In this document: piece after piece, positions 1 to 62,254 of the stretch
Layout of the letters: every line of letters begins with the position of its first letter
How positions within the stretch are numbered: the first letter of the stretch is position 1
Assembly (NCBI GenBank): GCA_002796125.1
Contig: PCWA01000015.1
Coordinates: 11,650-73,903, forward strand
Reading direction: 5' to 3'
Origin: Candidatus Ghiorseimicrobium undicola
GTDB lineage: Bacteria > Omnitrophota > Gorgyraeia > Ghiorseimicrobiales > Ghiorseimicrobiaceae
DNA length: 62,254 nucleotides
Notes under the pieces: model-generated
What the model saw: only the letters and a program-made list of their open reading frames with translations
Told to the model about the DNA's origin: nothing
The model's database searches: none
Made by a program: the position numbers and the translations under genes

Positions 1-29
1 AATGCTGGCGCAAGCCGTTAAATTGGTGA
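1..29 (+). CDS. 3' end of a gene truncated by the window edge, possibly PurL (FGAM synthase II)
   Basis: Frame from base 3 reads CWRKPLNW-stop, resembling PurL C-termini; purQ/purF lie just downstream. Only 8 codons are visible. Confidence 0.3.
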
Positions 30-80
30 ACGGAAGGCATAATAGCGCGATGGTAAGAATATGAGCCGCGGAGAGTAAAA

Positions 81-740
81 GTGAATAAGAAAAAAAATAA
101 TAAAAAAAACGATTTTACAAATGAAGAGACATGGCGTATTTTCCGCATAATGGGAGAATTCGTAGACGGGTTTGAAGTTTTATCCAAAGCGGGGAAGGCT
201 GTTTCCATATTCGGCTCCGCCCGCCTAAGCCCCGGAGATAAATATTATAATGTTGCCGTGCACTTGTCTTATCTGTTGGCTAAAGCAGGTTATGCTGTTA
301 TAACAGGCGGCGGCGGCGGTATCATGGAAGCGGGAAACAGGGGGGCAAAAAAAGCAGGCGGCCATTCTATAGGTTTAAATATCCAGATACCAATGGAGCA
401 AAGGCCGAATAAATATATAGATACGCTGCTTGATTTTCATTATTTTTTCGTGCGTAAGGTCATGTTTGTAAAATATGCCAAGGCGTTTATAATATTTCCC
501 GGAGGATACGGGACTATGGATGAGTTATTTGAGTCCATGACGCTGGTACAGACAAGGCGCATAGGAAAATTTCCTATTGTATTGGTAGGTAAACACTATT
601 GGCGCGGGCTTATAGATTGGATTAAGTCAACTGTCCTGGATAGGGGATGCATAGACAAATCTGATCTTAAGATATTTAATTTGGTAGATACTCCTGAAGA
701 GGCAGTTTCTGTTATTAAGAAATTTTATTCAAAGGCATAG
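81..740 (+). CDS. LOG family nucleotide monophosphate nucleosidase (TIGR00730-like)
   Basis: PGGYGTMDE motif (PGGxGTxxE), ITGGGGGIME, YFFVRKVMF. Confidence 0.9.
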   Translation: MNKKKNNKKNDFTNEETWRIFRIMGEFVDGFEVLSKAGKAVSIFGSARLSPGDKYYNVAVHLSYLLAKAGYAVITGGGGGIMEAGNRGAKKAGGHSIGLNIQIPMEQRPNKYIDTLLDFHYFFVRKVMFVKYAKAFIIFPGGYGTMDELFESMTLVQTRRIGKFPIVLVGKHYWRGLIDWIKSTVLDRGCIDKSDLKIFNLVDTPEEAVSVIKKFYSKA

Positions 741-760
741 GGGTTGAAAAATTTTAAATA

Positions 761-1561
761 ATGCAAAAACCAAAAACTTTAATTCTGCGTACCGCAGGAA
801 CGAATTGCGATAAAGAGACAAAATTTGCCTTTGAGTTAGCTGGAGCCAGCGCGGATCTGGTGCATATAAACCAGATTATACGAAAAGAAAAATCATTGTC
901 TGATTATGCGATTCTGGCTTTGCCTGGAGGTTTTTCCTATGGGGACGATGTGGCGGCAGGAAAAATCCTGGCTAACGAGCTGGTTTTCAGATTAAAGGAT
1001 GAGCTGGTAAAATTTCTCAAAGCAGGAAAGTTAATTATCGGAATCTGTAACGGTTTTCAGGTGCTGGTTAAATCCGGCATCCTCTCAACAGACAGCGTTT
1101 CTTTTAGGCAGGATTTCAGCCTTATCAATAATGACTGCGGAAAATTTGAAGACCGATGGACTTATTTACGGATTGCGGATTATGGCTCAGGAGTTAGGAA
1201 ATGTGTTTGGACGAAGAATCTGCAGGAGATGATACATCTTCCCGTAGCGCATGGCGAAGGAAAGTTTATAGCTAAAGATAAAAAGATATTGGAAAATCTG
1301 AAGGAAAACGGCCAGGTAGTTTTTCAATATTGTAACCATCAGGGAAAATTTACGGGATATCCGGATAATCCCAATGGTTCAGTAGATAATGTCGCGGGAA
1401 TATGCGATAATAGCGGAAGGGTCTTTGGCCTCATGCCGCATCCTGAGCGCCATATTCTAGGCACTCATCATCCGCGTTGGATGAGAGAGGGGCTAAAGAA
1501 AGAAGGCGACGGATTAGCGATTTTTCGCAATGGAGTAGAATATGCCAAGAAAAATTTATAG
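761..1561 (+). CDS. purQ: Phosphoribosylformylglycinamidine synthase subunit I
   Basis: GTNCD, PGGFSYGD, GICNGFQ catalytic Cys, MPHPER. Confidence 0.95.
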   Translation: MQKPKTLILRTAGTNCDKETKFAFELAGASADLVHINQIIRKEKSLSDYAILALPGGFSYGDDVAAGKILANELVFRLKDELVKFLKAGKLIIGICNGFQVLVKSGILSTDSVSFRQDFSLINNDCGKFEDRWTYLRIADYGSGVRKCVWTKNLQEMIHLPVAHGEGKFIAKDKKILENLKENGQVVFQYCNHQGKFTGYPDNPNGSVDNVAGICDNSGRVFGLMPHPERHILGTHHPRWMREGLKKEGDGLAIFRNGVEYAKKNL

Positions 1562-2999
1562 TTTCAAAAATGGGCTTGGACCTTTTCTAAATTTTGATAA
1601 GCCGAAAGAGTGCTGCGGTTTATTCGGTATATATGACAATTATGAAGCGCCCTGGCTTACTTATCTTGGGCTTTATTCCTTGCAGCACAGAGGAGAAGAA
1701 GCTTGCGGTATAGCGGTAAGCGACGGTAGGCGCCTGTCCATACTTAAAGGCACGGGTTTGGTCTCGGAGGTATTTAATGAAGAGAATATTAAAAAGCTAT
1801 CCGGTTTTTTAAGTATCGGGCATCTGCGTTATTCAACTACCGGTTCAAGTGTTTTAAAGAACGCCCAGCCTTTGGTAGTGGATTATCTTAGGGGTTCGTT
1901 AGCTATAGGCCATAATGGTAATTTAATAAATAGCATCGAGCTCAGGCGTAAGCTTGAAAATAGCGGCTCTACTTTTCAGACGACTACGGATTCCGAAATA
2001 GTAGTACAGCTTATGGCGCGTTCGCGCCATCCCGATGTTATTAAGCGCCTAATTTATGCTCTCAATAAGGTTAAGGGCGCTTACTCCCTGCTTTTGATGA
2101 CTAAAGATAAGGTTATCGGCGCGCGCGACCCTATGGGTTTTCGCCCTCTTGTTTTAGGAAGAATCAATAAAAGTTTTTGCCTGGCATCCGAAACTTGCGC
2201 CCTGGATTTAATCGGGGCAAAGCTGGTCAGGGAGATTGAGCCGGGAGAGATAGTGGTTATTGATAAAAAGGGCGTAAAATCTTTTAGGTTTTCGCCTAAA
2301 CAAAAAAAACATGCTTTTTGTATTTTTGAACATGTTTATTTTTCGCGCCCCGATTCGGTTGTCTTCGGTCAAACGGTATATTCAGTGAGAAAAAAACTAG
2401 GAGCAGAGCTTGCAAAAGAGCATTATGTGGATGCTGATTTAGTAATACCGGTGCCTGACTCAGGCACATCCGCGGCGATAGGTTTTTCTCAGGCATCTAA
2501 CATCCCCATGGAAATGGGTATTATCAGGAATCATTATATCGGCAGGACGTTTATCCAGCCCTCGCAGCATATACGCGACTTGGGCGTTAGGGTAAAATTT
2601 AATTTATTGCGCGATATAATTAAAGGCAAGCGCGTAATAATAGTTGATGATTCGATAGTGAGGGGAACGACATCCAGGAAGCGCGTTAAGGCATTCAGAG
2701 CCTTAGGGGCCAAAGAAGTACATCTGCGCATTTCATGCCCTCCCCATAAGTTTCCCTGCCATTACGGTATAGATTTTCACGATCAAAAAGAGTTAATAGC
2801 TGTGCGTCTTAGCCATGAGCGTATAAAAAAATACCTTAATGTAGAGAGCCTGGGGTATTTAAGTTTAGAGGGCATGCTAAAGAGCGTAAATTCCTCTTCT
2901 TGCGATTATTGTACTGCTTGCTGGACCGGTAATTATCCGCTAAAGTGGAAGGGCAAAATAGGGAAGAGTTCTTTGGAAAAGAAGTGCTGCGGAGTATAA
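1542..2999 (+). CDS. purF: Amidophosphoribosyltransferase
   Basis: KECCGLFG propeptide junction, LQHRGEE, GHLRYSTTG, VDDSIVRGTT PRPP loop, Fe-S cysteines. Confidence 0.97.
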   Translation: MPRKIYSFKNGLGPFLNFDKPKECCGLFGIYDNYEAPWLTYLGLYSLQHRGEEACGIAVSDGRRLSILKGTGLVSEVFNEENIKKLSGFLSIGHLRYSTTGSSVLKNAQPLVVDYLRGSLAIGHNGNLINSIELRRKLENSGSTFQTTTDSEIVVQLMARSRHPDVIKRLIYALNKVKGAYSLLLMTKDKVIGARDPMGFRPLVLGRINKSFCLASETCALDLIGAKLVREIEPGEIVVIDKKGVKSFRFSPKQKKHAFCIFEHVYFSRPDSVVFGQTVYSVRKKLGAELAKEHYVDADLVIPVPDSGTSAAIGFSQASNIPMEMGIIRNHYIGRTFIQPSQHIRDLGVRVKFNLLRDIIKGKRVIIVDDSIVRGTTSRKRVKAFRALGAKEVHLRISCPPHKFPCHYGIDFHDQKELIAVRLSHERIKKYLNVESLGYLSLEGMLKSVNSSSCDYCTACWTGNYPLKWKGKIGKSSLEKKCCGV

Positions 3000-3032
3000 T
3001 TATAAAATAAAAGACGAAAAAATTGAGAAATT

Positions 3033-4055
3033 ATGAAACAGTTGACTTATAAGAAATCCGGGGTGGATGTAAAGGCCGCCAATATTTTTGTCCAAAACAT
3101 AAAAAAAATAGTTAAGTCTACGCAGGGCAGGAATGTTCTGGCAAATATCGGGGGATTTGGCGGGTTATTTCAATTTGAAGCCGGAAAATATAAAAATCCC
3201 GTGCTTGTCTCATCTACTGACGGGGTAGGCACCAAGCTTAAGCTGGCCATCTTGGCGAATAAGCATGATACGGTCGGGATAGATTTAGTGGGGATGAACG
3301 TAAATGACATTTTATGTTGTGGCGCAAGCCCGCTTTTGTTTTTAGATTATATTGCCTGCGGCAAATTAAATAATAGCGTTTTGACAGATGTTGTTTCCGG
3401 CATAGCCAAGGGTTGCCGCATGTCTGGTTGCAGCCTTGTAGGAGGGGAGACCGCGGAAATGCCGGGAATGTATAAAGCGGATGATTATGACCTGGCCGGA
3501 TTCTGCCTTGGCGTTGTTGAGAGAGATAAAATTATTGACGGATCGAATATAAGGCTAAAAGATACATTAATCGGCATAGAATCTAACGGCCTGCATTCTA
3601 ATGGATTTTCTCTTGTAAGAAAAGTTTTTGCCTCAGGCGAACTTAAGAAGTATTCCGCAGAGCTGCTTAAGCCGACCCGTATTTACGTAAAATCAATTCT
3701 TGAGTTATTACGAGTTACGAGCTACGAGTTACGAGTCCCTGTTATTAAAGGCATTGCCCATATTACCGGCGGGGCGTTTTTTGACAAAATAATAAGGGTT
3801 GTCCCAAAGAAATTCGGGATCAAGGTTTATTATGATACCTGGCCTGTCCCGGATATATTTAAGCTGATACAGAAAAAAGGCAAAATCGCATCTAATGAGA
3901 TGTTGAAGACATTTAACATGGGCATAGGCTTAGTCTTGGTGGTAGACCATAAATATACAACCCTGACTATACGCAGACTTTTTGATTTGGGTCTTAAATC
4001 CTGGGCCATAGGAGAGATTGCCGCCAATAGTGGTAAGGTGGAGATAATTAATTGA
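3033..4055 (+). CDS. purM: Phosphoribosylformylglycinamidine cyclo-ligase
   Basis: TDGVGTK, GGETAEMP, SNGLHSNGFSL, HITGG, TFNMGIG. Confidence 0.97.
   Translation: MKQLTYKKSGVDVKAANIFVQNIKKIVKSTQGRNVLANIGGFGGLFQFEAGKYKNPVLVSSTDGVGTKLKLAILANKHDTVGIDLVGMNVNDILCCGASPLLFLDYIACGKLNNSVLTDVVSGIAKGCRMSGCSLVGGETAEMPGMYKADDYDLAGFCLGVVERDKIIDGSNIRLKDTLIGIESNGLHSNGFSLVRKVFASGELKKYSAELLKPTRIYVKSILELLRVTSYELRVPVIKGIAHITGGAFFDKIIRVVPKKFGIKVYYDTWPVPDIFKLIQKKGKIASNEMLKTFNMGIGLVLVVDHKYTTLTIRRLFDLGLKSWAIGEIAANSGKVEIIN
3709..3736 (+). repeat. Heptamer tandem repeat (TACGAGT-like x4) in-frame within purM
   Basis: tacgagt tacgagc tacgagt tacgagt, encoding part of LLRVTSYELRV. Confidence 0.85.
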
Positions 4056-4059
4056 AGGC

Positions 4060-5337
4060 ATGAAAATTTTAGTTATTGGTTCAGGCGGCAGGGAGCATGC
4101 TATTGCCTGGAGGATATCAAAGAGTCCTAAAGTAAGAGGGATTTTTTGCGCTCCCGGTAATGCCGGGATATCAGAAATTGCCGAATGCGTGGATATAGCC
4201 GCGGATGACTTGCAGGCCTTGGTTAAATTCGCAAAAGATAACTCTATTGATTTAACGGTTGTGGGGCCTGAAACAGCATTATGCCGCGGCATTGTTGATT
4301 TGTTTGAAAGTCAAAACTTAAAAATTTTCGGGCCGGGCAAATCAGCCGCACGGCTTGAAGGAAGCAAGCTTTTTGCAAAAGAGGCGATGGAGAGGTTCTC
4401 AATACCCACGGCCAAATACCGGGTATTTACGGATGCGCAATATCAAGACGCCTTAAACTATATTTCAGGTATAAAAAAGTATCCGATAGTCATTAAAGCC
4501 GATGGGTTGGCTGCCGGCAAAGGCGTAATTATCGCCAAAAGCAAAAATGAAGCAGAGGCGGCGGTAAAAGATATCTTGGTTGATAAGGTATTTGCCTCAA
4601 GCGGAGAGAAAATAATAATAGAGGAATGCTTAGAAGGCGAGGAAGCTTCAATACTTGCTGTTTGTGACGGAGAAAATTTTTTGTTACTGCCGCATTCTCA
4701 AGATCATAAAAGAGCCTTTGATAATGACCAAGGGCCCAATACAGGAGGCATGGGCGCTTATTCGCCGGCCCCGGTTGTAAAAGATGATATTTTAAATAAG
4801 ATAAATAAAGCGATAATTAAACCTTTGTTGGACGGCCTTAAAAGCGAAGGCAATATATACCGCGGTATTCTTTATGCCGGCCTGATGATAACTAAAGAAG
4901 GGCCTAAGGTGCTGGAATTTAATGTGCGTTTTGGCGATCCGGAGACACAGGCAATCCTTCCCAGAATAAAAACAGACTTGATAGATGTGATGTTTGCTTC
5001 AATAGAAGGCAGGCTTAGGGAGGTAAAACTGGAAATCGATTCGCGTTTTTGCGTCAATGTAGTGCTGGCTTCCGGCGGATACCCGGGCAATTATGAAAAG
5101 GGTAAAGAGATATTTGGTTTAGATGAAGCAGTAAAGATGCCGGATGTGATAGTATTTCATGCCGCCACCAGCAAAGAAAACGGCAAAATTGTAACTAACG
5201 GCGGAAGGGTGCTGGGAGTGACGGGATTAGGCAACACCATAAAAGAGGCAATTGCTAAGACCTATCAGGCAGTTGATAAGATTAACTTTGAAGGCATGCA
5301 TTATCGTAAGGATATCGGCAGAAAAGCCGTAAATTAA
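4060..5337 (+). CDS. purD: Phosphoribosylamine-glycine ligase
   Basis: GSGGREHA, KADGLAAGKGV, QDHKR, GPNTGGMG, EFNVRFGDPE. Confidence 0.97.
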   Translation: MKILVIGSGGREHAIAWRISKSPKVRGIFCAPGNAGISEIAECVDIAADDLQALVKFAKDNSIDLTVVGPETALCRGIVDLFESQNLKIFGPGKSAARLEGSKLFAKEAMERFSIPTAKYRVFTDAQYQDALNYISGIKKYPIVIKADGLAAGKGVIIAKSKNEAEAAVKDILVDKVFASSGEKIIIEECLEGEEASILAVCDGENFLLLPHSQDHKRAFDNDQGPNTGGMGAYSPAPVVKDDILNKINKAIIKPLLDGLKSEGNIYRGILYAGLMITKEGPKVLEFNVRFGDPETQAILPRIKTDLIDVMFASIEGRLREVKLEIDSRFCVNVVLASGGYPGNYEKGKEIFGLDEAVKMPDVIVFHAATSKENGKIVTNGGRVLGVTGLGNTIKEAIAKTYQAVDKINFEGMHYRKDIGRKAVN

Positions 5338-5373
5338 ATTACACAAAACAAGCAATGCTTGTTTTGTGTAATT
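5337..5373. repeat. 37-bp palindrome upstream of the transposase (REP-like)
   Basis: aattacacaaaacaagca-a-tgcttgttttgtgtaatt: perfect 18-bp arms with a 1-nt centre. Confidence 0.95.
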
Positions 5374-5383
5374 GGTGAATAGT

Positions 5384-6301
5384 ATGGATATAGAGAAACT
5401 GGTTGAGCAGGGGAAAGTCAAACGGATATTTCGGGCGCGCAATAAGATATCGTATTCAGGCGCTTGCTGCCATATAACTCAACGCGCTCCCGGCAGGGAG
5501 CTTTTATTTGTGGATGATAGGGATTATTTATATATGCTGCATTTATTGAAAACTAAATCCAAGAAATTTAATTTTCAGGTTTATTCCTTCGCGCTTTTAC
5601 CAAACCATTTTCATCTCCAAATATGTTTAGGTAAGGATAATTTATCGGCAGCCATAAAGAATATTTGTGAGACGTACGCGAAAATGTTTAATAAGAAATA
5701 TAGCCGCAAAGGGCATGTTTTTTGCGGCGCTTTCCGGCAGGCTTTATGTTTTGACGATGTTTATCTATTGGCCACCTCTTTATATATTCATCTTAATCCG
5801 GTAAGGGCAAGGCTCGTAGATAAGCCGGGAAAATATAGATGGTCATCATGCCGTCTTTATGTTAAACCGCAAACCGCTCCGGCATTTGTAAATCACGAAT
5901 TTATTTTAAAAACTTTGGACGACGATATCACTCGGGCTCAGAACGCCTATAGTCAGATTCTAAACAGATCTATTTTGATAACTGCGGAAGAAATTTGGAA
6001 TCATCGTAAAGCCATTGAAGACTTTACCAATCGTTTATCAGGGTGTATTAAGGCTTTAATAAGCAGTAATAATGTTGGCTCGATTTCACATAGTTTATGG
6101 AAGGCGGATCTTGATAAAGTGGTGGAACGGGTTCGGAACAATAAACGAGCTATGGATTTGGATGATTTAAAGGAAAGAAAATATGCTATAGAGCAATTGC
6201 GCGCGAGGGGATACGCGATGGATGAGATAGCAAATAAGTTGAAATTAAGCCGCAAGACATTATATAATATACTAAAATTACACAAAACAAGCATTGCTTG
6301 A
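5384..6301 (+). mobile_element. REP-associated tyrosine (Y1/HUH) transposase-like protein with C-terminal HTH
   Basis: PNHFHL (HUH), YIHLNPVRA (catalytic Tyr-x-x-x-NP), GHVF, YRWSS; C-terminal GYAMDEIANKLKLSRKTLYNIL HTH. Start moved to ATG 5384 (track start 5372). Confidence 0.85.
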
Positions 6302-6310
6302 AATGTGTAA
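6276..6310. repeat. Second, degenerate copy of the palindrome overlapping the transposase stop codon
   Basis: aattacacaaaacaagca-t-tgcttg-aaat-gtgtaa: left arm identical to 5337-5354, right arm altered at the tttt tract. Confidence 0.9.
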
Positions 6311-6332
6311 AATGAAGGAGAGAGGGAGAATC

Positions 6333-6815
6333 ATGGCGTCTAAAGCAGCGATAGTGATGGGCAGCGAATCGGATTTAGAGACGATGGAAGAGGCAAAAAT
6401 TGCCCTTGATGAGTTTGGTATTAAAAGCGCGGTAAAAGTGATGTCCGCGCATAGAAGCCCTAAGGCGGTAGTGGATTTTTCGCTTTCCGCCAGGGATAAG
6501 GGCATAAAGGTCATTATCGCCGGCGCCGGTGGAGCGGCGCATTTAGCAGGCGTAATTGCCGCGCACACTACTCTTCCGGTAATCGGCGTTCCGATAGAAA
6601 CCAGGAGTTTGAAAGGGCTGGATTCCCTTTTATCTACGGTGCAGATGCCGAAAAATGTGCCTGTGGCAACTGTTGCTATAGGAAAATCAGGCGCCAGAAA
6701 CGCGGGGATATTGGCAGCGCAGATTTTAGCGCTAGAGGATAAAAAGATTGCCAAGAAATTAGCGGGTTTTAAAAAGAAATTAGCAAAACAAGCCAAGAAC
6801 ATAAAATTAAATTAG
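6333..6815 (+). CDS. purE: N5-carboxyaminoimidazole ribonucleotide mutase / AIR carboxylase
   Basis: MGSESD, SAHRSP, AGAGGAAHLAG, VQMP. Start moved to ATG 6333 after a purine-rich RBS. Confidence 0.95.
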   Translation: MASKAAIVMGSESDLETMEEAKIALDEFGIKSAVKVMSAHRSPKAVVDFSLSARDKGIKVIIAGAGGAAHLAGVIAAHTTLPVIGVPIETRSLKGLDSLLSTVQMPKNVPVATVAIGKSGARNAGILAAQILALEDKKIAKKLAGFKKKLAKQAKNIKLN

Positions 6816-6821
6816 GAACGA

Positions 6822-7880
6822 ATGAAAACCCAGGTTATAAAAATTAACCCGCTGGATCCGGAAAAGGAAAAGATTAGGGACGCGGCGTTAGTTCTGGCAA
6901 ATGGCGGCTTAGTGGCTTTTCCTACTGAAACGGTATATGGATTAGGGGCTAATGTAAATAATGGCAGGGCTGTTGAGCGGCTCTATGAGGTTAAAATCAG
7001 GCCAAAAGATAAGCCGTTTACGGTTCAGATAGCAGCTAAGGAAATAATAGACGATTTTTCGTACAAAGTTTTACCGTTTGTTTATAGGTTGATAGACCGT
7101 TTTTGGCCCGGCCCGTTGACCTTGATTTTAGAATCCAGGGATAATAATAAAATAGGGCTGCGTATGCCGAACAATAAGATAGCGCTTGGGCTTCTGCATG
7201 CGGCTGCGATACCCCTGGCGGTTCCTTCCGCTAATATTTCATCTCATCCGCCTTCTCTGACAGCCAATGATGTCTTGAGAGATTTGGATGGAAAAATTGA
7301 GCTTATAGTTGACGGAGGTAAGGTAGAATTAGGGATAGAATCGACTGTTGTGGATGTGGTAAATTTACCTATCCGCATACTGCGTAATGGCGCCATAGGA
7401 GGCGATATTTTAGAAAAGATCGCCAATTCTAAAGAGATACTTTTTGTTTGCACGGGTAATTCTTGCCGTTCTGTCATGGCAAAGTATCTTTTGGAAAAAG
7501 AATTAAAGATAAGGAAAAGAGAAGATATATTTTGCGCCTCTTGCGGTATCGGCGCTTTAGGCGGAATGGAAGCCACTCCTTTTGTAAAGAGCTTATTAAA
7601 TGAAGAGGGGATTGATTCATCGGCTCACCGGGCGCGAAGATTGAATGAGTGGATGCTTAAGAGGGCAGATTTAATTTTAGCCATGGATAGTATTCATAAA
7701 GATGAGATTAACAGATTATACCCTGTTTTAAGAGAGAAGGTCTATTTATTAAGTGAATTTGCCGAAGGGGGAGATTCCGGGATATATGACCCCATAGGAA
7801 GGCCGGAAGAGGAGTACAGAAAATGCTTTCTTCAAATAAAAAAATTAATAAAAAAAGCGGCGGAAAAAATATGCCGGTAG
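6822..7880 (+). CDS. tsaC: Fusion: threonylcarbamoyl-AMP synthase (TsaC/Sua5 N-domain) + low-molecular-weight protein Arg/Tyr phosphatase
   Basis: FPTETVYGL, WPGPLT, PSANIS, GIESTVVD; then FVCTGNSCRS (CX5R) and DPIG. Confidence 0.9.
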   Translation: MKTQVIKINPLDPEKEKIRDAALVLANGGLVAFPTETVYGLGANVNNGRAVERLYEVKIRPKDKPFTVQIAAKEIIDDFSYKVLPFVYRLIDRFWPGPLTLILESRDNNKIGLRMPNNKIALGLLHAAAIPLAVPSANISSHPPSLTANDVLRDLDGKIELIVDGGKVELGIESTVVDVVNLPIRILRNGAIGGDILEKIANSKEILFVCTGNSCRSVMAKYLLEKELKIRKREDIFCASCGIGALGGMEATPFVKSLLNEEGIDSSAHRARRLNEWMLKRADLILAMDSIHKDEINRLYPVLREKVYLLSEFAEGGDSGIYDPIGRPEEEYRKCFLQIKKLIKKAAEKICR

Positions 7881-8314
7881 GTATAGCCTGCGATCACGGC
7901 GGATTTTTGTTGAAGCAAAAGATAAAAATTATTTTAGAGGCCGGGCGGTATAAATATATTGATTATGGAACCAGCACCGGTGAATCTTGCGATTATCCTA
8001 AGTTTGGAATAAAATTAATCATGGCAATATTAAATAAAAAAATAAACCGCGGCTTGCTTATCTGCCGTTCAGGAATAGGCTTTTCAATTCTGGCGAACAG
8101 GTTTAAGGGGATACGGGCCGCGCTTTGTTATAATGCAAAAGCGGCAAAGCGTTCGCGCCAGCATAATGATTCCAATGTATTAATTTTAGGCGCGGATTAT
8201 GTTAAAGCCAAAGATATTAAAAAAATTTTACAGGCATGGTTGAATGCCGAATTCGAAGGCGGCAGGCATCAGCGCCGCCTAAAACAGATTGAAAAATACA
8301 GTTATAAGCATTGA
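7871..8314 (+). CDS. rpiB: Ribose-5-phosphate isomerase B
   Basis: [30 protein letters not shown]. Start moved to ATG 7871. Confidence 0.92.
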
Positions 8315-8331
8315 GAGTAAGGGGCGTGAGA

Positions 8332-9570
8332 ATGAGCTACTTAAAGAAAACCGACAAGGAAATTTATGAAATTATAAATAAGGAATGCAGGCGCCAGGAG
8401 CAGAATTTAGAGTTAATCGCTTCTGAGAATTTCGCCTCAAATGCCGTATTGGAGGCGCAGGGTTCATGCCTTACCAATAAGTATGCCGAAGGCTATCCCG
8501 ATAAGCGCTGGTATGACGGCTGTGAGTTTGTTGATGAGGCTGAATCTTTGGCTATTACGCGGGCAAAAAAACTTTTTGGCGCAGAGCATGTTAATGTACA
8601 GCCACATTCCGGCTCTTCCGCCAATATGGCGGTTTATTTCGCGGTGCTTAAACCCGGCGATACCATCCTAGCCCTGGATTTATCCGCCGGCGGGCATCTT
8701 ACGCATGGGCACAGGCATAATTTTTCCGGGCGCCTTTATAATGTGGTTTGTTATGGCGTAGACCCTAAAACAGAAACTTTCGACTACGATAAGATTCATG
8801 AGCTGGCGTTAAAACACAAGCCGAAAATGATTTTGGCCGGCGCATCCGCATATCCCCGGACAATGGATTTTAAAAAATTCAGGCAAATATGCGATACCGT
8901 AGGCGCTTATTTACTTGTGGATATGGCGCATATAGCAGGGCTTATCGCCTGCGGGCTTCACCCATCTCCGGTTCCGCACGCCGAATTTGTTACTTCTACG
9001 ACCCATAAAACATTGCGCGGCCCCCGTGCCGGTTTTATAATCTGCAAGAATAAATTTGCCAAGAAAATTGACATGCAGGTTTTTCCGGGAATACAGGGAG
9101 GGCCTCTGATGCACGTAATCGCGGCTAAAGCAGTGGCTTTCAAAGAAGCCTTAGCGCCGTCTTTTAAAAAATACCAGCAAAGTGTGCTTAACAATGCAAG
9201 GGCCATGTCCGAAAGCTTAAAGAAAGAAGGTTTTCGTATTGTTTCCGGAGGGACCGATACGCATCTTTTGCTTGTTGATTTGCGCGGCTTTAATATTACC
9301 GGCGCTGAGGCGGCGGCGGTTCTGGATAAAGCCAATATCACGGTTAATAAAAATCTTATTCCTTTTGACACTACGTCGCCTACGGTTACCAGCGGAATAC
9401 GCTTAGGCAGCGCCGCTGTTACTACACGCGGCATGGCAGAGAAACAAATGCAAAAGGTTGCGGAATTTATCAGCCGCGTGCTTAAAGCGAAGAATGATAA
9501 TAAAACCATAGAGCTGATCAAAAAAGAAGTTCTAAAATTAACCGCTAAATTTCCTCTTTACAAAAAATAG
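8332..9570 (+). CDS. glyA: Serine hydroxymethyltransferase
   Basis: [25 protein letters not shown] (PLP Lys). Start moved to ATG 8332. Confidence 0.97.
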
Positions 9571-9574
9571 CGCA

Positions 9575-10033
9575 ATGGTAAAAAAACGATACCGGCCAAG
9601 TTGGGATGAATATTTTTTAGAAGCCGCGGAATTAGTAGCTAAACGTTCCACATGCCTACGCCGGCAGGTGGGGGCGGTGGCGGTACGTGATAAGCGTATT
9701 TTAGCTACGGGTTATAATGGCGCACCTTCAGGATTAAGTCATTGCGCGGATATTGGCTGTTTGCGCCAGAAACTCAAAATCCCGTCCGGGCAGCGTCAGG
9801 AATTATGCCGCGCTTTACATGCCGAGCAGAATATAATAATACAGGCGGTAATCCATAAAGTAGATTTAAAAGGTGCTACTATCTATGTAACTAACCAGCC
9901 TTGTGTTATATGCAGCAAGATGTTAATCAGTGTAGGTATAAGGGATATAGTAATACTTGATGGTTATCCGGATAAGCTGGCGAGAAAGATGTTGAGAGAA
10001 GCTAAAATTAAAGTAAGAAGAGTAAAAAAATAG
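9575..10033 (+). CDS. dCMP deaminase / ComEB family protein
   Basis: [27 protein letters not shown] Zn motifs. Confidence 0.9.
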
Positions 10034-10038
10034 CAATT

Positions 10039-10111
10039 CGTAATTAGTAACTTTTAATCCGTAGTTTTTAATTACCAGTTACTAATTACCAATTACTAAT
10101 TACTAGTTACG
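10039..10111. repeat. Heptamer array (ARTTACN x6) with an upstream inverted partial copy
   Basis: aattacc agttact aattacc aattact aattact agttacg at 10070-10111; cgtaattagtaact at 10039-10052 is the reverse complement of agttactaattacg. Confidence 0.85.
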
Positions 10112-10117
10112 AAAAAC

Positions 10118-10639
10118 ATGAAATGCCCTTTTTGCGGCTATCAGGAAGATAAGGTTGTGGATTCCCGCTCAAGCTCCGAAGGTGCCTCTGTGCGCAGGCG
10201 CCGCGAGTGCATTAAGTGCGGCAGGCGTTTTACGACTTATGAGTATATTGAAGATATGCAGCTTATGGTAATAAAAAAAGACGGCCGGCGGGAGGCCTTT
10301 GACAGAAAAAAAATACAGGCGGGCGTGGCAAGGGCCTGCGAGAAGCGCCCGGTAAGCATAGAGAAAATAGACGATTTAGTAACCAATACCGAAAGATTCA
10401 TTTTAAAAAAATTTGACCGGGAAGTGCCTTCAACTTTTATCGGCGAATTGATAATGACTAAATTAGCGCAGCTGGATGATGTTGCTTATGTGCGGTTTGC
10501 TTCGGTATATCGCCAGTTCAGGGATGTTAACCAGTTTATGAGTGAATTAAAAAATATCTTGGATAAAGGGGCTTCTTTTGAAAGATTGATTAAACCTAAG
10601 GCTAAAATTAAGCCTAATAAGAAGAAAAAGAAAAAATAA
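10118..10639 (+). CDS. nrdR: Transcriptional repressor NrdR
   Basis: MKCPFC, RRRECIKC Zn ribbon, ATP cone, VAYVRFASVY. Confidence 0.97.
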   Translation: MKCPFCGYQEDKVVDSRSSSEGASVRRRRECIKCGRRFTTYEYIEDMQLMVIKKDGRREAFDRKKIQAGVARACEKRPVSIEKIDDLVTNTERFILKKFDREVPSTFIGELIMTKLAQLDDVAYVRFASVYRQFRDVNQFMSELKNILDKGASFERLIKPKAKIKPNKKKKKK

Positions 10640-10667
10640 TTTTTAATATTATCGCCGGGAGTATATC

Positions 10668-11078
10668 ATGATCGCCATGGAGTTAAACAAAATAATCATT
10701 GATGAAAAAAGGCATGACCAGATTATAGTATTAAAGGAAAAAGCCGGCGAAAGGGTCCTTCCTATCGTTATAGGCATAACCGAGGCATCGGCTATAAAAA
10801 TACAGCTTTCCGGGGTGCAAACTCCCCGCCCGATGACCCACGATTTACTTAAAAACATCCTGGAAAACTTGGAAGCCACGATAGATAAGATAATCATTGA
10901 TAAGCTTCAAGATAATACTTTTCATGCCAAAATAGTGGTTAGCATGGATGGTAAAACAAAGTTTGTTGATGCCAGGCCTTCCGATAGCATAGCGTTGGCA
11001 GTAAGGACTAAATCTCCTATTTTTGTAGAAGACGAGGTTTTAAATAAGTCGACGCAGCTCGGTACAGGGGAAAAATAG
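10668..11078 (+). CDS. Bifunctional nuclease family protein (DUF151)
   Basis: LPIVIGITEA, RPMTHDL, FHAKI, DARPSDSIALA. Confidence 0.9.
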   Translation: MIAMELNKIIIDEKRHDQIIVLKEKAGERVLPIVIGITEASAIKIQLSGVQTPRPMTHDLLKNILENLEATIDKIIIDKLQDNTFHAKIVVSMDGKTKFVDARPSDSIALAVRTKSPIFVEDEVLNKSTQLGTGEK

Positions 11079-11079
11079 G

Positions 11080-12516
11080 ATGGACCTTATTATCCCTCTA
11101 AAAAAAAACCCTGTCCTTAAGAACGTCATAAGCTTTAGCCGTAAATCCGGATGTAAGGTTTATCTTGTCGGAGGATTTGTCCGGGATTTATTCTTGCGCA
11201 AAGAAAGCCTTGACCTTGATTTTGCCGTAGATAAAGATGCGATAAATTTTGCGCGATATGTCGCCGGAAAAATCGGCGGAAATTTTATTATCCTGGATAA
11301 GGAACACGGCTCAGCCAGGGTTATTGCCGGGCGCCGGGAGGCTTCTTTTACTCTGGATTTTACCGATTTTCGCGGTGAAGATATAACGGCGGATTTATCA
11401 AAAAGGGATTTTACGGTTAACGCCCTTGCCTTGGATATTTTAGATATAGCTGGCGCGCAAAAGCTTTCAGATATATTAATTGATCCTTATTCCGGCATCA
11501 GCGATATAAAAGCAAAGATAATCCGCGTTATAAACAATAAGACATTTTTAGAAGATCCGTTAAGAATGCTGCGCGCGTTTAGCTTGTCTGCTGTTTTGGG
11601 TTTTTCTATGGCCCAGAGCACTGTTAAGTTAATTTCGAGGAATAAAAAAGGAATAACCAATGCTGCTTCCGAGCGGATACGAGAGGAATTGTTTAAGATA
11701 TTGGCAACTGCTAACAGCGCGGATTTTTTTATAAAAATGGATAAGGCGGGGATTTTAAGCGCTATTATACCGCAGGTCAATTTAATGAGGGGCGTAGCCC
11801 AGGGCCCATACCACCACCTTGATGTCCTTAATCATTCGTTTGAAGCAATGCTGCAGATGGATAGGCTGTGTGAAGAATTAAAAAGGCGCGGTAAAATAAT
11901 GGCTTATCTTAAAGAAATTATTGCTTGTGGGCATCGGCGCATAGCCGTGCTTAAATTAGCCGCTTTTTTGCATGATATAGGTAAGCCGGACGCTTTAACA
12001 TACGATGCCGGAAAAACTAAATTTCACGGCCACGAATATATAGGCAAAAAAATTGCTGTCAAAATATGCGACAACCTCAAGCTTTCTTTAAAAGAGAAAG
12101 AAGCAATAAAAACAATGATCTTCTGGCACCTAAGGCCGGGATATCTTGCTGATTATCCTCATATAAGCGAAAGGGCCATATTCAGGTATTTTCGCGATAC
12201 GGCCGAAGAAGGGGTGAGTGTTTTACTTTTATCTATTTCTGATCAGCGCGCAACCCGCGGCCCATTGACTCATCAGGAAAGCCGGATACGCCATGAGAAG
12301 GTTTGTTTATGGCTTGCTAAAGAATATTTTCGCAGAAAAGAAGAGAAAAAGCTTCCGCGGTTAATTACAGGCAACGATTTAATTAAAAAGCTTAAGCTTA
12401 TTCCGGGCCCGATATTTGGCAGGATATTGGAGGCGGTTGAAGAAGAGCAGGCTGCCGGAGAAATAGCGACAAAGGCGCAGGCATTAAAATTAGCAAGACG
12501 GATGGCAAAATGTTAA
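11080..12516 (+). CDS. Class II tRNA nucleotidyltransferase with HD domain (probably CC-adding)
   Basis: GGFVRD, DLD, RDFTVNA, EDPLR, ERIREE, HDIGKP. Confidence 0.88.
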
Positions 12517-13394
12517 TTAAAGGCATTGAAATTGAAGTTGTGAACGCGGATATTGCCCGGATAGAAGTTGATGCCATAGTCAGCGGCGCTGACTCAAGCC
12601 TTACGATACGTAATAATTTAGCTAAATCATTCCATGCTGATCCCGGCATGCCGGTGTTGACTCAGGCCGAAGGGGTTTTAGCAAAATATATTATAGATGT
12701 TGTTGTTTTAAAAGATAACGGCGGGACTGATGAGTCAATTATAAGGAAAGCTGTAGCCGGAGCTTTAAAAATAGCGGATGGCAAAGGTTTTCGTTCTCTG
12801 GCATTTTCCGCCCTGGGTTGTGAAACGGGAAGGTTTGAGTATTCCGCCAGCGCAAAGATAATATCCCAGGAAATATTCCGTCAGATACAAGAAAATAAAA
12901 ATCTCAAACTTAAAAAAATTATTTTTGCCTTAAAAGATAATAACGCGTATGCCGCCTTTAATAAATCGGCGTTAGGATACCTTGGCTATATAAGCAAGAA
13001 AGCGCAATCCGGGCCTTTTATTACCGTAGACGCGATTATTAAGCTGGGAAAAGGGCTTGTCGTAATCGAGCGTACTAATCCTCCCTTTGGCTGGGCGCTC
13101 CCCGGGGGATTTGTTGATTATGGGGAGAGCCTTGAAGAGGCAGTCGTGCGAGAAGCCAAGGAGGAAACATCGCTGGATTTATATAACCTAGAACAGTTCC
13201 ATACTTATTCTGAATATGGCCGTGACCCACGCTTTCATACAATCACTACAGTATTCATAGCTGATGCCGAAGGTAAGCCGCGCGCTGATTCTGACGCGAA
13301 AAATATAAGGATAATAACTAAAAAAGACCTGCAAGAGCTAAGTTTTGCTTTTGATCACAAGGAAATATTAAAAGGATACTTTGGGCGATGTTAA
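12510..13394 (+). CDS. Macro domain (degenerate) - Nudix hydrolase fusion
   Basis: [12 protein letters not shown] and SLAFSALG macro elements; Nudix box [21 protein letters not shown]; RDPRFH; AFDH. Confidence 0.82.
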
Positions 13395-14428
13395 ATATAG
13401 ACGGAAGCCATTTGGAAGGCGGAGGCCAGATTTTAAGAACAGCAGCCGCCTTATCCATAATAACTCAGGTTCCTGTTAAAATAAGTAAAATACGCAAAGG
13501 CAGGAAAGAGCCCGGTTTAAAAGCCCAGCACTTGTCTGTTTTATCCGTATTTAAACAGTTATACGCGGCTAAAGTAGAAGGAGCAAAACTTTCTTCCAGT
13601 GAAATAGTTTTTATACCGCAGAAGAAAGTAAAAAATAATTTCTGCGATATAGATGTAGGGACAGCCGGTTCAATAGGGCTGATTCTTCAATCGGTGTTGC
13701 CGGCATGCCTTTTTACCGCCCCGGAGGACATGTTTATTAATATAAAAGGGGGCACCTGCGGATTGGGGGCTATGCCGGTTGATTATTATCTTAACGTAAT
13801 TTTCCCTTTGCTTTATCGTTCCGGGATAAGAGCGAAACTTCAGGTTATAAGGAGAGGTTATTACCCCAAAGGAGGAGGGGAAGTATCTTTGCAAATAAAA
13901 CCGGTAAAATATTTTCGGCCTATAGAATTAATCAAGCAGGGTGAAATAAAGAGGATTTCCGGATTAAGCATAGCAAGCGATAATCTTTCTTCGTCTAAGG
14001 CGGCTCAGAGGCAGGCGGAGGCCGCGGCCGGTGTTTTTCGCCGCAATCTCAAAGATATACCGGTAGAAATAAAATGCCAATATGTGCATACTTTTTCGGT
14101 AGGCTCGGAGATAAACATATATGCTTATACGGATAAAGATGTTATATTGGGTTCTGATGCTATAGGCGAACAGAAAAAAATGGCTGAAACCGTAGGTGAA
14201 GAAGCGGCCGATAAGCTGGTTAAGGAAATCGCCTCAGGGGCTTGCTGCGATAGGCATCTGAGCGACAATTTGATTCCTTATCTGGCTTTATTGGGAGGCA
14301 GGATTAAGGCCGGGGAGATTTCCGAACACACCAAAACAAATATCTGGGTAAGCGAGCTGTTTTTTGGTAAAATATTTAAAATAGAGGAAAATGAGATTGC
14401 GGTAGAAGAGGGAAGGTTTCGAAGTTAA
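13388..14428 (+). CDS. rtcA: RNA 3'-terminal phosphate cyclase
   Basis: [32 protein letters not shown], active-site His in DRHLSDNL. Confidence 0.93.
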
Positions 14429-14461
14429 TCCTGTTTGGCGGCGGGATTGAGGAGGAGGGCT

Positions 14462-14944
14462 ATGGCGATTATAAATTTTTCCAAAAAGAAAGGGCCATCT
14501 AAGAAAAAAATAAAGCCAAAAATAAATAAACAGAAAAAGAAAACCTCTTTTTTAAAGAAAAAGGCGCCCAAGGCAAGAAAGGTTAGTAAGCCGGCTGTTA
14601 AAACAAAGAAAATAAAATCTCCTATTAAGGCAGCCGCTAGGCGTTCATTAAAACGCTCAAAGCCGAACTTATCTAAATATACCCCCTCCCCAGATGAAAA
14701 ATTTGTAGGTAAAATTACTCATTATTTTCCTAAAGTAAAAGCCGCGGTAATCAAAATTAGCGATGGTAGCCTCAGCTTGAAAGACACGATACGCCTCAAG
14801 GGCCATACTACCGATTTTAAGCAAAATATAGTTTCTATGCAAATAGACCGTAGGCCGATCGAAAAAGCGCAAAAGCCCGATGAAATAGGCCTGCGGGTTA
14901 ATCAGCGCGTTAGGATTAATGATCAGGTTTATAAATTATTATGA
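14462..14944 (+). CDS. Lys-rich N-terminus plus EF-Tu domain II / U32 C-terminal-like beta-barrel
   Basis: VGKITHYFPKVKAAVI ... GHTTDFKQ ... SMQID ... IGLRV. Start moved to ATG 14462 after gaggagg. Confidence 0.7.
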   Translation: MAIINFSKKKGPSKKKIKPKINKQKKKTSFLKKKAPKARKVSKPAVKTKKIKSPIKAAARRSLKRSKPNLSKYTPSPDEKFVGKITHYFPKVKAAVIKISDGSLSLKDTIRLKGHTTDFKQNIVSMQIDRRPIEKAQKPDEIGLRVNQRVRINDQVYKLL

Positions 14945-15756
14945 GAGCGGCCATTGATAATTCGCTGCCAGGTAATCATCATTTTTTAAAAGATTATCCA
15001 AAAAAGACATTAAAAAATAAAGATTTAATGTTTCAAGATAAATTCCGTAAGCGCCAACATTTTATTTCCAAGAAAGCAGGTAGGGCGATACATGACTACC
15101 GCATGATAGAAGACGGCGATCGGATACTGGTTGGTGTTTCCGGAGGAAAAGACAGCCTGTCTCTGCTTAAAATTTTAGAGGATAGAAAAAAATTTGTACC
15201 TATAAAATACGACGTTATAGCTATGCATGTTGACTTTGGCTATCATTGCCTCGGCCCTGATTTGCTGGCAGATTATTTTAAGCGGCATGGTTATGAATAC
15301 CGGATTAAGAAGGTCGACATATTAAAGAAGGGCCAGAGCCGTGCGGATATAACTTGTTTTTGGTGCTCTTGGAATAGGAGGAAAACGATATTTAAGGCGG
15401 CCGAAAGCTTAGGCTGCAATAAAGTTGCCCTGGGCCACCATAAGGATGATATCGTAGAAACGGTATTGCTGAATTTATTTTTCCTTGGAGAAATCAGCGG
15501 TATGCGCCCGCGGCAGGAATTGTTTGGCGGTAAGCTTACTTTGATCAGGCCGCTTGCTTACGTTATGGAAGAAGAGATACGCGGTTTTGCCAAAACCCTT
15601 GATTTTCCCATACAGCGTTGTAAGTGCCCCAATTCTTTTACTTCAAAGCGTACATTTGTAGAAAAAATAATCGCTCAAATAAAAGAAGAATGCCCGGACG
15701 TAAAAACCAATATTTTTAATTCACTTAAACGCATAAAGAAAGATTATCTATTATGA
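14941..15756 (+). CDS. ttcA: tRNA 2-thiocytidine(32) synthetase TtcA family
   Basis: SGGKDS PP-loop, CFWC, GHHKDD, IRPL, CKCP. True start may be ATG 15028. Confidence 0.88.
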   Translation: MRAAIDNSLPGNHHFLKDYPKKTLKNKDLMFQDKFRKRQHFISKKAGRAIHDYRMIEDGDRILVGVSGGKDSLSLLKILEDRKKFVPIKYDVIAMHVDFGYHCLGPDLLADYFKRHGYEYRIKKVDILKKGQSRADITCFWCSWNRRKTIFKAAESLGCNKVALGHHKDDIVETVLLNLFFLGEISGMRPRQELFGGKLTLIRPLAYVMEEEIRGFAKTLDFPIQRCKCPNSFTSKRTFVEKIIAQIKEECPDVKTNIFNSLKRIKKDYLL

Positions 15757-16289
15757 ACAAAAAAAATAAAATTTTGCCGGCGGTTTTATATCCCGTAATA
15801 TTTTTATTAGTAGTATTTATTTCTTCGGGTTGCAGTACTTATAATTACGCAAGAGGCGGTGAAAGCTATGCTGGAGGGTATGTGGTTTTGCGTAATAATA
15901 ATATAATACCGGAATACACCATAGGCAGGGAAAATACTGCTCCGCAAGAATTAAGCCTGGCAAAAAAAAGATTTGGCAGAAGAAAAGATAAGGTTGACCG
16001 CTTTTATAAAAAAATTGGTATTTTCTACAGCCCATTTAATTCAATTGTAGGTTATCCGCGGGCTTTTCTGGGTGTATTATGCGGCTTATTCAAGCTTCCT
16101 TTCATGATAGTTTCCGATTACCGGTATGAGCATAACCCAAAATATAAAGAAATTATCGATAGTAGGGAAGAAAAAAGGAAAATGCGGCAGGATGAGGAGC
16201 TGGATAGATTAAAGCAGGAACTAAACCTTTTTATAGAAAAAGACTTAGAAATAGAAGAAGAGCTGGAAAAGGCTTTACAACTTAAATAG
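15753..16289 (+). CDS. Hypothetical lipoprotein
   Basis: Basic N-terminus, hydrophobic stretch and ISSGC lipobox; tight overlap with neighbours. Confidence 0.65.
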   Translation: MNKKNKILPAVLYPVIFLLVVFISSGCSTYNYARGGESYAGGYVVLRNNNIIPEYTIGRENTAPQELSLAKKRFGRRKDKVDRFYKKIGIFYSPFNSIVGYPRAFLGVLCGLFKLPFMIVSDYRYEHNPKYKEIIDSREEKRKMRQDEELDRLKQELNLFIEKDLEIEEELEKALQLK

Positions 16290-16291
16290 AG

Positions 16292-17548
16292 ATGAATTTA
16301 TTTATATTTATTATAGCGGTGTCTATAGGTATTAGCGTTGGTGTGGTTGTTGCGTTTATCTTACGGGCCGGGGATAAAAGAAAGATTAAAGAAATCGCGC
16401 AGGAGCTTTCCCGTGAAAACGAAGCTCAGCGCCGCGCGGATATCGATGCCGTTATTGAAAATGTAAAGGCAAATTTTGGAAAACTTTCTCTTGATGCTTT
16501 GTCAAAGTCTACGGAAGAACTTTTAAAATTAGCCGGATCGAAACTTGACACACAAAGGCAGCTGAATATTCAGGAAATGGAAAGAAACAAGGGCCTGATA
16601 GATCAACAACTGGTACGCATGTCTGCTGAACTTGAAAGCGTTTCTGAACTTGTGCGCTGCCTTGAGAGGGACAGAGAGCAGAAATTCGGCGAGCTGACTA
16701 ATCAGCTGAAGATGACTAATGAACAGAGCGTGTTGCTTATGCAGGTGACCAGTAGTTTAAGAGAGGCTCTGTCGGGGACGAAGTCAAGGGGCCAATGGGG
16801 AGAACGGATAGCTGAAGATGTTTTAAGGATTGCGGGATTTATTGAGAATATTAATTATTTAAAACAAAAGACTATTGAGAATGCCGGTTCCCGCCCTGAT
16901 TTCACGTTTTTACTGCCGCGCAACCTTAAGCTGAATATGGACGTTAAATTCCCCTGGGATAATTACGTTAAGTTTTTAGAATCTGAATCGGATACGGATA
17001 AATTAAAGTACCGCGATGATTTTTTACGGGATGTAAGAGCGAAGATTAAAGAGGTCACCAGCCGCGAATATATAAATCCGGAACAGGACACCGTTGATTA
17101 CGCGCTTTTATTTATCCCCAATGAGCAGGTTTATGCTTTTATTCATGAGCAGGATAGTTCAATTCTTGATACAGGCATAAAAAATAGGGTAATTTTTTGT
17201 TCACCGGTAACCCTTTATGCCGTTTTGGCCGTTATCCGCCAGGCTGTCGATAATTTTAGCTTAGAGCAGACATCGAATGAAATACTGTCATTATTGGGCA
17301 TGTTTAAAAAACAATGGGTTGAATTTTTGAAGAAACTGGAATCTTTAGGTAAAAAAATCGAAGACGCGCAGAAGGACTATGAGGCACTTACGACAACCCG
17401 CCAGCGGCAGCTGGAAAAACCTTTGAATAAAATTGAGTCTTTAAGAACGCAAAAGAAATTACCGATTGCCGATTTTCCAGGCGAGGATCAATTTTCCGCT
17501 TCCGAAGAAATTAAGGAAGGTGGAAAGGAGGCGTATGAGGGTAAATGA
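16292..17548 (+). CDS. rmuC: DNA recombination protein RmuC
   Basis: N-terminal TM and coiled coil, RGQWGE, RPDF, DVKFP, LFIPNE, SPVTL. Confidence 0.92.
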   Translation: MNLFIFIIAVSIGISVGVVVAFILRAGDKRKIKEIAQELSRENEAQRRADIDAVIENVKANFGKLSLDALSKSTEELLKLAGSKLDTQRQLNIQEMERNKGLIDQQLVRMSAELESVSELVRCLERDREQKFGELTNQLKMTNEQSVLLMQVTSSLREALSGTKSRGQWGERIAEDVLRIAGFIENINYLKQKTIENAGSRPDFTFLLPRNLKLNMDVKFPWDNYVKFLESESDTDKLKYRDDFLRDVRAKIKEVTSREYINPEQDTVDYALLFIPNEQVYAFIHEQDSSILDTGIKNRVIFCSPVTLYAVLAVIRQAVDNFSLEQTSNEILSLLGMFKKQWVEFLKKLESLGKKIEDAQKDYEALTTTRQRQLEKPLNKIESLRTQKKLPIADFPGEDQFSASEEIKEGGKEAYEGK

Positions 17549-17760
17549 AGATTGATATACGCATAATTCCCAATGCTGGAAAAAATAAAATATTGAAGCA
17601 GGATAACGGGTTAAAAATATATATAAATGCTCCTGCTGTTGAGGGCAAGGCCAACAAGGCTTTAATCAATATCCTGGCGGATTATTTTGATCTGCCAAAG
17701 TCGCGGATTAGCATAATAAAGGGAGAAAAATCACGTAATAAAGTAGTTGATATAACATAA
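17545..17760 (+). CDS. DUF167 (YggU) family protein
   Basis: PNAGKN, APAVEGKANKAL, KGEKSRNK. Confidence 0.88.
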   Translation: MKIDIRIIPNAGKNKILKQDNGLKIYINAPAVEGKANKALINILADYFDLPKSRISIIKGEKSRNKVVDIT

Positions 17761-18461
17761 TGATAAGAGTAGAAAACAGTTTTCGCATATTTTCCGGTTT
17801 TAATATTATTGCCTCTTTCAGCGGCGGAGAGAAAAATTTAGGCCTTGATTATATGGAAGGCGTAAAAAACCGCAAAGAATTCCTTGATTTTTTAGGGCTA
17901 AATTATGAAAATTTAGTTTCTGCCGGGCAGGTACATGGCAAGAACATATCATTTGCCGGTATTTCGCAAAAAGGAAAAGTCATCGCGAATACGGACGCCC
18001 TTATTACTAATGTAAAAAATATAATTCTTTCCGTGTTTACCGCGGATTGCCTACCTATATTTATCTATGACAGGAAAAATAATGCGCTAGGTTTAGTGCA
18101 TGCCGGATGGCGCGGCAGCCGGCAACTTATCGTGGTGGATACAATTACTCGGATGGCTAAAAATTTTAATACAAAAACCGAAGATTTATTTTGCGCGTTT
18201 GGGCCGGCGATAGGGGCATGTTGTTATCAGGTTGGCGATGAATTTAGGGATTATTTCGATGATGGGTTATCGATACGCGGCAATAAGCCCTATTTGGATT
18301 TAGCATATCTTAATAAAAAACAGCTTTTTTCTTTAGGGCTAAAGGATAAGCAGATAGAGGATGTCGGTATTTGTACTTGCTGTAACGAAGAAAATTTTTT
18401 CTCTTATCGTAGGGAAGGAAAAAATACGGGGCGAACAATGTCGGTGATGATGCTAAAATAA
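17760..18461 (+). CDS. pgeF: Peptidoglycan editing factor / purine nucleoside phosphorylase YfiH family
   Basis: QVHG, DALIT, TADCLP, HAGWRG, GPAIGACCY, FFSYRR. Confidence 0.92.
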   Translation: MIRVENSFRIFSGFNIIASFSGGEKNLGLDYMEGVKNRKEFLDFLGLNYENLVSAGQVHGKNISFAGISQKGKVIANTDALITNVKNIILSVFTADCLPIFIYDRKNNALGLVHAGWRGSRQLIVVDTITRMAKNFNTKTEDLFCAFGPAIGACCYQVGDEFRDYFDDGLSIRGNKPYLDLAYLNKKQLFSLGLKDKQIEDVGICTCCNEENFFSYRREGKNTGRTMSVMMLK

Positions 18462-18466
18462 AAGGA

Positions 18467-18955
18467 TTGATTATGCCTAAAGTCTTAATTGCTTATTATT
18501 CACGTTCGGGAACAACAGAAAAAATGGCTAAATTGATTGCGCGGGGCGTTTCTAAAGAGGGAATAGAGCCCGATATCAGAAAGGTGGCTGATATAAAAGC
18601 AGAGGAATTATTAAAATACGACGGCATAGTCATCGGGTCGCCGACTTATTATGGAACAATGAGTTATGAGGTAAAAAAATTATTTGATGAAAGCGTGAAA
18701 TTCCATGGAAAACTTGAGGGAAAAGTGGGCGGAGCTTTTTCCTCAAGCGCCAATGTCGCCGGGGGGAATGAAACAACCATTATGGATATAATAGATGCGC
18801 TTTTAATCCATGGCTTAATTGTACAGGGAGACCCGCGAGGAGACCATTATGGGCCGGTAGCGGTAGGATCCATTGACGGGCGCGCGGAAAAAGAATGCCT
18901 GAAATTCGGAGGAAGAATAGCAAATCTGGTAAAAAAAGTAGGGGAGGAGGCTTAG
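18467..18955 (+). CDS. Flavodoxin / WrbA-like NAD(P)H-dependent oxidoreductase
   Basis: YYSRSGTTEKMA, GSPTYYG, GGNETT, HYG. Confidence 0.88.
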   Translation: MIMPKVLIAYYSRSGTTEKMAKLIARGVSKEGIEPDIRKVADIKAEELLKYDGIVIGSPTYYGTMSYEVKKLFDESVKFHGKLEGKVGGAFSSSANVAGGNETTIMDIIDALLIHGLIVQGDPRGDHYGPVAVGSIDGRAEKECLKFGGRIANLVKKVGEEA

Positions 18956-18957
18956 TT

Positions 18958-19170
18958 ATGTCCATCGCCAGAAGTCAGATACATGATTTGAATAATTTTT
19001 TAAATAAGATTACCATAACCTGCGGCAGCATGAAAGATATGCTTGAAACAGGCCCTTTAAGTGGCATGCCCGTTGAGAGGTTAGAAAAGATTAATACTGA
19101 GCTGATTTCCGCCTTTTCAAATATAGAACAGTCAGCTATGGATATATCCGCCATGTTATTTAAGGCTTAG
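18958..19170 (+). CDS. 70-aa hypothetical protein resembling a stand-alone HisKA H-box helix pair
   Basis: ATG after ggaggagg; IHDLNNFLNKI. Track ORF 18895 extends it upstream, overlapping the previous gene. Confidence 0.55.
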   Translation: MSIARSQIHDLNNFLNKITITCGSMKDMLETGPLSGMPVERLEKINTELISAFSNIEQSAMDISAMLFKA

Positions 19171-19182
19171 GTTGCCTAAAGT

Positions 19183-19387
19183 AAATTGCCTAAATTGCGG
19201 CTGATTAGTATCGCCGCTTTGGCCCGATTTCTCGCGGGGACGCGTAATTTTCCCCAGCGTGGAAAATTACGCTCGGCTACTCGGCCTCGCTCTGGCCAAT
19301 ATGTAATCAAAGGCCAACCGTGCCCGCTCGGCCTGCGTACGCCCCGCTCAAAATCAGGCCAAGCCGGCAGATGAATTTAGGCAATTT
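19183..19387. mobile_element. MITE-like structured element with 14-bp terminal inverted repeats
   Basis: aaattgcctaaatt (19183-19196) and aatttaggcaattt (19374-19387); internal 12-bp hairpin gcgtaattttcc/ggaaaattacgc (19242-19272); GC-rich interior. Confidence 0.65.
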
Positions 19388-19461
19388 TCAGTATACTGCC
19401 AAGGTTTAAGATAGTAAAGCTGCAGCCATGTTTTTATGGTAAAATTGTAAATGGATGTTAT

Positions 19462-19776
19462 ATGCATATAATGATTTTTGTTACCGCCAAAGATGTTGGC
19501 GAAGCAGAAAAGATCGCAAGGCACTTGCTTGATAATAAGCTTGCGGCGTGCGTAAATATTATTAACCAGGTTAAGTCTTTATTCTGGTGGGAAGGCAAGC
19601 TGGATAATGCTGCTGAGGTATTGATGATTATAAAGAGCAGAGAAGATTTATTTGATAGATTGCAAAATGCTGTTAAATCTTTGCACAGTTATGATGTGCC
19701 TGAAATAATAGCTTTGCCTATAGTCAAAGGCGATAAAGATTATCTAAATTGGATAGATAAATCCGTGCTTACTTAA
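19462..19776 (+). CDS. cutA: Divalent-cation tolerance protein CutA
   Basis: LAACVNI, SLFWWEGK, HSYDVPEI, YLNWI. Confidence 0.95.
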   Translation: MHIMIFVTAKDVGEAEKIARHLLDNKLAACVNIINQVKSLFWWEGKLDNAAEVLMIIKSREDLFDRLQNAVKSLHSYDVPEIIALPIVKGDKDYLNWIDKSVLT

Positions 19777-19778
19777 AG

Positions 19779-20495
19779 ATGGAAAATATTTTTAGTTATC
19801 TGGATAACATCTCGGTTAATTTAGCCAAAACTTTGGATCTAAATTCAGGCATAGCTTTCATTTTGGTTTTTGCCGCCGGAGTTATTGTGAGCTTTACCCC
19901 ATGCATTTACCCTTTAATACCCGTAACCGTGGGATTTATTGGCGCCAGGAACTCTGGGTCTAAGCTAAAGGGTTTTCTTTTAAGCCTTGCGTATGTAGTT
20001 GGTATGGCTATTACCTATTCGTTATTGGGCGCAATTAGCGCTTTGGGAGGCAAGACCTTTGGCAGTTTTACTAATAAACCTATTATTCATTTTTTTGTAG
20101 GCAATATTTTTCTCTTAATGGGTATTTCTATGCTTGGCGTGTTCAATATTTCTCTGCCGTTTATATTTTGCCGGAGTCAAATAAAAGGAAACGGCGTTTG
20201 GTATGCTTTATTGCTGGGTGTGCTTTCCTGTTTTGTTATCAGCCCATGCACGGCGCCTGTATTAGGCGCTATTTTAGTATTTGTTGGCACAAAACAGAAT
20301 ATACTATATGGCATCAGCCTTTTATTTACATTTGCCTGCGGTACGGGATTCGTACTTGTTTTGGCAGGGACATTTACAGCCCTGCTTGGTTCCCTGCCTA
20401 AATCCGGGCGATGGATGGAGAGGGTAAAGAAATTTTGCGGTTTTATATTAATTCTGGCCGCAGAGTATTTTTTTATAAAAATGGGGGGATTATGA
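19779..20495 (+). CDS. Cytochrome c biogenesis CcdA / DsbD transmembrane domain protein
   Basis: SFTPCIYPLIP and SPCTAPVLGAIL redox cysteines; multiple TM helices. Confidence 0.9.
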   Translation: MENIFSYLDNISVNLAKTLDLNSGIAFILVFAAGVIVSFTPCIYPLIPVTVGFIGARNSGSKLKGFLLSLAYVVGMAITYSLLGAISALGGKTFGSFTNKPIIHFFVGNIFLLMGISMLGVFNISLPFIFCRSQIKGNGVWYALLLGVLSCFVISPCTAPVLGAILVFVGTKQNILYGISLLFTFACGTGFVLVLAGTFTALLGSLPKSGRWMERVKKFCGFILILAAEYFFIKMGGL

Positions 20496-21007
20496 AGAAA
20501 ATATTTTTATCGCTATTGTTGGTAAGTTTAGTTTTTATGAATTGTCTATGTAGTTTTGCGGATGTGATTAAGCCCAAAAATACTGAAGATGCCTGTGAAT
20601 GTCCTCCTTCATTAGGTAAAGCCCCTGATTTTCAATTGAAAGATTTAGACGGAAAAGAGGTTAAATTATCGGATTTCAGAGGAAAAGGCGTAATTCTATT
20701 TTTTTGGGCTAGCTGGTGCGTAAGGTGTAAAGACCATTTACCGGAGATAAACCAGATTTACGGAATGCTTAAGGATAAAAACATCGAGCTTCTTGCCATC
20801 GATGTAGGAGAGACGGCTAAAAAAGTAAAAAGATTTATGAAGAAAAACCCGATAGATTTTCCGGTCTTGCTGGATGTCTCGCAGAGCGTATCTCAGTCAT
20901 ATGTGGTTGTAGGCGTGCCGACTTTTATAGTTATGGATAAAGATGGATATCTGAAATTCCAGAATCATTTCTGGCCGTATGACTATGAAAAATATTTATG
21001 TGAATAA
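20492..21007 (+). CDS. TlpA/ResA-like thioredoxin family protein
   Basis: Signal peptide, APDFQL, FWASWCVRC, GVPT. Start moved to ATG 20492. Confidence 0.9.
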   Translation: MKKIFLSLLLVSLVFMNCLCSFADVIKPKNTEDACECPPSLGKAPDFQLKDLDGKEVKLSDFRGKGVILFFWASWCVRCKDHLPEINQIYGMLKDKNIELLAIDVGETAKKVKRFMKKNPIDFPVLLDVSQSVSQSYVVVGVPTFIVMDKDGYLKFQNHFWPYDYEKYLCE

Positions 21008-21012
21008 AATGG

Positions 21013-21040
21013 TTGTAAAAAAATTTTAATATGTTATAAT
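21013..21040 (+). promoter_or_regulatory. Putative sigma70 promoter of the por operon
   Basis: TTGTAA-16-TATAAT with an extended TGn. Confidence 0.55.
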
Positions 21041-21103
21041 ATTTTTTCCGTGTTTCAAAATTGTTAAAAATAGCTTGTTAGCTAAAAGCGAATAGCGGTC
21101 AAT

Positions 21104-21649
21104 ATGAAAGAAATCCGTATACATGCAAGGGCGGGGCAGGGGGCGATAACTACGGCAACTATTTTGGGGCAGGCCTATTTTATGAATAATAAATATGCCT
21201 ATGCTTTTCCTCATTTCGGCGCAGCCCGTATGGGCGCTCCCATGAACGCGTTTGTCAGAGTTGATGATAATCCTATAAGGCTGCGCAGCCAGGTGACTAG
21301 CCCCGATTACCTTATCGTAGTTGATCCAACCCTTATGCGCGGATTTGATTGTTATACCGGTTTCAAAAGTAATGGCATTGCCGTAATTAATACCAGGGAA
21401 GGGCTTGATATTCCTAAGCCTAAGGATAATCAGAAAATTTATCTTTTGCCGGCCAATGATATCGCATTGAAAATAATCGGCAGGCCTTTGGGTAATACGG
21501 TGCTGCTGGGAGCCTATGCCGCGGCAACCGGGGAAATCGAACTTGATGGTTTAATTCAGGCGGTAGAAAAACGATTTTCGGGTAAAATAGCCCAGATGAA
21601 TATCGAAGCTGCTAAGGCAGGTTACGAATATATAAAACCTAAAAAATAA
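21104..21649 (+). CDS. porC: Pyruvate:ferredoxin oxidoreductase gamma subunit
   Basis: HARAGQG, FGAARMGAP, VVDPTL, NTVLLGA. Confidence 0.9.
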   Translation: MKEIRIHARAGQGAITTATILGQAYFMNNKYAYAFPHFGAARMGAPMNAFVRVDDNPIRLRSQVTSPDYLIVVDPTLMRGFDCYTGFKSNGIAVINTREGLDIPKPKDNQKIYLLPANDIALKIIGRPLGNTVLLGAYAAATGEIELDGLIQAVEKRFSGKIAQMNIEAAKAGYEYIKPKK

Positions 21650-21681
21650 TCTTTTTTCATAATTTTACGGGCATCACCCGT

Positions 21682-21963
21682 ATGGGTTTCAGAATGGAAG
21701 CGAAAAAAATATATCATAATATAGGGATAGCTAAGCCGGAATCGAGCAAAGCCAATAAAACAGGTTCATGGCGGGTTGAGGCAAAACCTAAATTTTTGCA
21801 AAAAAACTGTATTGCCTGCAAGATGTGTGTTTTTATATGTCCGGAGGGATGCATTACCGGAGAAGGTAAAAATACTTTTATTTGCGATTATGACTATTGT
21901 AAAGGATGCGGTAATTGTGCGGTAATATGCCCGAAAAAAGATATAGAGATGATTAAGGAGTAA
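21682..21963 (+). CDS. porD: Pyruvate:ferredoxin oxidoreductase delta subunit (2x 4Fe-4S)
   Basis: TGSWR, CIACKMC..CP, DYDYCKGCGNC..CP. Confidence 0.9.
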   Translation: MGFRMEAKKIYHNIGIAKPESSKANKTGSWRVEAKPKFLQKNCIACKMCVFICPEGCITGEGKNTFICDYDYCKGCGNCAVICPKKDIEMIKE

Positions 21964-21969
21964 AATAAA

Positions 21970-23127
21970 GTGAAGCAATTTTTAGAAGGTTCGCGCGCGG
22001 TAGCCGAGGCGGTAAAATTATGTAAACCCGGCGTAATTTCTGCTTATCCGATTACGCCCCAAACACATATCGTCGAAGACCTCGCGCAGATAATCGCGGA
22101 TGGAGAATTAAAGGCTGAATTCGTTAATGTTGAAAGCGAACATTCGGCGGCATCAGTAGTTCTGGGTTCGGCTGCTTGCGGCGTGCGTTCTTTTACCGCC
22201 ACCAGCTCGCAAGGCTTTCTTCTGATGATAGAAGTTTTATTCAATATAGCAGGTATGCGCATTCCTCTTGTTATGACTTGCGCCAACCGGGCTATATCAG
22301 CGCCGTTGAGCATATGGAATGATCAGCAGGATTCAATGACCGCCAGAGACAGCGGATGGATTCAGCTTTACGCGGAGAATAACCAAGAGGCAGTTGATTT
22401 TCATATTCAGGCCTACAAAATCTCCGAAAATAAAGACGTGATGCTTCCAGTCATGGTTTGCATGGACGGCTTTATTTTAACTCATGGCGCCGAAGTGGTA
22501 GATATGCCGGATGCGGCAGAGGTGGATAAATTTCTGCCGCCATTTAATCTTATAGACAAACTTGATATCAATTCTCCAAAAACATTGGGCGCTTTTGCTG
22601 ATCCGAATTATTATATGGAGGCAAGATATGCCATGCAGGCGGCAAATGAAAATGCTTTAAAGGTTATCCCAAAAGTTGCTGATGAGTTTAAACAAATATT
22701 CGGCAGGCATTCCGGAGGTTTGGTGGAGGCATATAAAATAGACGATGCCGAACAGGTAATAGTCGCGATGGGTTCAATAGTGGGGACAATCAAAGAGACG
22801 GTGGATGAATTGCGCGCTCAGGGTAAAAGAGTAGGGGTATTGAAAATTATTACTTACAGGCCTTTCCCTCGGAATGAAATTATTCGCGCTTTAAAAGATG
22901 TCCCGGAGGTTGCCGTGTTGGAAAAGGCTGTTTCGTTAGGGAATACCGGGCCTTTGTATTCAGAGCTGCGCGCGGATATTTTAGGAAAAGGTAAGTGTTC
23001 GAAAATAAGCGGTTTCATCATAGGCTTAGGCGGCAGAGACATTACTAAGGAATCTATAAAAGAAGTTTTTGGTTCGCTTTCTAAAGAAGAAACCGCGTGT
23101 AAGTTTATCGGACTTAAAGAGGAATAA
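21970..23127 (+). CDS. porA: Pyruvate:ferredoxin oxidoreductase alpha subunit
   Basis: AYPITPQT, ESEHSA, TSSQG, YRPFP, GLGGRD. Confidence 0.93.
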   Translation: MKQFLEGSRAVAEAVKLCKPGVISAYPITPQTHIVEDLAQIIADGELKAEFVNVESEHSAASVVLGSAACGVRSFTATSSQGFLLMIEVLFNIAGMRIPLVMTCANRAISAPLSIWNDQQDSMTARDSGWIQLYAENNQEAVDFHIQAYKISENKDVMLPVMVCMDGFILTHGAEVVDMPDAAEVDKFLPPFNLIDKLDINSPKTLGAFADPNYYMEARYAMQAANENALKVIPKVADEFKQIFGRHSGGLVEAYKIDDAEQVIVAMGSIVGTIKETVDELRAQGKRVGVLKIITYRPFPRNEIIRALKDVPEVAVLEKAVSLGNTGPLYSELRADILGKGKCSKISGFIIGLGGRDITKESIKEVFGSLSKEETACKFIGLKEE

Positions 23128-23130
23128 ACC

Positions 23131-24012
23131 ATGCCAATTGGTGTTAAAACATTATTTAGCCCGGGGCACACTGCTTGCGCCGGATGCGGCCAGGCAATAG
23201 GCGCGCGTTTAGTTCTAGATACGGCAGGCCCTAACACAATTATCGCAAATAATACCGGCTGCCTGGAAGTTTTTTCTACTAAATTTCCGGAGACGGCTTG
23301 GGGCGTACCCTGGATACATTCTCTATTTGAAAATGCGGCGGCAGTGGCATCTGGGATAGAAGCTGCTTTGAAATATCTCGGCATAAAGGATAAGATAAAT
23401 GTTATTGCTCAGGCTGGTGATGGCGGGACGGCCGATATCGGCTTGCAAGCGCTTTCAGGAATGTTGGAACGCGGACACGATATTCTTTATGTTTGTTATG
23501 ATAATGAAGCTTATATGAATACAGGCATACAGCGCAGCGGACTGACCCCTTTTGAGTCTAATACCACAACCAGCCCGCCCGGCAAAGAATCTTTAGGGAA
23601 TCCTCGTCCTAAGAAACCGATGCCGGAGATTGCCGCGGCTCACGGCATCCCTTATGTCGCGACGGCGTCAGTGGGCTATCCGCAGGATTTGCAGAAAAAA
23701 GTTAAAAAAGCTTTAAGTATAAAGGGCCCTAAATATTTACAGGTCCATGTGCCTTGCCCTTTAGGCTGGAGGCATCTGTCTAATCTTACTTTTGATATTG
23801 CTAAGCTTGCGGTTGAATGCGGGCTTTATCCGCTGGTAGAAATAGAAAACGGAAAACTTTCTCAAGTGCGCAAACTTGTTAAGATTAAGCCTGTGGAGGA
23901 ATATTTGAAGCCGCAGGGGCGGTTTAAACATATTATGAGCTTGCCGGAACAGATAAAAGCAGTACAGCAAATAGCCGATAATAATATTGAGCACTACGGC
24001 TTGAAAAGTTAG
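23131..24012 (+). CDS. porB: Pyruvate:ferredoxin oxidoreductase beta subunit
   Basis: [36 protein letters not shown] motif, PCPLGW. Confidence 0.93.
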
Positions 24013-24027
24013 AGGAGGGGATTAATA

Positions 24028-24210
24028 ATGGCAAAGGTTACAGTTGATGCCTCGACATGTGTCGGGTGCGGGCTTTGTGAGCAGAATTGCCCGGATGTAT
24101 TTGAGGTAAAAGATGACGGCATAGCATATGTTAAAGCAAATGAATGTTCATCTTGTGATTTAAAAGAAGTGGCAAGCCAATGCCCGGTGGAGGCGATAAA
24201 AGTAGAGTAG
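24028..24210 (+). CDS. Ferredoxin
   Basis: CVGCGLC..CP and CPVEAI; strong RBS gaggagg. Confidence 0.9.
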   Translation: MAKVTVDASTCVGCGLCEQNCPDVFEVKDDGIAYVKANECSSCDLKEVASQCPVEAIKVE

Positions 24211-24221
24211 TAATTTTGGCT

Positions 24222-25667
24222 TTAGTTGACGTAGCTTGTTAGATTGGATTTGATTTTTAAATTTTGGAGGAACTTAAAAAATTCCTCCATTTTTTTATCT
24301 GTGATCAGCTTATCTCTAAAATCATCTTTTTCCTTTTCAAATTTTTCTTTATTTATTTCCACCCGCTGAATGACAGCTAAGATTATATAGAAAGCTTTTG
24401 GGGTTTTTATTATCCGGCTGATTTCTTGCGCTTTTAGATTAAAGGCAGCTTCAGAGAATTCTTCCGATATGCCGATATCTTCAATATAAGAATCCCTTTT
24501 GAAAAGCGGGGTTTCCTTGCTTTTAAGGTTCATTTCTTTGGCTAATTTATCTATATTGCTGTTTTTCTCATTTGTTTTAGCGATAAATTCCTCTGCCTTT
24601 TTCTCTGCTATAAAACGCATTTTTTCCTGCTTCAAAATATTTTTTATTTCTTCTTTTATTTCACTAAACTCCGGGATATAAGCTTCTTTTTTTTCTGCTA
24701 GGGCTAAAATATAAATCCCGCGGGCCGTATCGACAGGCGCGCTTATTTCTTTTGGGCCCAAATTAAAAGCTATTTTATTAAATTCTTCCGACCAGCCGAT
24801 TTGGGGCACCGGCTGATTTGGCGCAAAGAAACCCGTTTCTCTTAAGGACATGTGTTCGCTTTGGCTGATTTTTTGAAAATCACCCGCATTGTTGATTTTT
24901 TTCCTTATTTCAAGAAGTTGATTTTTAGCTTTTGTTTTTTCTTCTTCCTGGGCGCCTTCGGCATAATCAAATCCGGCATATTGTATATTTACGATTATCG
25001 GGCGCATGAAATTATTTTTATTTGCGTCGAAGTATGCTGCTAGTTCTTCCTCACCTATCGCAATTTCATTTATGTGTGATTCCGGTTCGAAGGCTAGATA
25101 CTTAACCATTATTTCTTCGTTTTTTTTCCGGTATTCTTCTTCCAGGCCTTGATCGTCTATAGTAATGCCGTCTGTTATCTGCTGGTATAGTTTGCTTATT
25201 TTGAGGCTGTCGCGTACGGTTTCTTCGAAGACGCGTTTCGGCGTGCGTAAATATCCCAGCACAATATTATCATAGACCCCCTGGTTAAACCTCCCGTCTT
25301 TTTCAAATAGAGGGGTTGATTGTATGGCAGATATTATCTCCGGGTCAGCGACTTTTATTTTTCGTCTTTTAGCTTCATAAAGCAGGATTAATCTTTCCCA
25401 TGCCTGCTGTGTCAGGTTAAGATATTTTTCTATAGAAGAAAGCTTTTCTCCATATTGCAATACAGCCTGATTTTTTACGGCGATAAGCGAATCTTCATAT
25501 TGCGCTAAGCTTATTTTTCTACCGAATATTCTTCCTGCGGAATCTGTATCTTTATTCTGGCGCATCATGCTCGCCGAACCCCATAATATAAAAGCGGGGA
25601 TGATAATTATAGCTAACCCCCACAGTATTTTTTTTGCGGTTTTCCTTTGGCGCAATTGTTTAAGCAT
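24222..25667 (-). CDS. SurA N-terminal / PpiD-like periplasmic folding chaperone
   Basis: N-terminal TM (IIIPAFILWG), SurA-like helical domain, degenerate rotamase segments. Confidence 0.8.
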   Translation of the reverse strand: MLKQLRQRKTAKKILWGLAIIIIPAFILWGSASMMRQNKDTDSAGRIFGRKISLAQYEDSLIAVKNQAVLQYGEKLSSIEKYLNLTQQAWERLILLYEAKRRKIKVADPEIISAIQSTPLFEKDGRFNQGVYDNIVLGYLRTPKRVFEETVRDSLKISKLYQQITDGITIDDQGLEEEYRKKNEEIMVKYLAFEPESHINEIAIGEEELAAYFDANKNNFMRPIIVNIQYAGFDYAEGAQEEEKTKAKNQLLEIRKKINNAGDFQKISQSEHMSLRETGFFAPNQPVPQIGWSEEFNKIAFNLGPKEISAPVDTARGIYILALAEKKEAYIPEFSEIKEEIKNILKQEKMRFIAEKKAEEFIAKTNEKNSNIDKLAKEMNLKSKETPLFKRDSYIEDIGISEEFSEAAFNLKAQEISRIIKTPKAFYIILAVIQRVEINKEKFEKEKDDFRDKLITDKKMEEFFKFLQNLKIKSNLTSYVN

Positions 25668-25718
25668 TTTTTCTCCGTTTTTTATAGATGGCGTTGTTTA
25701 TTATATTTTATGCATAAT

Positions 25719-25746
25719 ATGATACATGAAATAAGCCCGGTGTCAA
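25719..25746 (-). promoter_or_regulatory. Putative sigma70 promoter of the PpiD-like gene
   Basis: TTGACA-16-TATCAT on the minus strand. Confidence 0.5.
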
Positions 25747-25765
25747 CCATCCGCATATATTTTTC

Positions 25766-25794
25766 TTTACAAAGCATAATCTTGACTGTATAAT
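25766..25794 (+). promoter_or_regulatory. Putative sigma70 promoter of hisG
   Basis: TTTACA-17-TATAAT. Confidence 0.55.
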
Positions 25795-25825
25795 AAATTC
25801 TCCCTCTTACGTTAACAAAGACATG

Positions 25826-25937
25826 CTCCGCTGCATAAACATTGAAAAATTATCGTAGAGAATTTTTCAATATTCCGCGGAGTTAATTCGCCCATACAAC
25901 TTACGTTCGCTTCGTTCCGTAAGTTGTGGGCCCATTA
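25826..25937 (+). repeat. Mosaic hairpin element: degenerate type-2 module plus type-1 module
   Basis: ttgaaaaatt-atcgtagag-aatttttcaa hairpin, then taattcgcccatacaacttacg...cgtaagttgtgggcccatta; same modules as at 34629 and 51148. Confidence 0.85.
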
Positions 25938-25939
25938 AA

Positions 25940-26815
25940 ATGAATAAGCTTAAATTAGGTATTCCAAAAGGAAGTCTTCAGGCGGCGACTATTGCCATGC
26001 TAAAAAAGGCTGGTTTTGAAATTAAAATCAGCGAGCGTTCATATTCTCCTTCTATAGATGATAGCGAGATAGAGCCTTTCTTAATCAGGGCCCAGGAGAT
26101 TTCCCGCTATGTAGAAAATGGAGTTTTGGATTGCGGCATTACAGGCAATGACTGGATATTGGAGAATAAATCAAAAATTTTGCGCGTCGCCGACCTAGCT
26201 TATGCTAAGCAAACGGTTAGTCCTGTAAGATGGGTTTTGGCTGTTCCCGAAGAATCCCGGATAAAAAATGCAAAAAGCCTCTCCGGCAAAAGTATAGCTA
26301 CTGAATTAGTAGGCGTAACCAAACAATATTTAAAAAAACACAAGATTAATGCTAGAGTTGAATTTAGCTGGGGCGCTACTGAGGTAAAAGTCAAGGCGGG
26401 ATTGGTTGATGCCATAGTTGAGCTTACAGAGACCGGTTCGTCATTGCGGGCTAATAATCTGCGCATAGTCGATACAGTATGTTTTTCTACCACACAGTTT
26501 ATTGCCAATAAATCTTCTCATAAAGACAGCTGGAAAAAAACGAAAATAGACCAGATCCGCCTGCTTTTATCCGGCGCTATAGGCGCTGAAGGTAAAGTTG
26601 GCCTTAAGATGAATGTGGCAAAAAATAATGTAAGGCGGATAATCTCTTTATTGCCGGCGCTTAAAAATCCTACAGTCTCTTCGCTAAGCAGAGGTGACTG
26701 GTATGCGATAGAAACAGTGGTTGAAGAAAAGATTGTAAGGTCTTTGATTCCAAGGTTAACTAATGCCGGGGCAAAGGGCATTATTGAATATCCGCTGAAT
26801 AAAGTAATATCTTAA
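25940..26815 (+). CDS. hisG: ATP phosphoribosyltransferase (long form)
   Basis: [34 protein letters not shown]-terminal regulatory domain. Confidence 0.96.
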
Positions 26816-26821
26816 AAGTAA

Positions 26822-26882
26822 CCAGAAGCCATGATCCAGGATCCAGTATTTTTTCTGGCAGCTGGTTTATGGCTGTTGGTTT
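26822..26882. repeat. Inverted pair of heptamer tracts
   Basis: ccagaag ccatgat ccaggat ccagtat, then ctggcag ctggttt atggctg ttggttt. Confidence 0.6.
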
Positions 26883-26901
26883 CTCTAAAAGTGAGGGTTA
26901 A

Positions 26902-27000
26902 ATGCCTTGCGGTAGGAAGCGTAAAAGAAGAAAAATAGCGACTCATAAAAGAAAAAAAATGCGGCGCAAGCTTCGCCATCTCAAGAAGAGAGATTGGTAA
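26902..27000 (+). CDS. 32-aa basic protein, AURKAIP1/COX24 (bS22/mS38-like) family
   Basis: Not in the ORF track. Hand translation MPCGRKRKRRKIATHKRKKMRRKLRHLKKRDW, preceded by gaggg. Confidence 0.75.
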   Translation: MPCGRKRKRRKIATHKRKKMRRKLRHLKKRDW

Positions 27001-27037
27001 TAAAAATCGCTAAGTTTATTTCAGCTTAGTGTCTGCC

Positions 27038-28027
27038 ATGCCATTTTTTCATAGAAAAATAACCGTAAGTTATAAGATCGCGCTTATAGCTGGATTTGTT
27101 TTTCTCTATTCCAGCTGTATTTTAGCCGCGCCCAGAGACAGAAATAAGAATAGTTATCAACACTATTTAAAGGCCGCGTTATTGGATAGGCTTGGCAGCG
27201 TGGAATCCGCTATCGAACAATATGAAGAAGCGGCTAAGCTTGATAAGGACTCGGCAACAATCCATTTTAATCTGGGTGCCGATTATGCAAGGATCAATGA
27301 TTTGGATAGGGCCAAAGAAGAGCTGGAATTGGCTCTTGAGCTGGAGCCCGAAAACCTGTCAGCGCGTTTTCTCCTGGCTTTAGTTTATTCTTCGTTAAAA
27401 GAAGAGGATGCCGCGTTAAAGCAGTACACCTTAATATTAGAAAAACAGTCTGAATCTGATCCGGATAATACCAATATAATTATTGCGCTTGCGCAATTAT
27501 ATTACCAGCAAAATGATATCGGCAAGGCTGTCTCTCAATATCGGCATTTGATTAGTATCTCGCCGGATATGCATGAGGCCTACTTATTTTTAGGAATATT
27601 GTTAAGCGAATCGGGAGATAATGAAGCGGCTATAGCTAATATTAAAAAATCTTTAGAGCTTAATCCGGATAATCCGGATGCTCAGAATTCTCTTGCTTAT
27701 TTTTATGCCGAAAAAGGAGAGAATTTGGAAGAAGCTTTGAATTTGGCCAACAAGGCTTTAAAAAAAGACGCCGATAACGGAGCCTATATAGATACCCTTG
27801 GCTGGATTTATTTTAAACAGGGCCTCTTGGATAAAGCCATGGAGAAGCTTGAGAGGGCTGTTATGATATTGGAAGATCCCGTAATATATGAGCATTTAGG
27901 AGATGTCTATTCTGCCAAAGGCCTTTATGAAAAAGCATTGGATATATGGAAGAAGGCTTTATATGTGGATCCAGCAAGAAAAAGCATAGAAGGAAAAATT
28001 GATGCCTTACAGCGAAAAGGAAATTAA
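27038..28027 (+). CDS. Tetratricopeptide repeat protein with signal peptide
   Basis: Multiple TPR units; NSLAY, YIDTLGW, EHLGDVY. Start ATG 27038 (track GTG 27029). Confidence 0.88.
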   Translation: MPFFHRKITVSYKIALIAGFVFLYSSCILAAPRDRNKNSYQHYLKAALLDRLGSVESAIEQYEEAAKLDKDSATIHFNLGADYARINDLDRAKEELELALELEPENLSARFLLALVYSSLKEEDAALKQYTLILEKQSESDPDNTNIIIALAQLYYQQNDIGKAVSQYRHLISISPDMHEAYLFLGILLSESGDNEAAIANIKKSLELNPDNPDAQNSLAYFYAEKGENLEEALNLANKALKKDADNGAYIDTLGWIYFKQGLLDKAMEKLERAVMILEDPVIYEHLGDVYSAKGLYEKALDIWKKALYVDPARKSIEGKIDALQRKGN

Positions 28028-28823
28028 AGAGCTGGAAAAAACAGCAAAGCATATCCGTTATCAGATAGTGCAAATGATTTCCTGCGCAGGCAGCGGACAC
28101 CCCGGGGGGAGCCTGTCCGCTACCGATTTGATAACAGCTCTTTTTTTTAAAGTGCTTAGGTTTGATAGTAAGAATATCGATTGGCCCGACAGGGACAGGT
28201 TCCATATGTCTAAGGGGCATTGCTGTCCGCTATGGTATGCGGTATTGGCTGAAGCGGGATATTTTCCAAAGGGTGAATTAAAGACATTGCGTAAATTTGG
28301 CAGCTGCCTGCAAGGCCATCCGGATAAACGTACCAGGGGCATCGAGGTGCCTTCCGGTTCATTGGGGCAGGGATTGTCCGTAGCTTTAGGCATGAGCTTG
28401 GCAGCCAAGATAGACAAGAAAGATTATCGCGTATATTGTCTGTTGGGTGATGGCGAGATACAGGAAGGTAACATCTGGGAGGCGGCAATGGCCGCGGCTC
28501 ATTATAAGCGTAATAATATCTGCGCCATTTTAGACTATAATGGTTTTCAGATTGACGGCGGGATTAAAGATGTCATGTCCCTTGAGCCTTTGATTGAAAA
28601 ATGGAACGCTTTCGGATGGCATACGTTAGCTATTGACGGCCACGATATGCGGCAGATCCTGAATGCCTACAATGAGGCAAAGAACGTAAAAGATAAACCG
28701 ACAATAATCATAGCAAAAACCATAAAAGGCAAAGGCGTATCTTTTATGGAAAATGTAGTTGATTTTCACGGCAGGGCTCCCACAAAGGAAGAAACAGAAA
28801 TAGCATTAAGAGAATTAAGCTAA
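28002..28823 (+). CDS. Transketolase N-terminal subunit
   Basis: GSGHPGGSLS, RDRFHMSKGH, GSLGQG, GDGEIQEG. Confidence 0.95.
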   Translation: MPYSEKEIKELEKTAKHIRYQIVQMISCAGSGHPGGSLSATDLITALFFKVLRFDSKNIDWPDRDRFHMSKGHCCPLWYAVLAEAGYFPKGELKTLRKFGSCLQGHPDKRTRGIEVPSGSLGQGLSVALGMSLAAKIDKKDYRVYCLLGDGEIQEGNIWEAAMAAAHYKRNNICAILDYNGFQIDGGIKDVMSLEPLIEKWNAFGWHTLAIDGHDMRQILNAYNEAKNVKDKPTIIIAKTIKGKGVSFMENVVDFHGRAPTKEETEIALRELS

Positions 28824-28845
28824 ATTAAAAAATTCTATTTAGATT

Positions 28846-29790
28846 ATGGCTGAACTATTATATCAACGTGATGTATACGGCAAGACTTTAGTCGAGATAG
28901 GTAAGGCTTATCCGGAAGTAGTGGTTTTGGATGCTGATTTATCCAGTTCAACCCGCACAAAAATATTCGCGCAAGCTTATCCGGACAGGTTTTTCAATTT
29001 TGGCGTAGCCGAACAAAATATGATGGCTACCGCGGCAGGGTTGGCAAGTTGCAATAAAATAGTATTCGCTTCAACCTTTGCCGTTTTTGCCACCGGCAGG
29101 GCATGGGACCAGATAAGGACCTCTCTTGCATATCCGGAATTTAACGTTAAGATAGTGGCCACTCATAGCGGCGTTACGGTTGGCCCGGACGGCGCGACCC
29201 ACCAAGCGTTGGAAGATATAGCGCTGATGCGTGTTTTACCGAATATGACAGTAGTCGTGCCTTGTGATGGGCCTCAGACGCGCGATGCGGTATTAGCCAG
29301 CGTTAAGAACCCGGGGCCGTTTTATATCCGCTTAGGCAGGGCTAAAGTTCCGACAATAGAAGGAAAAGGCGAGTTTAAATTGGGTAAAGCCGACATCTTA
29401 TCGGAAGGCGGCGATATAACTATAATAGCTTGCGGGTCTATGGTGCAGATAGCCTACGAGGCGATACATTCTCCGGAATTAAAAAACATATCCTGCCGCC
29501 TTATAAATATGCATACAGTGAAGCCGATAGATTCCCAGGCAATAATAAAAGCTGCGAAAGAAACAAAAGCCATAGTCGTAGCAGAGGAGCATTCTGTTAA
29601 TGGCGGCCTTGCTTCAGCGGTTGATGAGGTGGTCGCAGAAAACAATCCTACCTATGTATTAAGATTAGGCGTTAAGAATAAGTTTGGCCAGTCCGGTGAG
29701 CCGCATGAATTACTTCAAGAATATAATTTAAGCACTCCCGATGTTATCGCCACAGTTAAGAAAGCCTATCGTTTTGCAAAGGCCAAGTAG
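28846..29790 (+). CDS. Transketolase C-terminal subunit
   Basis: DADL, GVAEQNM, GPDGATHQ, EEHS. Confidence 0.95.
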   Translation: MAELLYQRDVYGKTLVEIGKAYPEVVVLDADLSSSTRTKIFAQAYPDRFFNFGVAEQNMMATAAGLASCNKIVFASTFAVFATGRAWDQIRTSLAYPEFNVKIVATHSGVTVGPDGATHQALEDIALMRVLPNMTVVVPCDGPQTRDAVLASVKNPGPFYIRLGRAKVPTIEGKGEFKLGKADILSEGGDITIIACGSMVQIAYEAIHSPELKNISCRLINMHTVKPIDSQAIIKAAKETKAIVVAEEHSVNGGLASAVDEVVAENNPTYVLRLGVKNKFGQSGEPHELLQEYNLSTPDVIATVKKAYRFAKAK

Positions 29791-29852
29791 ATCCGATGGT
29801 TCAATTATCTTTCTGCCTCTGATGCTTCTTCCTTTTTCCATTTTTTCCTTTT

Positions 29853-30719
29853 ATGATCAGTAAAATCTTACTTAAAAGCCCGGCCAAGATAAACCTCTGC
29901 CTTCAGGTATTAAGCAGGAGGCCGGACGGTTATCATAATATTAAAACTATTTTTGAAAGAATAAATTTGTACGATGAATTAGAGATTAGGAACATTAAGC
30001 ATGATAAAATAAAGGTTTCTTGTGATAACCCGGCTATCCCGGGCGGTGAAAATAATATTGTTTTTATTACGGCTAAACTGCTAAAAGACGATTTTAATAT
30101 CCGCTCAGGCGTAAGTATCCATATAAAAAAACGTATTCCGCATGCTGCCGGGTTAGGGGGTGGTTCAAGTAACGCGGCATCTGTTCTTCTGGGACTAAAC
30201 AGATTGTGGGATATAAGGTTAGGTAAACGGGAACTTATTAAATATGCCAAAAGAATAGGCGCGGATGTAAGTTTTTTTATAGAGAATAGCCCCTTTGCTC
30301 TTGGAACGCAAAGAGGGGATAAAATTTCTTCTTTAGGCATAAAAAGGACGTTTTGGCATGTTTTAGCAGTGCCTGAATTACATGTTTCAACGCCGCTAAT
30401 ATATAAAAGTTTCGCTAAGTATTTAAGATTGACAAAACCCCCTTTTAATACTAAAATAATACTTCGTGCTTTGAATAGCGGCGGCCCGGATGAAATCAGG
30501 CCGTTTATATTCAACGATCTATCGCTTGTCAGCGCTAGGCGGTATAAAATAATCGCTAAAATTATTGAAAGCCTGAAAAATTATGGCTTGATTTCAGGCA
30601 TGTCTGGCAGCGGGCCGTCTGTTTTTGGGTTATCGGAAACTAAAAAGCATGCAGAGCGCGCGGCGCGTAACTTATCCAGATTTAAGAAGTTAAGGATTTT
30701 TGTGGCAAAAACTTGTTGA
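29853..30719 (+). CDS. ispE: 4-diphosphocytidyl-2-C-methyl-D-erythritol kinase
   Basis: PAKINL, GYHNI, AGLGGGSSNAA, GADV, MSGSGPSVF. Confidence 0.95.
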   Translation: MISKILLKSPAKINLCLQVLSRRPDGYHNIKTIFERINLYDELEIRNIKHDKIKVSCDNPAIPGGENNIVFITAKLLKDDFNIRSGVSIHIKKRIPHAAGLGGGSSNAASVLLGLNRLWDIRLGKRELIKYAKRIGADVSFFIENSPFALGTQRGDKISSLGIKRTFWHVLAVPELHVSTPLIYKSFAKYLRLTKPPFNTKIILRALNSGGPDEIRPFIFNDLSLVSARRYKIIAKIIESLKNYGLISGMSGSGPSVFGLSETKKHAERAARNLSRFKKLRIFVAKTC

Positions 30720-30747
30720 GCCGGATTAGGTAACAAGGAGGCATCGT

Positions 30748-31152
30748 ATGGAGATAACAGAGGTAAGGGTTTTTCTGCGTAACGATGAGGACAAAAAATT
30801 AAAAGCTTATACAACGGTCACTTTTGATAATGTGTTTGTTGTTCGTAATATAAAAGTAATCGAGGGTAACAATGGTTTATTTATTGCTATGCCTTCGCGA
30901 AAAATCAAGCAATCATGCCCAAGGTGTAATTTTAAAAATGAATTGCGGAGTAAATTCTGTAATCAATGCGGGGGGCAGTTGCCTGTGAACGCCAAGCCTA
31001 ACGCTGATGATGATAAGCAGGCAGAGCACCGGGATACCGCTCATCCTATTACTCAGGAGTTTAGGGAGCAGCTTCAAAGAAAAATTTTAGAGGCGTACGG
31101 CAAAGAAAAGACAGGTGCAAGCGGAAATTTAGGCCTGCATAATGTTGCTTAA
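30748..31152 (+). CDS. spoVG: SpoVG family nucleic-acid-binding protein with Zn-ribbon insertion
   Basis: MEITEVRV, GLFIAMPSRK, HRDTAHPI; inserted CPRC...CNQC. Confidence 0.9.
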   Translation: MEITEVRVFLRNDEDKKLKAYTTVTFDNVFVVRNIKVIEGNNGLFIAMPSRKIKQSCPRCNFKNELRSKFCNQCGGQLPVNAKPNADDDKQAEHRDTAHPITQEFREQLQRKILEAYGKEKTGASGNLGLHNVA

Positions 31153-31326
31153 TTATACAATAGCTTGAATGCTCAACCGCATGACTTATTCCTGTTTCAT
31201 CCCTGGTGAAAAATAAAAATTATAAAAGTATAGTAAAAACTTATGCCTCGGACAGCAAATTCTTGCCTTATTTTAAGGGGTATAATGTTTTTAGTGCCCA
31301 GGCAAGCAGTTTTTATTAAATTATCT

Positions 31327-31397
31327 TGGGATGTCGTCTAATGGTAGGACACGAGAATTTGGGTCTCGCTATTCTGGTTCGAGTCCAGGCGTCCCAG
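31327..31397 (+). tRNA. tRNA-Gln (anticodon TTG), CCA not encoded
   Basis: Acceptor TGGGATG/CGTCCCA with G73; anticodon stem CGAGA/TCTCG; T loop TTCGAGT; the ispE-tRNAGln-prs neighbourhood is typical. Confidence 0.9.
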
Positions 31398-31425
31398 TTT
31401 GATTTTGCCTTTGGCAAAATCAAAC
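31397..31425 (+). terminator. Perfect 13-bp hairpin directly after tRNA-Gln
   Basis: gtttgattttgcc-ttt-ggcaaaatcaaac; no U tract follows, so it may be a processing stem instead. Confidence 0.45.
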
Positions 31426-31507
31426 AGAGCGATTGAGCAATAGAAAATGGAACAATAGAGCTAATGCTCAATTGCGGTCTAATGTTCTATTGTTCAAAAG
31501 CCGATGC

Positions 31508-31594
31508 ATGGCTTTCATGCTTGAAAATCTAGAAGTATATAAGAAGGCAATCACTTTTGCTGATGAGATTAGTGATTTAACAGAGAAGTTCTGA
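31508..31594 (+). pseudogene. Truncated four-helix-bundle (IVP-like) protein gene
   Basis: Hand translation MAFMLENLEVYKKAITFADEISDLTEKF-stop matches the family's typical FExLxVYxKA N-terminus; stop lies 5 nt before glmU. Confidence 0.7.
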
Positions 31595-31599
31595 AAGTT

Positions 31600-32877
31600 A
31601 TGTTTAATAAAAAAAATAATTTAGCTGTATTGATATTGGCGGCTGGAAAAGGAACGCGCATGAAATCGCGCGTTACCAAGGTCCTTCATGAATTACGGGG
31701 AGCGCCCTTGCTTTCTTATCCTATAGGCCTGGCTGTTTCTTTGGGGGCCAAGGAAATTATTGTCGTAGCCGGTAAAAACAAAAAGGCGATAATAAATTTT
31801 GTCAGCAGCCGTTATGAGCAGAAAAATATAAAGGTTATCGAACAGAGAAAGCTTTTAGGGACAGCGGATGCCGTTTCTTCATCTATGGTTAGGCTAGGCC
31901 GCGGGATTTCCGATCTGCTGGTGCTTTACGGGGATCAGCCGTTATTATCGCTAAAAACAGCCTTAAGCCTGCTCGCTGCGCATTACCGTAATAGGAGTGT
32001 TTGTACTTTGCTTACCGCGAAAATTGAAGATGCTGCCGGTTACGGCAGGATTATAAGAAACCCGGAAGGAAATATTATCAAAATTTGCGAAGACGCGGAT
32101 TTATCTTTTCAGGATGCCGGGATCAACGAGGTTAACGCCGGCAGCTGTATTTTTAAAAAAGATGAATTGGCAAAGGCTTTAAAACTCATCAGGCCCGACA
32201 ATAAGAAAAAAGAATATTATCTGACAGAAGCGATAGGGCTATTGGCAGAGGCAGGAAAAAATATAAGTTCTGTTTATCCTAAAGAGCAATATGAAGTATT
32301 GGGCATTAATTCCCGTTACGATTTGATGAATCTGGAGAACATCCTTAATAAAGAAGCCATAAAAAGATTACTCGATAAAGGCGTTACTATTTTAAGCCCG
32401 GAGACGACGTTTATTGACTATAATGTTAAGATTGGCAGGGATACGCTGATTAAGCCGTTTGTGTATATAGGCGGCAATGTATCCATAGGCAAAAACTGTG
32501 TTGTAGGTCCGTTTTGCCACATAAGAGGCGGCAGTAAAATTAACGATAATTCCGTAGTAGGCAGCTTTGCTGAAGTGAACCGTTCTTTTATCGGCAAGAA
32601 TTGCCGCATTAAGCACTTTTCTTATCTGGGAGATGCCCGTTTGGGCAGAGATGTTAATATCGGCGCAGGCACTGTAACGGCTAATTTTGACGGTAAAAAT
32701 AAAAATATTACAAAGATTGGCGATAAGGCGTTTATCGGCTCGGACAGCATCTTGATTGCTCCCGTAAAAGTTGGTAAATCCTCTGTTACCGGAGCAGGGA
32801 GCGTTATTACAAAAGGAAAAGATATTCCGGATAAAGCGATTGCTTTGGGCGTCCCGGCCAAGATCTATGCTAAATAA
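31600..32877 (+). CDS. glmU: Bifunctional UDP-GlcNAc pyrophosphorylase / glucosamine-1-P acetyltransferase
   Basis: LAAGKGTRMKS, LGTADA, YGRII, EYYLT, HFSYLGDA, hexapeptide repeats. Confidence 0.95.
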   Translation: MFNKKNNLAVLILAAGKGTRMKSRVTKVLHELRGAPLLSYPIGLAVSLGAKEIIVVAGKNKKAIINFVSSRYEQKNIKVIEQRKLLGTADAVSSSMVRLGRGISDLLVLYGDQPLLSLKTALSLLAAHYRNRSVCTLLTAKIEDAAGYGRIIRNPEGNIIKICEDADLSFQDAGINEVNAGSCIFKKDELAKALKLIRPDNKKKEYYLTEAIGLLAEAGKNISSVYPKEQYEVLGINSRYDLMNLENILNKEAIKRLLDKGVTILSPETTFIDYNVKIGRDTLIKPFVYIGGNVSIGKNCVVGPFCHIRGGSKINDNSVVGSFAEVNRSFIGKNCRIKHFSYLGDARLGRDVNIGAGTVTANFDGKNKNITKIGDKAFIGSDSILIAPVKVGKSSVTGAGSVITKGKDIPDKAIALGVPAKIYAK

Positions 32878-32888
32878 CAGGAGAAAAG

Positions 32889-33836
32889 ATGAATAAACTT
32901 ATGGTTGTCAGCGGCAATGCGAATCCTAAACTTGCCAAGGAAATCTGTGCCTGCCTGCGGGTAAAACTTGGCGATGTCCTGGTAGGCAGGTTTAGTGAAG
33001 GCGAAATAAGAATTAAAGTTAACGAAGATGTCAGAGGTAAAGACGTATTTGTAATACAGCCGACATGCCCTCCGGTTAATGATAACTTAATGGAATTGCT
33101 TATCCTGCTTGATGCTTTGCGAAGGGCATCAGCCAAGAGGATTACGGCGGTTATACCTTACTATGGTTATGCGCGCCAGGACAGAAAAGACCAGCCGCGT
33201 GTTCCCATAACAGCAAAGCTCGTAGCTAATCTATTGGATAACGCCGGGGCGGATAGGGTGCTTACCATGGATTTACACGCAGGCCAAATCCAGGGTTTTT
33301 TTGATATACCGGTAGACCATCTTTTTGCTATAAATGTTTTTGTAGAATATATTGAAAGAATGAAATTTGATAATCTGGTTGTTGTGTCTCCGGATGTGGG
33401 CGGCATCAAGATGGCCAGGGCTTATGCGAAAAGGCTTTCGGCCGCTTTAGCGATAGTAGACAAACGCCGTATTTCTCCGGAAAAGGCCGAGGTGATGAAT
33501 ATACTTGGCGAAGTTAAAGACAGAGATGCCCTGATTGTCGATGATTTGGCCGCAACCGGCGGCTCATTAGTTGAAGCCGCATCAGCGATCAAAAAGGCAG
33601 GGGCAAAGAATATATACGCGGCTATTAGTCACGGAGTATTATCCGGCAATGCTAATGAAAATATAGCGCAATCTGTAATAAAGGAACTCTTTATAACGGA
33701 TACTATACCCTTTAAGCCGGCTGAATCCAATAAAAAGATAAAAGTGCTTTCCGTGGCCGGTCTTTTGGCGGAAGCGATAAGACGCATACGCAAGGAAGAA
33801 TCTGTAAGTTCATTGTTTGATGGGATAACGCAGTAA
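32889..33836 (+). CDS. prs: Ribose-phosphate pyrophosphokinase
   Basis: YYGYARQDRK, DLHAGQIQGFF, SPDVGG, VDDLAATGGS. Confidence 0.97.
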   Translation: MNKLMVVSGNANPKLAKEICACLRVKLGDVLVGRFSEGEIRIKVNEDVRGKDVFVIQPTCPPVNDNLMELLILLDALRRASAKRITAVIPYYGYARQDRKDQPRVPITAKLVANLLDNAGADRVLTMDLHAGQIQGFFDIPVDHLFAINVFVEYIERMKFDNLVVVSPDVGGIKMARAYAKRLSAALAIVDKRRISPEKAEVMNILGEVKDRDALIVDDLAATGGSLVEAASAIKKAGAKNIYAAISHGVLSGNANENIAQSVIKELFITDTIPFKPAESNKKIKVLSVAGLLAEAIRRIRKEESVSSLFDGITQ

Positions 33837-33911
33837 ATAGGCCAAGGATTAAAAATTAAAGAAAAACAAAAAAATACTGAGGATTTGTATTTTTAAAGGG
33901 AGTAGAAAAAA

Positions 33912-34631
33912 ATGGAAGAAATTATTCTTATGGTGGGTAAAAGAACTGAAATCGGCACTAAAGAAGCAAATCAGCTTAGGAAATCAGGATTTATCCCCGG
34001 AGTAGTTTACGGGGAGGCAAAATCAGAAGCAATAAAGATTTCCAGGTCTATATTGCTTAAATTCTTGCATGAACATAAAGGTGAAAACTTGATAATAAAT
34101 TTAAAAATTGATGAGGGGGATGCCAAGAAAGCAAAAAGCAGTACGGTGATGATTAAAGAAATACAGCTTGACCCGGTCAGCGATGAAATAATACACATCG
34201 ATTTTAATAGGATATCCATGACTAAAGCCATAACGGTTAAGGTTCCTGTTGAAGCCAAGGGCGAATCTATAGGCGTAAAAGCTGATGGCGGAGCGCTGGA
34301 ACATATTTTATGGGAACTTGAAATAGAATGCTTACCTAAAGATATACCTAATTCTATAACTATAGATGTAAGCCAGCTAAAGATCGGCGATGCAATACAC
34401 ATAAAGGATATCAAATTTCCTGAAGGCCTTAAAGTTAAGCATGAGCTAAACGCTATTGTTTTATCTATTGCTCCTCCTGCGAGAGAAGAGGTTCCCGCCG
34501 CCGGGGCAGAGGTACTTGCCGGAGAAGGCGAGGCTGAGCCGGAAGTAATTAAAGAGAAAAAGAAAGAGGAGGCGGCTAAAGAGCCTAAGGAAGCGGTAAA
34601 GGAACCTAAAGAAACAAAGGAAAGCAAATAA
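33912..34631 (+). CDS. rplY: 50S ribosomal protein bL25 (CTC long form)
   Basis: IPGVVYG, QLDPV, HIDF, GGALEH, CLPKDIP, acidic tail. Confidence 0.95.
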   Translation: MEEIILMVGKRTEIGTKEANQLRKSGFIPGVVYGEAKSEAIKISRSILLKFLHEHKGENLIINLKIDEGDAKKAKSSTVMIKEIQLDPVSDEIIHIDFNRISMTKAITVKVPVEAKGESIGVKADGGALEHILWELEIECLPKDIPNSITIDVSQLKIGDAIHIKDIKFPEGLKVKHELNAIVLSIAPPAREEVPAAGAEVLAGEGEAEPEVIKEKKKEEAAKEPKEAVKEPKETKESK

Positions 34632-34873
34632 TTCGCACTTATCCGCCTACGGCGGATGTGCTTATTTCCCGATGGCTAAACACTGCGTAGATTTCTTACG
34701 AAATCTACTTGTAGCCATCGGAATAATTCGCGCCTATCCGCCTACGACGGATGCGCTCATTTCCCTCGCCTATACGCTTGTAAATTTCTGGTGAAATTTA
34801 CTGCCCAGGCTTCGGGATTAATTCGGCCATACAACTTACGTCGGCTTCGCCTCCGTAAGTTGTGGCCTCATTA
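34629..34873 (+). repeat. Mosaic array of alternating hairpin modules (1-2-1-2-1)
   Basis: Type 1 at 34629-34666, 34724-34761, 34819-34873; type 2 at 34667-34723, 34762-34817. Confidence 0.9.
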
Positions 34874-34874
34874 T

Positions 34875-35456
34875 ATGAAGCTAATAGTTGGCTTGGGCAA
34901 CCCGGGTTATAAATATGAAAATAGCTGGCATAACTTGGGCAGGAAGGTAGTTAAGTGCTTAGCCAGAGATTTAAAATGTTCTTTTAAAAGAGTAGAAAAC
35001 TTAGAGAGTTTTATTGCAAAAACAGAATATAAAGGAGAAAAAGTTTTGTTGGCATTACCGGACAGATTTATGAATTTATCCGGCAGGGCCGTTAGAATTA
35101 TAAGTGAGAAAAAAAATATTCAGCTCTGCGATATGCTTATAGTTTTTGATGATATAGATATCAATTTTGGCGCCATAAAGATTAAGCATGGTGGTGCGAG
35201 CGCAGGCCACAGAGGCGTCGAATCCATTATAGAAAGGTTGGGTTCGTCCTGCTTTAGCCGCCTGCGGATAGGAATAAAGACTCAAAAATCCGGGGATAAA
35301 AAAGCCTTGTTGAGTGATTACGTATTATCTAATCTTGACTCTCAGGAGAGGGATAAATTCAAAGATATATCCGGGAATTCAATCGAGTGTATAAAAATCT
35401 GGATTACCGGCGGAGTTAAAAAAGCGATGAATGATTTTAATAAAAAAATTCACTAA
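34875..35456 (+). CDS. pth: Peptidyl-tRNA hydrolase
   Basis: MKLIVGLGNPG, HNLG, FMNLSG, GHRGVES, RLRIGI. Start moved to ATG 34875; the track extension reads through the repeat. Confidence 0.95.
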   Translation: MKLIVGLGNPGYKYENSWHNLGRKVVKCLARDLKCSFKRVENLESFIAKTEYKGEKVLLALPDRFMNLSGRAVRIISEKKNIQLCDMLIVFDDIDINFGAIKIKHGGASAGHRGVESIIERLGSSCFSRLRIGIKTQKSGDKKALLSDYVLSNLDSQERDKFKDISGNSIECIKIWITGGVKKAMNDFNKKIH

Positions 35457-35482
35457 TTTGGATTAGTATGAGAGGAGTAAGC

Positions 35483-35776
35483 ATGTTAAGAAAATATGAA
35501 GCTATGTTTATTTTAAAGCCGGATTTGGATGAACAAAAAGTCAACAGCTTATCCAAGCAGATAACCGAGACGATTGTTAAAGCGGAAGGGAAAGTTGGCG
35601 CCAGTGAGGTTTGGTCTGGAAAGCGTAAATTTTGCTTCCCCATTAAAAAATTCAGCGAAGGCATGTATTATCGTGTTGATTTTGTCATAGAATCCAGCAG
35701 GATTGATTCTTTGAAGCAAGGTTATAAGCTCAACGAAGATATACTGAGGTTAATGATAAATAGCTTAGAGAAATAG
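35483..35776 (+). CDS. rpsF: 30S ribosomal protein bS6
   Basis: YEAMFILKP, W.GKRKF.FPI, GMYY, ILRLM. Start at ATG 35483 after gaggag. Confidence 0.93.
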   Translation: MLRKYEAMFILKPDLDEQKVNSLSKQITETIVKAEGKVGASEVWSGKRKFCFPIKKFSEGMYYRVDFVIESSRIDSLKQGYKLNEDILRLMINSLEK

Positions 35777-35831
35777 TGCCGGAGTATTGAATTTTTCAAA
35801 ATTAGGTTTGAAAAGTCAGGAAGGAGAATTA

Positions 35832-36287
35832 ATGGCTAGTTTGAACAGGATATTTTTAATTGGGAATTTAACTAAAGACCCTGAATTGCGCTATACGCCT
35901 TCGGGTATCGCGGTTGCCAATTTACGCATTGCCGTAAACAGGCGTTTTCGCGATAAGAATGGCGAGCAAAAAGAAGAGACCTGTTTTATTACTGTTGTCG
36001 TCTGGGATAAGCAGGCCGAGGCCTGTAATCAATATTTAAGAAAAGGCAGTGCTGTCTTTACGGAAGGCAGGTTGCAGTCGCGTTCTTGGGATGCTCCGGA
36101 CGGTACAAAGAGAAATACAATAGAAGTAAGGGCTGATCGCGTGCAATTTCTGGCAACACAACGGCAGGCATCTGAGAAGCCGGCAGGCAGCGGAAACGTT
36201 TCAGCGGAAGAACCCCGGGTTGGTTATGAAAGCCGCAATGAGGAAGATTCAAGCGATGATACTTCCTGGGCGGGCAATGAGGAATAA
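35832..36287 (+). CDS. ssb: Single-stranded DNA-binding protein
   Basis: LIGNLTKDPELRYTPSG, EGRLQSRSW. Start at ATG 35832 after aggag. Confidence 0.96.
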   Translation: MASLNRIFLIGNLTKDPELRYTPSGIAVANLRIAVNRRFRDKNGEQKEETCFITVVVWDKQAEACNQYLRKGSAVFTEGRLQSRSWDAPDGTKRNTIEVRADRVQFLATQRQASEKPAGSGNVSAEEPRVGYESRNEEDSSDDTSWAGNEE

Positions 36288-36380
36288 TATTGATAATATT
36301 CCGGCAGAAAGATATTTTTAATTACCGCGCCATTATGGGCGTAGTGGATATACGGATGCCGGAGGGAGGTAAATGACGAA

Positions 36381-36623
36381 ATGATTAAAAGATCGAAACC
36401 CAGAGAACACCTAGGAATTGTGGTTAAAAAACACTGCAGGTTTTGCAGGGATGGCGGAGTGAATTTTGATTACAAGGAATCAAAGCGCCTGGAGAAGTTT
36501 TTAAACGAAAGAGGGAAAATTTTGTCCCCGCGTATAACCGGTAATTGTGCCAAACATCAGAGGAAGATAACAGTTTTGATAAAACGCGCGAGATTTTTGG
36601 CTTTACTGCCGTATGTTAAATAA
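36381..36623 (+). CDS. rpsR: 30S ribosomal protein bS18 (Zn-binding form)
   Basis: [30 protein letters not shown]. Confidence 0.96.
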
Positions 36624-36697
36624 TATATTAAAAGCTTTCCGGGTAGTAGAATAAAACGGATTGTTTTGAGATAGAAAAGTCAGGAGGTAAGCAAATC

Positions 36698-37141
36698 GTG
36701 AAGGTAATATTACAGCAGGATGTTAATAAACTAGGGAAAAAAGGGGCAATGGTTAAGGTTAAAGACGGATTTGCGCGTAATTTTTTACTGCCGAAAGGGA
36801 TTGCCCTTACCGCGACCCAGGAAAATTTAAAAAAAGTAGAAAGAAATTTAGCGAATCAGGCTCAGCGCATAACTGAAGAGAAGGGCAAAGCTCAGGAATT
36901 GGCAGATAAGCTTTCGGCGATTTCCTGCACAATATCCGTAGACGCGCATGAAGAAGACAAGATATATGGCAGCGTTACGGCTGCGCATATCCTATCTGCG
37001 CTTGAAGCAGAAGGAATAATATTGGATAAAAAACAAGTTCTTCTGAAAGATCCGATTAAATCCCTGGGTATATATGATGTGGAGTTAAGGCTCCATCCGG
37101 AAGTTAAGGTAAAATTGAAGGTTTGGGTAGTAAAGAAGTAA
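36698..37141 (+). CDS. rplI: 50S ribosomal protein bL9
   Basis: MKVIL, VKDGFARNFLLPKG, IYGSVT, LHPEV. Confidence 0.97.
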   Translation: MKVILQQDVNKLGKKGAMVKVKDGFARNFLLPKGIALTATQENLKKVERNLANQAQRITEEKGKAQELADKLSAISCTISVDAHEEDKIYGSVTAAHILSALEAEGIILDKKQVLLKDPIKSLGIYDVELRLHPEVKVKLKVWVVKK

Positions 37142-37142
37142 C

Positions 37143-37163
37143 AAGAAGCCAGCAACCAGAAGC
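37143..37163 (+). repeat. Short heptamer tract
   Basis: aagaagc cagcaac cagaagc; similar to the tract at 26822. Confidence 0.4.
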
Positions 37164-37190
37164 GGTTTCTGCCGCGCGAAGAGAGATAAA

Positions 37191-38531
37191 ATGTCCGATC
37201 CGATTCTAGATAAAATTCCGCCTCAGAATATCGAAGCGGAAATGGCTGTCCTTGGCTCTATGCTTCTTGAAGAAGACGCGATACATGACGCAATCGAAGT
37301 TTTAGATGAAAGCCATTTCTATAAAGATATTCACCGTAAAATTTTTTCCTGCGTTGTTAACTTATCTAAGCAGAATAAGCCCGTAGATTTGATTACGCTT
37401 ACCGCGGAATTAAAAAGTATAAATTCGCTGGATGATATCGGCGGAGCAAGCTATTTGACTTCTCTGGTAAATGCCGTGCCTACGGCCGCCAACGTAAAAA
37501 ATTACGCGCGCATAGTTAAAGAAAAAAGCGTATTACGGCTTTTAATAAACAAATCAACGCAGATAATTACTGATAGTTATAATGCCGATAGCAATGTTGA
37601 TGAATTACTGGATAAAGCAGAAAGCGTAATTTTTGAAATTTCCGATAAGCGCGTGGAGGGAAGTTTTCTGCCGATACATGAATTGGTGAACGATGCGGTA
37701 GAGCGCATTGATAAGCTTTACCAGAATAAATCGCAGGTTACGGGTTTGCCTTCAGGGTTTGTAGATTTCGATAGAAAAACAGCGGGATTTCAATCCTCCG
37801 ATTTGATTATTATCGCCGGCAGGCCTTCTATGGGCAAGAGCGCTTTTTCTCTTTGTATTGCTAACTATATCGGGGTGATGGAAAAAATACCCGTTGCTTT
37901 TTTTAGCCTCGAAATGTCCAAGGAGCAGCTTGTGCAGCGGCTATTGTGTCTGCATGCCAGGGTAGACGCGCATAGCGTCAGAACAGGTTTTCTTTCTACA
38001 TCAGATTGGCCAAAGATTACTGCCGCAGCAGGCAAACTTTCAGAATCGGCAATCTTTATTGACGATACCCCGGCGATATCGATATTAGAGTTGCGCGCCA
38101 AGGCCCGCCGGCTTAAATCGCAATATGGCATAAAATTGATAATCGTAGATTACCTTCAGCTTATGCGTAGTTCGATCAAATCACAGGAGTCAAGACAGCA
38201 GGAGATTTCTGAGATATCGCGTTCGCTGAAAGCCCTGGCCCGCGAATTGGATGTGGCCCTTATTGCCATAAGCCAGCTTTCGCGTGCAGTAGAGTCGCGC
38301 ATTGACCATAAGCCGCAGCTTTCGGACTTAAGAGAGTCGGGAGCCATTGAGCAGGATGCGGATGTGGTTGTTTTTCTGTTTCGCGAGGAATATTATAATC
38401 CTACGGAATCCAATAAGGGGCTGGCTGATGTTATAATCTCCAAGCAGAGAAACGGCCCGGTGGGGACGATTAAGCTCACTTTTCTAAAAGAATATACAAA
38501 ATTCGAGGATTCTGCGCGTGTATTTGAATGA
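37191..38531 (+). CDS. dnaB: Replicative DNA helicase
   Basis: PPQNIEAE, GRPSMGKS, FSLEMS, DYLQLM, SQLSR, LRESGAIEQDAD; no intein. Confidence 0.98.
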   Translation: MSDPILDKIPPQNIEAEMAVLGSMLLEEDAIHDAIEVLDESHFYKDIHRKIFSCVVNLSKQNKPVDLITLTAELKSINSLDDIGGASYLTSLVNAVPTAANVKNYARIVKEKSVLRLLINKSTQIITDSYNADSNVDELLDKAESVIFEISDKRVEGSFLPIHELVNDAVERIDKLYQNKSQVTGLPSGFVDFDRKTAGFQSSDLIIIAGRPSMGKSAFSLCIANYIGVMEKIPVAFFSLEMSKEQLVQRLLCLHARVDAHSVRTGFLSTSDWPKITAAAGKLSESAIFIDDTPAISILELRAKARRLKSQYGIKLIIVDYLQLMRSSIKSQESRQQEISEISRSLKALARELDVALIAISQLSRAVESRIDHKPQLSDLRESGAIEQDADVVVFLFREEYYNPTESNKGLADVIISKQRNGPVGTIKLTFLKEYTKFEDSARVFE

Positions 38532-38568
38532 GGCGGCGCGTTGCAGTATTTTGGCCTCGTTAAATTAT

Positions 38569-38597
38569 TTGACTAATTTAAAATATTTATTTATAAT
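38569..38597 (+). promoter_or_regulatory. Putative sigma70 promoter of bamA
   Basis: TTGACT-17-TATAAT, ending 9 nt before the ATG. Confidence 0.55.
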
Positions 38598-38606
38598 AGT
38601 TTAATT

Positions 38607-41000
38607 ATGAAAAAACTACAAAAAGCATTGCGGTTTTTAGGGATCTGTTTATTTTTTGGCGGGTTTATCTGCCTTATTTTTTCTTCTTATTCTATTGCCG
38701 AAGATAAGGGCGGGGAAGATTTGTCCTCTACGGAGGAGGCGGATTTAGACGCGGTAGAGAAGAAGATAACCGTATTGGATATAGAAGGCAATGAAGGCAT
38801 CAGCTCAAGCGTCATCTTATCCAAAATAAAAACCCGTGTAGGCCAGCCATATTCGGTAAATATAGCCAGAGATGATATAAAACGGCTTTATGAATTAGGC
38901 TACTTCAGCGATATAAAAATTATTCTTGAAGATTATCAGGATGGCATAAAAGTTGTATTTTCTTTGAAAAAAAAGCCGATTGTCGCTACTATTGCCTTTA
39001 AGGGCGTAAAATCAATGAATAGGGAGAAAATCCGTAAGGTGACCAATACCCAGGCCGGGCAATACCTGGATTATGTCAAATTAAATCAAGATGTCAAAGA
39101 AATACAAACCTTATACGAGAAGAGGGGATTTTCTAATGCCGCGGTGGAATATAAAGTTAATTTAGACAGCCAACAGGAAAAAGCGGATATTGATTTCATT
39201 ATCGAGGAAGGTAAAAGGGTAAAAATAAAAAGGATTACGCTTTTTGGGGTCAATAGCTTTAAAGATAAAAGAATACTTAAATTAATGAAGACTAAAAAGA
39301 AAGGCTGGTTTAGGGCCGGTTTACTTAAGGAAGACGACCTGGAAGAAGATCTAGAAAGAATATTATCATTTTACAGGGCTAATGGCTTTGCTGATGTTAA
39401 AGCCGAAAAAGAAGTTGAGCGCACAAGAAATTATATATATATTACAATTACCGTAGAAGAAGGAAAGCAGTATCATGTAGGCAGCCTTGCTCTTGAAGGC
39501 AATAATATTATTGCCTCAAGCGATATCCATGACAAGCTATTATTGGTGGGAGGGGAGATTTATACAGAAGATAAATTACGCGATGATGCGGCGGCTATCC
39601 AGACCCTTTATTTCGAAAAAGGTTATATTTTTGCCAGGGTTGATTTTAGCACTTCCCTAAATCCTGATGAGGGGTTAGTAGATATTACATACAGTGTTAT
39701 TGAAAATGAAGTGGCTTATGTCAGGCGTGTAAATGTGCGCGGCAATATAAAAACTAAAGATAAAGTCATCAGGAGGGAATTGCGTATTAATCCCGGAGAG
39801 CAGTTTGACGGCAAGAAGCTTAAAAGAAGCAGGGAAAGATTGTATAACCTTGGTTTTTTTGAAGAAGTCGGCTTTGATATGTTAGATACAGATAATCCCA
39901 ATACGAAAGATTTGGTAGTTGAAGTAAAAGAGGCAAAGACGGGGGAATTTAGTTTTGGCGGAGGCTATAGCTCTGTGGATCAATTCATAGGATTTTTTGA
40001 AATAGCCCAGAGAAATTTTGATTTTAAGAATTTCAAAACTTTTACTGGCGCGGGGCAGGATTTAAGGCTTAAAGCCCAGTTAGGCTCTATATCGAATAGC
40101 TTTGAGCTTAGTTTTACCGAGCCTTGGATTTTTGACTATCCTTTGTCATTTGGATTTGACGCTTACAGGACAGATCGTGAGAGGGAAAGCGATGTTGGTT
40201 ATGGTTTTGATGAGGATAGAAGCGGGGGGGATATAAGGCTGGCTAAAGAATTCGGTGAATTTATCAAAAGCGGCTTAACTTACCGCATAGAAAATGTAAA
40301 GATAAGCAATATCCCTTCCGATGCAACTAGTGATTTAAAAAATGAAGAAGGAGAAAATTTAATAAGTAGTTTGGGTTTTAGCCTGGTACGCGATGACCGC
40401 GATAATATTTTTAGCCCGACCAGAGGCACTGTTTTGGGCGGATCAATAGAAGTGGCAGGCGGGCCTTTTGGCGGAGACAAGGATTTTTATAGGGTTATCG
40501 GCCGGGGAGTCTATGATATGCCGGTTTTCAAGATCGGGAAAACAAAGCGTGCTGAAGAGGCAAAATATTCGGTCCTGGAGTTCCGCCTGCGCACCGGGAT
40601 AGTAGATGAATTTGATGATTCAGAGAGTGTTCCGATATATGAAAGATTTTATCTAGGCGGTTCAAACAGCGTAAGGGGTTATAATGAGCGTAAAATCGGC
40701 CCCCTGGATTCTGTAACGGAAGACCCATTGGGCGGAGAGGCCATGGTTTTGGCTAACATTGAATATGTCCATCCTATAGTTGATTTTATTAAAGGGGCCG
40801 TATTTTACGATGTCGGAAATGTATGGGCGGATTCGAAGGATCTGGGTAATGGTGGATTTAAAGCCGGTATAGGTTTGGGCGTACGTATTAAGACGCCGAT
40901 AGGCCCGATAAAACTGGATTATGGTTTTCCTCTTAATGAAGAACCGGGAGAAGATACGAAGACCGGTAAATTCCATTTTAGCGTAAGCCGCGGATTTTAA
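38607..41000 (+). CDS. bamA: Outer membrane protein assembly factor BamA
   Basis: POTRA repeats, KDKVIRREL, VRGY motif, GIGLGVRIKTPIGPI, C-terminal Phe. Confidence 0.96.
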   Translation: MKKLQKALRFLGICLFFGGFICLIFSSYSIAEDKGGEDLSSTEEADLDAVEKKITVLDIEGNEGISSSVILSKIKTRVGQPYSVNIARDDIKRLYELGYFSDIKIILEDYQDGIKVVFSLKKKPIVATIAFKGVKSMNREKIRKVTNTQAGQYLDYVKLNQDVKEIQTLYEKRGFSNAAVEYKVNLDSQQEKADIDFIIEEGKRVKIKRITLFGVNSFKDKRILKLMKTKKKGWFRAGLLKEDDLEEDLERILSFYRANGFADVKAEKEVERTRNYIYITITVEEGKQYHVGSLALEGNNIIASSDIHDKLLLVGGEIYTEDKLRDDAAAIQTLYFEKGYIFARVDFSTSLNPDEGLVDITYSVIENEVAYVRRVNVRGNIKTKDKVIRRELRINPGEQFDGKKLKRSRERLYNLGFFEEVGFDMLDTDNPNTKDLVVEVKEAKTGEFSFGGGYSSVDQFIGFFEIAQRNFDFKNFKTFTGAGQDLRLKAQLGSISNSFELSFTEPWIFDYPLSFGFDAYRTDRERESDVGYGFDEDRSGGDIRLAKEFGEFIKSGLTYRIENVKISNIPSDATSDLKNEEGENLISSLGFSLVRDDRDNIFSPTRGTVLGGSIEVAGGPFGGDKDFYRVIGRGVYDMPVFKIGKTKRAEEAKYSVLEFRLRTGIVDEFDDSESVPIYERFYLGGSNSVRGYNERKIGPLDSVTEDPLGGEAMVLANIEYVHPIVDFIKGAVFYDVGNVWADSKDLGNGGFKAGIGLGVRIKTPIGPIKLDYGFPLNEEPGEDTKTGKFHFSVSRGF

Positions 41001-41125
41001 GTAAGGAGTAGAAGATAACCAAGAAACATCCTGCGTTTTTAAGGCAGCCGGCGCTTAAGGGAATCGCGCCGCTGTGCACTTGTGGGCAATTGCGTAGGTG
41101 TTCACTAATTGTGAAGGAGCAAGAG

Positions 41126-41635
41126 ATGAGAAAGAGAATATGGATATTTGTTTTTTTATTTTTGTCATGTTTTTTGTACGATAAGTCTGTTTTCGCCGCA
41201 GATAAATTCGCATACGTAAATTTGGGCAAAATTTTTAATGAGTATATAGTGACCAAAGAATACGATAAGGAGCTGGAAAAGAAACAAAAAAGTTATGAGC
41301 AGGATCGCGATAAAAAACTTGAAGAAATAAAGAGTATGCAGGATAAGCTTAGCCTTTTAAACGATAAAGAAAAAACTAAAAAGCAAACCGAAATGCAGGA
41401 AAAAATATCCGCTTTCAAAGAATATGAAAACGGCATATTGCAGGATTTAAGGAAGGAAAGAGACGATAAAATCAAAGGCATATTGGAGGATATAGAAGAG
41501 GCTGTACGCCAATACGCCGTGAAAGAAGGATATACGCTGGTATTTAATGATAGGGTTTTGGTGTATCAGGATAAAAGTTACGATATAACAGAGGCGATCA
41601 TCGCAATTGTTAACAGCAATTTAAAGAAGAAATAA
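41126..41635 (+). CDS. skp: OmpH/Skp family chaperone
   Basis: Signal peptide, FAYVNL, coiled coil, GYTLVF, DITE. Start moved to ATG 41126. Confidence 0.9.
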
Positions 41636-41661
41636 AAAGAAGGGCTTTTAGCCCTAATAAT

Positions 41662-42723
41662 ATGCCTAAATTTGAAAAAACTTTATCTGAAATCGCAAAG
41701 ATTATAGATGGAGAAGTGGTTGGTGACGGCAGCATAGTTATTACCGGTTTATGCGGCATAAAAGAAGCCAACCCGGGAGATTTGACCTTTGTGGCCAATT
41801 CTAGATACCTACCTTTGATTAAGCATACGCAGGCTTCAGCTGTTATCACTTCCAAAGATATTGAATCGGCTTCTAAGCCTATAATTAAGACAGAAAATCC
41901 TTCTTGGGCGTTTGCCAAGATGGTTTCTTTTTTATCTCCTAATCATGCCTTGCATCCGGCGGGAATACATCCTACGGCTATATTAGGTAAAAATGTAAAA
42001 TTGGGTAAAAATGTCGCGATTGGCCCGTATACAGTAGTTGAAGATGAGGTTTCTATTTCAGATGATACTACTATATATGCCAGTTGTTATGTAGGGCATC
42101 ATTGCGTTATAGGGGCATGTGTGTTGGTTTATCCGAATGTTTCAATAAGAGAAAGAGTAGTTATAGGAAAGAATGTTATTATACATAGCGGTAGTGTTAT
42201 AGGCTCAGATGGTTTTGGTTTTGCCACTGTTCGCGGTATACATGAAAAAATCCCGCAAATAGGCACGGTTTTAATTGAAGACAATGTGGAAATTGGTGCA
42301 AATGTTACAATTGACAGGGCGCGTTTTGATAAAACCATAATAGGTAAAGGCACAAAGATAGATAATCTTGTCCAGATCGCCCATAATGTAGTTATAGGAG
42401 AAAATTCAATTGTTGTATCACAGGCAGGGATTTCAGGAAGCACGACGATAGGTAAAGGCGTGATATTGGCAGGACAGGCAGGCATCGTAGGGCATATTAC
42501 GATAGGGGATGGGGCAGTCGTTGCAGCCCAGGCAGGGGTGACAAAATCAGTACCTGCGAATACAAAGGTTTCCGGTTATCCCGCTAAGCCGCATGAAACA
42601 GCCAAGCGGGTTAATGCCTGCCTTCAGAGATTACCGGAGCTTCATAAAACGATCAATCTATTGAAAGAAAAAATCAAAGAATTAGAGGAGAAATTAAATG
42701 ATAGAAAAGCAGCAGACCATTAA
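41662..42723 (+). CDS. lpxD: UDP-3-O-acylglucosamine N-acyltransferase
   Basis: [30 protein letters not shown]. Confidence 0.96.
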
Positions 42724-44023
42724 AAAAGAACTTAGTATAAAGGGGGTTGGCCTGCATACAGGCAATGAAGTAACGGTTAGGTTTAAATCTGCCGCCGTAA
42801 ATTCCGGAATAAATTTTATAAGGGTAGATTTGCCGGAAAGGCCGGTTATAAAAGCGGATATCAAAAACCTTCTTGATTTAAATAAAAGCCCGCGCCGGAC
42901 GTCTGTAGGCTGCAACGGTGCTGAGATCCATACTATAGAACACCTAATGGCTGTTCTTTGCGGCTTGTGCATTGACAATATAGCTATAGAGATAGATGGC
43001 AATGAAGTGCCCGGGCTTGATGGCAGCGGCATCGGTTTTTTAGAAATCTTAACAAAGGCCGGGATACAAGAGCAGGAGGCCGCGCGTAAATATTTTCTTC
43101 TAAAGGAGCCGGTATGGGCAGAAGAAGAAAATACTTCGCTGGTTATTGTTCCTGCTTCAGATTTTCGCATATCTTATACCTTAAGTTATGAGCATACAAT
43201 ATTAGGGGATCAATATTTTGATGCGGTTATAGATTGCAACGCCTTTTCTAAAGATATCGCTTCTTCCAGGACGTTTTGCCTTGAGGAAGAATCTACTACT
43301 CTGCAAAGCCAGGGATTGGGAAAAGGGGCCAGTTATGATAATACGCTGGTTGTCGGTAAAACCGATATAATTAAGAACAAATTAAGGTTTGAGAATGAGT
43401 TCGTCAGGCATAAGGTATTGGACTTGATAGGAGATTTATACTTATTAGGCCTGCCCCTTAAAGGCCATGTTATCGCTTTAAAGAGCGGCCATCCTTTGAA
43501 TATTAAGTTATTAAAAAAAATATCACAGCAGAAAGACAGGTATGAAATGGCCGGCATAAAATCCGGCATCGGGATTGATTATACATCCGGTAAAGAATTA
43601 GATTCTCAGGCAGTTATGAATATTCTTCCGCACCGCTATCCGTTTTTATTTGTGGACAGGGTGTTGCAGCTTGAGGCTGGTAAGCGCGCCGTTGGAGTAA
43701 AAAATGTTACTATAAACGATAATTTTTTTAATGGCCATTTCCCCGGCAAGCCGGTTATGCCCGGAGTTTTGATAGTTGAAGCTATGGCTCAGATAGGAGG
43801 AGTTATGATGCTGGCTTCTGAAGAGCATAGAGGAAAGCTTGCTTATTTTCTCGCCGCCGATAATGTAAGGTTTCGAAAAACTGTTTTACCCGGAGACCAG
43901 CTGGTGCTTGAAGCGGAGGCGGCAAAAATAAAATCTAAGACCGGAAAGGTCCGCGCCCGGGCTTTAGTTGACGGCAAGGTAGTTGCGGAAGCGGATTTGA
44001 TGTTCGCATTGGTTGATTCATGA
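42698..44023 (+). CDS. lpxC: Bifunctional LpxC deacetylase / FabZ dehydratase
   Basis: [20 protein letters not shown]; then [30 protein letters not shown]. Confidence 0.96.
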
Positions 44024-44191
44024 ATTAAGCCGCGGCTTAAAAAGTAAAATACCAATAAAGCATTTATTTAAAATCGCCCTTGATATGGTAAACCCGGCGT
44101 TCTTATGGACGCGGGGATGAGTGTCAAGGGCGTAGCTCAAACAGTAACTTATGGAAAAGCGCGCATGTCATAAGTTGCAGTTTTGTTGATT

Positions 44192-44971
44192 ATGAATATA
44201 GACCAGACGGCAATTGTTTCCAAAAAGGCTAGCTTAGGCGTCAATATCGAAGTCGGGCCATATAGCATTATTGAAGACAATGTGATTATCGGTAAAAATA
44301 CAAAAATCGGCGCGCATTGCCATATATGTAAAAATACCACTATTGGCGACAACTGCAGTATATTTACCGGTGCGGTAATAGGCAGCATACCGCAGGATTT
44401 AAAATTTTCAGGAGAAGAAAGCCTTTTATTTATCGGCAATGATAATATAATACGGGAGTATTCGACTATAAACTTGGGTACGGGCAAAGGCGGTAAAACA
44501 GTAATCGGCTCAAGAAACCTGATTATGGCTTATTCCCACGTAGCGCATGACTGCATGGTGGGCAATGATTGCGTTATTGCAAACGGGGGAACTCTTGCAG
44601 GGCATGTTCAAGTCGCAGATAAGGCGATTATAGGAGGGTTGGTGGCAATACATCAATTTAGCCGCGTGGGTACGCTTTCTATTATCGGCGGTTGTTCTAA
44701 AGTTGTTCAGGATATTCCGCCATATTCTACTTGCGACGGCCATCCTTCAAGGGTTTATGGCTTAAACCTTATAGGCTTAAGAAGGTCCGGCCTGGATAAC
44801 AAAATTATTGTTCAGTTAAAGCAAGCTTTTAAGATTATTTTTTTCTCACAGCATACTATTAATAGCGCGCTACAAGAGATTAAAAAAGAAATTCCAAATT
44901 CCCAATATCTTTCCCAGTTATTAGATTTTATGACTACGTCTAAGAGAGGCGTTTGTAAAGCGGTTCGTTAG
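44192..44971 (+). CDS. lpxA: UDP-N-acetylglucosamine acyltransferase
   Basis: PQDLKF, IREY, HVAHDC, LAGHV, HQF. Start at ATG 44192. Confidence 0.96.
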   Translation: MNIDQTAIVSKKASLGVNIEVGPYSIIEDNVIIGKNTKIGAHCHICKNTTIGDNCSIFTGAVIGSIPQDLKFSGEESLLFIGNDNIIREYSTINLGTGKGGKTVIGSRNLIMAYSHVAHDCMVGNDCVIANGGTLAGHVQVADKAIIGGLVAIHQFSRVGTLSIIGGCSKVVQDIPPYSTCDGHPSRVYGLNLIGLRRSGLDNKIIVQLKQAFKIIFFSQHTINSALQEIKKEIPNSQYLSQLLDFMTTSKRGVCKAVR

Positions 44972-45059
44972 TTATTGGCCGCGGCCAAGCTTTTAGGCGT
45001 CCGATTGCGCGTTGCCTGTCGGCCTTATCAGAGTTTCAAAAATAATTACTAAAAATATT

Positions 45060-45878
45060 ATGGAAAAAAACACATTCAAAAAAATTGGCCTTATAGCCGG
45101 TTCCGGCCGCTTCCCTTTATTGTTTTCGCAAGAGGCGAAAAAAAACGGCGTAAGTGTCGTGGCTATAGCGGTAAAAGGCGATACCTGTAATAAGCTCAAT
45201 CGCTGCGTTGATAAAATTATCTGGCTTAAAATTTCTGAATTCAAGAGAATATTCGATATTTTTAAAAGCGAAAATATAGATAAGGCGGCCATGGCAGGTC
45301 AAATTAGCCCGAGGCGCCTTTTTGACAAAAGGAATAATTTTGGCCCGGAATTAAAAAAGTTACTAGAACGTATTAGGGATAAAAAAGCTGATACTATTTT
45401 TTCCGCTGTTGCCGAAGAATTGAATAGCCATGGCATAGAGGTAATAAGTTCGCTTCTTTTTCTTTCAGAATATATACCGCAAAAGTCAGTATTGACAAAG
45501 CGTAAGCCTGTCGATTCACAGTGGCAGGACATATATTTCGGGCTGGATATTGCTAAAAAAATAGCGGGTTTGGATATAGGCCAGACGGTTGTTGTTAAGC
45601 AGAAAGCGGTTCTTGCTGTTGAAGCGCTGGAGGGGACGGATGTAACTATAGCCAGAGGGGGCTTGATTGGGCGCGGCAATTCCACTGTTATTAAAGTGAG
45701 CAAGCCGAATCAGGATATGCGTTTTGATGTTCCCGTTGTGGGCCTTAAGACTATGCGTAGGCTATCGGCTTCAGGGATAAATTGCCTGGCGCTCGAAGCA
45801 GGCAGAACCATTATTTTGGATAAAAAGGAAGTAATAAGTTTTGCCGACAAAAAAGGTATTATAATTGCCGCTGTATAA
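45060..45878 (+). CDS. lpxI: UDP-2,3-diacylglucosamine hydrolase LpxI
   Basis: GLIAGSGRFP, DIGQTVVV, EALEGTD, QDMRFDVPVVG. Start at ATG 45060. Confidence 0.93.
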   Translation: MEKNTFKKIGLIAGSGRFPLLFSQEAKKNGVSVVAIAVKGDTCNKLNRCVDKIIWLKISEFKRIFDIFKSENIDKAAMAGQISPRRLFDKRNNFGPELKKLLERIRDKKADTIFSAVAEELNSHGIEVISSLLFLSEYIPQKSVLTKRKPVDSQWQDIYFGLDIAKKIAGLDIGQTVVVKQKAVLAVEALEGTDVTIARGGLIGRGNSTVIKVSKPNQDMRFDVPVVGLKTMRRLSASGINCLALEAGRTIILDKKEVISFADKKGIIIAAV

Positions 45879-45911
45879 TTCGCCCATATCTCGCCGCAGG
45901 CGGATGGATCC
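45876..45911 (+). repeat. Solitary type-1 hairpin module beginning in the lpxI stop codon
   Basis: taattcgcccatatctcgccgcaggcggatggatcc; closely similar to the reverse complement of 51475-51513. Confidence 0.8.
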
Positions 45912-45925
45912 AGTAATTTAAAAAC

Positions 45926-46645
45926 ATGAAGTACATATACGGACCTGTTAAATCCAGGCGCCTTGGGCTTTCCCTTGGGATATCTTTGGTGCCTTATAAG
46001 ATGTGCAATCTGGATTGCATATATTGCCAGCTGGGGCCGACGGCAAAACGCACGCTGAAAAGAAAACAATATATTAAGATAAAAGATATTATAAGCGAGC
46101 TAAGCGAATTTATCAATTCAGCGGATTTTAAGAATATGAATATCGATTATATAAGCCTTTCAGGTACAGGTGAACCTTTATTGAATTCAAAAATAGATGT
46201 TTTAATAGATGAAATAAAAAAACTTAGCACTATACCGATTGCTTTGATCACTAATGCGTCTTTGTTTAAAGAGAAGCGCATACGAGATAGTATTTTGGGT
46301 GTCGATTTGATTATGCCTTCTTTGGATGCCATAGATAATGAGACATTTAAAGCTATTGACAGGCCGGCTAAAGGGTTATGCATAGAGGATATCATAAAAG
46401 GCCTGGTTAATTTAAGGAATGAATTTGGCGGCAAGATCTTTCTGGAGATAATGATCGTCAAGGGAGTCAATGATAATCTTAGTTATTTCCAGGAGTTTAA
46501 ACATGTTATCGCAAGAATCGACCCCGATAAGGTGCATCTTAATGTCCCCAAAAGGCATACATCGGAAGCGGGGGTTTCTGTCCCCGATAGAGAAGTATTA
46601 AAAAAAATATGTAAAATTTTAGGCGATAAATGCGAAATAATATAA
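45926..46645 (+). CDS. Radical SAM protein (COG0731-like)
   Basis: YGPVKSRRLGLSLGI, CNLDCIYC, SGTGEP. Confidence 0.88.
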   Translation: MKYIYGPVKSRRLGLSLGISLVPYKMCNLDCIYCQLGPTAKRTLKRKQYIKIKDIISELSEFINSADFKNMNIDYISLSGTGEPLLNSKIDVLIDEIKKLSTIPIALITNASLFKEKRIRDSILGVDLIMPSLDAIDNETFKAIDRPAKGLCIEDIIKGLVNLRNEFGGKIFLEIMIVKGVNDNLSYFQEFKHVIARIDPDKVHLNVPKRHTSEAGVSVPDREVLKKICKILGDKCEII

Positions 46646-46654
46646 TTTCGACTA

Positions 46655-47092
46655 ATGCGGATAATTACAAAAAATAGCGAAGAGACAAAAGAATTCGGCA
46701 GAAAGCTGGCAAAGAAATTGAAACCTTGTTCTGTCATCGCGCTTTTCGGCGGATTAGGGTCGGGAAAAACCGTTTTGACAAAGGGAATAGCTGATGGCTT
46801 GGGAATAAAAAAAGCGGCTGTTATAAGCCCTACATTCGTTTTATTGAGGGAGTATGCTTCCGGTAAAGTTAAATTATATCATTTTGATTTATACCGGATT
46901 AAAAAAACAGATATCTTAAGTCTTGGGATAGACGAGTATTTATACGGCGACGGCATAAGCGTGGTTGAGTGGGCTGAGAGAATCGAAGACTATCTTCCTC
47001 GGGACTGCATGAAAATAGAAATTTCCGTTTTGGGCGAAAATAAGCGCTTGATTAATGTTAAAATGCGGCAAATAAAATCTCAGGCCCGATGA
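46655..47092 (+). CDS. tsaE: tRNA threonylcarbamoyladenosine biosynthesis ATPase
   Basis: GGLGSGKT, SPTF, HFDLYR, VEWAE. Confidence 0.95.
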   Translation: MRIITKNSEETKEFGRKLAKKLKPCSVIALFGGLGSGKTVLTKGIADGLGIKKAAVISPTFVLLREYASGKVKLYHFDLYRIKKTDILSLGIDEYLYGDGISVVEWAERIEDYLPRDCMKIEISVLGENKRLINVKMRQIKSQAR

Positions 47093-47790
47093 AGATATTA
47101 GGCATTGATACTTCTACTAAATTTTTAAGTATTACTTTGACTGAAAATGAAAAAGTTATTTTTGATTACCGTTATAACGCGGGCAGGAAGCATTCTGTCC
47201 TGCTTTTAGGCGCTTTAGAGAGGATGCTTAATAGAAGCAATATTAATATTGATAATATCGGCGCCTTTTGCGTAGGTTTGGGGCCGGGGTCCTTTACCGG
47301 CATGCGTATTTCGATGTCTATGGCTAAGGCATTTTCTTTCGGGCTGGGTGCCGGAATTTTAGGTATTCCTACCCTGGATGTAATCGCGCATAACATAAAG
47401 GAAAATGGGAATATCTCTGTAATATCGGATGCGCGCAGGGGTAATGTATATAGCGCGTTTTATAAGAGAGAAAACGATAAAGTCAGGAGATTGACGCCTT
47501 ATTTGCTTCTGGATTTTGATAATTGGCTGGGCATGCTGAATAAAAAGACATTTATCACCGGTGAAGCTATTGCCGGCAATAAAGATAAATTACGCGCTTG
47601 CAATAATGCGCTTTGCCTTCCTGAGGAATTTTGGTACCCCGGCGGTAAAAATTTAAATAAGCTCGCTTATGATAGGATCCTGAGCCATGGCCATGATGAT
47701 ATTGCTAAGTTGAACCCCATGTATCTTTACCCTAAGGAATGCCAAATTAAGCCGCAGATTCCACAGATTAAAAAAAGCAAAAATGAATAA
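47089..47790 (+). CDS. tsaB: tRNA threonylcarbamoyladenosine biosynthesis protein TsaB
   Basis: LGIDTS, KHS, GPGSFTGMRI, DARRG, PMYL. Confidence 0.95.
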   Translation: MKILGIDTSTKFLSITLTENEKVIFDYRYNAGRKHSVLLLGALERMLNRSNINIDNIGAFCVGLGPGSFTGMRISMSMAKAFSFGLGAGILGIPTLDVIAHNIKENGNISVISDARRGNVYSAFYKRENDKVRRLTPYLLLDFDNWLGMLNKKTFITGEAIAGNKDKLRACNNALCLPEEFWYPGGKNLNKLAYDRILSHGHDDIAKLNPMYLYPKECQIKPQIPQIKKSKNE

Positions 47791-48904
47791 AATCGGTTAT
47801 CGTCCGACATGGGCAGAAGTTAATTTAGCAAACATAGCTTATAATATAAATTCTATACGTAAGATTGTGCCGGAAGAAACCGAAATATTGGCTACCGTTA
47901 AAGCGGATGCTTACGGGCACGGCTTAATTCCGGTATCAAAAAAACTGATTTCTTTGGGTATAAAGTATTTGGGCGTCGCCAGTATCGATGAGGCGATAAC
48001 CTTGCGCCATGCCGGCATAAAATCATCCATCCTTGTGTTGGGAGGCATATTCTTAAAAGATTGCCCTGCCATAATAGATTACGGTTTGGCACAAACGGTA
48101 TTTAGCGAAGAAATCGCAGCTGGCTTAAATGCCCAAGCCAGCAAAAAGAGAAAACCGGTAAAAATACACATAAAAATAGATACGGGAATGGGCAGGATTG
48201 GCATCTGGCATAAAGACGCCCTGACTTTTGTAAAGGCGGTAAATAAACTTGCTTATCTTAAGATAGAGGGTATTTTTACTCATTTATCTTCTGCCGATAG
48301 TGATGCGGATTTTACGCGCAGGCAGATAAGTTTATTCAAGGAATTATTAAAAAAAATAGATTGTTGCGGCATATCCATACCCCTAAAACATGCTGCTAAT
48401 AGCCTTGGTATGGTTAATTTTAAGTCCAGCCATTTTAATTTAATCAGGCCGGGAATTGTTATTTATGGCCTTTATCCTCAGCGCGCGCTAAATATTAAAA
48501 TCAAACCGGTATTAAGCCTTAAGACAAAAGTTGTTTATTTAAAAAAAGTGCCCGGCGGCAGAAGCATAAGTTATAACAAGACCTATGTAACCAAGAGAAA
48601 AACTGTTATCGCTGTTTTGCCTGTCGGCTATGGCGACGGCTATCCCAGGGCGCTTTCTAATAAAGCAGAAGTCATTATTAAAGGCAGGCGGGTTAAAGTC
48701 GTCGGCAGGGTTTGCATGGACCAGACAATGGTAGATGCAGGCTCGGTTAAGAATCTGTCCGTAGGGGATGAAGTTACCTTAATCGGCCAAGATAAGAATA
48801 GCTTTGTTAGCGCAGAAGAGCTGGCCGCTTTATCGGATACCATATGTTATGAAATAGTCTGTGGTTTGGGTAATAGGATACCGAGAGTTTACCTGAATAA
48901 ATGA
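47783..48904 (+). CDS. alr: Alanine racemase
   Basis: VKADAYGHG, KIDTGMGR, GIFTH, GYGDG, GRVCMDQ, TICYE. Confidence 0.97.
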   Translation: MNKIGYRPTWAEVNLANIAYNINSIRKIVPEETEILATVKADAYGHGLIPVSKKLISLGIKYLGVASIDEAITLRHAGIKSSILVLGGIFLKDCPAIIDYGLAQTVFSEEIAAGLNAQASKKRKPVKIHIKIDTGMGRIGIWHKDALTFVKAVNKLAYLKIEGIFTHLSSADSDADFTRRQISLFKELLKKIDCCGISIPLKHAANSLGMVNFKSSHFNLIRPGIVIYGLYPQRALNIKIKPVLSLKTKVVYLKKVPGGRSISYNKTYVTKRKTVIAVLPVGYGDGYPRALSNKAEVIIKGRRVKVVGRVCMDQTMVDAGSVKNLSVGDEVTLIGQDKNSFVSAEELAALSDTICYEIVCGLGNRIPRVYLNK

Positions 48905-48960
48905 AGCTCCGCAGGTTAAAGCCCGCGGTTTTGGAGCGTCGGGATAAATCGATAAAGCCT

Positions 48961-50052
48961 TTAGGAAAGCCTGCGCACGGCAAATAGGCTTGCCGAAATG
49001 AATACTCCGTGGCTTAAGACAGCGGATATAATGGGCGGGATGAGTCCGGTTTTCCCAAAGGCAATACTTGTTTGGTTGAAGACATAGTATATAAAACTTA
49101 TTCCTATGCAGACGCCCAGGGATGCTATGGCTTGGCCTCTTTTTCTTGAGCCGAGGGCGAAAGGTATTCCCACCAGGATTATTATAAAACTTGTAAACGG
49201 ATAGCTGTAGCGGTTGTAGAGGTCTACTTTAAGGTTTCTGATTACGGCGACTGCCCCGCTTTTTGAAAGCCTGTTTACATAATCTTTTAGCTGTGCTATA
49301 TTCATGAACGCTGTCTGTTGCTGCTGGCGCAGAAAATCGGCCGGCCGGTCATCAAGCCGCATGAATTTATTCTCGAAATAAAACGGCTCGCCGATTAACT
49401 GGCCGTCTTGATTAAAATAGGAAATGACGCATTTGCGGAACAGCCAGCTATCTTTCCTGAAATAAGCATATCTTGCCACTGTTTTAGAAACGACATTTTG
49501 ATTTTTGTCGTGTTCGAGCATCGTTACATTTTCCATCATTTGTTTTTTCGGGTAATATATATCTATAACAAAATGGCGGTTATTTTGCCCGTATATCGCG
49601 AGATTATACATTTTACTGGGCTGGCCGTTATTATTCTTTTCAAATATCTCATTTTTCATCCGGTAACTAATCTGTTGCGCTTTTGGCAGGAAGCGCTCAT
49701 TTACCATAAAAATAAGTATACTGATTATAAATCCGAATATAAGGACGGGCTGCGATATCCGCCAGATGCTTAGGCCGCTTGCGCGCATGGCGATGATTTC
49801 GTTATTCTTGGATAATGTCCCTATAGAATAGAGAAGGCTCAGCAGGCAGGCCATTGGAGAGACCTGGATGTATATAAGCGGTATAAATGAGAGGTAATAG
49901 TTTATTAATAAGGATAACGCTACCTGATCTTTTAAAATATCATCTAAATGGGAAAATAAATCTACGATTATATATAAAAACAGAAATACAAGTATGCAAC
50001 ATATATAGGCTGAAACCATGGATTTAGTTAAGTATCTGTCTAAAATGCGCAT
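48961..50052 (-). CDS. lptG: LPS export ABC transporter permease LptG
   Basis: MRILDRYL start (moved from 50106), NNEIIAMRASG, 6-TM layout with periplasmic domain. Confidence 0.88.
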   Translation of the reverse strand: MRILDRYLTKSMVSAYICCILVFLFLYIIVDLFSHLDDILKDQVALSLLINYYLSFIPLIYIQVSPMACLLSLLYSIGTLSKNNEIIAMRASGLSIWRISQPVLIFGFIISILIFMVNERFLPKAQQISYRMKNEIFEKNNNGQPSKMYNLAIYGQNNRHFVIDIYYPKKQMMENVTMLEHDKNQNVVSKTVARYAYFRKDSWLFRKCVISYFNQDGQLIGEPFYFENKFMRLDDRPADFLRQQQQTAFMNIAQLKDYVNRLSKSGAVAVIRNLKVDLYNRYSYPFTSFIIILVGIPFALGSRKRGQAIASLGVCIGISFIYYVFNQTSIAFGKTGLIPPIISAVLSHGVFISASLFAVRRLS

Positions 50053-51146
50053 ACAAGCATAGTAAGGATTGTGCCTAGCAGGCCGAATATGATATTTGGT
50101 ATCCACATGGCAAGTTCCGGCATGGGGTATCCATGCAGGCCAAGGTATTTCGCCAGGGCGCCTGCCCCCAGGATTAATAGGTAGTATATTCCAAAAATAA
50201 CAAAACCCAAGCCTAAATTTACGGATTTTAACCTTTGCTTGGCAATCATGCTTAAAGGACAGCCGATTAAAGCCAGGATCAGGCAGGCGAACGCGAGCGA
50301 GATCTTTGTTTGTATTTCTATGGAAAGCGGGCTATAGTCCATATCTGATTTAGCAAGGCGCCTGATTTCCTCATTAAGTTCTTTAAGTGTCATGTCTTTT
50401 GGTTTTTTAACCGTTTTACCATTGGTGGGTTTTGCGACATTTAAGTTTATAAAGTATGTTTTGAAGTTCAATTTATAAAACATATTAGGATCATTCGGGT
50501 TGGGTTCGTCGCTGGAACCGTCGATAAGCTTTAATTTGATTATTCCCTGTTCCGGCAAAGATATAAATTCCCCTTTTTTGGCAATAATTGTGCGCGCGGG
50601 CTTGCCGGGCCCTTGAGGTTCGTATATGCGTATATTTTCCAATTTATTGCCTTCGATTTTGTAAATAAACAATATATATTTTTGGAATGAATCAATAAAT
50701 GTCCCCGCCTCAAGCGTAGCCGTAGGGTTTTTGAAGCCTATATCAAGCATGGCCCTTCGCTTTTCAAAATTTGCTTTAGGCATAATAGTCGTGTTGAATA
50801 TTACCATAAAAAGGCTGAACATCAGCCCGAGGGTTATTACCGGCATGACGATATGCATAAGATTTATCCCCGCCGCTTTTATCGCCGTTATCTCGTTATC
50901 AGATGAAATTCTACCCATAGACCAGAGAACGCTTGTAAATATAGCCAAGGGGAGTATGAAGCTTAAGGGGTAGAATAAGGAGTAGAAAAACAGTTTACCT
51001 ACCGAGAAGACTTCAACGCCTTTATTTATTATCAGCGCCGTGTATTGAGTCAGGAAGACCAGAGAAAAAATAAACAACAAGACCGCAAGAGATAATATAA
51101 AAGGAGTTATAAATTCTTTTAATACATATTTACGCAGTATTTTCAT
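50040..51146 (-). CDS. lptF: LPS export ABC transporter permease LptF
   Basis: MKILRKY, DNEITAIKAAG; first of the paired permeases. Confidence 0.88.
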   Translation of the reverse strand: MKILRKYVLKEFITPFILSLAVLLFIFSLVFLTQYTALIINKGVEVFSVGKLFFYSLFYPLSFILPLAIFTSVLWSMGRISSDNEITAIKAAGINLMHIVMPVITLGLMFSLFMVIFNTTIMPKANFEKRRAMLDIGFKNPTATLEAGTFIDSFQKYILFIYKIEGNKLENIRIYEPQGPGKPARTIIAKKGEFISLPEQGIIKLKLIDGSSDEPNPNDPNMFYKLNFKTYFINLNVAKPTNGKTVKKPKDMTLKELNEEIRRLAKSDMDYSPLSIEIQTKISLAFACLILALIGCPLSMIAKQRLKSVNLGLGFVIFGIYYLLILGAGALAKYLGLHGYPMPELAMWIPNIIFGLLGTILTMLVCAF

Positions 51147-51147
51147 T

Positions 51148-51513
51148 TAATGAGGCCATAACTTATGGAGGCGGAGCCGGCATAAGTTATTTGGCCGAAT
51201 TATCCCGAAGCCTATCAGGGTAAAATTCGAAGAAATTTACCCTGATGTTTAGGCGAGGGATGCCGCTATCATCTAATGAGCGCATAACTTACGGAGTTCG
51301 AAGAACGACGTAAGTTATTTGCGCGAATTAATCTCCTCGCTTAAGCAAGGGGTAAATTCTCGAAGAGAATTTACCCCTTAAGCTTCGGAGTAGGTTAGAA
51401 CTTATTAAGCTTGAACCTACCCGCAGCCTATCGGGTAAATGTCGTAGAGATTTACCCGATGTTTAGGCAAGGGAAGGAGCGCATCCGCCTTGCGGCGAGA
51501 TAAGTGCGAATTA
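51148..51513 (-). repeat. Largest mosaic hairpin array: three type-1 and three type-2 modules with short spacers
   Basis: Type 1 at 51148-51202, 51274-51330, 51475-51513; type 2 at 51203-51260, 51332-51390 (inverted), 51420-51474. Confidence 0.9.
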
Positions 51514-52215
51514 ACTCGCAAACGTCAATACCGAAACATTTTTTGCCCCGGCTTCTTTTAATATTCTCGATGCTTCAGAGCATGTTGCCCCGGTAGTTAA
51601 TACATCGTCTATCAAAAGTATATTTTTACCGGTTATTTCTTTTTTGTTTTTAATTTCAAATACGCCGTTCATATTAAGAAATCGTTCTTGAAAACCAAGT
51701 TTTGTTTGTGTGTTTCTGTTGCATATTTTTATTAAATTATTACTGCTGAGAGGGATGTTAAAGGCTCCTGATATATTTTCAGCTATAAGTTCGGCTTGGT
51801 TAAATTCTCTTTCTCTCAACTTCGCAGGATGCAAGGGTATGGCTGCCATCATATTAAAGTTTTGTACCGGTATGCGGAAAATATTTATAAAATTGTGCAT
51901 TATGCGCGATATCGTGTATATTAGTTTCATTTTACGACGGTATTTAAATAAGTGTATAATCTCTGCGGCTTTGCCGCGGTAACAGCATGGGCTAAAGGCC
52001 CGTTGGAAGTGAAGCGTGTATTTTTGGCAATGGCCGCAGCGGGCTCTTTGTAAATGCCTGCCGCAACGTTTACAGAAAGGCGGAACATTTCTTTCTATGG
52101 CGTTAAAACATGAATGACAAATGATACCCTTTTTTTCTATCAATTGATTTTTGCATATGGGGCATAGCGCAGGATAGATAATATTGATAAAATTTTTCAG
52201 AACAGCCGCTGGCAT
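51511..52215 (-). CDS. comF: ComF family phosphoribosyltransferase-like competence protein
   Basis: CPIC/CHSC/CKRC Zn ribbon, REFNQAE, LIDDVLTTGAT. Confidence 0.92.
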   Translation of the reverse strand: MPAAVLKNFINIIYPALCPICKNQLIEKKGIICHSCFNAIERNVPPFCKRCGRHLQRARCGHCQKYTLHFQRAFSPCCYRGKAAEIIHLFKYRRKMKLIYTISRIMHNFINIFRIPVQNFNMMAAIPLHPAKLREREFNQAELIAENISGAFNIPLSSNNLIKICNRNTQTKLGFQERFLNMNGVFEIKNKKEITGKNILLIDDVLTTGATCSEASRILKEAGAKNVSVLTFAS

Positions 52216-52223
52216 AATGCTTT

Positions 52224-52252
52224 ATATTACAATATGGGCATGGCTTTGTCAA
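52224..52252 (-). promoter_or_regulatory. Putative sigma70 promoter of comF-lptFG
   Basis: TTGACA-17-TAATAT on the minus strand. Confidence 0.55.
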
Positions 52253-52358
52253 CCCCGTACTAATTTTTGCAATAGCCTTTAGATATAATTCAGGAAAATT
52301 TTGTTTAATCAGGCCGGAGATTTATTTGATATGTCAGAAAAACTGAGGCTCAATTCAA

Positions 52359-52387
52359 TTGACATCTTAGGCGGCAGATAGTAAAAT
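52359..52387 (+). promoter_or_regulatory. Putative sigma70 promoter of pyrE
   Basis: TTGACA-17-TAAAAT. Confidence 0.65.
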
Positions 52388-52393
52388 AAAGTT

Positions 52394-52978
52394 ATGCCAC
52401 AAGATAAAAATACTACTGAGCTGAAACAAAGGCTGTTTGGCCTATTAAAGAAATATTCGTATAAAGAAGGGCGTGTAGTTCTGTCTTCCGGCAAGGTTGC
52501 CGATTACTATATTGACGCCCGGATTGTAACACTTAGCTCGGAAGGCGCGTATTTAACCGCCGCGATAATATTAGGCCTTATTAAGGCGTGTCCTGCGCTG
52601 GATTTATCCGGGGTTTCCGCGGTGGGAGGGCCTACTCTTGGGGCGGATCCTTTTTTGGGCGCTATAGCAGCCATGGCATATCTGGATAATAACCCATTGA
52701 AAACATTTATAGTTAGGAAAGCCGCTAAAGAACACGGCAGCGGCCGAAGGATTGAAGGCCCGGCTTTAACCCGGGGAGAGCAAGTTCTCCTGGTTGATGA
52801 TGTGGCCACATCCGGGAAATCGCTTATTGATTCTATAAAGGCGCTAAAAGAAGAAGGCCTGATAGTTAAGGCTGCCGTTGTTATAATAGACAGGTCCGAA
52901 GGCGCAAAAGAAGCCCTTGCCGGTGTTGATTGCCCCCTTATTTCTATTTTTAAAGCCACCGATTTTAGAAGCCAATAG
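52394..52978 (+). CDS. pyrE: Orotate phosphoribosyltransferase
   Basis: LSSGK, YYIDAR, GPTLGADP, RKAAKEHG, VDDVATSGKS. Confidence 0.95.
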   Translation: MPQDKNTTELKQRLFGLLKKYSYKEGRVVLSSGKVADYYIDARIVTLSSEGAYLTAAIILGLIKACPALDLSGVSAVGGPTLGADPFLGAIAAMAYLDNNPLKTFIVRKAAKEHGSGRRIEGPALTRGEQVLLVDDVATSGKSLIDSIKALKEEGLIVKAAVVIIDRSEGAKEALAGVDCPLISIFKATDFRSQ

Positions 52979-52990
52979 ACAAAATAAAAT

Positions 52991-53572
52991 ATGAAACCGT
53001 TAATATTGGCCTCTAAATCCAGAGCCAGAGCCGAACTACTCAAAAAGTGCGGATTTAAATTTAAAATTTTTCCTTCTAATGCCAGGGAATTAAAAGTCTT
53101 GCCGCACCATGCAGTCAAAGAGATCCTTATAAAAAATGCTTTAAATAAGGCAAAAACAGTGAGCGGATATTTTAAAAAAGGTGCTGTGATAGCCGCGGAT
53201 ACCGTCGTCTTGCAAGGAGGCAGAATATTCGGAAAACCAAGTAACCTAAAAGACGCTTTTTTGACAATCAAAAGATTATCTAATGCCCCTTCATCTGTTT
53301 ATACCGGCCTTGCGGTTATCGACATAGAAAACAAGAAAGGCTATGTTGATTATTGCAAAACAAAGGTTTGGCTGTCTAAGCTTTCCGATAAAGAAATAAA
53401 AAATTATCTCAAGAACAGTAAAGGTCGCCATATTAATTTTGCCGGCGGTTTCGATATACAAGGCAGGGGTAGTTTATTTATCGAAAGGATAGAGGGCTGC
53501 TTTTATAATGTCGTTGGCCTGCCGTTGCCCAAGCTCTATAAATTACTTAAAAAATGCGGAATAGAAATATAA
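52991..53572 (+). CDS. maf: Maf family nucleoside triphosphate pyrophosphatase
   Basis: LASKSRAR, KA, ADTVV, GKP, AGGFDIQG, NVVGLP. Confidence 0.92.
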   Translation: MKPLILASKSRARAELLKKCGFKFKIFPSNARELKVLPHHAVKEILIKNALNKAKTVSGYFKKGAVIAADTVVLQGGRIFGKPSNLKDAFLTIKRLSNAPSSVYTGLAVIDIENKKGYVDYCKTKVWLSKLSDKEIKNYLKNSKGRHINFAGGFDIQGRGSLFIERIEGCFYNVVGLPLPKLYKLLKKCGIEI

Positions 53573-54348
53573 TAACATTTTTTTTACTAGTTACTAGTTA
53601 CTGGTTACTGGTTACTATTTTTTCCGGCTGTGCCTCCGAATATAACCTAGCGACCGGCAGGGAAGAAATGCTATTTTATTCTACTGAAAAAGAAATAAAT
53701 TTAGGCAGGTCTATTTCCAGGCAAGTTGAAAGTAAATATAAATTGCTAGCCAGCGACTTATTACAGAAAAAAATAAATGATATAGGCCAGAAGATTGCCG
53801 ATGCCTGCGATAGAAAGGATTTAGTTTATTATTTTAAAGTTATTGATGACGAAGAGGTTAACGCTGTTTCCTTGCCCGGGGGTTATGTTTATGTAAATAA
53901 AGGCCTTATCGATATCGCCAGCGATGATGAACTAGCCTGTGTTATGGGGCATGAAGTGGCGCATATAGTGGCGCGCCACAGCATAAAAAAATTACAGGCA
54001 TCAATGGGATATATGCTGGCCAGAATACTTGCGGCACAGACGGTTGAGAATTCGCAGGCGGTTTACGGGGCCGATCTGGCTTTTGGGCAAATTATGCTGG
54101 GGTATTCGCGGGAAGACGAGTTGCTGGCGGACAAGGTAGGCGTAAAGTACGCGGATAAGGCAGGGTTTGACCCCAAGGCGATGATTAGCTTTTTGGAAAA
54201 ATTAAAAGATGTCAATCGTAAAAAACCCATAGCTCCTTTATCTTATGGGCGTACCCATCCCTATATATCGGATAGAATTAAAACCGTCAAGCAGGAACTG
54301 GGAGAGAATATAACTTTTAAAGATTATATCAACAGCCAGGAAGAATAA
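53554..54348 (+). CDS. M48 family metallopeptidase lipoprotein
   Basis: FSGC lipobox, VNAVSLPGG, HEVAH (HExxH), YSREDE..AD, THP. Confidence 0.92.
   Translation: MRNRNIITFFLLVTSYWLLVTIFSGCASEYNLATGREEMLFYSTEKEINLGRSISRQVESKYKLLASDLLQKKINDIGQKIADACDRKDLVYYFKVIDDEEVNAVSLPGGYVYVNKGLIDIASDDELACVMGHEVAHIVARHSIKKLQASMGYMLARILAAQTVENSQAVYGADLAFGQIMLGYSREDELLADKVGVKYADKAGFDPKAMISFLEKLKDVNRKKPIAPLSYGRTHPYISDRIKTVKQELGENITFKDYINSQEE
53584..53618 (+). repeat. Heptamer tandem repeat (TTACTRG-like x5) inside the M48 signal peptide
   Basis: ttactag ttactag ttactgg ttactgg ttactat, encoding LLVTSYWLLVT. Confidence 0.88.
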
Positions 54349-54364
54349 GAGGTTATCGGCGTTA

Positions 54365-55489
54365 ATGGGCTCGAAAGTATCTATAGTAAAATGTGCTGAT
54401 TATAAAAAGGAAAATGTTGATTTTGCCGTAAAAAAGGCCTTAGCATTAGTTGGAGGTATTCCTGATTTCATTAAGCCGGGCGCGCGCGTTTTGCTAAAGC
54501 CGAATTTATTGATGAGTATTGAGCCGGAAAGGGCGATTACTACGCACCCTGAAGTAGTCAGGCCGGTAATCAGGATTTTAAAAGATATAGGTGTTAAAGT
54601 TTATATCGCGGATACCCCTAGCGTATGGGGCAAAAAAGAAGATATAGAAATAAAAGAGCTCTATAAAAAAACAGGTATGGCGTCCATAGCAAAAGAGGAG
54701 GGAGCTGAGTTAATAACCCTAAAGCAGAAATCCTTTAAAAAGGGCCTGCCCCTGGCGAGTTTTATTGATGAGGTTGATGCGGTTATCAATATTGCTAAAT
54801 TTAAAACACACGGGCTGATGATATTAACGGCCGCGGTAAAAAATCTTTTCGGTTTAATCCCGGGATTGTTTAAAAGCGAACTGCATAAAAAATATTTTAA
54901 GGCGCGGGAGTTCGCCGCCATGCTTCTGGATGTATATGAGTCTGTTTCTCCGGCTTTAACTATTGTTGATGCCGTTGATATTATTGAAGGAGACGGGCCG
55001 GCCACCAGCGGAGAGAAGCGCCATGTTGGATTAATTCTCGCGGGCAGGGATGCTATAGCCATAGATAGCGTGTTGGCAAAGATTATGAATCTTACGCCCG
55101 AAGATATCCCCGTAATAGCAGCCTCAGGCAGGCGCAATCTGGGATGCAGTGATTTAAGGTCAATTGAAATCCTTGGAGAGAATTTAAATGATGTTATTTT
55201 AGCTGATTTTAAACTGCCCAATCCGGCAATGATATATAAAATTCCCAAGCCGGCTTTTGAAATCTTTAAAAAATTATTGGATTACCGCCCGGAGATTGAT
55301 CCGACGGTATGCGTAAAATGCAATAGATGCCGTCAGATATGCCCGGAGAAAGTGATTACACTGGAACCAAAGATCAAAATTGATTATTCCCGGTGCATCC
55401 GTTGTTTCTGCTGCCAGGAAGCTTGTCCTGAACGGGCAATTTCCACGCGGAAATCATTTTTGGCAAAAATATTGGGAATGCGGGGGTGA
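54365..55489 (+). CDS. DUF362 domain protein with 2x 4Fe-4S ferredoxin domain
   Basis: LLKPN, TTHP, KFKTH, AVKNLFG, CVKCNRC..CP, CIRCFCC..CP. Confidence 0.88.
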   Translation: MGSKVSIVKCADYKKENVDFAVKKALALVGGIPDFIKPGARVLLKPNLLMSIEPERAITTHPEVVRPVIRILKDIGVKVYIADTPSVWGKKEDIEIKELYKKTGMASIAKEEGAELITLKQKSFKKGLPLASFIDEVDAVINIAKFKTHGLMILTAAVKNLFGLIPGLFKSELHKKYFKAREFAAMLLDVYESVSPALTIVDAVDIIEGDGPATSGEKRHVGLILAGRDAIAIDSVLAKIMNLTPEDIPVIAASGRRNLGCSDLRSIEILGENLNDVILADFKLPNPAMIYKIPKPAFEIFKKLLDYRPEIDPTVCVKCNRCRQICPEKVITLEPKIKIDYSRCIRCFCCQEACPERAISTRKSFLAKILGMRG

Positions 55490-55492
55490 TAT

Positions 55493-56539
55493 ATGGCTAT
55501 TGAAACAATAAAGTGGCAAGGAAATAAAGTGAAGCTTATAGACCAAACCAGACTGCCTTTGCATCTAAAGCATATCGTCACTTCGGATTTAAAGACTCTT
55601 ATACACGCGATAAAGATGCTGCAAGTCAGAGGCGCCCCTGCTATCGGCATAGCCGCTTCTTTTGGCGTAGTTTTGGGCATGAGAGATTCAAAGGCGAAAA
55701 GCTTTGCCTTATTCTATAAAGAATTGTCTGCCGTAATTAAACAGCTCGCTTTGTCGCGGCCTACAGCAGTAAATCTTTTTTGGGCTTTGGAAAGGATGAA
55801 AAATACGGCTTTGTTTAATCGCGCCAAACCGGTAAGAAAAATCAAACAAGCTCTTTTAAAAGAATCTTTAAAAATATTGGAGGAAGATAAAGCCATCTGC
55901 CGCTCTATGGGTAAAAATGGGGCGCGGTTGATTAAAGCTAAAGACAGGGCGCTTACGATATGTAATGCCGGGGCCCTTGCTACGGGGGATTTTGGTACGG
56001 CGCTGGGGGTTTTTTATCAGGCAAAGAAAGAGGGGAAGAAATTTAAAGTTTACGCCTGTGAAACCCGGCCGCTTCTTCAGGGAGCGCGCCTTACGGCTTG
56101 GGAACTTAAACAAGAAGGCATAGATACTACATTAATCTGTGATAATATGGCGGCAAGCCTGATGGAGCGCGGCTTAATAGATAAAGTTTTTGTGGGGGCA
56201 GACAGGATAGCGGCTAATGGCGATACCGCTAATAAAATCGGAACTTATAGTTTGGCGGTTTTGGCAGGTTATCATAAGATTCCTTTTTACGTTGTTGCGC
56301 CTGTATCCACTTTTGATTTAGAGATTGCAGGCGGAAAAGAAATTCCCATCGAACAGCGCTCGCCGGAAGAGGTTACTGCCTTATGCGGCAGGCGCATTGC
56401 GCCGCATGGAATAAAAGTTTATAACCCGGCTTTTGACGTTACCCCGCATGAATTAATCAAGGCAATTATCACGGAAAAAGGCATAATAAAGTCTCCTTAT
56501 AAGGTGAATATCAAAAAAATATTAGGATGCATGAGATGA
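55493..56539 (+). CDS. mtnA: S-methyl-5-thioribose-1-phosphate isomerase
   Basis: DQTRLP, VRGAPAIG, RPTAVNL, TICNAGALAT, ETRPLLQGARLT, NKIGT, FDVTP. Confidence 0.95.
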   Translation: MAIETIKWQGNKVKLIDQTRLPLHLKHIVTSDLKTLIHAIKMLQVRGAPAIGIAASFGVVLGMRDSKAKSFALFYKELSAVIKQLALSRPTAVNLFWALERMKNTALFNRAKPVRKIKQALLKESLKILEEDKAICRSMGKNGARLIKAKDRALTICNAGALATGDFGTALGVFYQAKKEGKKFKVYACETRPLLQGARLTAWELKQEGIDTTLICDNMAASLMERGLIDKVFVGADRIAANGDTANKIGTYSLAVLAGYHKIPFYVVAPVSTFDLEIAGGKEIPIEQRSPEEVTALCGRRIAPHGIKVYNPAFDVTPHELIKAIITEKGIIKSPYKVNIKKILGCMR

Positions 56540-57438
56540 GCTTGTCTAAATTAGGCGAGTTTGCCTTAATTGATAGATTTAAAAGGCTGATAAAGCTTGA
56601 TAAAACTGTCTTTAAAGGTACAGGAGACGATTGCGCGGTTTTGAAATTTGACCGCAAGCATTACCAGCTTTTAACCTCTGATATGATAGTAGAGGGGGTG
56701 GATTTTACCTCCGGCACAAATCCGTATCTGGTGGGCAGAAAAGCAATAGCGGTTTCTGTAAGCGATATTGCCGCCTGCGGAGGAATCCCCGGACATTGTC
56801 TCGTTTCTTTGGCTATGCCGAGACAGACAAAGCTTGAATTTGTTGATAATCTTTTTCGCGGCATGCGGGAGGTAGCGGAAAAATACGGTATAAATATAGT
56901 AGGGGGCGACTTAAGCAGGTCTCGGCAGCTGACTATTGACGTAAGCATGCTGGGGCTGGTTAAGAAAAAAGAGCTGGTATTGAGAAGCGGGGCAAGGGCA
57001 GGTGATTTTATTTTTTTGACCGGCCCGCTGGGAGGCTCATTTAAATCAGGGCATCATTTAAAGTTTACGCCGCGCATAAAAGAATCACGTTATCTGGCAG
57101 AGAATTTTAATTTACATTCCATGGTTGACATATCTGACGGGCTTATCGCCGATTTGGGGCATATTTTGGAAAGAAGCCAAAAAGGCGCGGTGATTTATGA
57201 GGAGCTTATTCCCAAAAATAAATATGCCCTTTCTTTAAAAGACGCTTTGTATTCCGGAGAGGATTTTGAACTGCTCTTTACGTTACCGCAGGATGCGGCA
57301 AGAAGGCTTCTAAAGAAGCAAAAGGGGATGCGTTTTTTTCTCATCGGCCAGATTATCAGCGGGCCGAAAAAGATTTTATTGGTAGATGTCAAAAGGCGAT
57401 GCCGTGAACTTGAAACAAAAGGATTTAGGCATTTTTAA
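56536..57438 (+). CDS. thiL: Thiamine-monophosphate kinase
   Basis: GEFALI, GDDCA, VSDIAACGG, GGD, DISDGL, GEDFELLF. Start ATG 56536 (alternative 56527). Confidence 0.95.
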   Translation: MSLSKLGEFALIDRFKRLIKLDKTVFKGTGDDCAVLKFDRKHYQLLTSDMIVEGVDFTSGTNPYLVGRKAIAVSVSDIAACGGIPGHCLVSLAMPRQTKLEFVDNLFRGMREVAEKYGINIVGGDLSRSRQLTIDVSMLGLVKKKELVLRSGARAGDFIFLTGPLGGSFKSGHHLKFTPRIKESRYLAENFNLHSMVDISDGLIADLGHILERSQKGAVIYEELIPKNKYALSLKDALYSGEDFELLFTLPQDAARRLLKKQKGMRFFLIGQIISGPKKILLVDVKRRCRELETKGFRHF

Positions 57439-57468
57439 TGAGCCCATCCCCAAATTCAAAACCTATTT

Positions 57469-57541
57469 GCGCCCGTAGTTCAATGGATAGAGCACTAGTC
57501 TTCGGAACTAGGTGTTGGGGGTTCGACTCCCTCCGGGCGCG
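57469..57541 (+). tRNA. tRNA-Arg (anticodon TCG), CCA not encoded
   Basis: GCGCCCG/CGGGCGC acceptor, CTAGT/ACTAG stem with loop CTTCGGA, A20 in the D loop, TTCGACT. Confidence 0.95.
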
Positions 57542-57569
57542 CAATAAATATAATAAATACAAGCGTATA

Positions 57570-57598
57570 TTGCAAAACCGGGCGTTCTTTGTTACAAT
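57570..57598 (+). promoter_or_regulatory. Putative sigma70 promoter of tRNA-Lys
   Basis: TTGCAA-17-TACAAT with TGn. Confidence 0.6.
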
Positions 57599-57622
57599 AT
57601 TAATTTCCGATAGCTAAAATTT

Positions 57623-57698
57623 GGGCCATTAGCTCAATTGGTAGAGCAGGACACTCTTAATGTCAAGGTCGATGGTTCGACTCCATCATGGCCCACCA
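57623..57698 (+). tRNA. tRNA-Lys (anticodon CTT), CCA encoded
   Basis: GGGCCAT/ATGGCCC with A73 and CCA; loop CTCTTAA; G27-A43 mismatch. Confidence 0.95.
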
Positions 57699-57702
57699 AA
57701 TA

Positions 57703-57738
57703 AAATCCCTTAGCTGAATAAGTTGGGGATTTCATTTT
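57703..57738 (+). terminator. Probable intrinsic terminator after tRNA-Lys
   Basis: aaatccc...gggattt stem followed by cattttg. Confidence 0.5.
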
Positions 57739-57747
57739 GTATCGTTC

Positions 57748-57776
57748 TTGCAAAAGACTGGATTTTAAGCTAAAAT
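57748..57776 (+). promoter_or_regulatory. Putative sigma70 promoter of archease-rtcB
   Basis: TTGCAA-17-TAAAAT. Confidence 0.55.
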
Positions 57777-57800
57777 GTTTTGTGGTAACAAAACATAATC

Positions 57801-58220
57801 ATGCCTAACTATGAATTCCTAGAGCATACCGCAGATATCGGTATCAGGCTAAACTCCAGGAGCCTGCAAGAATTATTCAAAAATGCCGCTTTGGCGATGT
57901 TTGATATTATTGCTGAAAGGAAGTCCGAAAGCGGTAACCGGGGGCTGGAAAAATTAACCCTTAAACAAGAGGCAGAAAATAAGGAAGAGCTTCTTGTTAA
58001 TTGGCTCAACGAACTCCTTTCCTTATCCAGCGTAAAAGAAATAATATTTACCGATTTTAAGATAGATAAATTAAGCGAAACCGCTTTAGAAGCGGCTGCT
58101 TTTAGCCGGCCGGTTGCAGATTTTACCGTCAATACGGAAATTAAAGCGGCAACCCGCCATGAGTTAAAAATCGAAAAGACGGGTTCCTTATGGCAGGCCG
58201 AAGTTATATTTGATGTTTAA
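57801..58220 (+). CDS. Archease
   Basis: YEFLEHTADIG, LLVNWLNELL, EIKAAT.H, C-terminal FDV. Confidence 0.95.
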   Translation: MPNYEFLEHTADIGIRLNSRSLQELFKNAALAMFDIIAERKSESGNRGLEKLTLKQEAENKEELLVNWLNELLSLSSVKEIIFTDFKIDKLSETALEAAAFSRPVADFTVNTEIKAATRHELKIEKTGSLWQAEVIFDV

Positions 58221-58280
58221 GATACGATTACACTGATTTTTTAGGAATGATTACACGGATTAAAATATGCGAGATGAAAA

Positions 58281-61271
58281 ATGCCTGAGAATTGGCAGGG
58301 AAAATTGGAAAAAATAGATAATTACCGCTGGCGCCTGCCGAAAACATATAAACCGGGCATGCGCGTTGAGGGAATTGTTTATAGCGATGAAAAATTATTA
58401 AAAGATATTTTTCATGATAAGGCATTGGAGCAGGTGGCTAATGTCGCCTTTTTGCCTGGTATTGTAAACGCCTCTTTAGCCATGCCGGATATTCACTGGG
58501 GATACGGTTTCCCTATCGGGGGCGTGGCGGCAACGGATATAGGCGCAGGCGGTGTGGTATCTCCCGGAGGTGTTGGTTTTGATATAAATTGCCTTACCGG
58601 GGAATCAAAAATATTGACCGATAAGGGATTTACGGTAAAGATTAAGGATTTAGAGGCTGATTGGAAGAAGACTAAATTGATAACAATGAACTTTTCAAAA
58701 AAGATTAAGGAAGAAACGGATTTATTTAGATTTATTAAAGTCAGGCCTAAAGAGAAAATTTTGCAAATAACTACTTTCGGAGGCCAGAAAATAAAGGCAA
58801 CGCGAGACCATCCGTTTTGGACCGAAGATGGGATGGTTGCTCTCAAGCGTCTTAAGCAGGGGGACAAGGTCGCGGTTTATCCGTTTGCCGGCGTTGATTT
58901 TGAGAACCCGAGCGACGAGGTTATTATTGACGAAAAAGACGTTTTAAATTTATTGTCGCGCCTGAAGAAAGATTTAGGCGGCAATGCTAAAGCACAGATT
59001 ATCAATCAGTTAAAGAAAAGAGGTTTACTGCCTTTACGATATAATTCTAGCGCGTTGCCTTACTTGATTAAGGTAGCCGGTTACTCTATTGGCGACGGCA
59101 ACGTGCATTTTGTAAAGCTTAGAGGCAAAGGGATAAGCTGGTTTTGGGGAAAGTCTGATGATTTAGAATTAATCAGAAGAGATATAGAAAAAATAGGTTT
59201 TAAGTGTTCTAAGATTTATAGCCGTCAGAGGAAGCACAAGATACAAACGTGGTATGATTTGGTTGAATTTGAGAATCTTGAAAATTCCTGTAAAGTATGC
59301 TCAAGTGCTTTTGCGATAATGCTTGTTTTGCTGGGAGTTCCATTTGGTAATAAAACAGATACGCCGTATTTAATGCCAAAGTGGCTTTTTAGGGCGCCGC
59401 TTTGGCAAAAAAGATTGTTCTTAGCCGCTTATTTTGGAGCGGAGATGAGCGCGCCAAAATCTTTCTTGGAACATGGATATAACCTTTATTGTCCGGTTGT
59501 TTCGATGAATAAACGGGAGTCGTTGGTTGATAATGGAGTTGCGTTTTTGGAAGGGGTATCCAAGCTTTTGTCTGAGTTTGGAATCTCTGCGTTGAAAATA
59601 AGCCGCAATGCTGAATACATATCAAAGAAAGGAACCTTGCATTACCGCCTAAGGTTGATTTTATCTAATAAATCTGAAGACTTGATAAATTTATATAGTA
59701 GGGTAGGATTTGAGTATAACCGGCAAAGGTCTTTTTTGGCTAATACCACGGTACAATTTTTGCGGCATAAAGATGAAATTTTGCGTACGCGTCAAGAAGC
59801 CGAATCAAGCGCTATTGGGCTGCATGCACAGGGTTATAGCGCAGAAAAAATTTATAAAATGTTGGGGTCTAAATTTGTGAATATGAGATTTATTGAAAGG
59901 TCTGTTTATGGAGAGAGAAAGACTGATCCCCGGATTAGTTCCGCCGCTTTAAACTTCGCCGATTTCATTGATGAACATACACAAGGTCTCGGCTATTCCG
60001 GGATGATTTGGGATAAAATAGTTTCTATTGCAGAGTCACCATTTGAAGAATATGTATATGATTTTACTGTTAATCATCAAGACCATAATTTTATTGCTAA
60101 TAATTTCGTGGTTTCAAACTGCGGCGTCAGGCTGTTAAAAACAAACTTGCAATATAATGATGTTAAAGATAAAATCAAGGATTTGACTTGCGTCTTATTT
60201 TCAAACGTGCCCAGCGGGGTCGGCTCAAAGGGCGACATAAGAGTATCGGTTAAGGAGGAGAGAGAAATCCTGCTCAAAGGCGCAGGGTGGGCAGTGGCGA
60301 AAGGCTACGGCATAAAAGAGGATTTAGAATGTACCGAGGAATCCGGCGCGCTTTCCGGCGCGGACCCGGAAGCGGTTTCCGAGCGGGCCTATGAGCGGGG
60401 CAAGGCGCAGTCAGGCACGCTTGGCTCGGGTAATCATTTTCTGGAAATACAAGTGGTTGATCAGCTTTATGACCGCCAGCTCTCAGATGCCTTTGGGCTT
60501 GATTTAGGGCAGGTAATGGTGATGATACATTCCGGCTCGCGAGGCTTTGGCTATCAGATCTGCGATGATTATGCCAGAAGCATGGTGCGCTGCCTGCAGA
60601 ATTACAATATTAATGTGCCGGATAGGCAGCTTGCCTGCGCCCCTGTTAATTCTCCGGAAGCCAAAGCGTATTTAGGGGCAATGAGATGCGCGGCAAATTA
60701 TGCTTGGGCGAACAGGCAGTGCCTGATGCATCTTGCGCGCAGGTGTTTTGAAAAATTTTTTAATGCTTCATGGCAGGGGTTGGGAATGCATCTTATTTAT
60801 GATGTTGCCCATAATATCGCGAAAATAGAAAAATATAATATTGACGGCGAGGAAAAACTATTGTGCGTGCACCGTAAAGGCGCCACTCGGGCATTTGGCC
60901 CCGGAAACCCGGCCTTGCCTCCGAAGTATAAAAATACAGGCCAGCCGGTGATTATCCCCGGCGACATGGGAAGGAATTCTTATCTTTTGGTAGGGACAAA
61001 AAAAGCCGAAGAGGAAACTTTTGGCTCTACCTGCCATGGAGCAGGGCGCCTTAAATCGCGCACAGCGGCAACGCGCTCCGTAAATTTTAGCGCGTTAATG
61101 AAACAATTGGAAGCAAAAGGAATTACGGTGATGGCTTCGGGACGCGGCACGATAGTTGAAGAAGCACCTGAGGCCTATAAGGATGTAAATGAGGTCGTGG
61201 ATGTTGTGCATAGTGCCGGCATATCCAAGCGGGTAGCACGCATGCGTCCCTTAGGCGTAATCAAAGGGTAG
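58281..61271 (+). CDS. rtcB: RNA-splicing ligase RtcB containing an intein
   Basis: MPDIHWGYGFPIGG, VGFDIN|C, GTLGSGNHFLE, HSGSRG, AHN, HRKGAT, STCHGAGR, EEAPEAYK. Confidence 0.97.
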   Translation: MPENWQGKLEKIDNYRWRLPKTYKPGMRVEGIVYSDEKLLKDIFHDKALEQVANVAFLPGIVNASLAMPDIHWGYGFPIGGVAATDIGAGGVVSPGGVGFDINCLTGESKILTDKGFTVKIKDLEADWKKTKLITMNFSKKIKEETDLFRFIKVRPKEKILQITTFGGQKIKATRDHPFWTEDGMVALKRLKQGDKVAVYPFAGVDFENPSDEVIIDEKDVLNLLSRLKKDLGGNAKAQIINQLKKRGLLPLRYNSSALPYLIKVAGYSIGDGNVHFVKLRGKGISWFWGKSDDLELIRRDIEKIGFKCSKIYSRQRKHKIQTWYDLVEFENLENSCKVCSSAFAIMLVLLGVPFGNKTDTPYLMPKWLFRAPLWQKRLFLAAYFGAEMSAPKSFLEHGYNLYCPVVSMNKRESLVDNGVAFLEGVSKLLSEFGISALKISRNAEYISKKGTLHYRLRLILSNKSEDLINLYSRVGFEYNRQRSFLANTTVQFLRHKDEILRTRQEAESSAIGLHAQGYSAEKIYKMLGSKFVNMRFIERSVYGERKTDPRISSAALNFADFIDEHTQGLGYSGMIWDKIVSIAESPFEEYVYDFTVNHQDHNFIANNFVVSNCGVRLLKTNLQYNDVKDKIKDLTCVLFSNVPSGVGSKGDIRVSVKEEREILLKGAGWAVAKGYGIKEDLECTEESGALSGADPEAVSERAYERGKAQSGTLGSGNHFLEIQVVDQLYDRQLSDAFGLDLGQVMVMIHSGSRGFGYQICDDYARSMVRCLQNYNINVPDRQLACAPVNSPEAKAYLGAMRCAANYAWANRQCLMHLARRCFEKFFNASWQGLGMHLIYDVAHNIAKIEKYNIDGEEKLLCVHRKGATRAFGPGNPALPPKYKNTGQPVIIPGDMGRNSYLLVGTKKAEEETFGSTCHGAGRLKSRTAATRSVNFSALMKQLEAKGITVMASGRGTIVEEAPEAYKDVNEVVDVVHSAGISKRVARMRPLGVIKG
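58590..60119 (+). mobile_element. Intein (510 aa, residues 104-613) with LAGLIDADG homing endonuclease
   Basis: Block A CLTGES, block B ATRDHPF, VAGYSIGDG and FLAAYFGAE, block F/G VYDFTV..HNFIANNFVVSN, +1 Cys; removing it leaves a 486-aa RtcB. Confidence 0.95.
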
Positions 61272-61304
61272 TGAAACATATCTTTGTAGAAAGGAAGAAA
61301 AACT

Positions 61305-61670
61305 ATGGACAAAAAAGATATTAATATTACAATAGTAGAAAACGAAGATCCAGAAGTAAAATTTATAAAATTAGAAGGCATTTTGGATGCCTTAACCAGC
61401 GCTAAATTGGATAAATTTATGTTTGAGTTGGTGCGTAAAGGAAATATTTGCCTTATAGTAGATTGTGGGGGCTTGACATATGTTAACAGCACGGGGCTGT
61501 CAAGTTTGATATTGTATCATATACAGATGAAGAGAAGAAGCGGCGCCCTTAAATTAATTAAGCTTAGTGATGTGATTAGGGATTTAATGGATGTTTCAGG
61601 CGCGGATAAGCTTTTAAAAATATATAATAGCAGGGAAGAGGCGGAGAAGGATTGGAAAATCAGCAAATAA
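61305..61670 (+). CDS. STAS domain anti-sigma factor antagonist
   Basis: LEGILDA, VDCGGLTYVNSTGL phosphoacceptor loop. Confidence 0.9.
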   Translation: MDKKDINITIVENEDPEVKFIKLEGILDALTSAKLDKFMFELVRKGNICLIVDCGGLTYVNSTGLSSLILYHIQMKRRSGALKLIKLSDVIRDLMDVSGADKLLKIYNSREEAEKDWKISK

Positions 61671-61700
61671 ATAGAAGCTTTATAACTAACGAGGTTAAAA

Positions 61701-62138
61701 GTGAATAGAATAAAAATAGAAATGCCTGGTGAATTTTTATTTGTAAGAGGCGTAAGGGGCTGCATTGCCAATATCGCGCACAATTTTGCTTTTAGCGACA
61801 GGGAAATATATCATATTGAAACAATTGTTGATGAGGTATGCAATAACGCGATAGAACATGGCGGGAAAAAATCGGAAAAGCCGGAGGAAAACATAATCAG
61901 GCTAGATTGTGTTTTTGATGCCGGTAAGCTGGAATTGGCGGTGACCGATAAAGGCGGCGAAGGTTTTGATTTGGCTGAAATGATTGAAAGTAACAGGAAA
62001 TTAGCTGAGGACGCGGTTAATTTTAACAGGCGGGGAAGAGGTTTGCTTATCGTCTATAAATTCGTAGACGACTTGGACGTAAGCACGAACAGCGAAGGGA
62101 CTACGGTAAGACTGCTTAAGCGCGCAAAGAACAATTGA
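61701..62138 (+). CDS. Anti-sigma factor Ser kinase-like ATP-binding protein (RsbW/SpoIIAB family)
   Basis: EVCNNAIEHG (N box), DKGGEGF, GRGL, GTTV. Confidence 0.88.
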   Translation: MNRIKIEMPGEFLFVRGVRGCIANIAHNFAFSDREIYHIETIVDEVCNNAIEHGGKKSEKPEENIIRLDCVFDAGKLELAVTDKGGEGFDLAEMIESNRKLAEDAVNFNRRGRGLLIVYKFVDDLDVSTNSEGTTVRLLKRAKNN

Positions 62139-62254
62139 TATTTTTAGATGCCGGCAACACGGTATTTTACAAATTACTATCCATGCTCTGCGGGTTCCTT
62201 CGCAAAATGAATGATACGAGATAGATAACTTCTCGGTAAAGGTGGGTTAGGTAT

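Follow-up and report, generated by a model that had tools for sequence, protein, structure and literature searches.

In phage T7, hairpins processed by RNase III lie between the early genes; with cleavage of this type, the protective hairpin stays on the upstream RNA and the downstream cistron is freed. A hairpin at the extreme 5′ end stabilises an mRNA, as the 5′-terminal hairpin of the ompA leader does. Correia elements are single elements of 100–155 bp with terminal inverted repeats, and TA is generally given as their insertion site. These elements (CREE, or NEMIS, of Neisseria) are transcribed into mRNA and bound by RNase III, which either cleaves them or is blocked, and their presence or absence between strains alters the expression of neighbouring genes (PMC2649163; PMC2229807). 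In Proteobacteria, REP/BIME repeats occur together with RAYT transposases (Nunvar 2010, PMC2817692; Di Nocera 2013, PMC3733652). One end of a REP palindrome bears the conserved tetranucleotide GTAG (or CGTC), the termini of GTAG REPs are documented to provide stop codons (PMC3733652), and a RAYT gene lies between two copies of its repeat family (PMC2817692).

Here we describe hairpin arrays in a 62,254-nt stretch of the genome of Candidatus Ghiorseimicrobium undicola (the window; positions are counted from its first base). With slightly less than even confidence, we read these arrays as part of an Omnitrophota-wide family of modular hairpin units that are probably transcribed.

Organisation and folding of the hairpin units

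Four arrays of abutting hairpins, built from units of types T1, T2 and T3, occupy the rplY–pth (array A), lpxI–radical SAM (array C) and comF–lptF (array D) junctions and the hisG leader (array B), and Pfam matches confirm the identities of the flanking genes, several of which have housekeeping roles. The window contains four T3, four T1 and about seven T2 units (Table 1). Re-reading of the sequence and of the ORF list reproduced the coordinates that the first-pass annotation had given for all six junctions, and the sense orientation it had described relative to the genes is found in all four arrays and every unit.

Table 1. Hairpin units and associated features of the window, with fold energies (kcal/mol) and scores against model R1 (bits).
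Feature	Position	Strand	Description
Sigma-70-like promoter	25766..25794	+	TTTACA-17-TATAAT, 11/12 matches; consensus match only
Array B T2-like hairpin, hisG leader	25802..25883	+	
Array B T3	25884..25937	+	Terminal CATTA (25933-25937), then AA, hisG ATG at 25940; R1 74.8 bits; -19.1 kcal/mol, z -4.8
Array A T1a	34629..34667	+	Short-top hairpin on TAATTCG...CTTATTT base; bases 1-3 of TAATTCGCAC... are the rplY stop TAA (34629-34631; ORF 33912-34631); -16.3 kcal/mol, z -5.1
Array A T2a	34668..34723	+	CCC...GG(A) base hairpin, core GTAGATTTC/GAAATCTAC
Array A T1b	34724..34762	+	Array-internal; TAA here not a stop codon; 89% identity to T1a
Array A T2b	34763..34818	+	CCCTCGCCTA...AGGCTTCGGGAT
Array A T3	34819..34873	+	Conserved 55-nt hairpin; terminal CATTA (34869-34873), then a single T, pth ATG at 34875; R1 74.3 bits; -24.5 kcal/mol, z -6.3
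Decayed T2-like hairpin and decayed T3	44075..44182	+	Abuts lpxA start; T2-like 44075-44132, T3 44133-44182; T3 retains TAACTTATG/CATAAGTTG top, base gone; R1 13.3 bits
Array C lone T1	45876..45919	+	3′ half degenerate; TAA (45876-45878) is the lpxI stop (ORF 45012-45878); radical SAM ATG at 45926; fold no better than shuffles (z -0.35)
Array D T3b	51148..51202	-	Terminal CATTA (51152-51148), then a single A, lptF ATG 51146-51144; R1 72.9 bits; -21.8 kcal/mol
Array D spacer and T2c	51203..51273	-	Contains GCCTAAACATC, common to T2a
Array D T3a	51274..51330	-	Array-internal; no start codon after; R1 72.6 bits; -21.1 kcal/mol
Array D T2b	51331..51390	-	
Array D small additional hairpin	51391..51419	-	TAGGTT...AACCTA
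Array D T2a	51420..51473	-	
Array D T1	51474..51513	-	TAA (51513-51511) is the stop codon of the comF-like ORF (51511-52215)

Each unit is a single hairpin with a conserved foot. In the direct class (T1 and T3), the foot consists of UAAU, a 2×2 UC–UC internal loop and G–C, which reads TAATTCG...CTCATTA as DNA; the top is short in T1 and is an AYAACTTAYG/CRTAAGTTRT stem, the dominant part of the unit, in T3. T2 is a variable hairpin on an AUCCC...GGGAU foot and nearly always lies directly 5′ of T3, the linker between the two (GGG-AUUAAUU) being AU-rich. Units follow one another head to tail, abutting, in fixed order and in sense orientation. Among 121 T3 copies from about 70 other assemblies, 112 have a hairpin within 5 nt ahead, mostly with an ATCCC...GGGAT foot. 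Whole arrays fold strongly, with -104.5 kcal/mol (z -8.8) for array A and -163 kcal/mol (z -12.8) for array D.

Of the 18 pairs of the T3 stem, which is 99.6% paired, four covary; 87 double changes were counted, and none of 500 shuffles attained the observed score. Stems are almost purely Watson–Crick, and since G–U (15) is no commoner than A–C (13), they give no sign of structural selection confined to the sense strand. T3 loops can be as short as about 5 nt and exceed 80 nt in other copies. An inverted-type unit, T3′ (TAAGTGAGG...), is found outside this window; it is a separate form and not a flipped T3, each of the two has a fixed orientation, and the T3′–T2–T3 module of other genomes resembles an inverted doublet.

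At least 112 stretches, drawn from about 70 assemblies, carry the T3 pattern; almost all bear the label Omnitrophota, among them Ca. Velamenicoccus archaeovorus, and the T3 sequence is conserved phylum-wide at 39–54% GC. T3 is extragenic: 20 of 121 midpoints fall inside long open frames, which cover 84% of all bases. Genes behind T3, identified from their N-termini only, are often of highly expressed kinds (groES/groEL, rpsH, rpmB, rpmE, rplI, infB, acpP). Units also precede tRNA genes (L050, L069). Scanning of the whole window with Rfam 15 at gathering thresholds returned three tRNAs and no match to any unit, under permissive settings arrays A and D gave chance-level hits only, and no match to the T units was found in the searchable literature.

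Registration to start and stop codons

At pth, lptF and hisG, hairpins of -19 to -24.5 kcal/mol end 1 or 2 nt before the ATG. These three genes and the radical SAM gene lack a GGAG-type Shine-Dalgarno, in agreement with the first-pass annotation, and the 3′ arm of the hairpin fills its position; other genes of the window do have one. The positional and orientation bias that had been proposed from these few cases is present beyond the window: a co-oriented start codon lies within 25 nt downstream of 71 of the 121 T3 copies in about 70 other assemblies, against only 8 with a divergent start equally close to the opposite end, the mirror position (binomial p = 1e-13). Registration of T3 to start codons thus goes beyond chance and generalises. 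Two spacing modes are seen, with the start either 1–6 nt away without a Shine-Dalgarno, or 10–19 nt away, mostly behind an AAGGAGG-type Shine-Dalgarno as judged by reading the loci. Start registration was found in 51 of 72 copies (71%) located after a co-oriented gene and in 11 of 31 (35%) in divergent regions. About 40% of T3 copies have no adjacent start codon; some of these are array-internal and some lie beside terminators of convergent genes.

Registration of the 5′ end to stop codons, also part of the initial description, is general only in part. All three window arrays that lie behind a co-oriented gene start in the stop codon of that gene, and, of about 24 T3′ copies, 18 provide the stop codon; however, when TAATTCG is followed through all loci, its TAA closes an ORF of at least 80 codons in just 13 of 225 occurrences, on par with control heptamers (1–9%), and among seven further T1 copies in metagenomes only the one at the comF orthologue forms a stop codon. 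LpxI and ComF align with their orthologues up to the final C-terminal residue, which indicates that the units occupy the ancestral stop position and that the genes were not truncated. The lpxI stop position is identical in four genomes, and the empty junction of L100 reads TAATTTT where TAATTCG stands here.

Turnover of the modules

Module content varies between related genomes, a presence/absence polymorphism of the type used to recognise MITEs. The comF–lptF array has seven units here and three in a close strain (contig L127), and the breakpoint of this 209-nt difference lies at GCCTAAACATC, inside the repeated T2 segment (T2a/T2c). The rplY–pth junction is filled here and empty in L060, rpsR–rplI is empty here and filled in L060, and content also differs at the prs–rplY junction of L060. 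The comF array is a point at which assembly contigs break. A search for a clean empty/filled pair yielded none for T units, the orthologous empty junctions being too diverged; the sole clean pair seen (L039 vs L104) concerns another element. Because TAAT...ATTA closes the hairpin by base pairing, these ends are indistinguishable from a TA/TAA target duplication.

A candidate signal at cistron boundaries

Taking these observations together, we hypothesize, with a probability of roughly 0.45, that T units are hairpin cassettes which are transcribed, recombine and mark the borders between cistrons at the RNA level. The persistence of the T3 sequence and of its usual place before start codons across Omnitrophota argues for an undescribed RNA-level boundary signal rather than for junk repeats. 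Of the first-pass proposal that portable intercistronic modules act at the RNA level, the positional part stands, units being sense-locked and nucleotide-exact beside a Shine-Dalgarno or ATG in many species; their action in RNA is a candidate function. Its transcription side gains support at hisG, where a near-consensus sigma-70-type promoter lies 7 nt ahead of the first unit, so that the units are probably transcribed; the predicted start, about 7 nt downstream of the promoter, falls on base 1 of the T2-like unit. Promoter-like sites similar to that of hisG were spotted by eye in L100 and L024.

The anatomy of T3 would suit an intercistronic RNase III or RNase E site, its stem of about 18 bp carrying a conserved 2×2 internal loop close to the foot. 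The first unit often shares its 5′ foot with the upstream stop codon, and the 3′ foot of T3 lies against the Shine-Dalgarno or, where there is none, 1–6 nt from the ATG. We infer roles in cleavage and stabilisation and in how translation is initiated. The cassette would serve as cistron punctuation in the mRNA: if the RNA were cut at the T3 foot or within the AU-rich T2|T3 linker, the upstream RNA would end in a 3′ hairpin, and the same cut would give the downstream RNA either T3 as a 5′-terminal protective hairpin or a near-leaderless 5′ end, which in turn may set the translation mode of the downstream gene. Copies may spread and turn over via recombination between units, possibly also by some transposition process, of which the HUH gene of this window is probably not the driver. 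Module turnover, decayed copies, the roughly 40% of T3 copies without a start codon and the parity of G–U and A–C count against the cassette reading, as does the fact that no trans-acting factor was found.

The main rival, which we consider rather unlikely, sees in the units selfish, REP/BIME- or MITE-like DNA palindromes without a function of their own, entering at TA/TAA (e.g., in the stop codons of tight operons) or spreading by recombination, with survival only of sense-oriented copies that spare both neighbouring genes. Insertion into the stop of TAA-ATG or TAA-AGGAGG-N-ATG would then produce stop and start registration together, in line with the fixed lpxI stop and its TAATTTT counterpart, with the stronger start registration after co-oriented genes than in divergent regions, and with the precedent of GTAG REP termini, which often provide stop codons (PMC3733652). 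Turnover at orthologous junctions between species, the strain difference with its breakpoint in a repeated T2 segment, the contig breaks at the comF array and the decayed copy ahead of lpxA fit the same picture, and near-perfect palindromic stems with G–U equal to A–C are what DNA-level copying predicts. However, phylum-wide conservation over such a GC range is untypical of species-specific REP or MITE families, T3 and T3′ do not behave as one element inserted both ways, the T2–T3 order is fixed, and tight start registration also occurs in leaders without an upstream stop (hisG; the 11 divergent cases). A target duplication is not demonstrable either, and no partner transposase was found.

The HUH (Y1, RAYT-like) gene at 5384-6301, the transposase pointed to by the first-pass annotation, makes a very improbable driver of a REP/BIME system, and its link to the T units found no support. 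Its protein matches Pfam Y1_Tnp (27.9 bits, cut-off 23) and carries an HFH motif, a YIHLNPV tyrosine motif and an additional C-terminal helix-turn-helix, and the gene is single-copy and occupies the same site in four other assemblies. The best NCBIfam match is indeed the REP-associated tyrosine transposase NF047646, but at 61.3 bits it falls short of the cut-off of 80. The gene is flanked by palindromes of its own, AAATTACACAAAACAAGCA/TGCTTGTTTTGTGTAATT, of a ACAAAACA type unlike T1–T3; a 47%-identical homologue in the ATP synthase operon of another genome has equivalent flanks, and none of these palindromes occurs away from such genes in 840 kb of loci. No homologue lies near T3 at any of the 112 T3 loci, T units lack a terminal GTAG tag, and the protein family includes members labelled Elusimicrobia, WOR-3 and Deltaproteobacteria, whereas T3 hits lie nearly all in genomes labelled Omnitrophota. 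The arrangement of the gene is similar to that of the TIR-flanked TIRYTs (PMC3733652). Less probable still are DNA-level transcription signals, in which the first units would act as a terminator and T2–T3 as a promoter in an insulating cassette between genes. The placement exactly between stop and start, and the copies before tRNA genes, would suit such a role, but no U-tract follows any unit, a scan of the hisG surroundings (25600-26000) gave no terminator-like site, and at hisG the promoter precedes the entire module, so that the units fall within the transcript. The variable T3 loop is also incompatible with a fixed -35/-10 spacing, and the compensatory stem changes indicate a folded single strand.

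Comparison with known systems

Like REP/BIME repeats, T units are short, imperfect, extragenic, multi-copy palindromes in mosaic arrays, with symmetry maintained by compensatory changes, termini that can provide stop codons, a Y1/HUH gene in the genome and, probably, co-transcription with neighbouring genes. In contrast to REPs, T1 and T3 begin with TAATTCG and finish with CTCATTA, GTAG or GTAA occurring only within some T2 stems; the window units are all in sense orientation instead of alternating or inverted as in REPIN doublets and BIMEs; and the palindromes beside the Y1 gene are unrelated to the units and non-dispersed. T units also lie mainly 5′ of start codons, whereas REPs lie 3′ of genes, and their sequence is shared phylum-wide, whereas REPs are confined to a species or genus.

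Correia elements are likewise small hairpin-forming repeats adjoining genes (PMC2649163; PMC2229807), but they are genus-specific and can create promoters, whereas T units are modular single hairpins in fixed order for which inverted termini or target duplication are not demonstrated. Pneumococcal BOX elements (boxA-boxB(n)-boxC; PMC3049150) share three kinds of sub-unit, a variable internal number, an intergenic position, strong RNA structure and transcription, the last being predicted for T units; they differ in being species-level, in having no stop/start registration and in their unrelated sequences. The T7 RNase III hairpins resemble T units in layout: they are intercistronic, have an internal loop and directly precede the ribosome binding site of the next gene. 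Unlike these or the ompA hairpin, T3 is a high-copy chromosomal family, its cleavage is putative, and its stem is conserved in sequence, beyond shape.

Hairpin arrays at gene junctions

Housekeeping genes occupy both strands of the window, whose GC content is 41%, and Pfam agrees with the names proposed in the first-pass annotation: L25/TL5 (rplY), peptidyl-tRNA hydrolase, LpxI, a radical SAM protein, a ComF-like phosphoribosyltransferase, LptF, LptG, and HisG. Four strings of abutting units of three types, T1, T2, and T3, are situated at gene junctions (arrays A–D), with four T3 copies in the 62 kb.

Arrays of hairpin units in the window
Feature	Position	Strand	Location	Units
Array A	34629–34873	+	rplY to pth	T1-T2-T1-T2-T3
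Array B	25802–25937	+	hisG leader	T2-like, T3
Array C	45876–45919	+	lpxI to radical SAM	one degenerate T1
Array D	51513–51148	-	comF to lptF	T1-T2-small hairpin-T2-T3-T2-T3
Decayed T2/T3 pair	44075–44182		upstream of lpxA	

The arrays had been described as beginning in stop codons and ending at start codons, and sequence and ORF ends bear this out at all six junctions. T1 opens with a TAA that serves as stop codon for rplY (34629–34631), lpxI (45876–45878), and comF (51513–51511), and the CATTA that closes T3 lies 1 nt before the ATG of pth (34875) and of lptF (51146) and 2 nt before that of hisG (25940). The arrays also proved co-oriented with their genes, and no Shine–Dalgarno sequence is found at the starts adjoining them, such motifs being present in the window at rplY, rpsR, and rplI. 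In alignments the C-termini of LpxI and ComF match their orthologues to the last residue, and the lpxI stop position is identical in four genomes; the T1 units are therefore placed at the ancestral stop codon and have not truncated the genes.

Every unit, whichever its type, is a hairpin. T1 and T3 have a common foot, built of UAAU paired to AUUA, then a 2x2 internal loop (UC/UC), and then one G-C pair. The top of T1 is a short CCGCC/GGCGG stem, and that of T3 consists of a 4-bp variable stem, a 2-nt bulge, the 10-bp stem AYAACUUAYG/CRUAAGUURU, and a variable loop; the linker between T2 and T3 reads GGG|AUUAAUUCG. T3 folds at -19 to -24.5 kcal/mol (z -4.8 to -6.5), T1 folds are weaker, with the array C copy at the level of shuffled sequence, and whole arrays fold far beyond their shuffles (z -8.8 for A and -12.8 for D).

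Among 53 aligned copies, the 18 pairs of the T3 stem are 99.6% paired. The search pattern comprised the 5' arm only, the CTCATTA foot of the 3' arm being used just to choose sequences for the alignment; the 3' arm is complementary in almost every copy, although it was not in the pattern. Four pairs covary (one C-G/G-C, one C-G/G-C/A-U/U-A, and two C-G/U-A), with 87 double changes in all; the covariation score was reached by none of 500 shuffles, and slid partners pair in only 27–44% of cells. The conserved foot (T/A)AATTCG...CTCATT(A/T)A bears several tops, including short T1-like ones and nested extra hairpins. In three loci (L026, from Ca. Velamenicoccus archaeovorus, L045, and L110), some T3 loops carry large nested GC-rich palindromes of up to ~80 nt; secondary insertions are apparently tolerated by, or drawn to, the T3 loop.

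Distribution and registration with translation signals

A 22-nt degenerate 5'-arm pattern located T3 in at least 112 stretches from ~70 assemblies of the reference-genome collection; nearly all matches listed are labelled Omnitrophota, the complete genome of Ca. Velamenicoccus archaeovorus among them. No Rfam family matches the units at gathering or permissive thresholds, the T3 pattern was not found in IMG/VR viral contigs, and no description of such elements was found in the searchable portion of the literature, including that of the main Omnitrophota genome papers. The T1 pattern returned 12 stretches from JGI metagenomes, comprising 7 genuine copies and 5 chance matches in unrelated high-GC coding DNA.

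To the T3 matches listed, an HMM census was applied, which gave 121 copies fitting the search pattern and 68 further matches; a start was counted when it was co-oriented, opened an ORF of at least 50 codons, and lay no more than 25 nt from the ATTA end. Such a start follows 71 of the 121 copies, whereas only 8 of 121 have a divergent start at most 25 nt from the opposite end (p = 1e-13), and the further HMM matches behave alike (28/68 at a start). The start-codon half of the observation is thus strongly generalised. The distances are bimodal: in 32 copies the start is 1–6 nt away, where a Shine–Dalgarno sequence cannot fit (e.g., CTCATTAAATG), and in 39 it is 10–19 nt away, with an AAGGAGG-type Shine–Dalgarno directly after CTCATTA in most flanks listed. 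Registration was found in 51 of the 72 copies that have a co-oriented gene before them and in 11 of the 31 located in divergent regions. Judged from their N-termini, the genes 3' of T3 include groES/groEL, rpsH, rpmB, rpmE, rplI, infB, and acpP; a small number of copies lie upstream of tRNA genes, about ten adjoin terminators of convergent genes, and ~40% are away from any start. Within 5 nt 5' of T3, another hairpin occurs in 112 of 121 copies, usually with the ATCCC...GGGAT foot of T2, so that T2–T3 forms a fixed dyad.

The stop-codon half stood for the array-initial units of the window and, in other genomes, for a sister unit of inverted type, T3', but not for TAATTCG units generally: across all loci the TAA of this heptamer ends an ORF of at least 80 codons in 13 of 225 occurrences (control heptamers, 1–9%), a low share that follows from T3 normally sitting behind T2. 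Among the 7 genuine JGI copies of T1, only the one at the comF orthologue supplies a stop codon, the others being inside arrays or directly 5' of a Shine–Dalgarno and ATG. T3', which is absent from the window, reads TAAGYGARG-stem...stem-CGAACTTA and looks much like T3 in reverse complement, except for one more base pair and a GA/GA internal loop replacing UC/UC. In 18 of ~24 copies, an ORF of at least 50 codons terminates in frame at the TAA of T3'. Since T3' takes the post-stop position in many other genomes, the typical module there is stop–T3'–T2–T3–(Shine–Dalgarno)–start. That a repeat can provide a stop codon with its terminus has already been documented for GTAG REPs (PMC3733652).

Turnover of the arrays

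Between comF and lptF, a close strain with flanking genes 99% identical (L127) has T1-T2-T3 in 156 nt, compared with seven units in 365 nt in the window. The length breakpoint falls within GCCTAAACATC, a segment common to two T2 copies; this suggests that units have recombined with one another. This junction is filled in both comparable genomes, with T1 as first unit in the window and T3' in L057; contigs carrying comF end inside the array. For the pth region, the array is equally long in four further assemblies. L060, a syntenic locus from another species, has a 38-nt spacer without any unit between rplY and pth, and it carries T3'-T2-hairpin-T3 at rpsR–rplI and one T3 at prs–rplY, two junctions that are unit-free in the window. 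A truncated T3 together with its upstream hairpin is tandemly duplicated in L012 (4500–4800, period ~92 nt), L062 (900–1070), and L078 (6513–6649); these duplications suggest that arrays also grow locally.

A candidate empty site, L039 against L104 (~88% identity), was rejected, the 80-nt insertion being an unrelated repeat. This structured repeat, AAGAAAATCGGCTTCGCCGATAAC..., lies at 4901–4984 of L039, flanked on both sides by AAGAAA, is absent at the orthologous position of L104 (~1500), and has a second copy at 5337–5417 of L104. It is a different, MITE-like Omnitrophota element, possibly within a coding region.

The HUH transposase gene and other features of the window

The ORF at 5384–6301 (305 aa) matches Pfam Y1_Tnp at 27.9 bits (cut-off 23), and its best NCBIfam match is the REP-associated tyrosine transposase, at 61.3 bits, short of the cut-off of 80. 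The protein carries an HFH motif, a YIHLNPV motif, and, at its C-terminus, a helix-turn-helix; its family has 1578 members at E ≤ 1e-10, some labelled Elusimicrobia, WOR-3, or Deltaproteobacteria. Located between purD and purE, as in four other assemblies, the gene is flanked by two copies of a 36–38-nt palindrome, AAATTACACAAAACAAGCA/TGCTTGTTTTGTGTAATT, the right-hand copy overlapping the end of the ORF and the whole unit spanning 5336–6310. A 47% identical homologue in the ATP synthase operon of another genome (L117) has like flanks; the arrangement accordingly resembles a small mobile or domesticated unit bordered by hairpins. The first-pass annotation had linked this transposase to the arrays. 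The link is not upheld: the gene has its own palindromes, which across 840 kb of loci are confined to its kind, and no homologue is encoded in any of the 112 T3 loci listed. It looks like a self-contained, hairpin-flanked Y1 element, comparable to the ‘TIRtron’ elements of PMC3733652, and not the engine of T1–T3. In the same L117 operon a small GIY-YIG ORF (6429–6722) separates the genes for the alpha and gamma subunits of ATP synthase, just downstream of the alpha-subunit gene (4902–6347); in L118, 99.9% identical, no gene is called at 4901–6385.

Elsewhere in the window, the RtcB RNA ligase gene (58281–61271, 996 aa) contains an intein (Pfam Intein_splicing, residues 111–613), with an archease-like ORF, so named from sequence, just upstream (57801–58220), and an RNA 3'-phosphate cyclase is encoded at 13388–14428. 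Upstream of a cutA-like gene, a 190-nt intergenic stretch (19196–19385), GC-rich (up to 70%) and strongly structured, forms the hairpin CGTAATTTTCC/GGAAAATTACG; it has no Rfam match and is not a T1–T3 unit. The AT-rich spacer upstream of nrdR (10034–10117) bears repeated TTACTAATTAC-like motifs as a long imperfect palindrome. Two ‘intergenic’ stretches, 24029–24210 and 17549–17759, resemble small genes below the 80-aa ORF cut-off, and their reading frames suggest a ~60-aa 4Fe-4S ferredoxin and a DUF167/YggU-like protein as candidate identities.

RNA-level role or selfish DNA

The best description of the T units is as modular hairpin cassettes, probably transcribed, that form one family across the phylum and most likely would serve as cistron punctuation in RNA: processing at the units, or end-protecting hairpins, would delimit on its 5' side the region where translation of the downstream gene initiates. 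Strict sense orientation, fixed unit order, adjacency at the nucleotide level to the Shine–Dalgarno or AUG, essential genes that start, without a Shine–Dalgarno, at the hairpin foot, and phylum-wide sequence conservation, which implies a conserved recognising factor, favour such a role. Upstream of hisG, a near-consensus sigma-70-type promoter, TTTACA-17-TATAAT (25766–25794, a consensus match only), places the predicted start on the first base of the module, so that the units would form the mRNA 5' end. Similar cases were read by eye in L100 and L024; promoter-to-first-hairpin distances across loci came from only 9 sites with at least 10/12 matches, too few for a test; hisG, L100, and L024 stand as anecdotal cases.

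The main rival is selfish palindromic DNA whose position would result from TA/TAA insertion where operon junctions are compact, together with selection. Mobile repeats typically show turnover and length polymorphism of this kind, and the T3 copies away from starts count against an RNA-level role or are neutral towards it. Stems that are 97% Watson–Crick, with G-U (15) no commoner than A-C (13), are likewise expected of copied or homogenised palindromic DNA; as a strand test, the same comparison is uninformative on the folding strand. Phylum-wide sequence conservation would still need explaining by this account. RNA punctuation and selfish DNA are compatible, not mutually exclusive. We tentatively assign a chance of roughly one in four to a phylum-wide mRNA punctuation code in Omnitrophota, in which the foot and stem of T3 would be recognised by a conserved factor, possibly an endoribonuclease, possibly the ribosome, with the transcript being cut or the ribosome docked at that point. 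Under such a code, initiation without a Shine–Dalgarno would occur at an AUG 1–3 nt from the hairpin foot (pth, lptF, hisG), closure of the upstream cistron would fall to units anchored at a stop (T1 in the window, T3' in other genomes), and termination–reinitiation coupling could persist, since each hairpin joins its two feet and a string of them would keep a stop and a start 240–365 nt apart in sequence spatially close.

If the RNA-level reading is true, a conserved cis-element would be in place at a large number of gene boundaries in each genome, plausibly hundreds, showing how polycistronic transcripts are divided in an uncultivated phylum and how Shine–Dalgarno-less genes are translated in Omnitrophota. 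If the units are selfish DNA only, the case would still illustrate how stop-codon insertion in compact operons can mimic registration with translation signals. For annotation, T3 pinpoints true start codons to a few bases and T3' or T1 mark stops; the 22-nt T3 pattern, whose listed matches fall almost only in Omnitrophota-labelled genomes, is a possible phylum marker.

Several known element classes were rejected from sequence alone: integron attC sites (the GTTRRRY core is absent and the neighbours are housekeeping genes), a sigma-54 or sigma-70 promoter inside T3 (loop length and ‘GG’ positions vary), and a tRNA-like structure. In kind, the T units are similar to BIME, BOX, and Correia elements, but differ from them in their orientation lock, positional grammar, and breadth of conservation.

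Follow-up and report, generated by a model that had tools for sequence, protein, structure and literature searches.

A probable cluster of modular hairpin repeats between comF and lptF in an Omnitrophota genome

The 366-bp spacer between comF and lptF of Candidatus Ghiorseimicrobium undicola (positions 51148-51513 of the window, by which we mean the whole stretch of 62,254 nucleotides that was analyzed) carries a chain of seven hairpins, and we consider it likely that this array is a cluster of new, widespread, modular hairpin repeats akin to MITE, REP, and BOX elements. We place it among the small interspersed hairpin repeats in general, outside every named family. The two kinds of repeat that compose it, A and B, are apparently an undescribed family dispersed through dozens of Omnitrophota species; neither two broad genome surveys of the phylum nor full-text searches, within a literature coverage that is incomplete, gave any mention of interspersed repeats in these organisms. 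Members of the Omnitrophota are uncultured and ultra-small, probably host-dependent in many cases, and known almost solely from metagenome bins.

Organization of the array and other copies in the window

The coordinates of the features are listed in Table 1. The sense strand of the array is the minus strand, on which the order is A3, B3, a 29-nt hairpin, B2 (inverted), the dinucleotide AT, A2, a 13-nt linker, B1, and A1. Two types of unit were recognized: A is a hairpin of ~55 nt with a conserved sequence and also a short form of ~40 nt, and B is a hairpin of 54-58 nt whose frame is conserved and whose inner stem varies. The full long A unit reads TAATTCG-SSC-AWAYAACTTAYG-loop-CRTAAGTTRTG-SSC-TCATTAA. 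This map agrees with the initial annotation in the location between comF and lptF and in the order 1-2-spacer-2(inverted)-1-spacer-2-1 with a single inverted module. The chain it described as having six modules is real and consists of seven hairpins, and the 29-nt spacer that it had seen closed by taggtt/aaccta does fold. Likewise, the perfect inner stem reported there as 13 bp exists in B2 (AAGGGGTAAATTCTC/GAGAATTTACCCCTT), with a length of 15 bp. The 29-nt hairpin, whose core AAGCTTA/TAAGTT is similar to the A core, may perhaps be a collapsed A-like unit; the A covariance model found no match on it.

Table 1. Features of the window discussed in the text; positions are those of the whole window, and the units of the comF-lptF array are given in minus-strand order.
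Feature	Position	Strand	Description
Sigma-70-like promoter match	52224-52252	-	TTGACA-17-TAATAT, just upstream of comF
comF-like gene	51511-52215	-	Double zinc ribbon and phosphoribosyltransferase; upstream of the array
A3	51474-51513	-	Short A (TAATTCGCAC...GCGCTCCTT); weak fold, z -1.55
B3	51420-51473	-	Type-I B hairpin; -22.7 kcal/mol, z -4.9; 83% identity to B1
29-nt mini hairpin	51391-51419	-	Earlier a spacer; TAGGTT/AACCTA fold, z -3.35
B2	51333-51390	+	Type-I B hairpin, inverted relative to B1 and B3; 15-bp perfect inner stem; -31.3 kcal/mol, z -6.7
AT dinucleotide	51331-51332		Between B2 and A2
A2	51274-51330	-	Long A; covariance model R1 70.9 bits, E 3.5e-18; z -6.5
13-nt linker	51261-51273	-	Unique; sense strand GATGATAGCGGCA
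B1	51203-51260	-	Type-I B hairpin; z -5.7
A1	51148-51202	-	Long A ending in CTCATTA, followed by A and the lptF ATG; R1 71.2 bits, E 2.7e-18; z -5.6
lptF	50040-51146	-	LptF/LptG permease; downstream of the array; N-terminus MKILRKY kept in relatives
lptG	48961-50106	-	After lptF
Lone short A	45876-45916	+	On the lpxI TAA stop, 9 nt before the ATG of a radical-SAM gene; weak, 12.4 bits
Degenerate B-like and decayed A-like hairpins	44071-44189	+	lpxC/fabZ to lpxA; about 16 bits
Array 2	34629-34873	+	L25 gene to pth; five units A-B-A-B-A
Array 2, short A	34629-34667	+
Array 2, B	34668-34723	+
Array 2, short A	34724-34762	+
Array 2, B	34763-34818	+
Array 2, long A	34819-34873	+
B before hisG	25826-25883	+	Followed by the long A
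Long A before hisG	25884-25937	+	Immediately before the hisG ATG (25940); 75.4 bits

The minimum free energy of the 366-bp array was -163 kcal/mol on the minus strand and -172 kcal/mol on the plus strand (z -12 and -13, respectively), and none of 100 shuffled sequences equaled it. Single modules, the 29-nt hairpin included, folded with z values from -3.4 to -6.7, the short A3 being the exception; its relatives among short A units lie at 34629, 34724, and 45876. The modules of the array were 79% (A1 and A2), 83% (B1 and B3), or 68% (B1 and the reverse complement of B2) identical and preserved their pairing, as the initial annotation had stated when it described sequences that vary while pairing is kept. 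TRF found no tandem repeat in the array because the module copies have diverged, and no ORF longer than 34 aa was found within it. At gathering score, the only matches of Rfam covariance models in the window were tRNAs, and at E ≤ 10 the best value on the array was 0.03, from chance miRNA models far under their gathering scores; no Rfam family matched the array. The first three nucleotides of A3 are the TAA stop codon of comF, and similar trinucleotides stood at most borders: TAA at comF/A3, B2/A2, B1/A1, and A1/lptF, TAG at B3/hairpin and A2/linker, and TAC at hairpin/B2, with none at A3/B3 and linker/B1.

A scan of minimum free energy and module searches located 15 modules plus two decayed ones in the 62-kb window, at five sites, all of them intergenic; the B sequence pattern alone matched just B1 and B3. 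Matches of the long A model, with 71-75 bits, were at 25884, 34819, 51147, and 51273, and short or decayed copies of A were at 34629, 34724, 45876, and 44133. At the four sites outside the comF-lptF spacer, the units were in sense to the flanking genes throughout, and the hairpins were co-oriented in six of seven cases in the comF-lptF array and in five of five in array 2. Wherever an A came directly after a gene, the stop codon of that gene was the TAA of the A (comF, L25, and lpxI), and a terminal long A ended in CTCATTA(A/T), 0-2 nt from the next ATG (lptF, pth, and hisG). More generally, the arrays occupy the narrow gaps of tightly packed genes, from the upstream TAA stop to a TAA immediately ahead of the RBS or ATG that follows. 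Array 2 runs from the TAA stop codon of the L25 gene, which it includes, to 1 nt short of the pth ATG (34875), and it had the same length and was identical in four other assemblies. The junction between lpxC/fabZ and lpxA, which in the window carries the decayed hairpins, measures 9 nt in the relative L175. The idea of a single hotspot, put forward in the initial annotation, does not hold: the window itself has another array, of five modules, as well as three smaller sites, and the family is present in at least 53 other species genomes.

The stems of the repeats covaried. When 68 copies of long A were aligned, 99.3% of the cells at 18 pairs were paired, and the four variable pairs covaried without exception, with 97 double changes, whereas slid controls of the same alignment gave 24-40% paired cells. 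For B, compensatory change was observed at 13 of 15 consensus pairs in about 25 genomes. G-U accounted for 2 of the 1224 cells of the A stems in the 68 copies, and when 147 A copies were considered, decayed ones included, the mispairs were 17 G-U versus 12 A-C, with no strand asymmetry. Since G-U is scarce and there is no strand asymmetry, the constraint is Watson-Crick and acts on both strands. Such a constraint would fit DNA hairpins or palindromes, or arm-to-arm template-switch copying, better than selection for RNA from one strand.

Distribution, filled and empty junctions, and strain variation

The family was searched for with the 22-nt pattern TAATTCGSSCAWAYAACTTAYG, the 5' half of long A, over 596 Gb, where ~2 chance matches are expected by our own calculation. 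The pattern matched more than 113 stretches, and the 80 loci listed came from at least 53 assemblies, nearly all of them labelled Omnitrophota, among which is the complete one of Ca. Velamenicoccus archaeovorus; in viral contigs there were zero matches. The A covariance model gave 250 matches in 711 kb of pattern-bearing loci. In the lptF regions of 25 relatives, 214 kb in all, it gave none, and the density of A is therefore very uneven, which counts against our preferred reading of a repeat cluster. Comparison of the array with 48 lptF loci of relatives by blastn-short returned chance 12-16-mers only. A stable hairpin was found within 3 nt upstream of A in 95 of 119 copies, and 26 of these hairpins scored at least 20 against the consensus of the type-I B units of the window. 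Other genomes also contained an inverted A-like unit, A', in which the central C:G pair is changed to G:C, and A'-B-A composites that begin directly on a stop codon (TAA GTGAGGAC...). The ends of the composite are imperfect inverted sequences of ~18 nt (RTGAGSNCATAASTTAYG, 14/18 in a count by eye) with TAA on both sides, and all eight composites inspected shared one orientation. The 56-nt A consensus was almost unchanged between genomes at about 53% LptF identity. This conservation is stronger than is usual in selfish repeats, an observation that goes against our preferred reading. The proteins that flank the array assign the window to Candidatus Omnitrophota, and the best LptF in the set of species-representative genomes was only 56% identical to that of the window.

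The gap between comF and lptF is normally 0-13 nt, and in 17 relatives that are more distant it measured 5-10 nt. Among the closest relatives, with LptF identities of 70-75%, the two genes overlap (ATGA) in L171/L172, are separated by a 13-nt spacer in L170, and have one unrelated small hairpin between them in L169 and L174. In L087, with 53% LptF identity, the same junction carries an A'-B-A composite. With two of the four nearest relatives empty (L170 and L171/L172), these comparisons support the view that the comF-lptF array would be a lineage-specific addition, and they likewise support an independent filling of the L087 junction, with a different set of modules. At the junctions ribBA-ribH, nusB-PHP, accD-accA, rplI-dnaB, and lpxC-lpxA, too, some genomes had no insert and others had one, often of a different kind. 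In cross-species pairs, the filled form reads ...TAA[element...CTCAT]TAA... and TAA occurs once at empty sites; GAT TAA ATG in L144, for instance, corresponds to GAT TAA[GTGAGG...CTCAT]TAA AT ATG in L086, a different species. Insertion at TAA with duplication of 3 bp would produce this pattern, and from such between-species comparisons we give it an about even chance of being correct.

The array was also compared among strains, as the initial annotation had proposed, and the number of modules differed. An independent ENA contig (L049) was 100% identical across the whole array. A JGI contig (L176), found via the first 31 nt of lptF and with flanks 99.5% and 98.8% identical to those of the window, contained three units, A3, a hybrid B, and A1, instead of the seven hairpins shared by the window and L049. 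The first 16 nt of the hybrid B are those of B3 and the rest is B1, and A1 has one loop substitution, at 51180. The L176 array lacks 213 bp relative to that of the window, and an 11-nt repeat, GCCTAAACATC, bounds the difference. Judging by this hybrid and its borders, the difference between seven and three hairpins is a recombination of B3 with B1. The short allele does not stem from assembler collapse, because 11 shared bases are too few for k ≥ 21. The only polymorphism observed was thus due to recombination rather than transposition, which is a further observation against our preferred reading. The stepwise accretion of modules that had been suggested for this locus agrees with a lineage-specific addition and with the TAA-like borders, and it is the recombination between B units that fits it poorly.

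Gene context, proposed origin of the arrays, and competing readings

To analyze gene context, 90 long A copies of the terminal form were counted. A sense gene began 0-18 nt downstream in 62 of them, and seven more preceded short genes by our own reading, giving ~69 copies in sense with the next gene and 9 in antisense, roughly 8:1. The distances from A to the start codon fell into two classes, one of 0-5 nt without an SD and another of 9-18 nt, in which many copies, though not all, had an AGGAGG-type SD; an SD-like motif was detected in 26 of the 62 sense copies. In half of the sense copies, only 0-5 nt separate A from an SD-less ATG, among them those before the essential genes lptF, dnaB, and accA. 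In the nine antisense copies, the 3' end of A coincides with the end of the neighbor gene or lies close to it, and six of the nine stop codons use the TTA of TCATTAA. No common function was found downstream: the 67 proteins encoded there gave 474 NCBIfam families, and the 25 most-shared families had at most two members each. Neither the sense bias of ~69 versus 9 nor the single orientation of the composites is predicted by a plain cut-and-paste MITE.

Under the reading that we consider likely, that of a cluster of modular repeats, the A and B units or their composites would be MITE/REP-like mobile DNA that targets TAA and duplicates these 3 bp on insertion. In a compact genome, the TAA of a stop codon would be a safe place to land, and nearly the sole TAA tolerated, with the inserted element keeping the upstream stop and sparing the downstream RBS and ATG. 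Insertion at stop codons would passively explain both the two spacing classes and the direct contact of the arrays with the gene on either side. Every insertion would remake TAA on both borders, and the TAA-like trinucleotides at module borders could serve as new targets, so that later insertions would take place there and the arrays would be self-seeding. Unequal recombination between like modules would then trim or expand the arrays, as in L176, and a co-transcribed array would be tolerated with the stop kept, the start intact, no terminator, and a fully structured sequence. No transposase or RAYT-like gene recurred near the copies when 1433 ORFs from 113 loci (~0.8 Mb) were clustered all against all, and none was evident in the window; the top recurrent clusters recognized by eye were UvrA-, FabF-, and rib-operon-like, i.e., housekeeping genes. 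The enzyme that the initial annotation had implied, one inserting beside existing copies, is accordingly not represented by any gene that recurs in ~0.8 Mb of loci. With no transposase visible, this best reading leaves the sense bias and the near-invariant 56-nt A unaccounted for.

These two features are what a domesticated intercistronic RNA element would offer to explain, kept by the host as operon punctuation in the form of a processing or stability site, a Rho-proof spacer, or a platform on which translation starts without an SD. It is favored by the strong tendency of the units to share the orientation of the next gene and by a 56-nt consensus kept over deep divergence, and the sense copies that lie 0-5 nt from an SD-less ATG, essential genes included, indicate that initiation works right behind the hairpin. 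In agreement, the B-A pair of hisG lies within a predicted 5' UTR, with a promoter-like TTTACA-17-TATAAT at 25766-25794. Moreover, in the window and in L087 the lptFG genes form islands on the lagging strand, and there the elements track the genes and not the surrounding strand bias, and this orientation slightly favors a transcription-linked cause. GC skew was uninformative for separating replication from transcription, as it tracks gene orientation in loci of 8 kb. Against an RNA element, orthologous junctions are erratic, being empty, filled, or differently filled; one strain has three hairpins rather than seven; some copies are decayed; and the downstream genes have no function in common. 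The near absence of G-U without strand asymmetry also argues against RNA selection on one strand, and the classes of 0-5 and 9-18 nt are expected passively from insertion at stop-codon TAA as well. We therefore regard an RNA element of this kind as rather unlikely. Its most elaborate version, doubtful too in our estimate, would be a punctuation cassette retained by hosts throughout the phylum, with its own 5' stop, an SD-independent 3' start site, Rho-proof hairpins, and a conserved Omnitrophota factor that recognizes the invariant A stem, acting either in RNA processing or in strand-specific insertion of DNA. If it were true, arrays would set the relative expression of neighboring cistrons, and variants in module number would be expression variants.

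A cis-regulatory leader specific for lptFG (an attenuator, a thermosensor, or a site binding a protein or sRNA) is very improbable. The array is directly upstream of lptF, has the orientation of its transcript, and is highly structured, and the 5' arm of B2 shows 15 nt of perfect complementarity to lptF codons 59-63, a length reached in 1 of 300 shuffles. However, modules of the same family also precede pth and hisG and occupy two other junctions in the window, and in no fewer than 53 other genomes they precede unrelated genes; the nearest relatives have no such leader; and the three-hairpin allele lacks B2. Nothing connects the array to LPS export, ahead of whose genes the initial annotation had placed its transcription; such elements are followed by genes of every sort. 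The scan found no promoter- or terminator-like site inside the array, and the lack of a terminator-like site also speaks against a leader. The promoter match just upstream of comF is the likely source of a transcript that would read through the array, which is thus predicted to be co-transcribed with comF and lptFG.

An assembly artefact, such as a chimeric or mis-joined repeat, would be in keeping with the fact that six of the nine contigs at the locus break inside the array, at 51170 and 51179 (the A1 loop) and at 51442-51461 (B3). Nevertheless, the breaks at the array coincide with the allele differences, and both alleles therefore probably coexist in those samples. The ENA assembly is identical to the window across the array, the JGI contig spans the shorter allele with its 11-base junction, and array 2 is identical in four assemblies. 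The initial annotation had raised this concern, and the array is not artefactual as far as these contigs attest; we hold the chance of an artefact to be very small. Least probable of all is a CRISPR-like array or a small-RNA gene cluster of a known family, which the repeated units and the two short unique stretches might evoke, given that the units, of 39-59 nt, belong to two types and mostly adjoin each other, with one inverted and 68-83% identity, and no TRF array, no Rfam match, no internal promoter-like sites, and no near-identical direct repeats with even spacers, in line with the initial judgement that this is not CRISPR.

Comparison with known modular repeats

The pneumococcal BOX elements, boxA-boxB(n)-boxC, consist of modular units of 40-60 nt with predicted stem-loops, are intergenic and co-transcribed, differ in size among strains through internal gain or loss of modules, and cluster and insert in each other (PMC3049150). 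They are the closest in working to the family described here, since the alleles with seven and three hairpins behave alike. In contrast, BOX follows a fixed A-B(n)-C grammar, while the Omnitrophota arrays alternate between A and B and have an A unit at either end; and BOX belongs to one genus, whereas the Omnitrophota family is found in many species of a phylum, starts on stop codons, and is strongly co-oriented with genes. REP sequences and BIMEs are high-copy extragenic palindromes that often lie between the cistrons of operons, form mosaic clusters in which motifs alternate, and affect mRNA through attenuation and stability (PMC3049150; PMC3733652), and one end of the palindrome is a conserved GTAG or CGTC (PMC3733652). 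The modules here share with them the short, imperfect, extragenic palindrome, the many copies, the location within operons, the mosaic clustering, and the hairpin signature at the DNA level. Nonetheless, REP sequences are of 20-40 nt and have a GTAG or CGTC head, which is lacking in our modules (A, TAATTCG.../...CTCATTA(A); B, (T)CCC.../...GGGA(T)). Neighbors within a BIME alternate in orientation and are joined by fixed linker motifs, unlike the six of seven and five of five co-oriented hairpins counted above, and REPINs are mobilized by RAYT, with no RAYT near the Omnitrophota copies in ~0.8 Mb of loci.

The Correia, ERIC, and Chunjie MITEs are small non-coding hairpin elements, flanked by direct repeats and located beside or between genes (PMC10969869). 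The modules here are likewise small hairpins next to or between genes, and TAA stands on the flanks of the arrays and of most A units. RNAs of Correia and ERIC are cut by RNase III or RNase E, and ERIC is common to several bacterial families (PMC10969869). Being small, non-coding, and base-paired, the comF-lptF array has this MITE feature, and the A'-B-A composite resembles the same elements in its imperfect inverted ends and TAA flanks. The units differ from MITEs in being shorter, freely combined in arrays, without terminal inverted repeats when single, and with stop-codon TAA as the putative target. Each A is built as arm, loop, and arm, but the single modules of the window have unlike ends (TTCG... 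and ...CTCAT in A) rather than terminal inverted repeats, which is against our preferred reading, and inverted ends occur only on the A'-B-A composites of other genomes. In the loci that bear copies, no autonomous IS with matching ends was seen.

A new repeat family that spans many species would join the short list of modular bacterial repeats, such as BOX and BIME. The stop-codon TAA is apparently a safe harbor, from which the repeats sit in essential operons without breaking them. They fragment short-read assemblies, with breaks in six of nine contigs at the comF-lptF array and in two at the hisG site, and create length variants among strains, and this bears on bin quality and typing. In addition, the invariant A hairpin and the bias toward the sense of genes hint at a trans-acting factor, which is searchable by phylogenetic profiling in complete genomes.

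Other features of the units were also considered. Within A, TAAGTT looked by eye like a possible -10 of a sigma-70 promoter, and this candidate was discarded with no -35 partner and no site found by the scan. A conserved small ORF starting from the ATG within A' in other genomes was discarded as well, as the frames differ, with six codons in L087 and more elsewhere. The tail of A, GCUCAUUAA, resembles the Nus-factor boxA, in a segment that is partly base-paired.

Composite and nested hairpins in other Omnitrophota

The two hairpin module types of the array at the comF-lptF junction, A and B, were also found in a three-hairpin composite, A'-B-A, in other Omnitrophota (L104, L086, L085, L150, L131, L087, and L163). 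Here, A' is an inverted A-like unit whose central pair is G:C in place of C:G, and it begins with TAAGTGAGGAC, placed directly on the stop codon of the upstream gene. GAGGA and an ATG within A' resemble a ribosome-binding site and a start codon; the reading frame of this internal ATG is not conserved.

The A units are mostly co-oriented with the downstream gene, and the antisense A unit upstream of ribBA is an exception to this rule that is conserved in four genomes. In all four leaders, a GC hairpin followed by a T-run was observed, and the antisense A unit came directly after it. This GC hairpin with its T-run is terminator-like, and it is possibly the expression platform of a putative riboswitch.

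In Ca. Velamenicoccus archaeovorus, the loop of one long A module (the ~55-nt form) holds an inserted, GC-rich, perfect palindrome of ~67 nt. This palindrome is missing from the orthologous long A of a relative, and therefore, hairpins also nest within hairpins.

Positions of the features compared
Feature	Contig or locus	Positions
Antisense A, ribBA	L152	~4190-4250
Antisense A, ribBA	L104	~5284-5336
Antisense A, ribBA	L151
Antisense A, ribBA	L094
A'-B-A composite	L104	6548-6725
A'-B-A composite	L104	7630-7804
Long A with loop palindrome	L068	6840-6973
Orthologous long A	L156	7553-7620
B2 5' arm	window	51372-51386
lptF codons 59-63	window	50958-50972
comF-lptF-lptG	window	48961-52215
Array contig ends	window	51170-51179
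Array contig ends	window	51442-51461
hisG-site contig ends	window	25832
comF-lptF filler	L006	1330-1475
RtcB gene	window	~58281-61271

The array and its surroundings

The 5' arm of B2, the inverted B hairpin of the array, showed perfect complementarity over 15 nt to lptF codons 59-63, in the conserved FYPLSF motif. Complementarity of 15 nt to 4 kb of flanking sequence was reached by only 1 of 300 array shuffles. Any such pairing is dispensable, because the 3-hairpin allele lacks B2.

The comF-lptF-lptG genes form a small minus-strand island, while nearly all the remaining genes of the window (1-62254) lie on the plus strand, and the GC skew is positive throughout. In L087, a relative with 53% LptF identity, there are signs of an island oriented in the same way.

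Contig breaks, junction fillers and the RtcB gene

Short-read contigs from several samples (L050-L055) stop exactly within repeat units of the array, and two others (L181 and L183) terminate at the edge of the B hairpin of the hisG site. The repeat family is one source of the fragmentation of Omnitrophota bins. Several family matches in public MAGs lie at contig ends or adjoin N runs (e.g., L095, L099, L101, and L141).

In the relatives L171, L175, L134, L014, and L015, unrelated fillers occupy the tsaB-alr and neighbouring junctions; in these fillers, 8-9-nt units (CCATTTAA, CCAATTAA, CCTTAATC) are repeated in a row, and the complements of the units come next. The comF-lptF junction of L006 holds GATTACACAGATT repeats. 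The fillers occur in the same kinds of junction as the A and B modules. It seems that the phylum in general tends to fill its intergenic spaces with hairpins.

Elsewhere in the window, an archease gene precedes the RtcB RNA ligase gene (996 aa), which contains an intein, as indicated by Pfam matches on L049, an independent assembly 99.95% identical to that part of the window.
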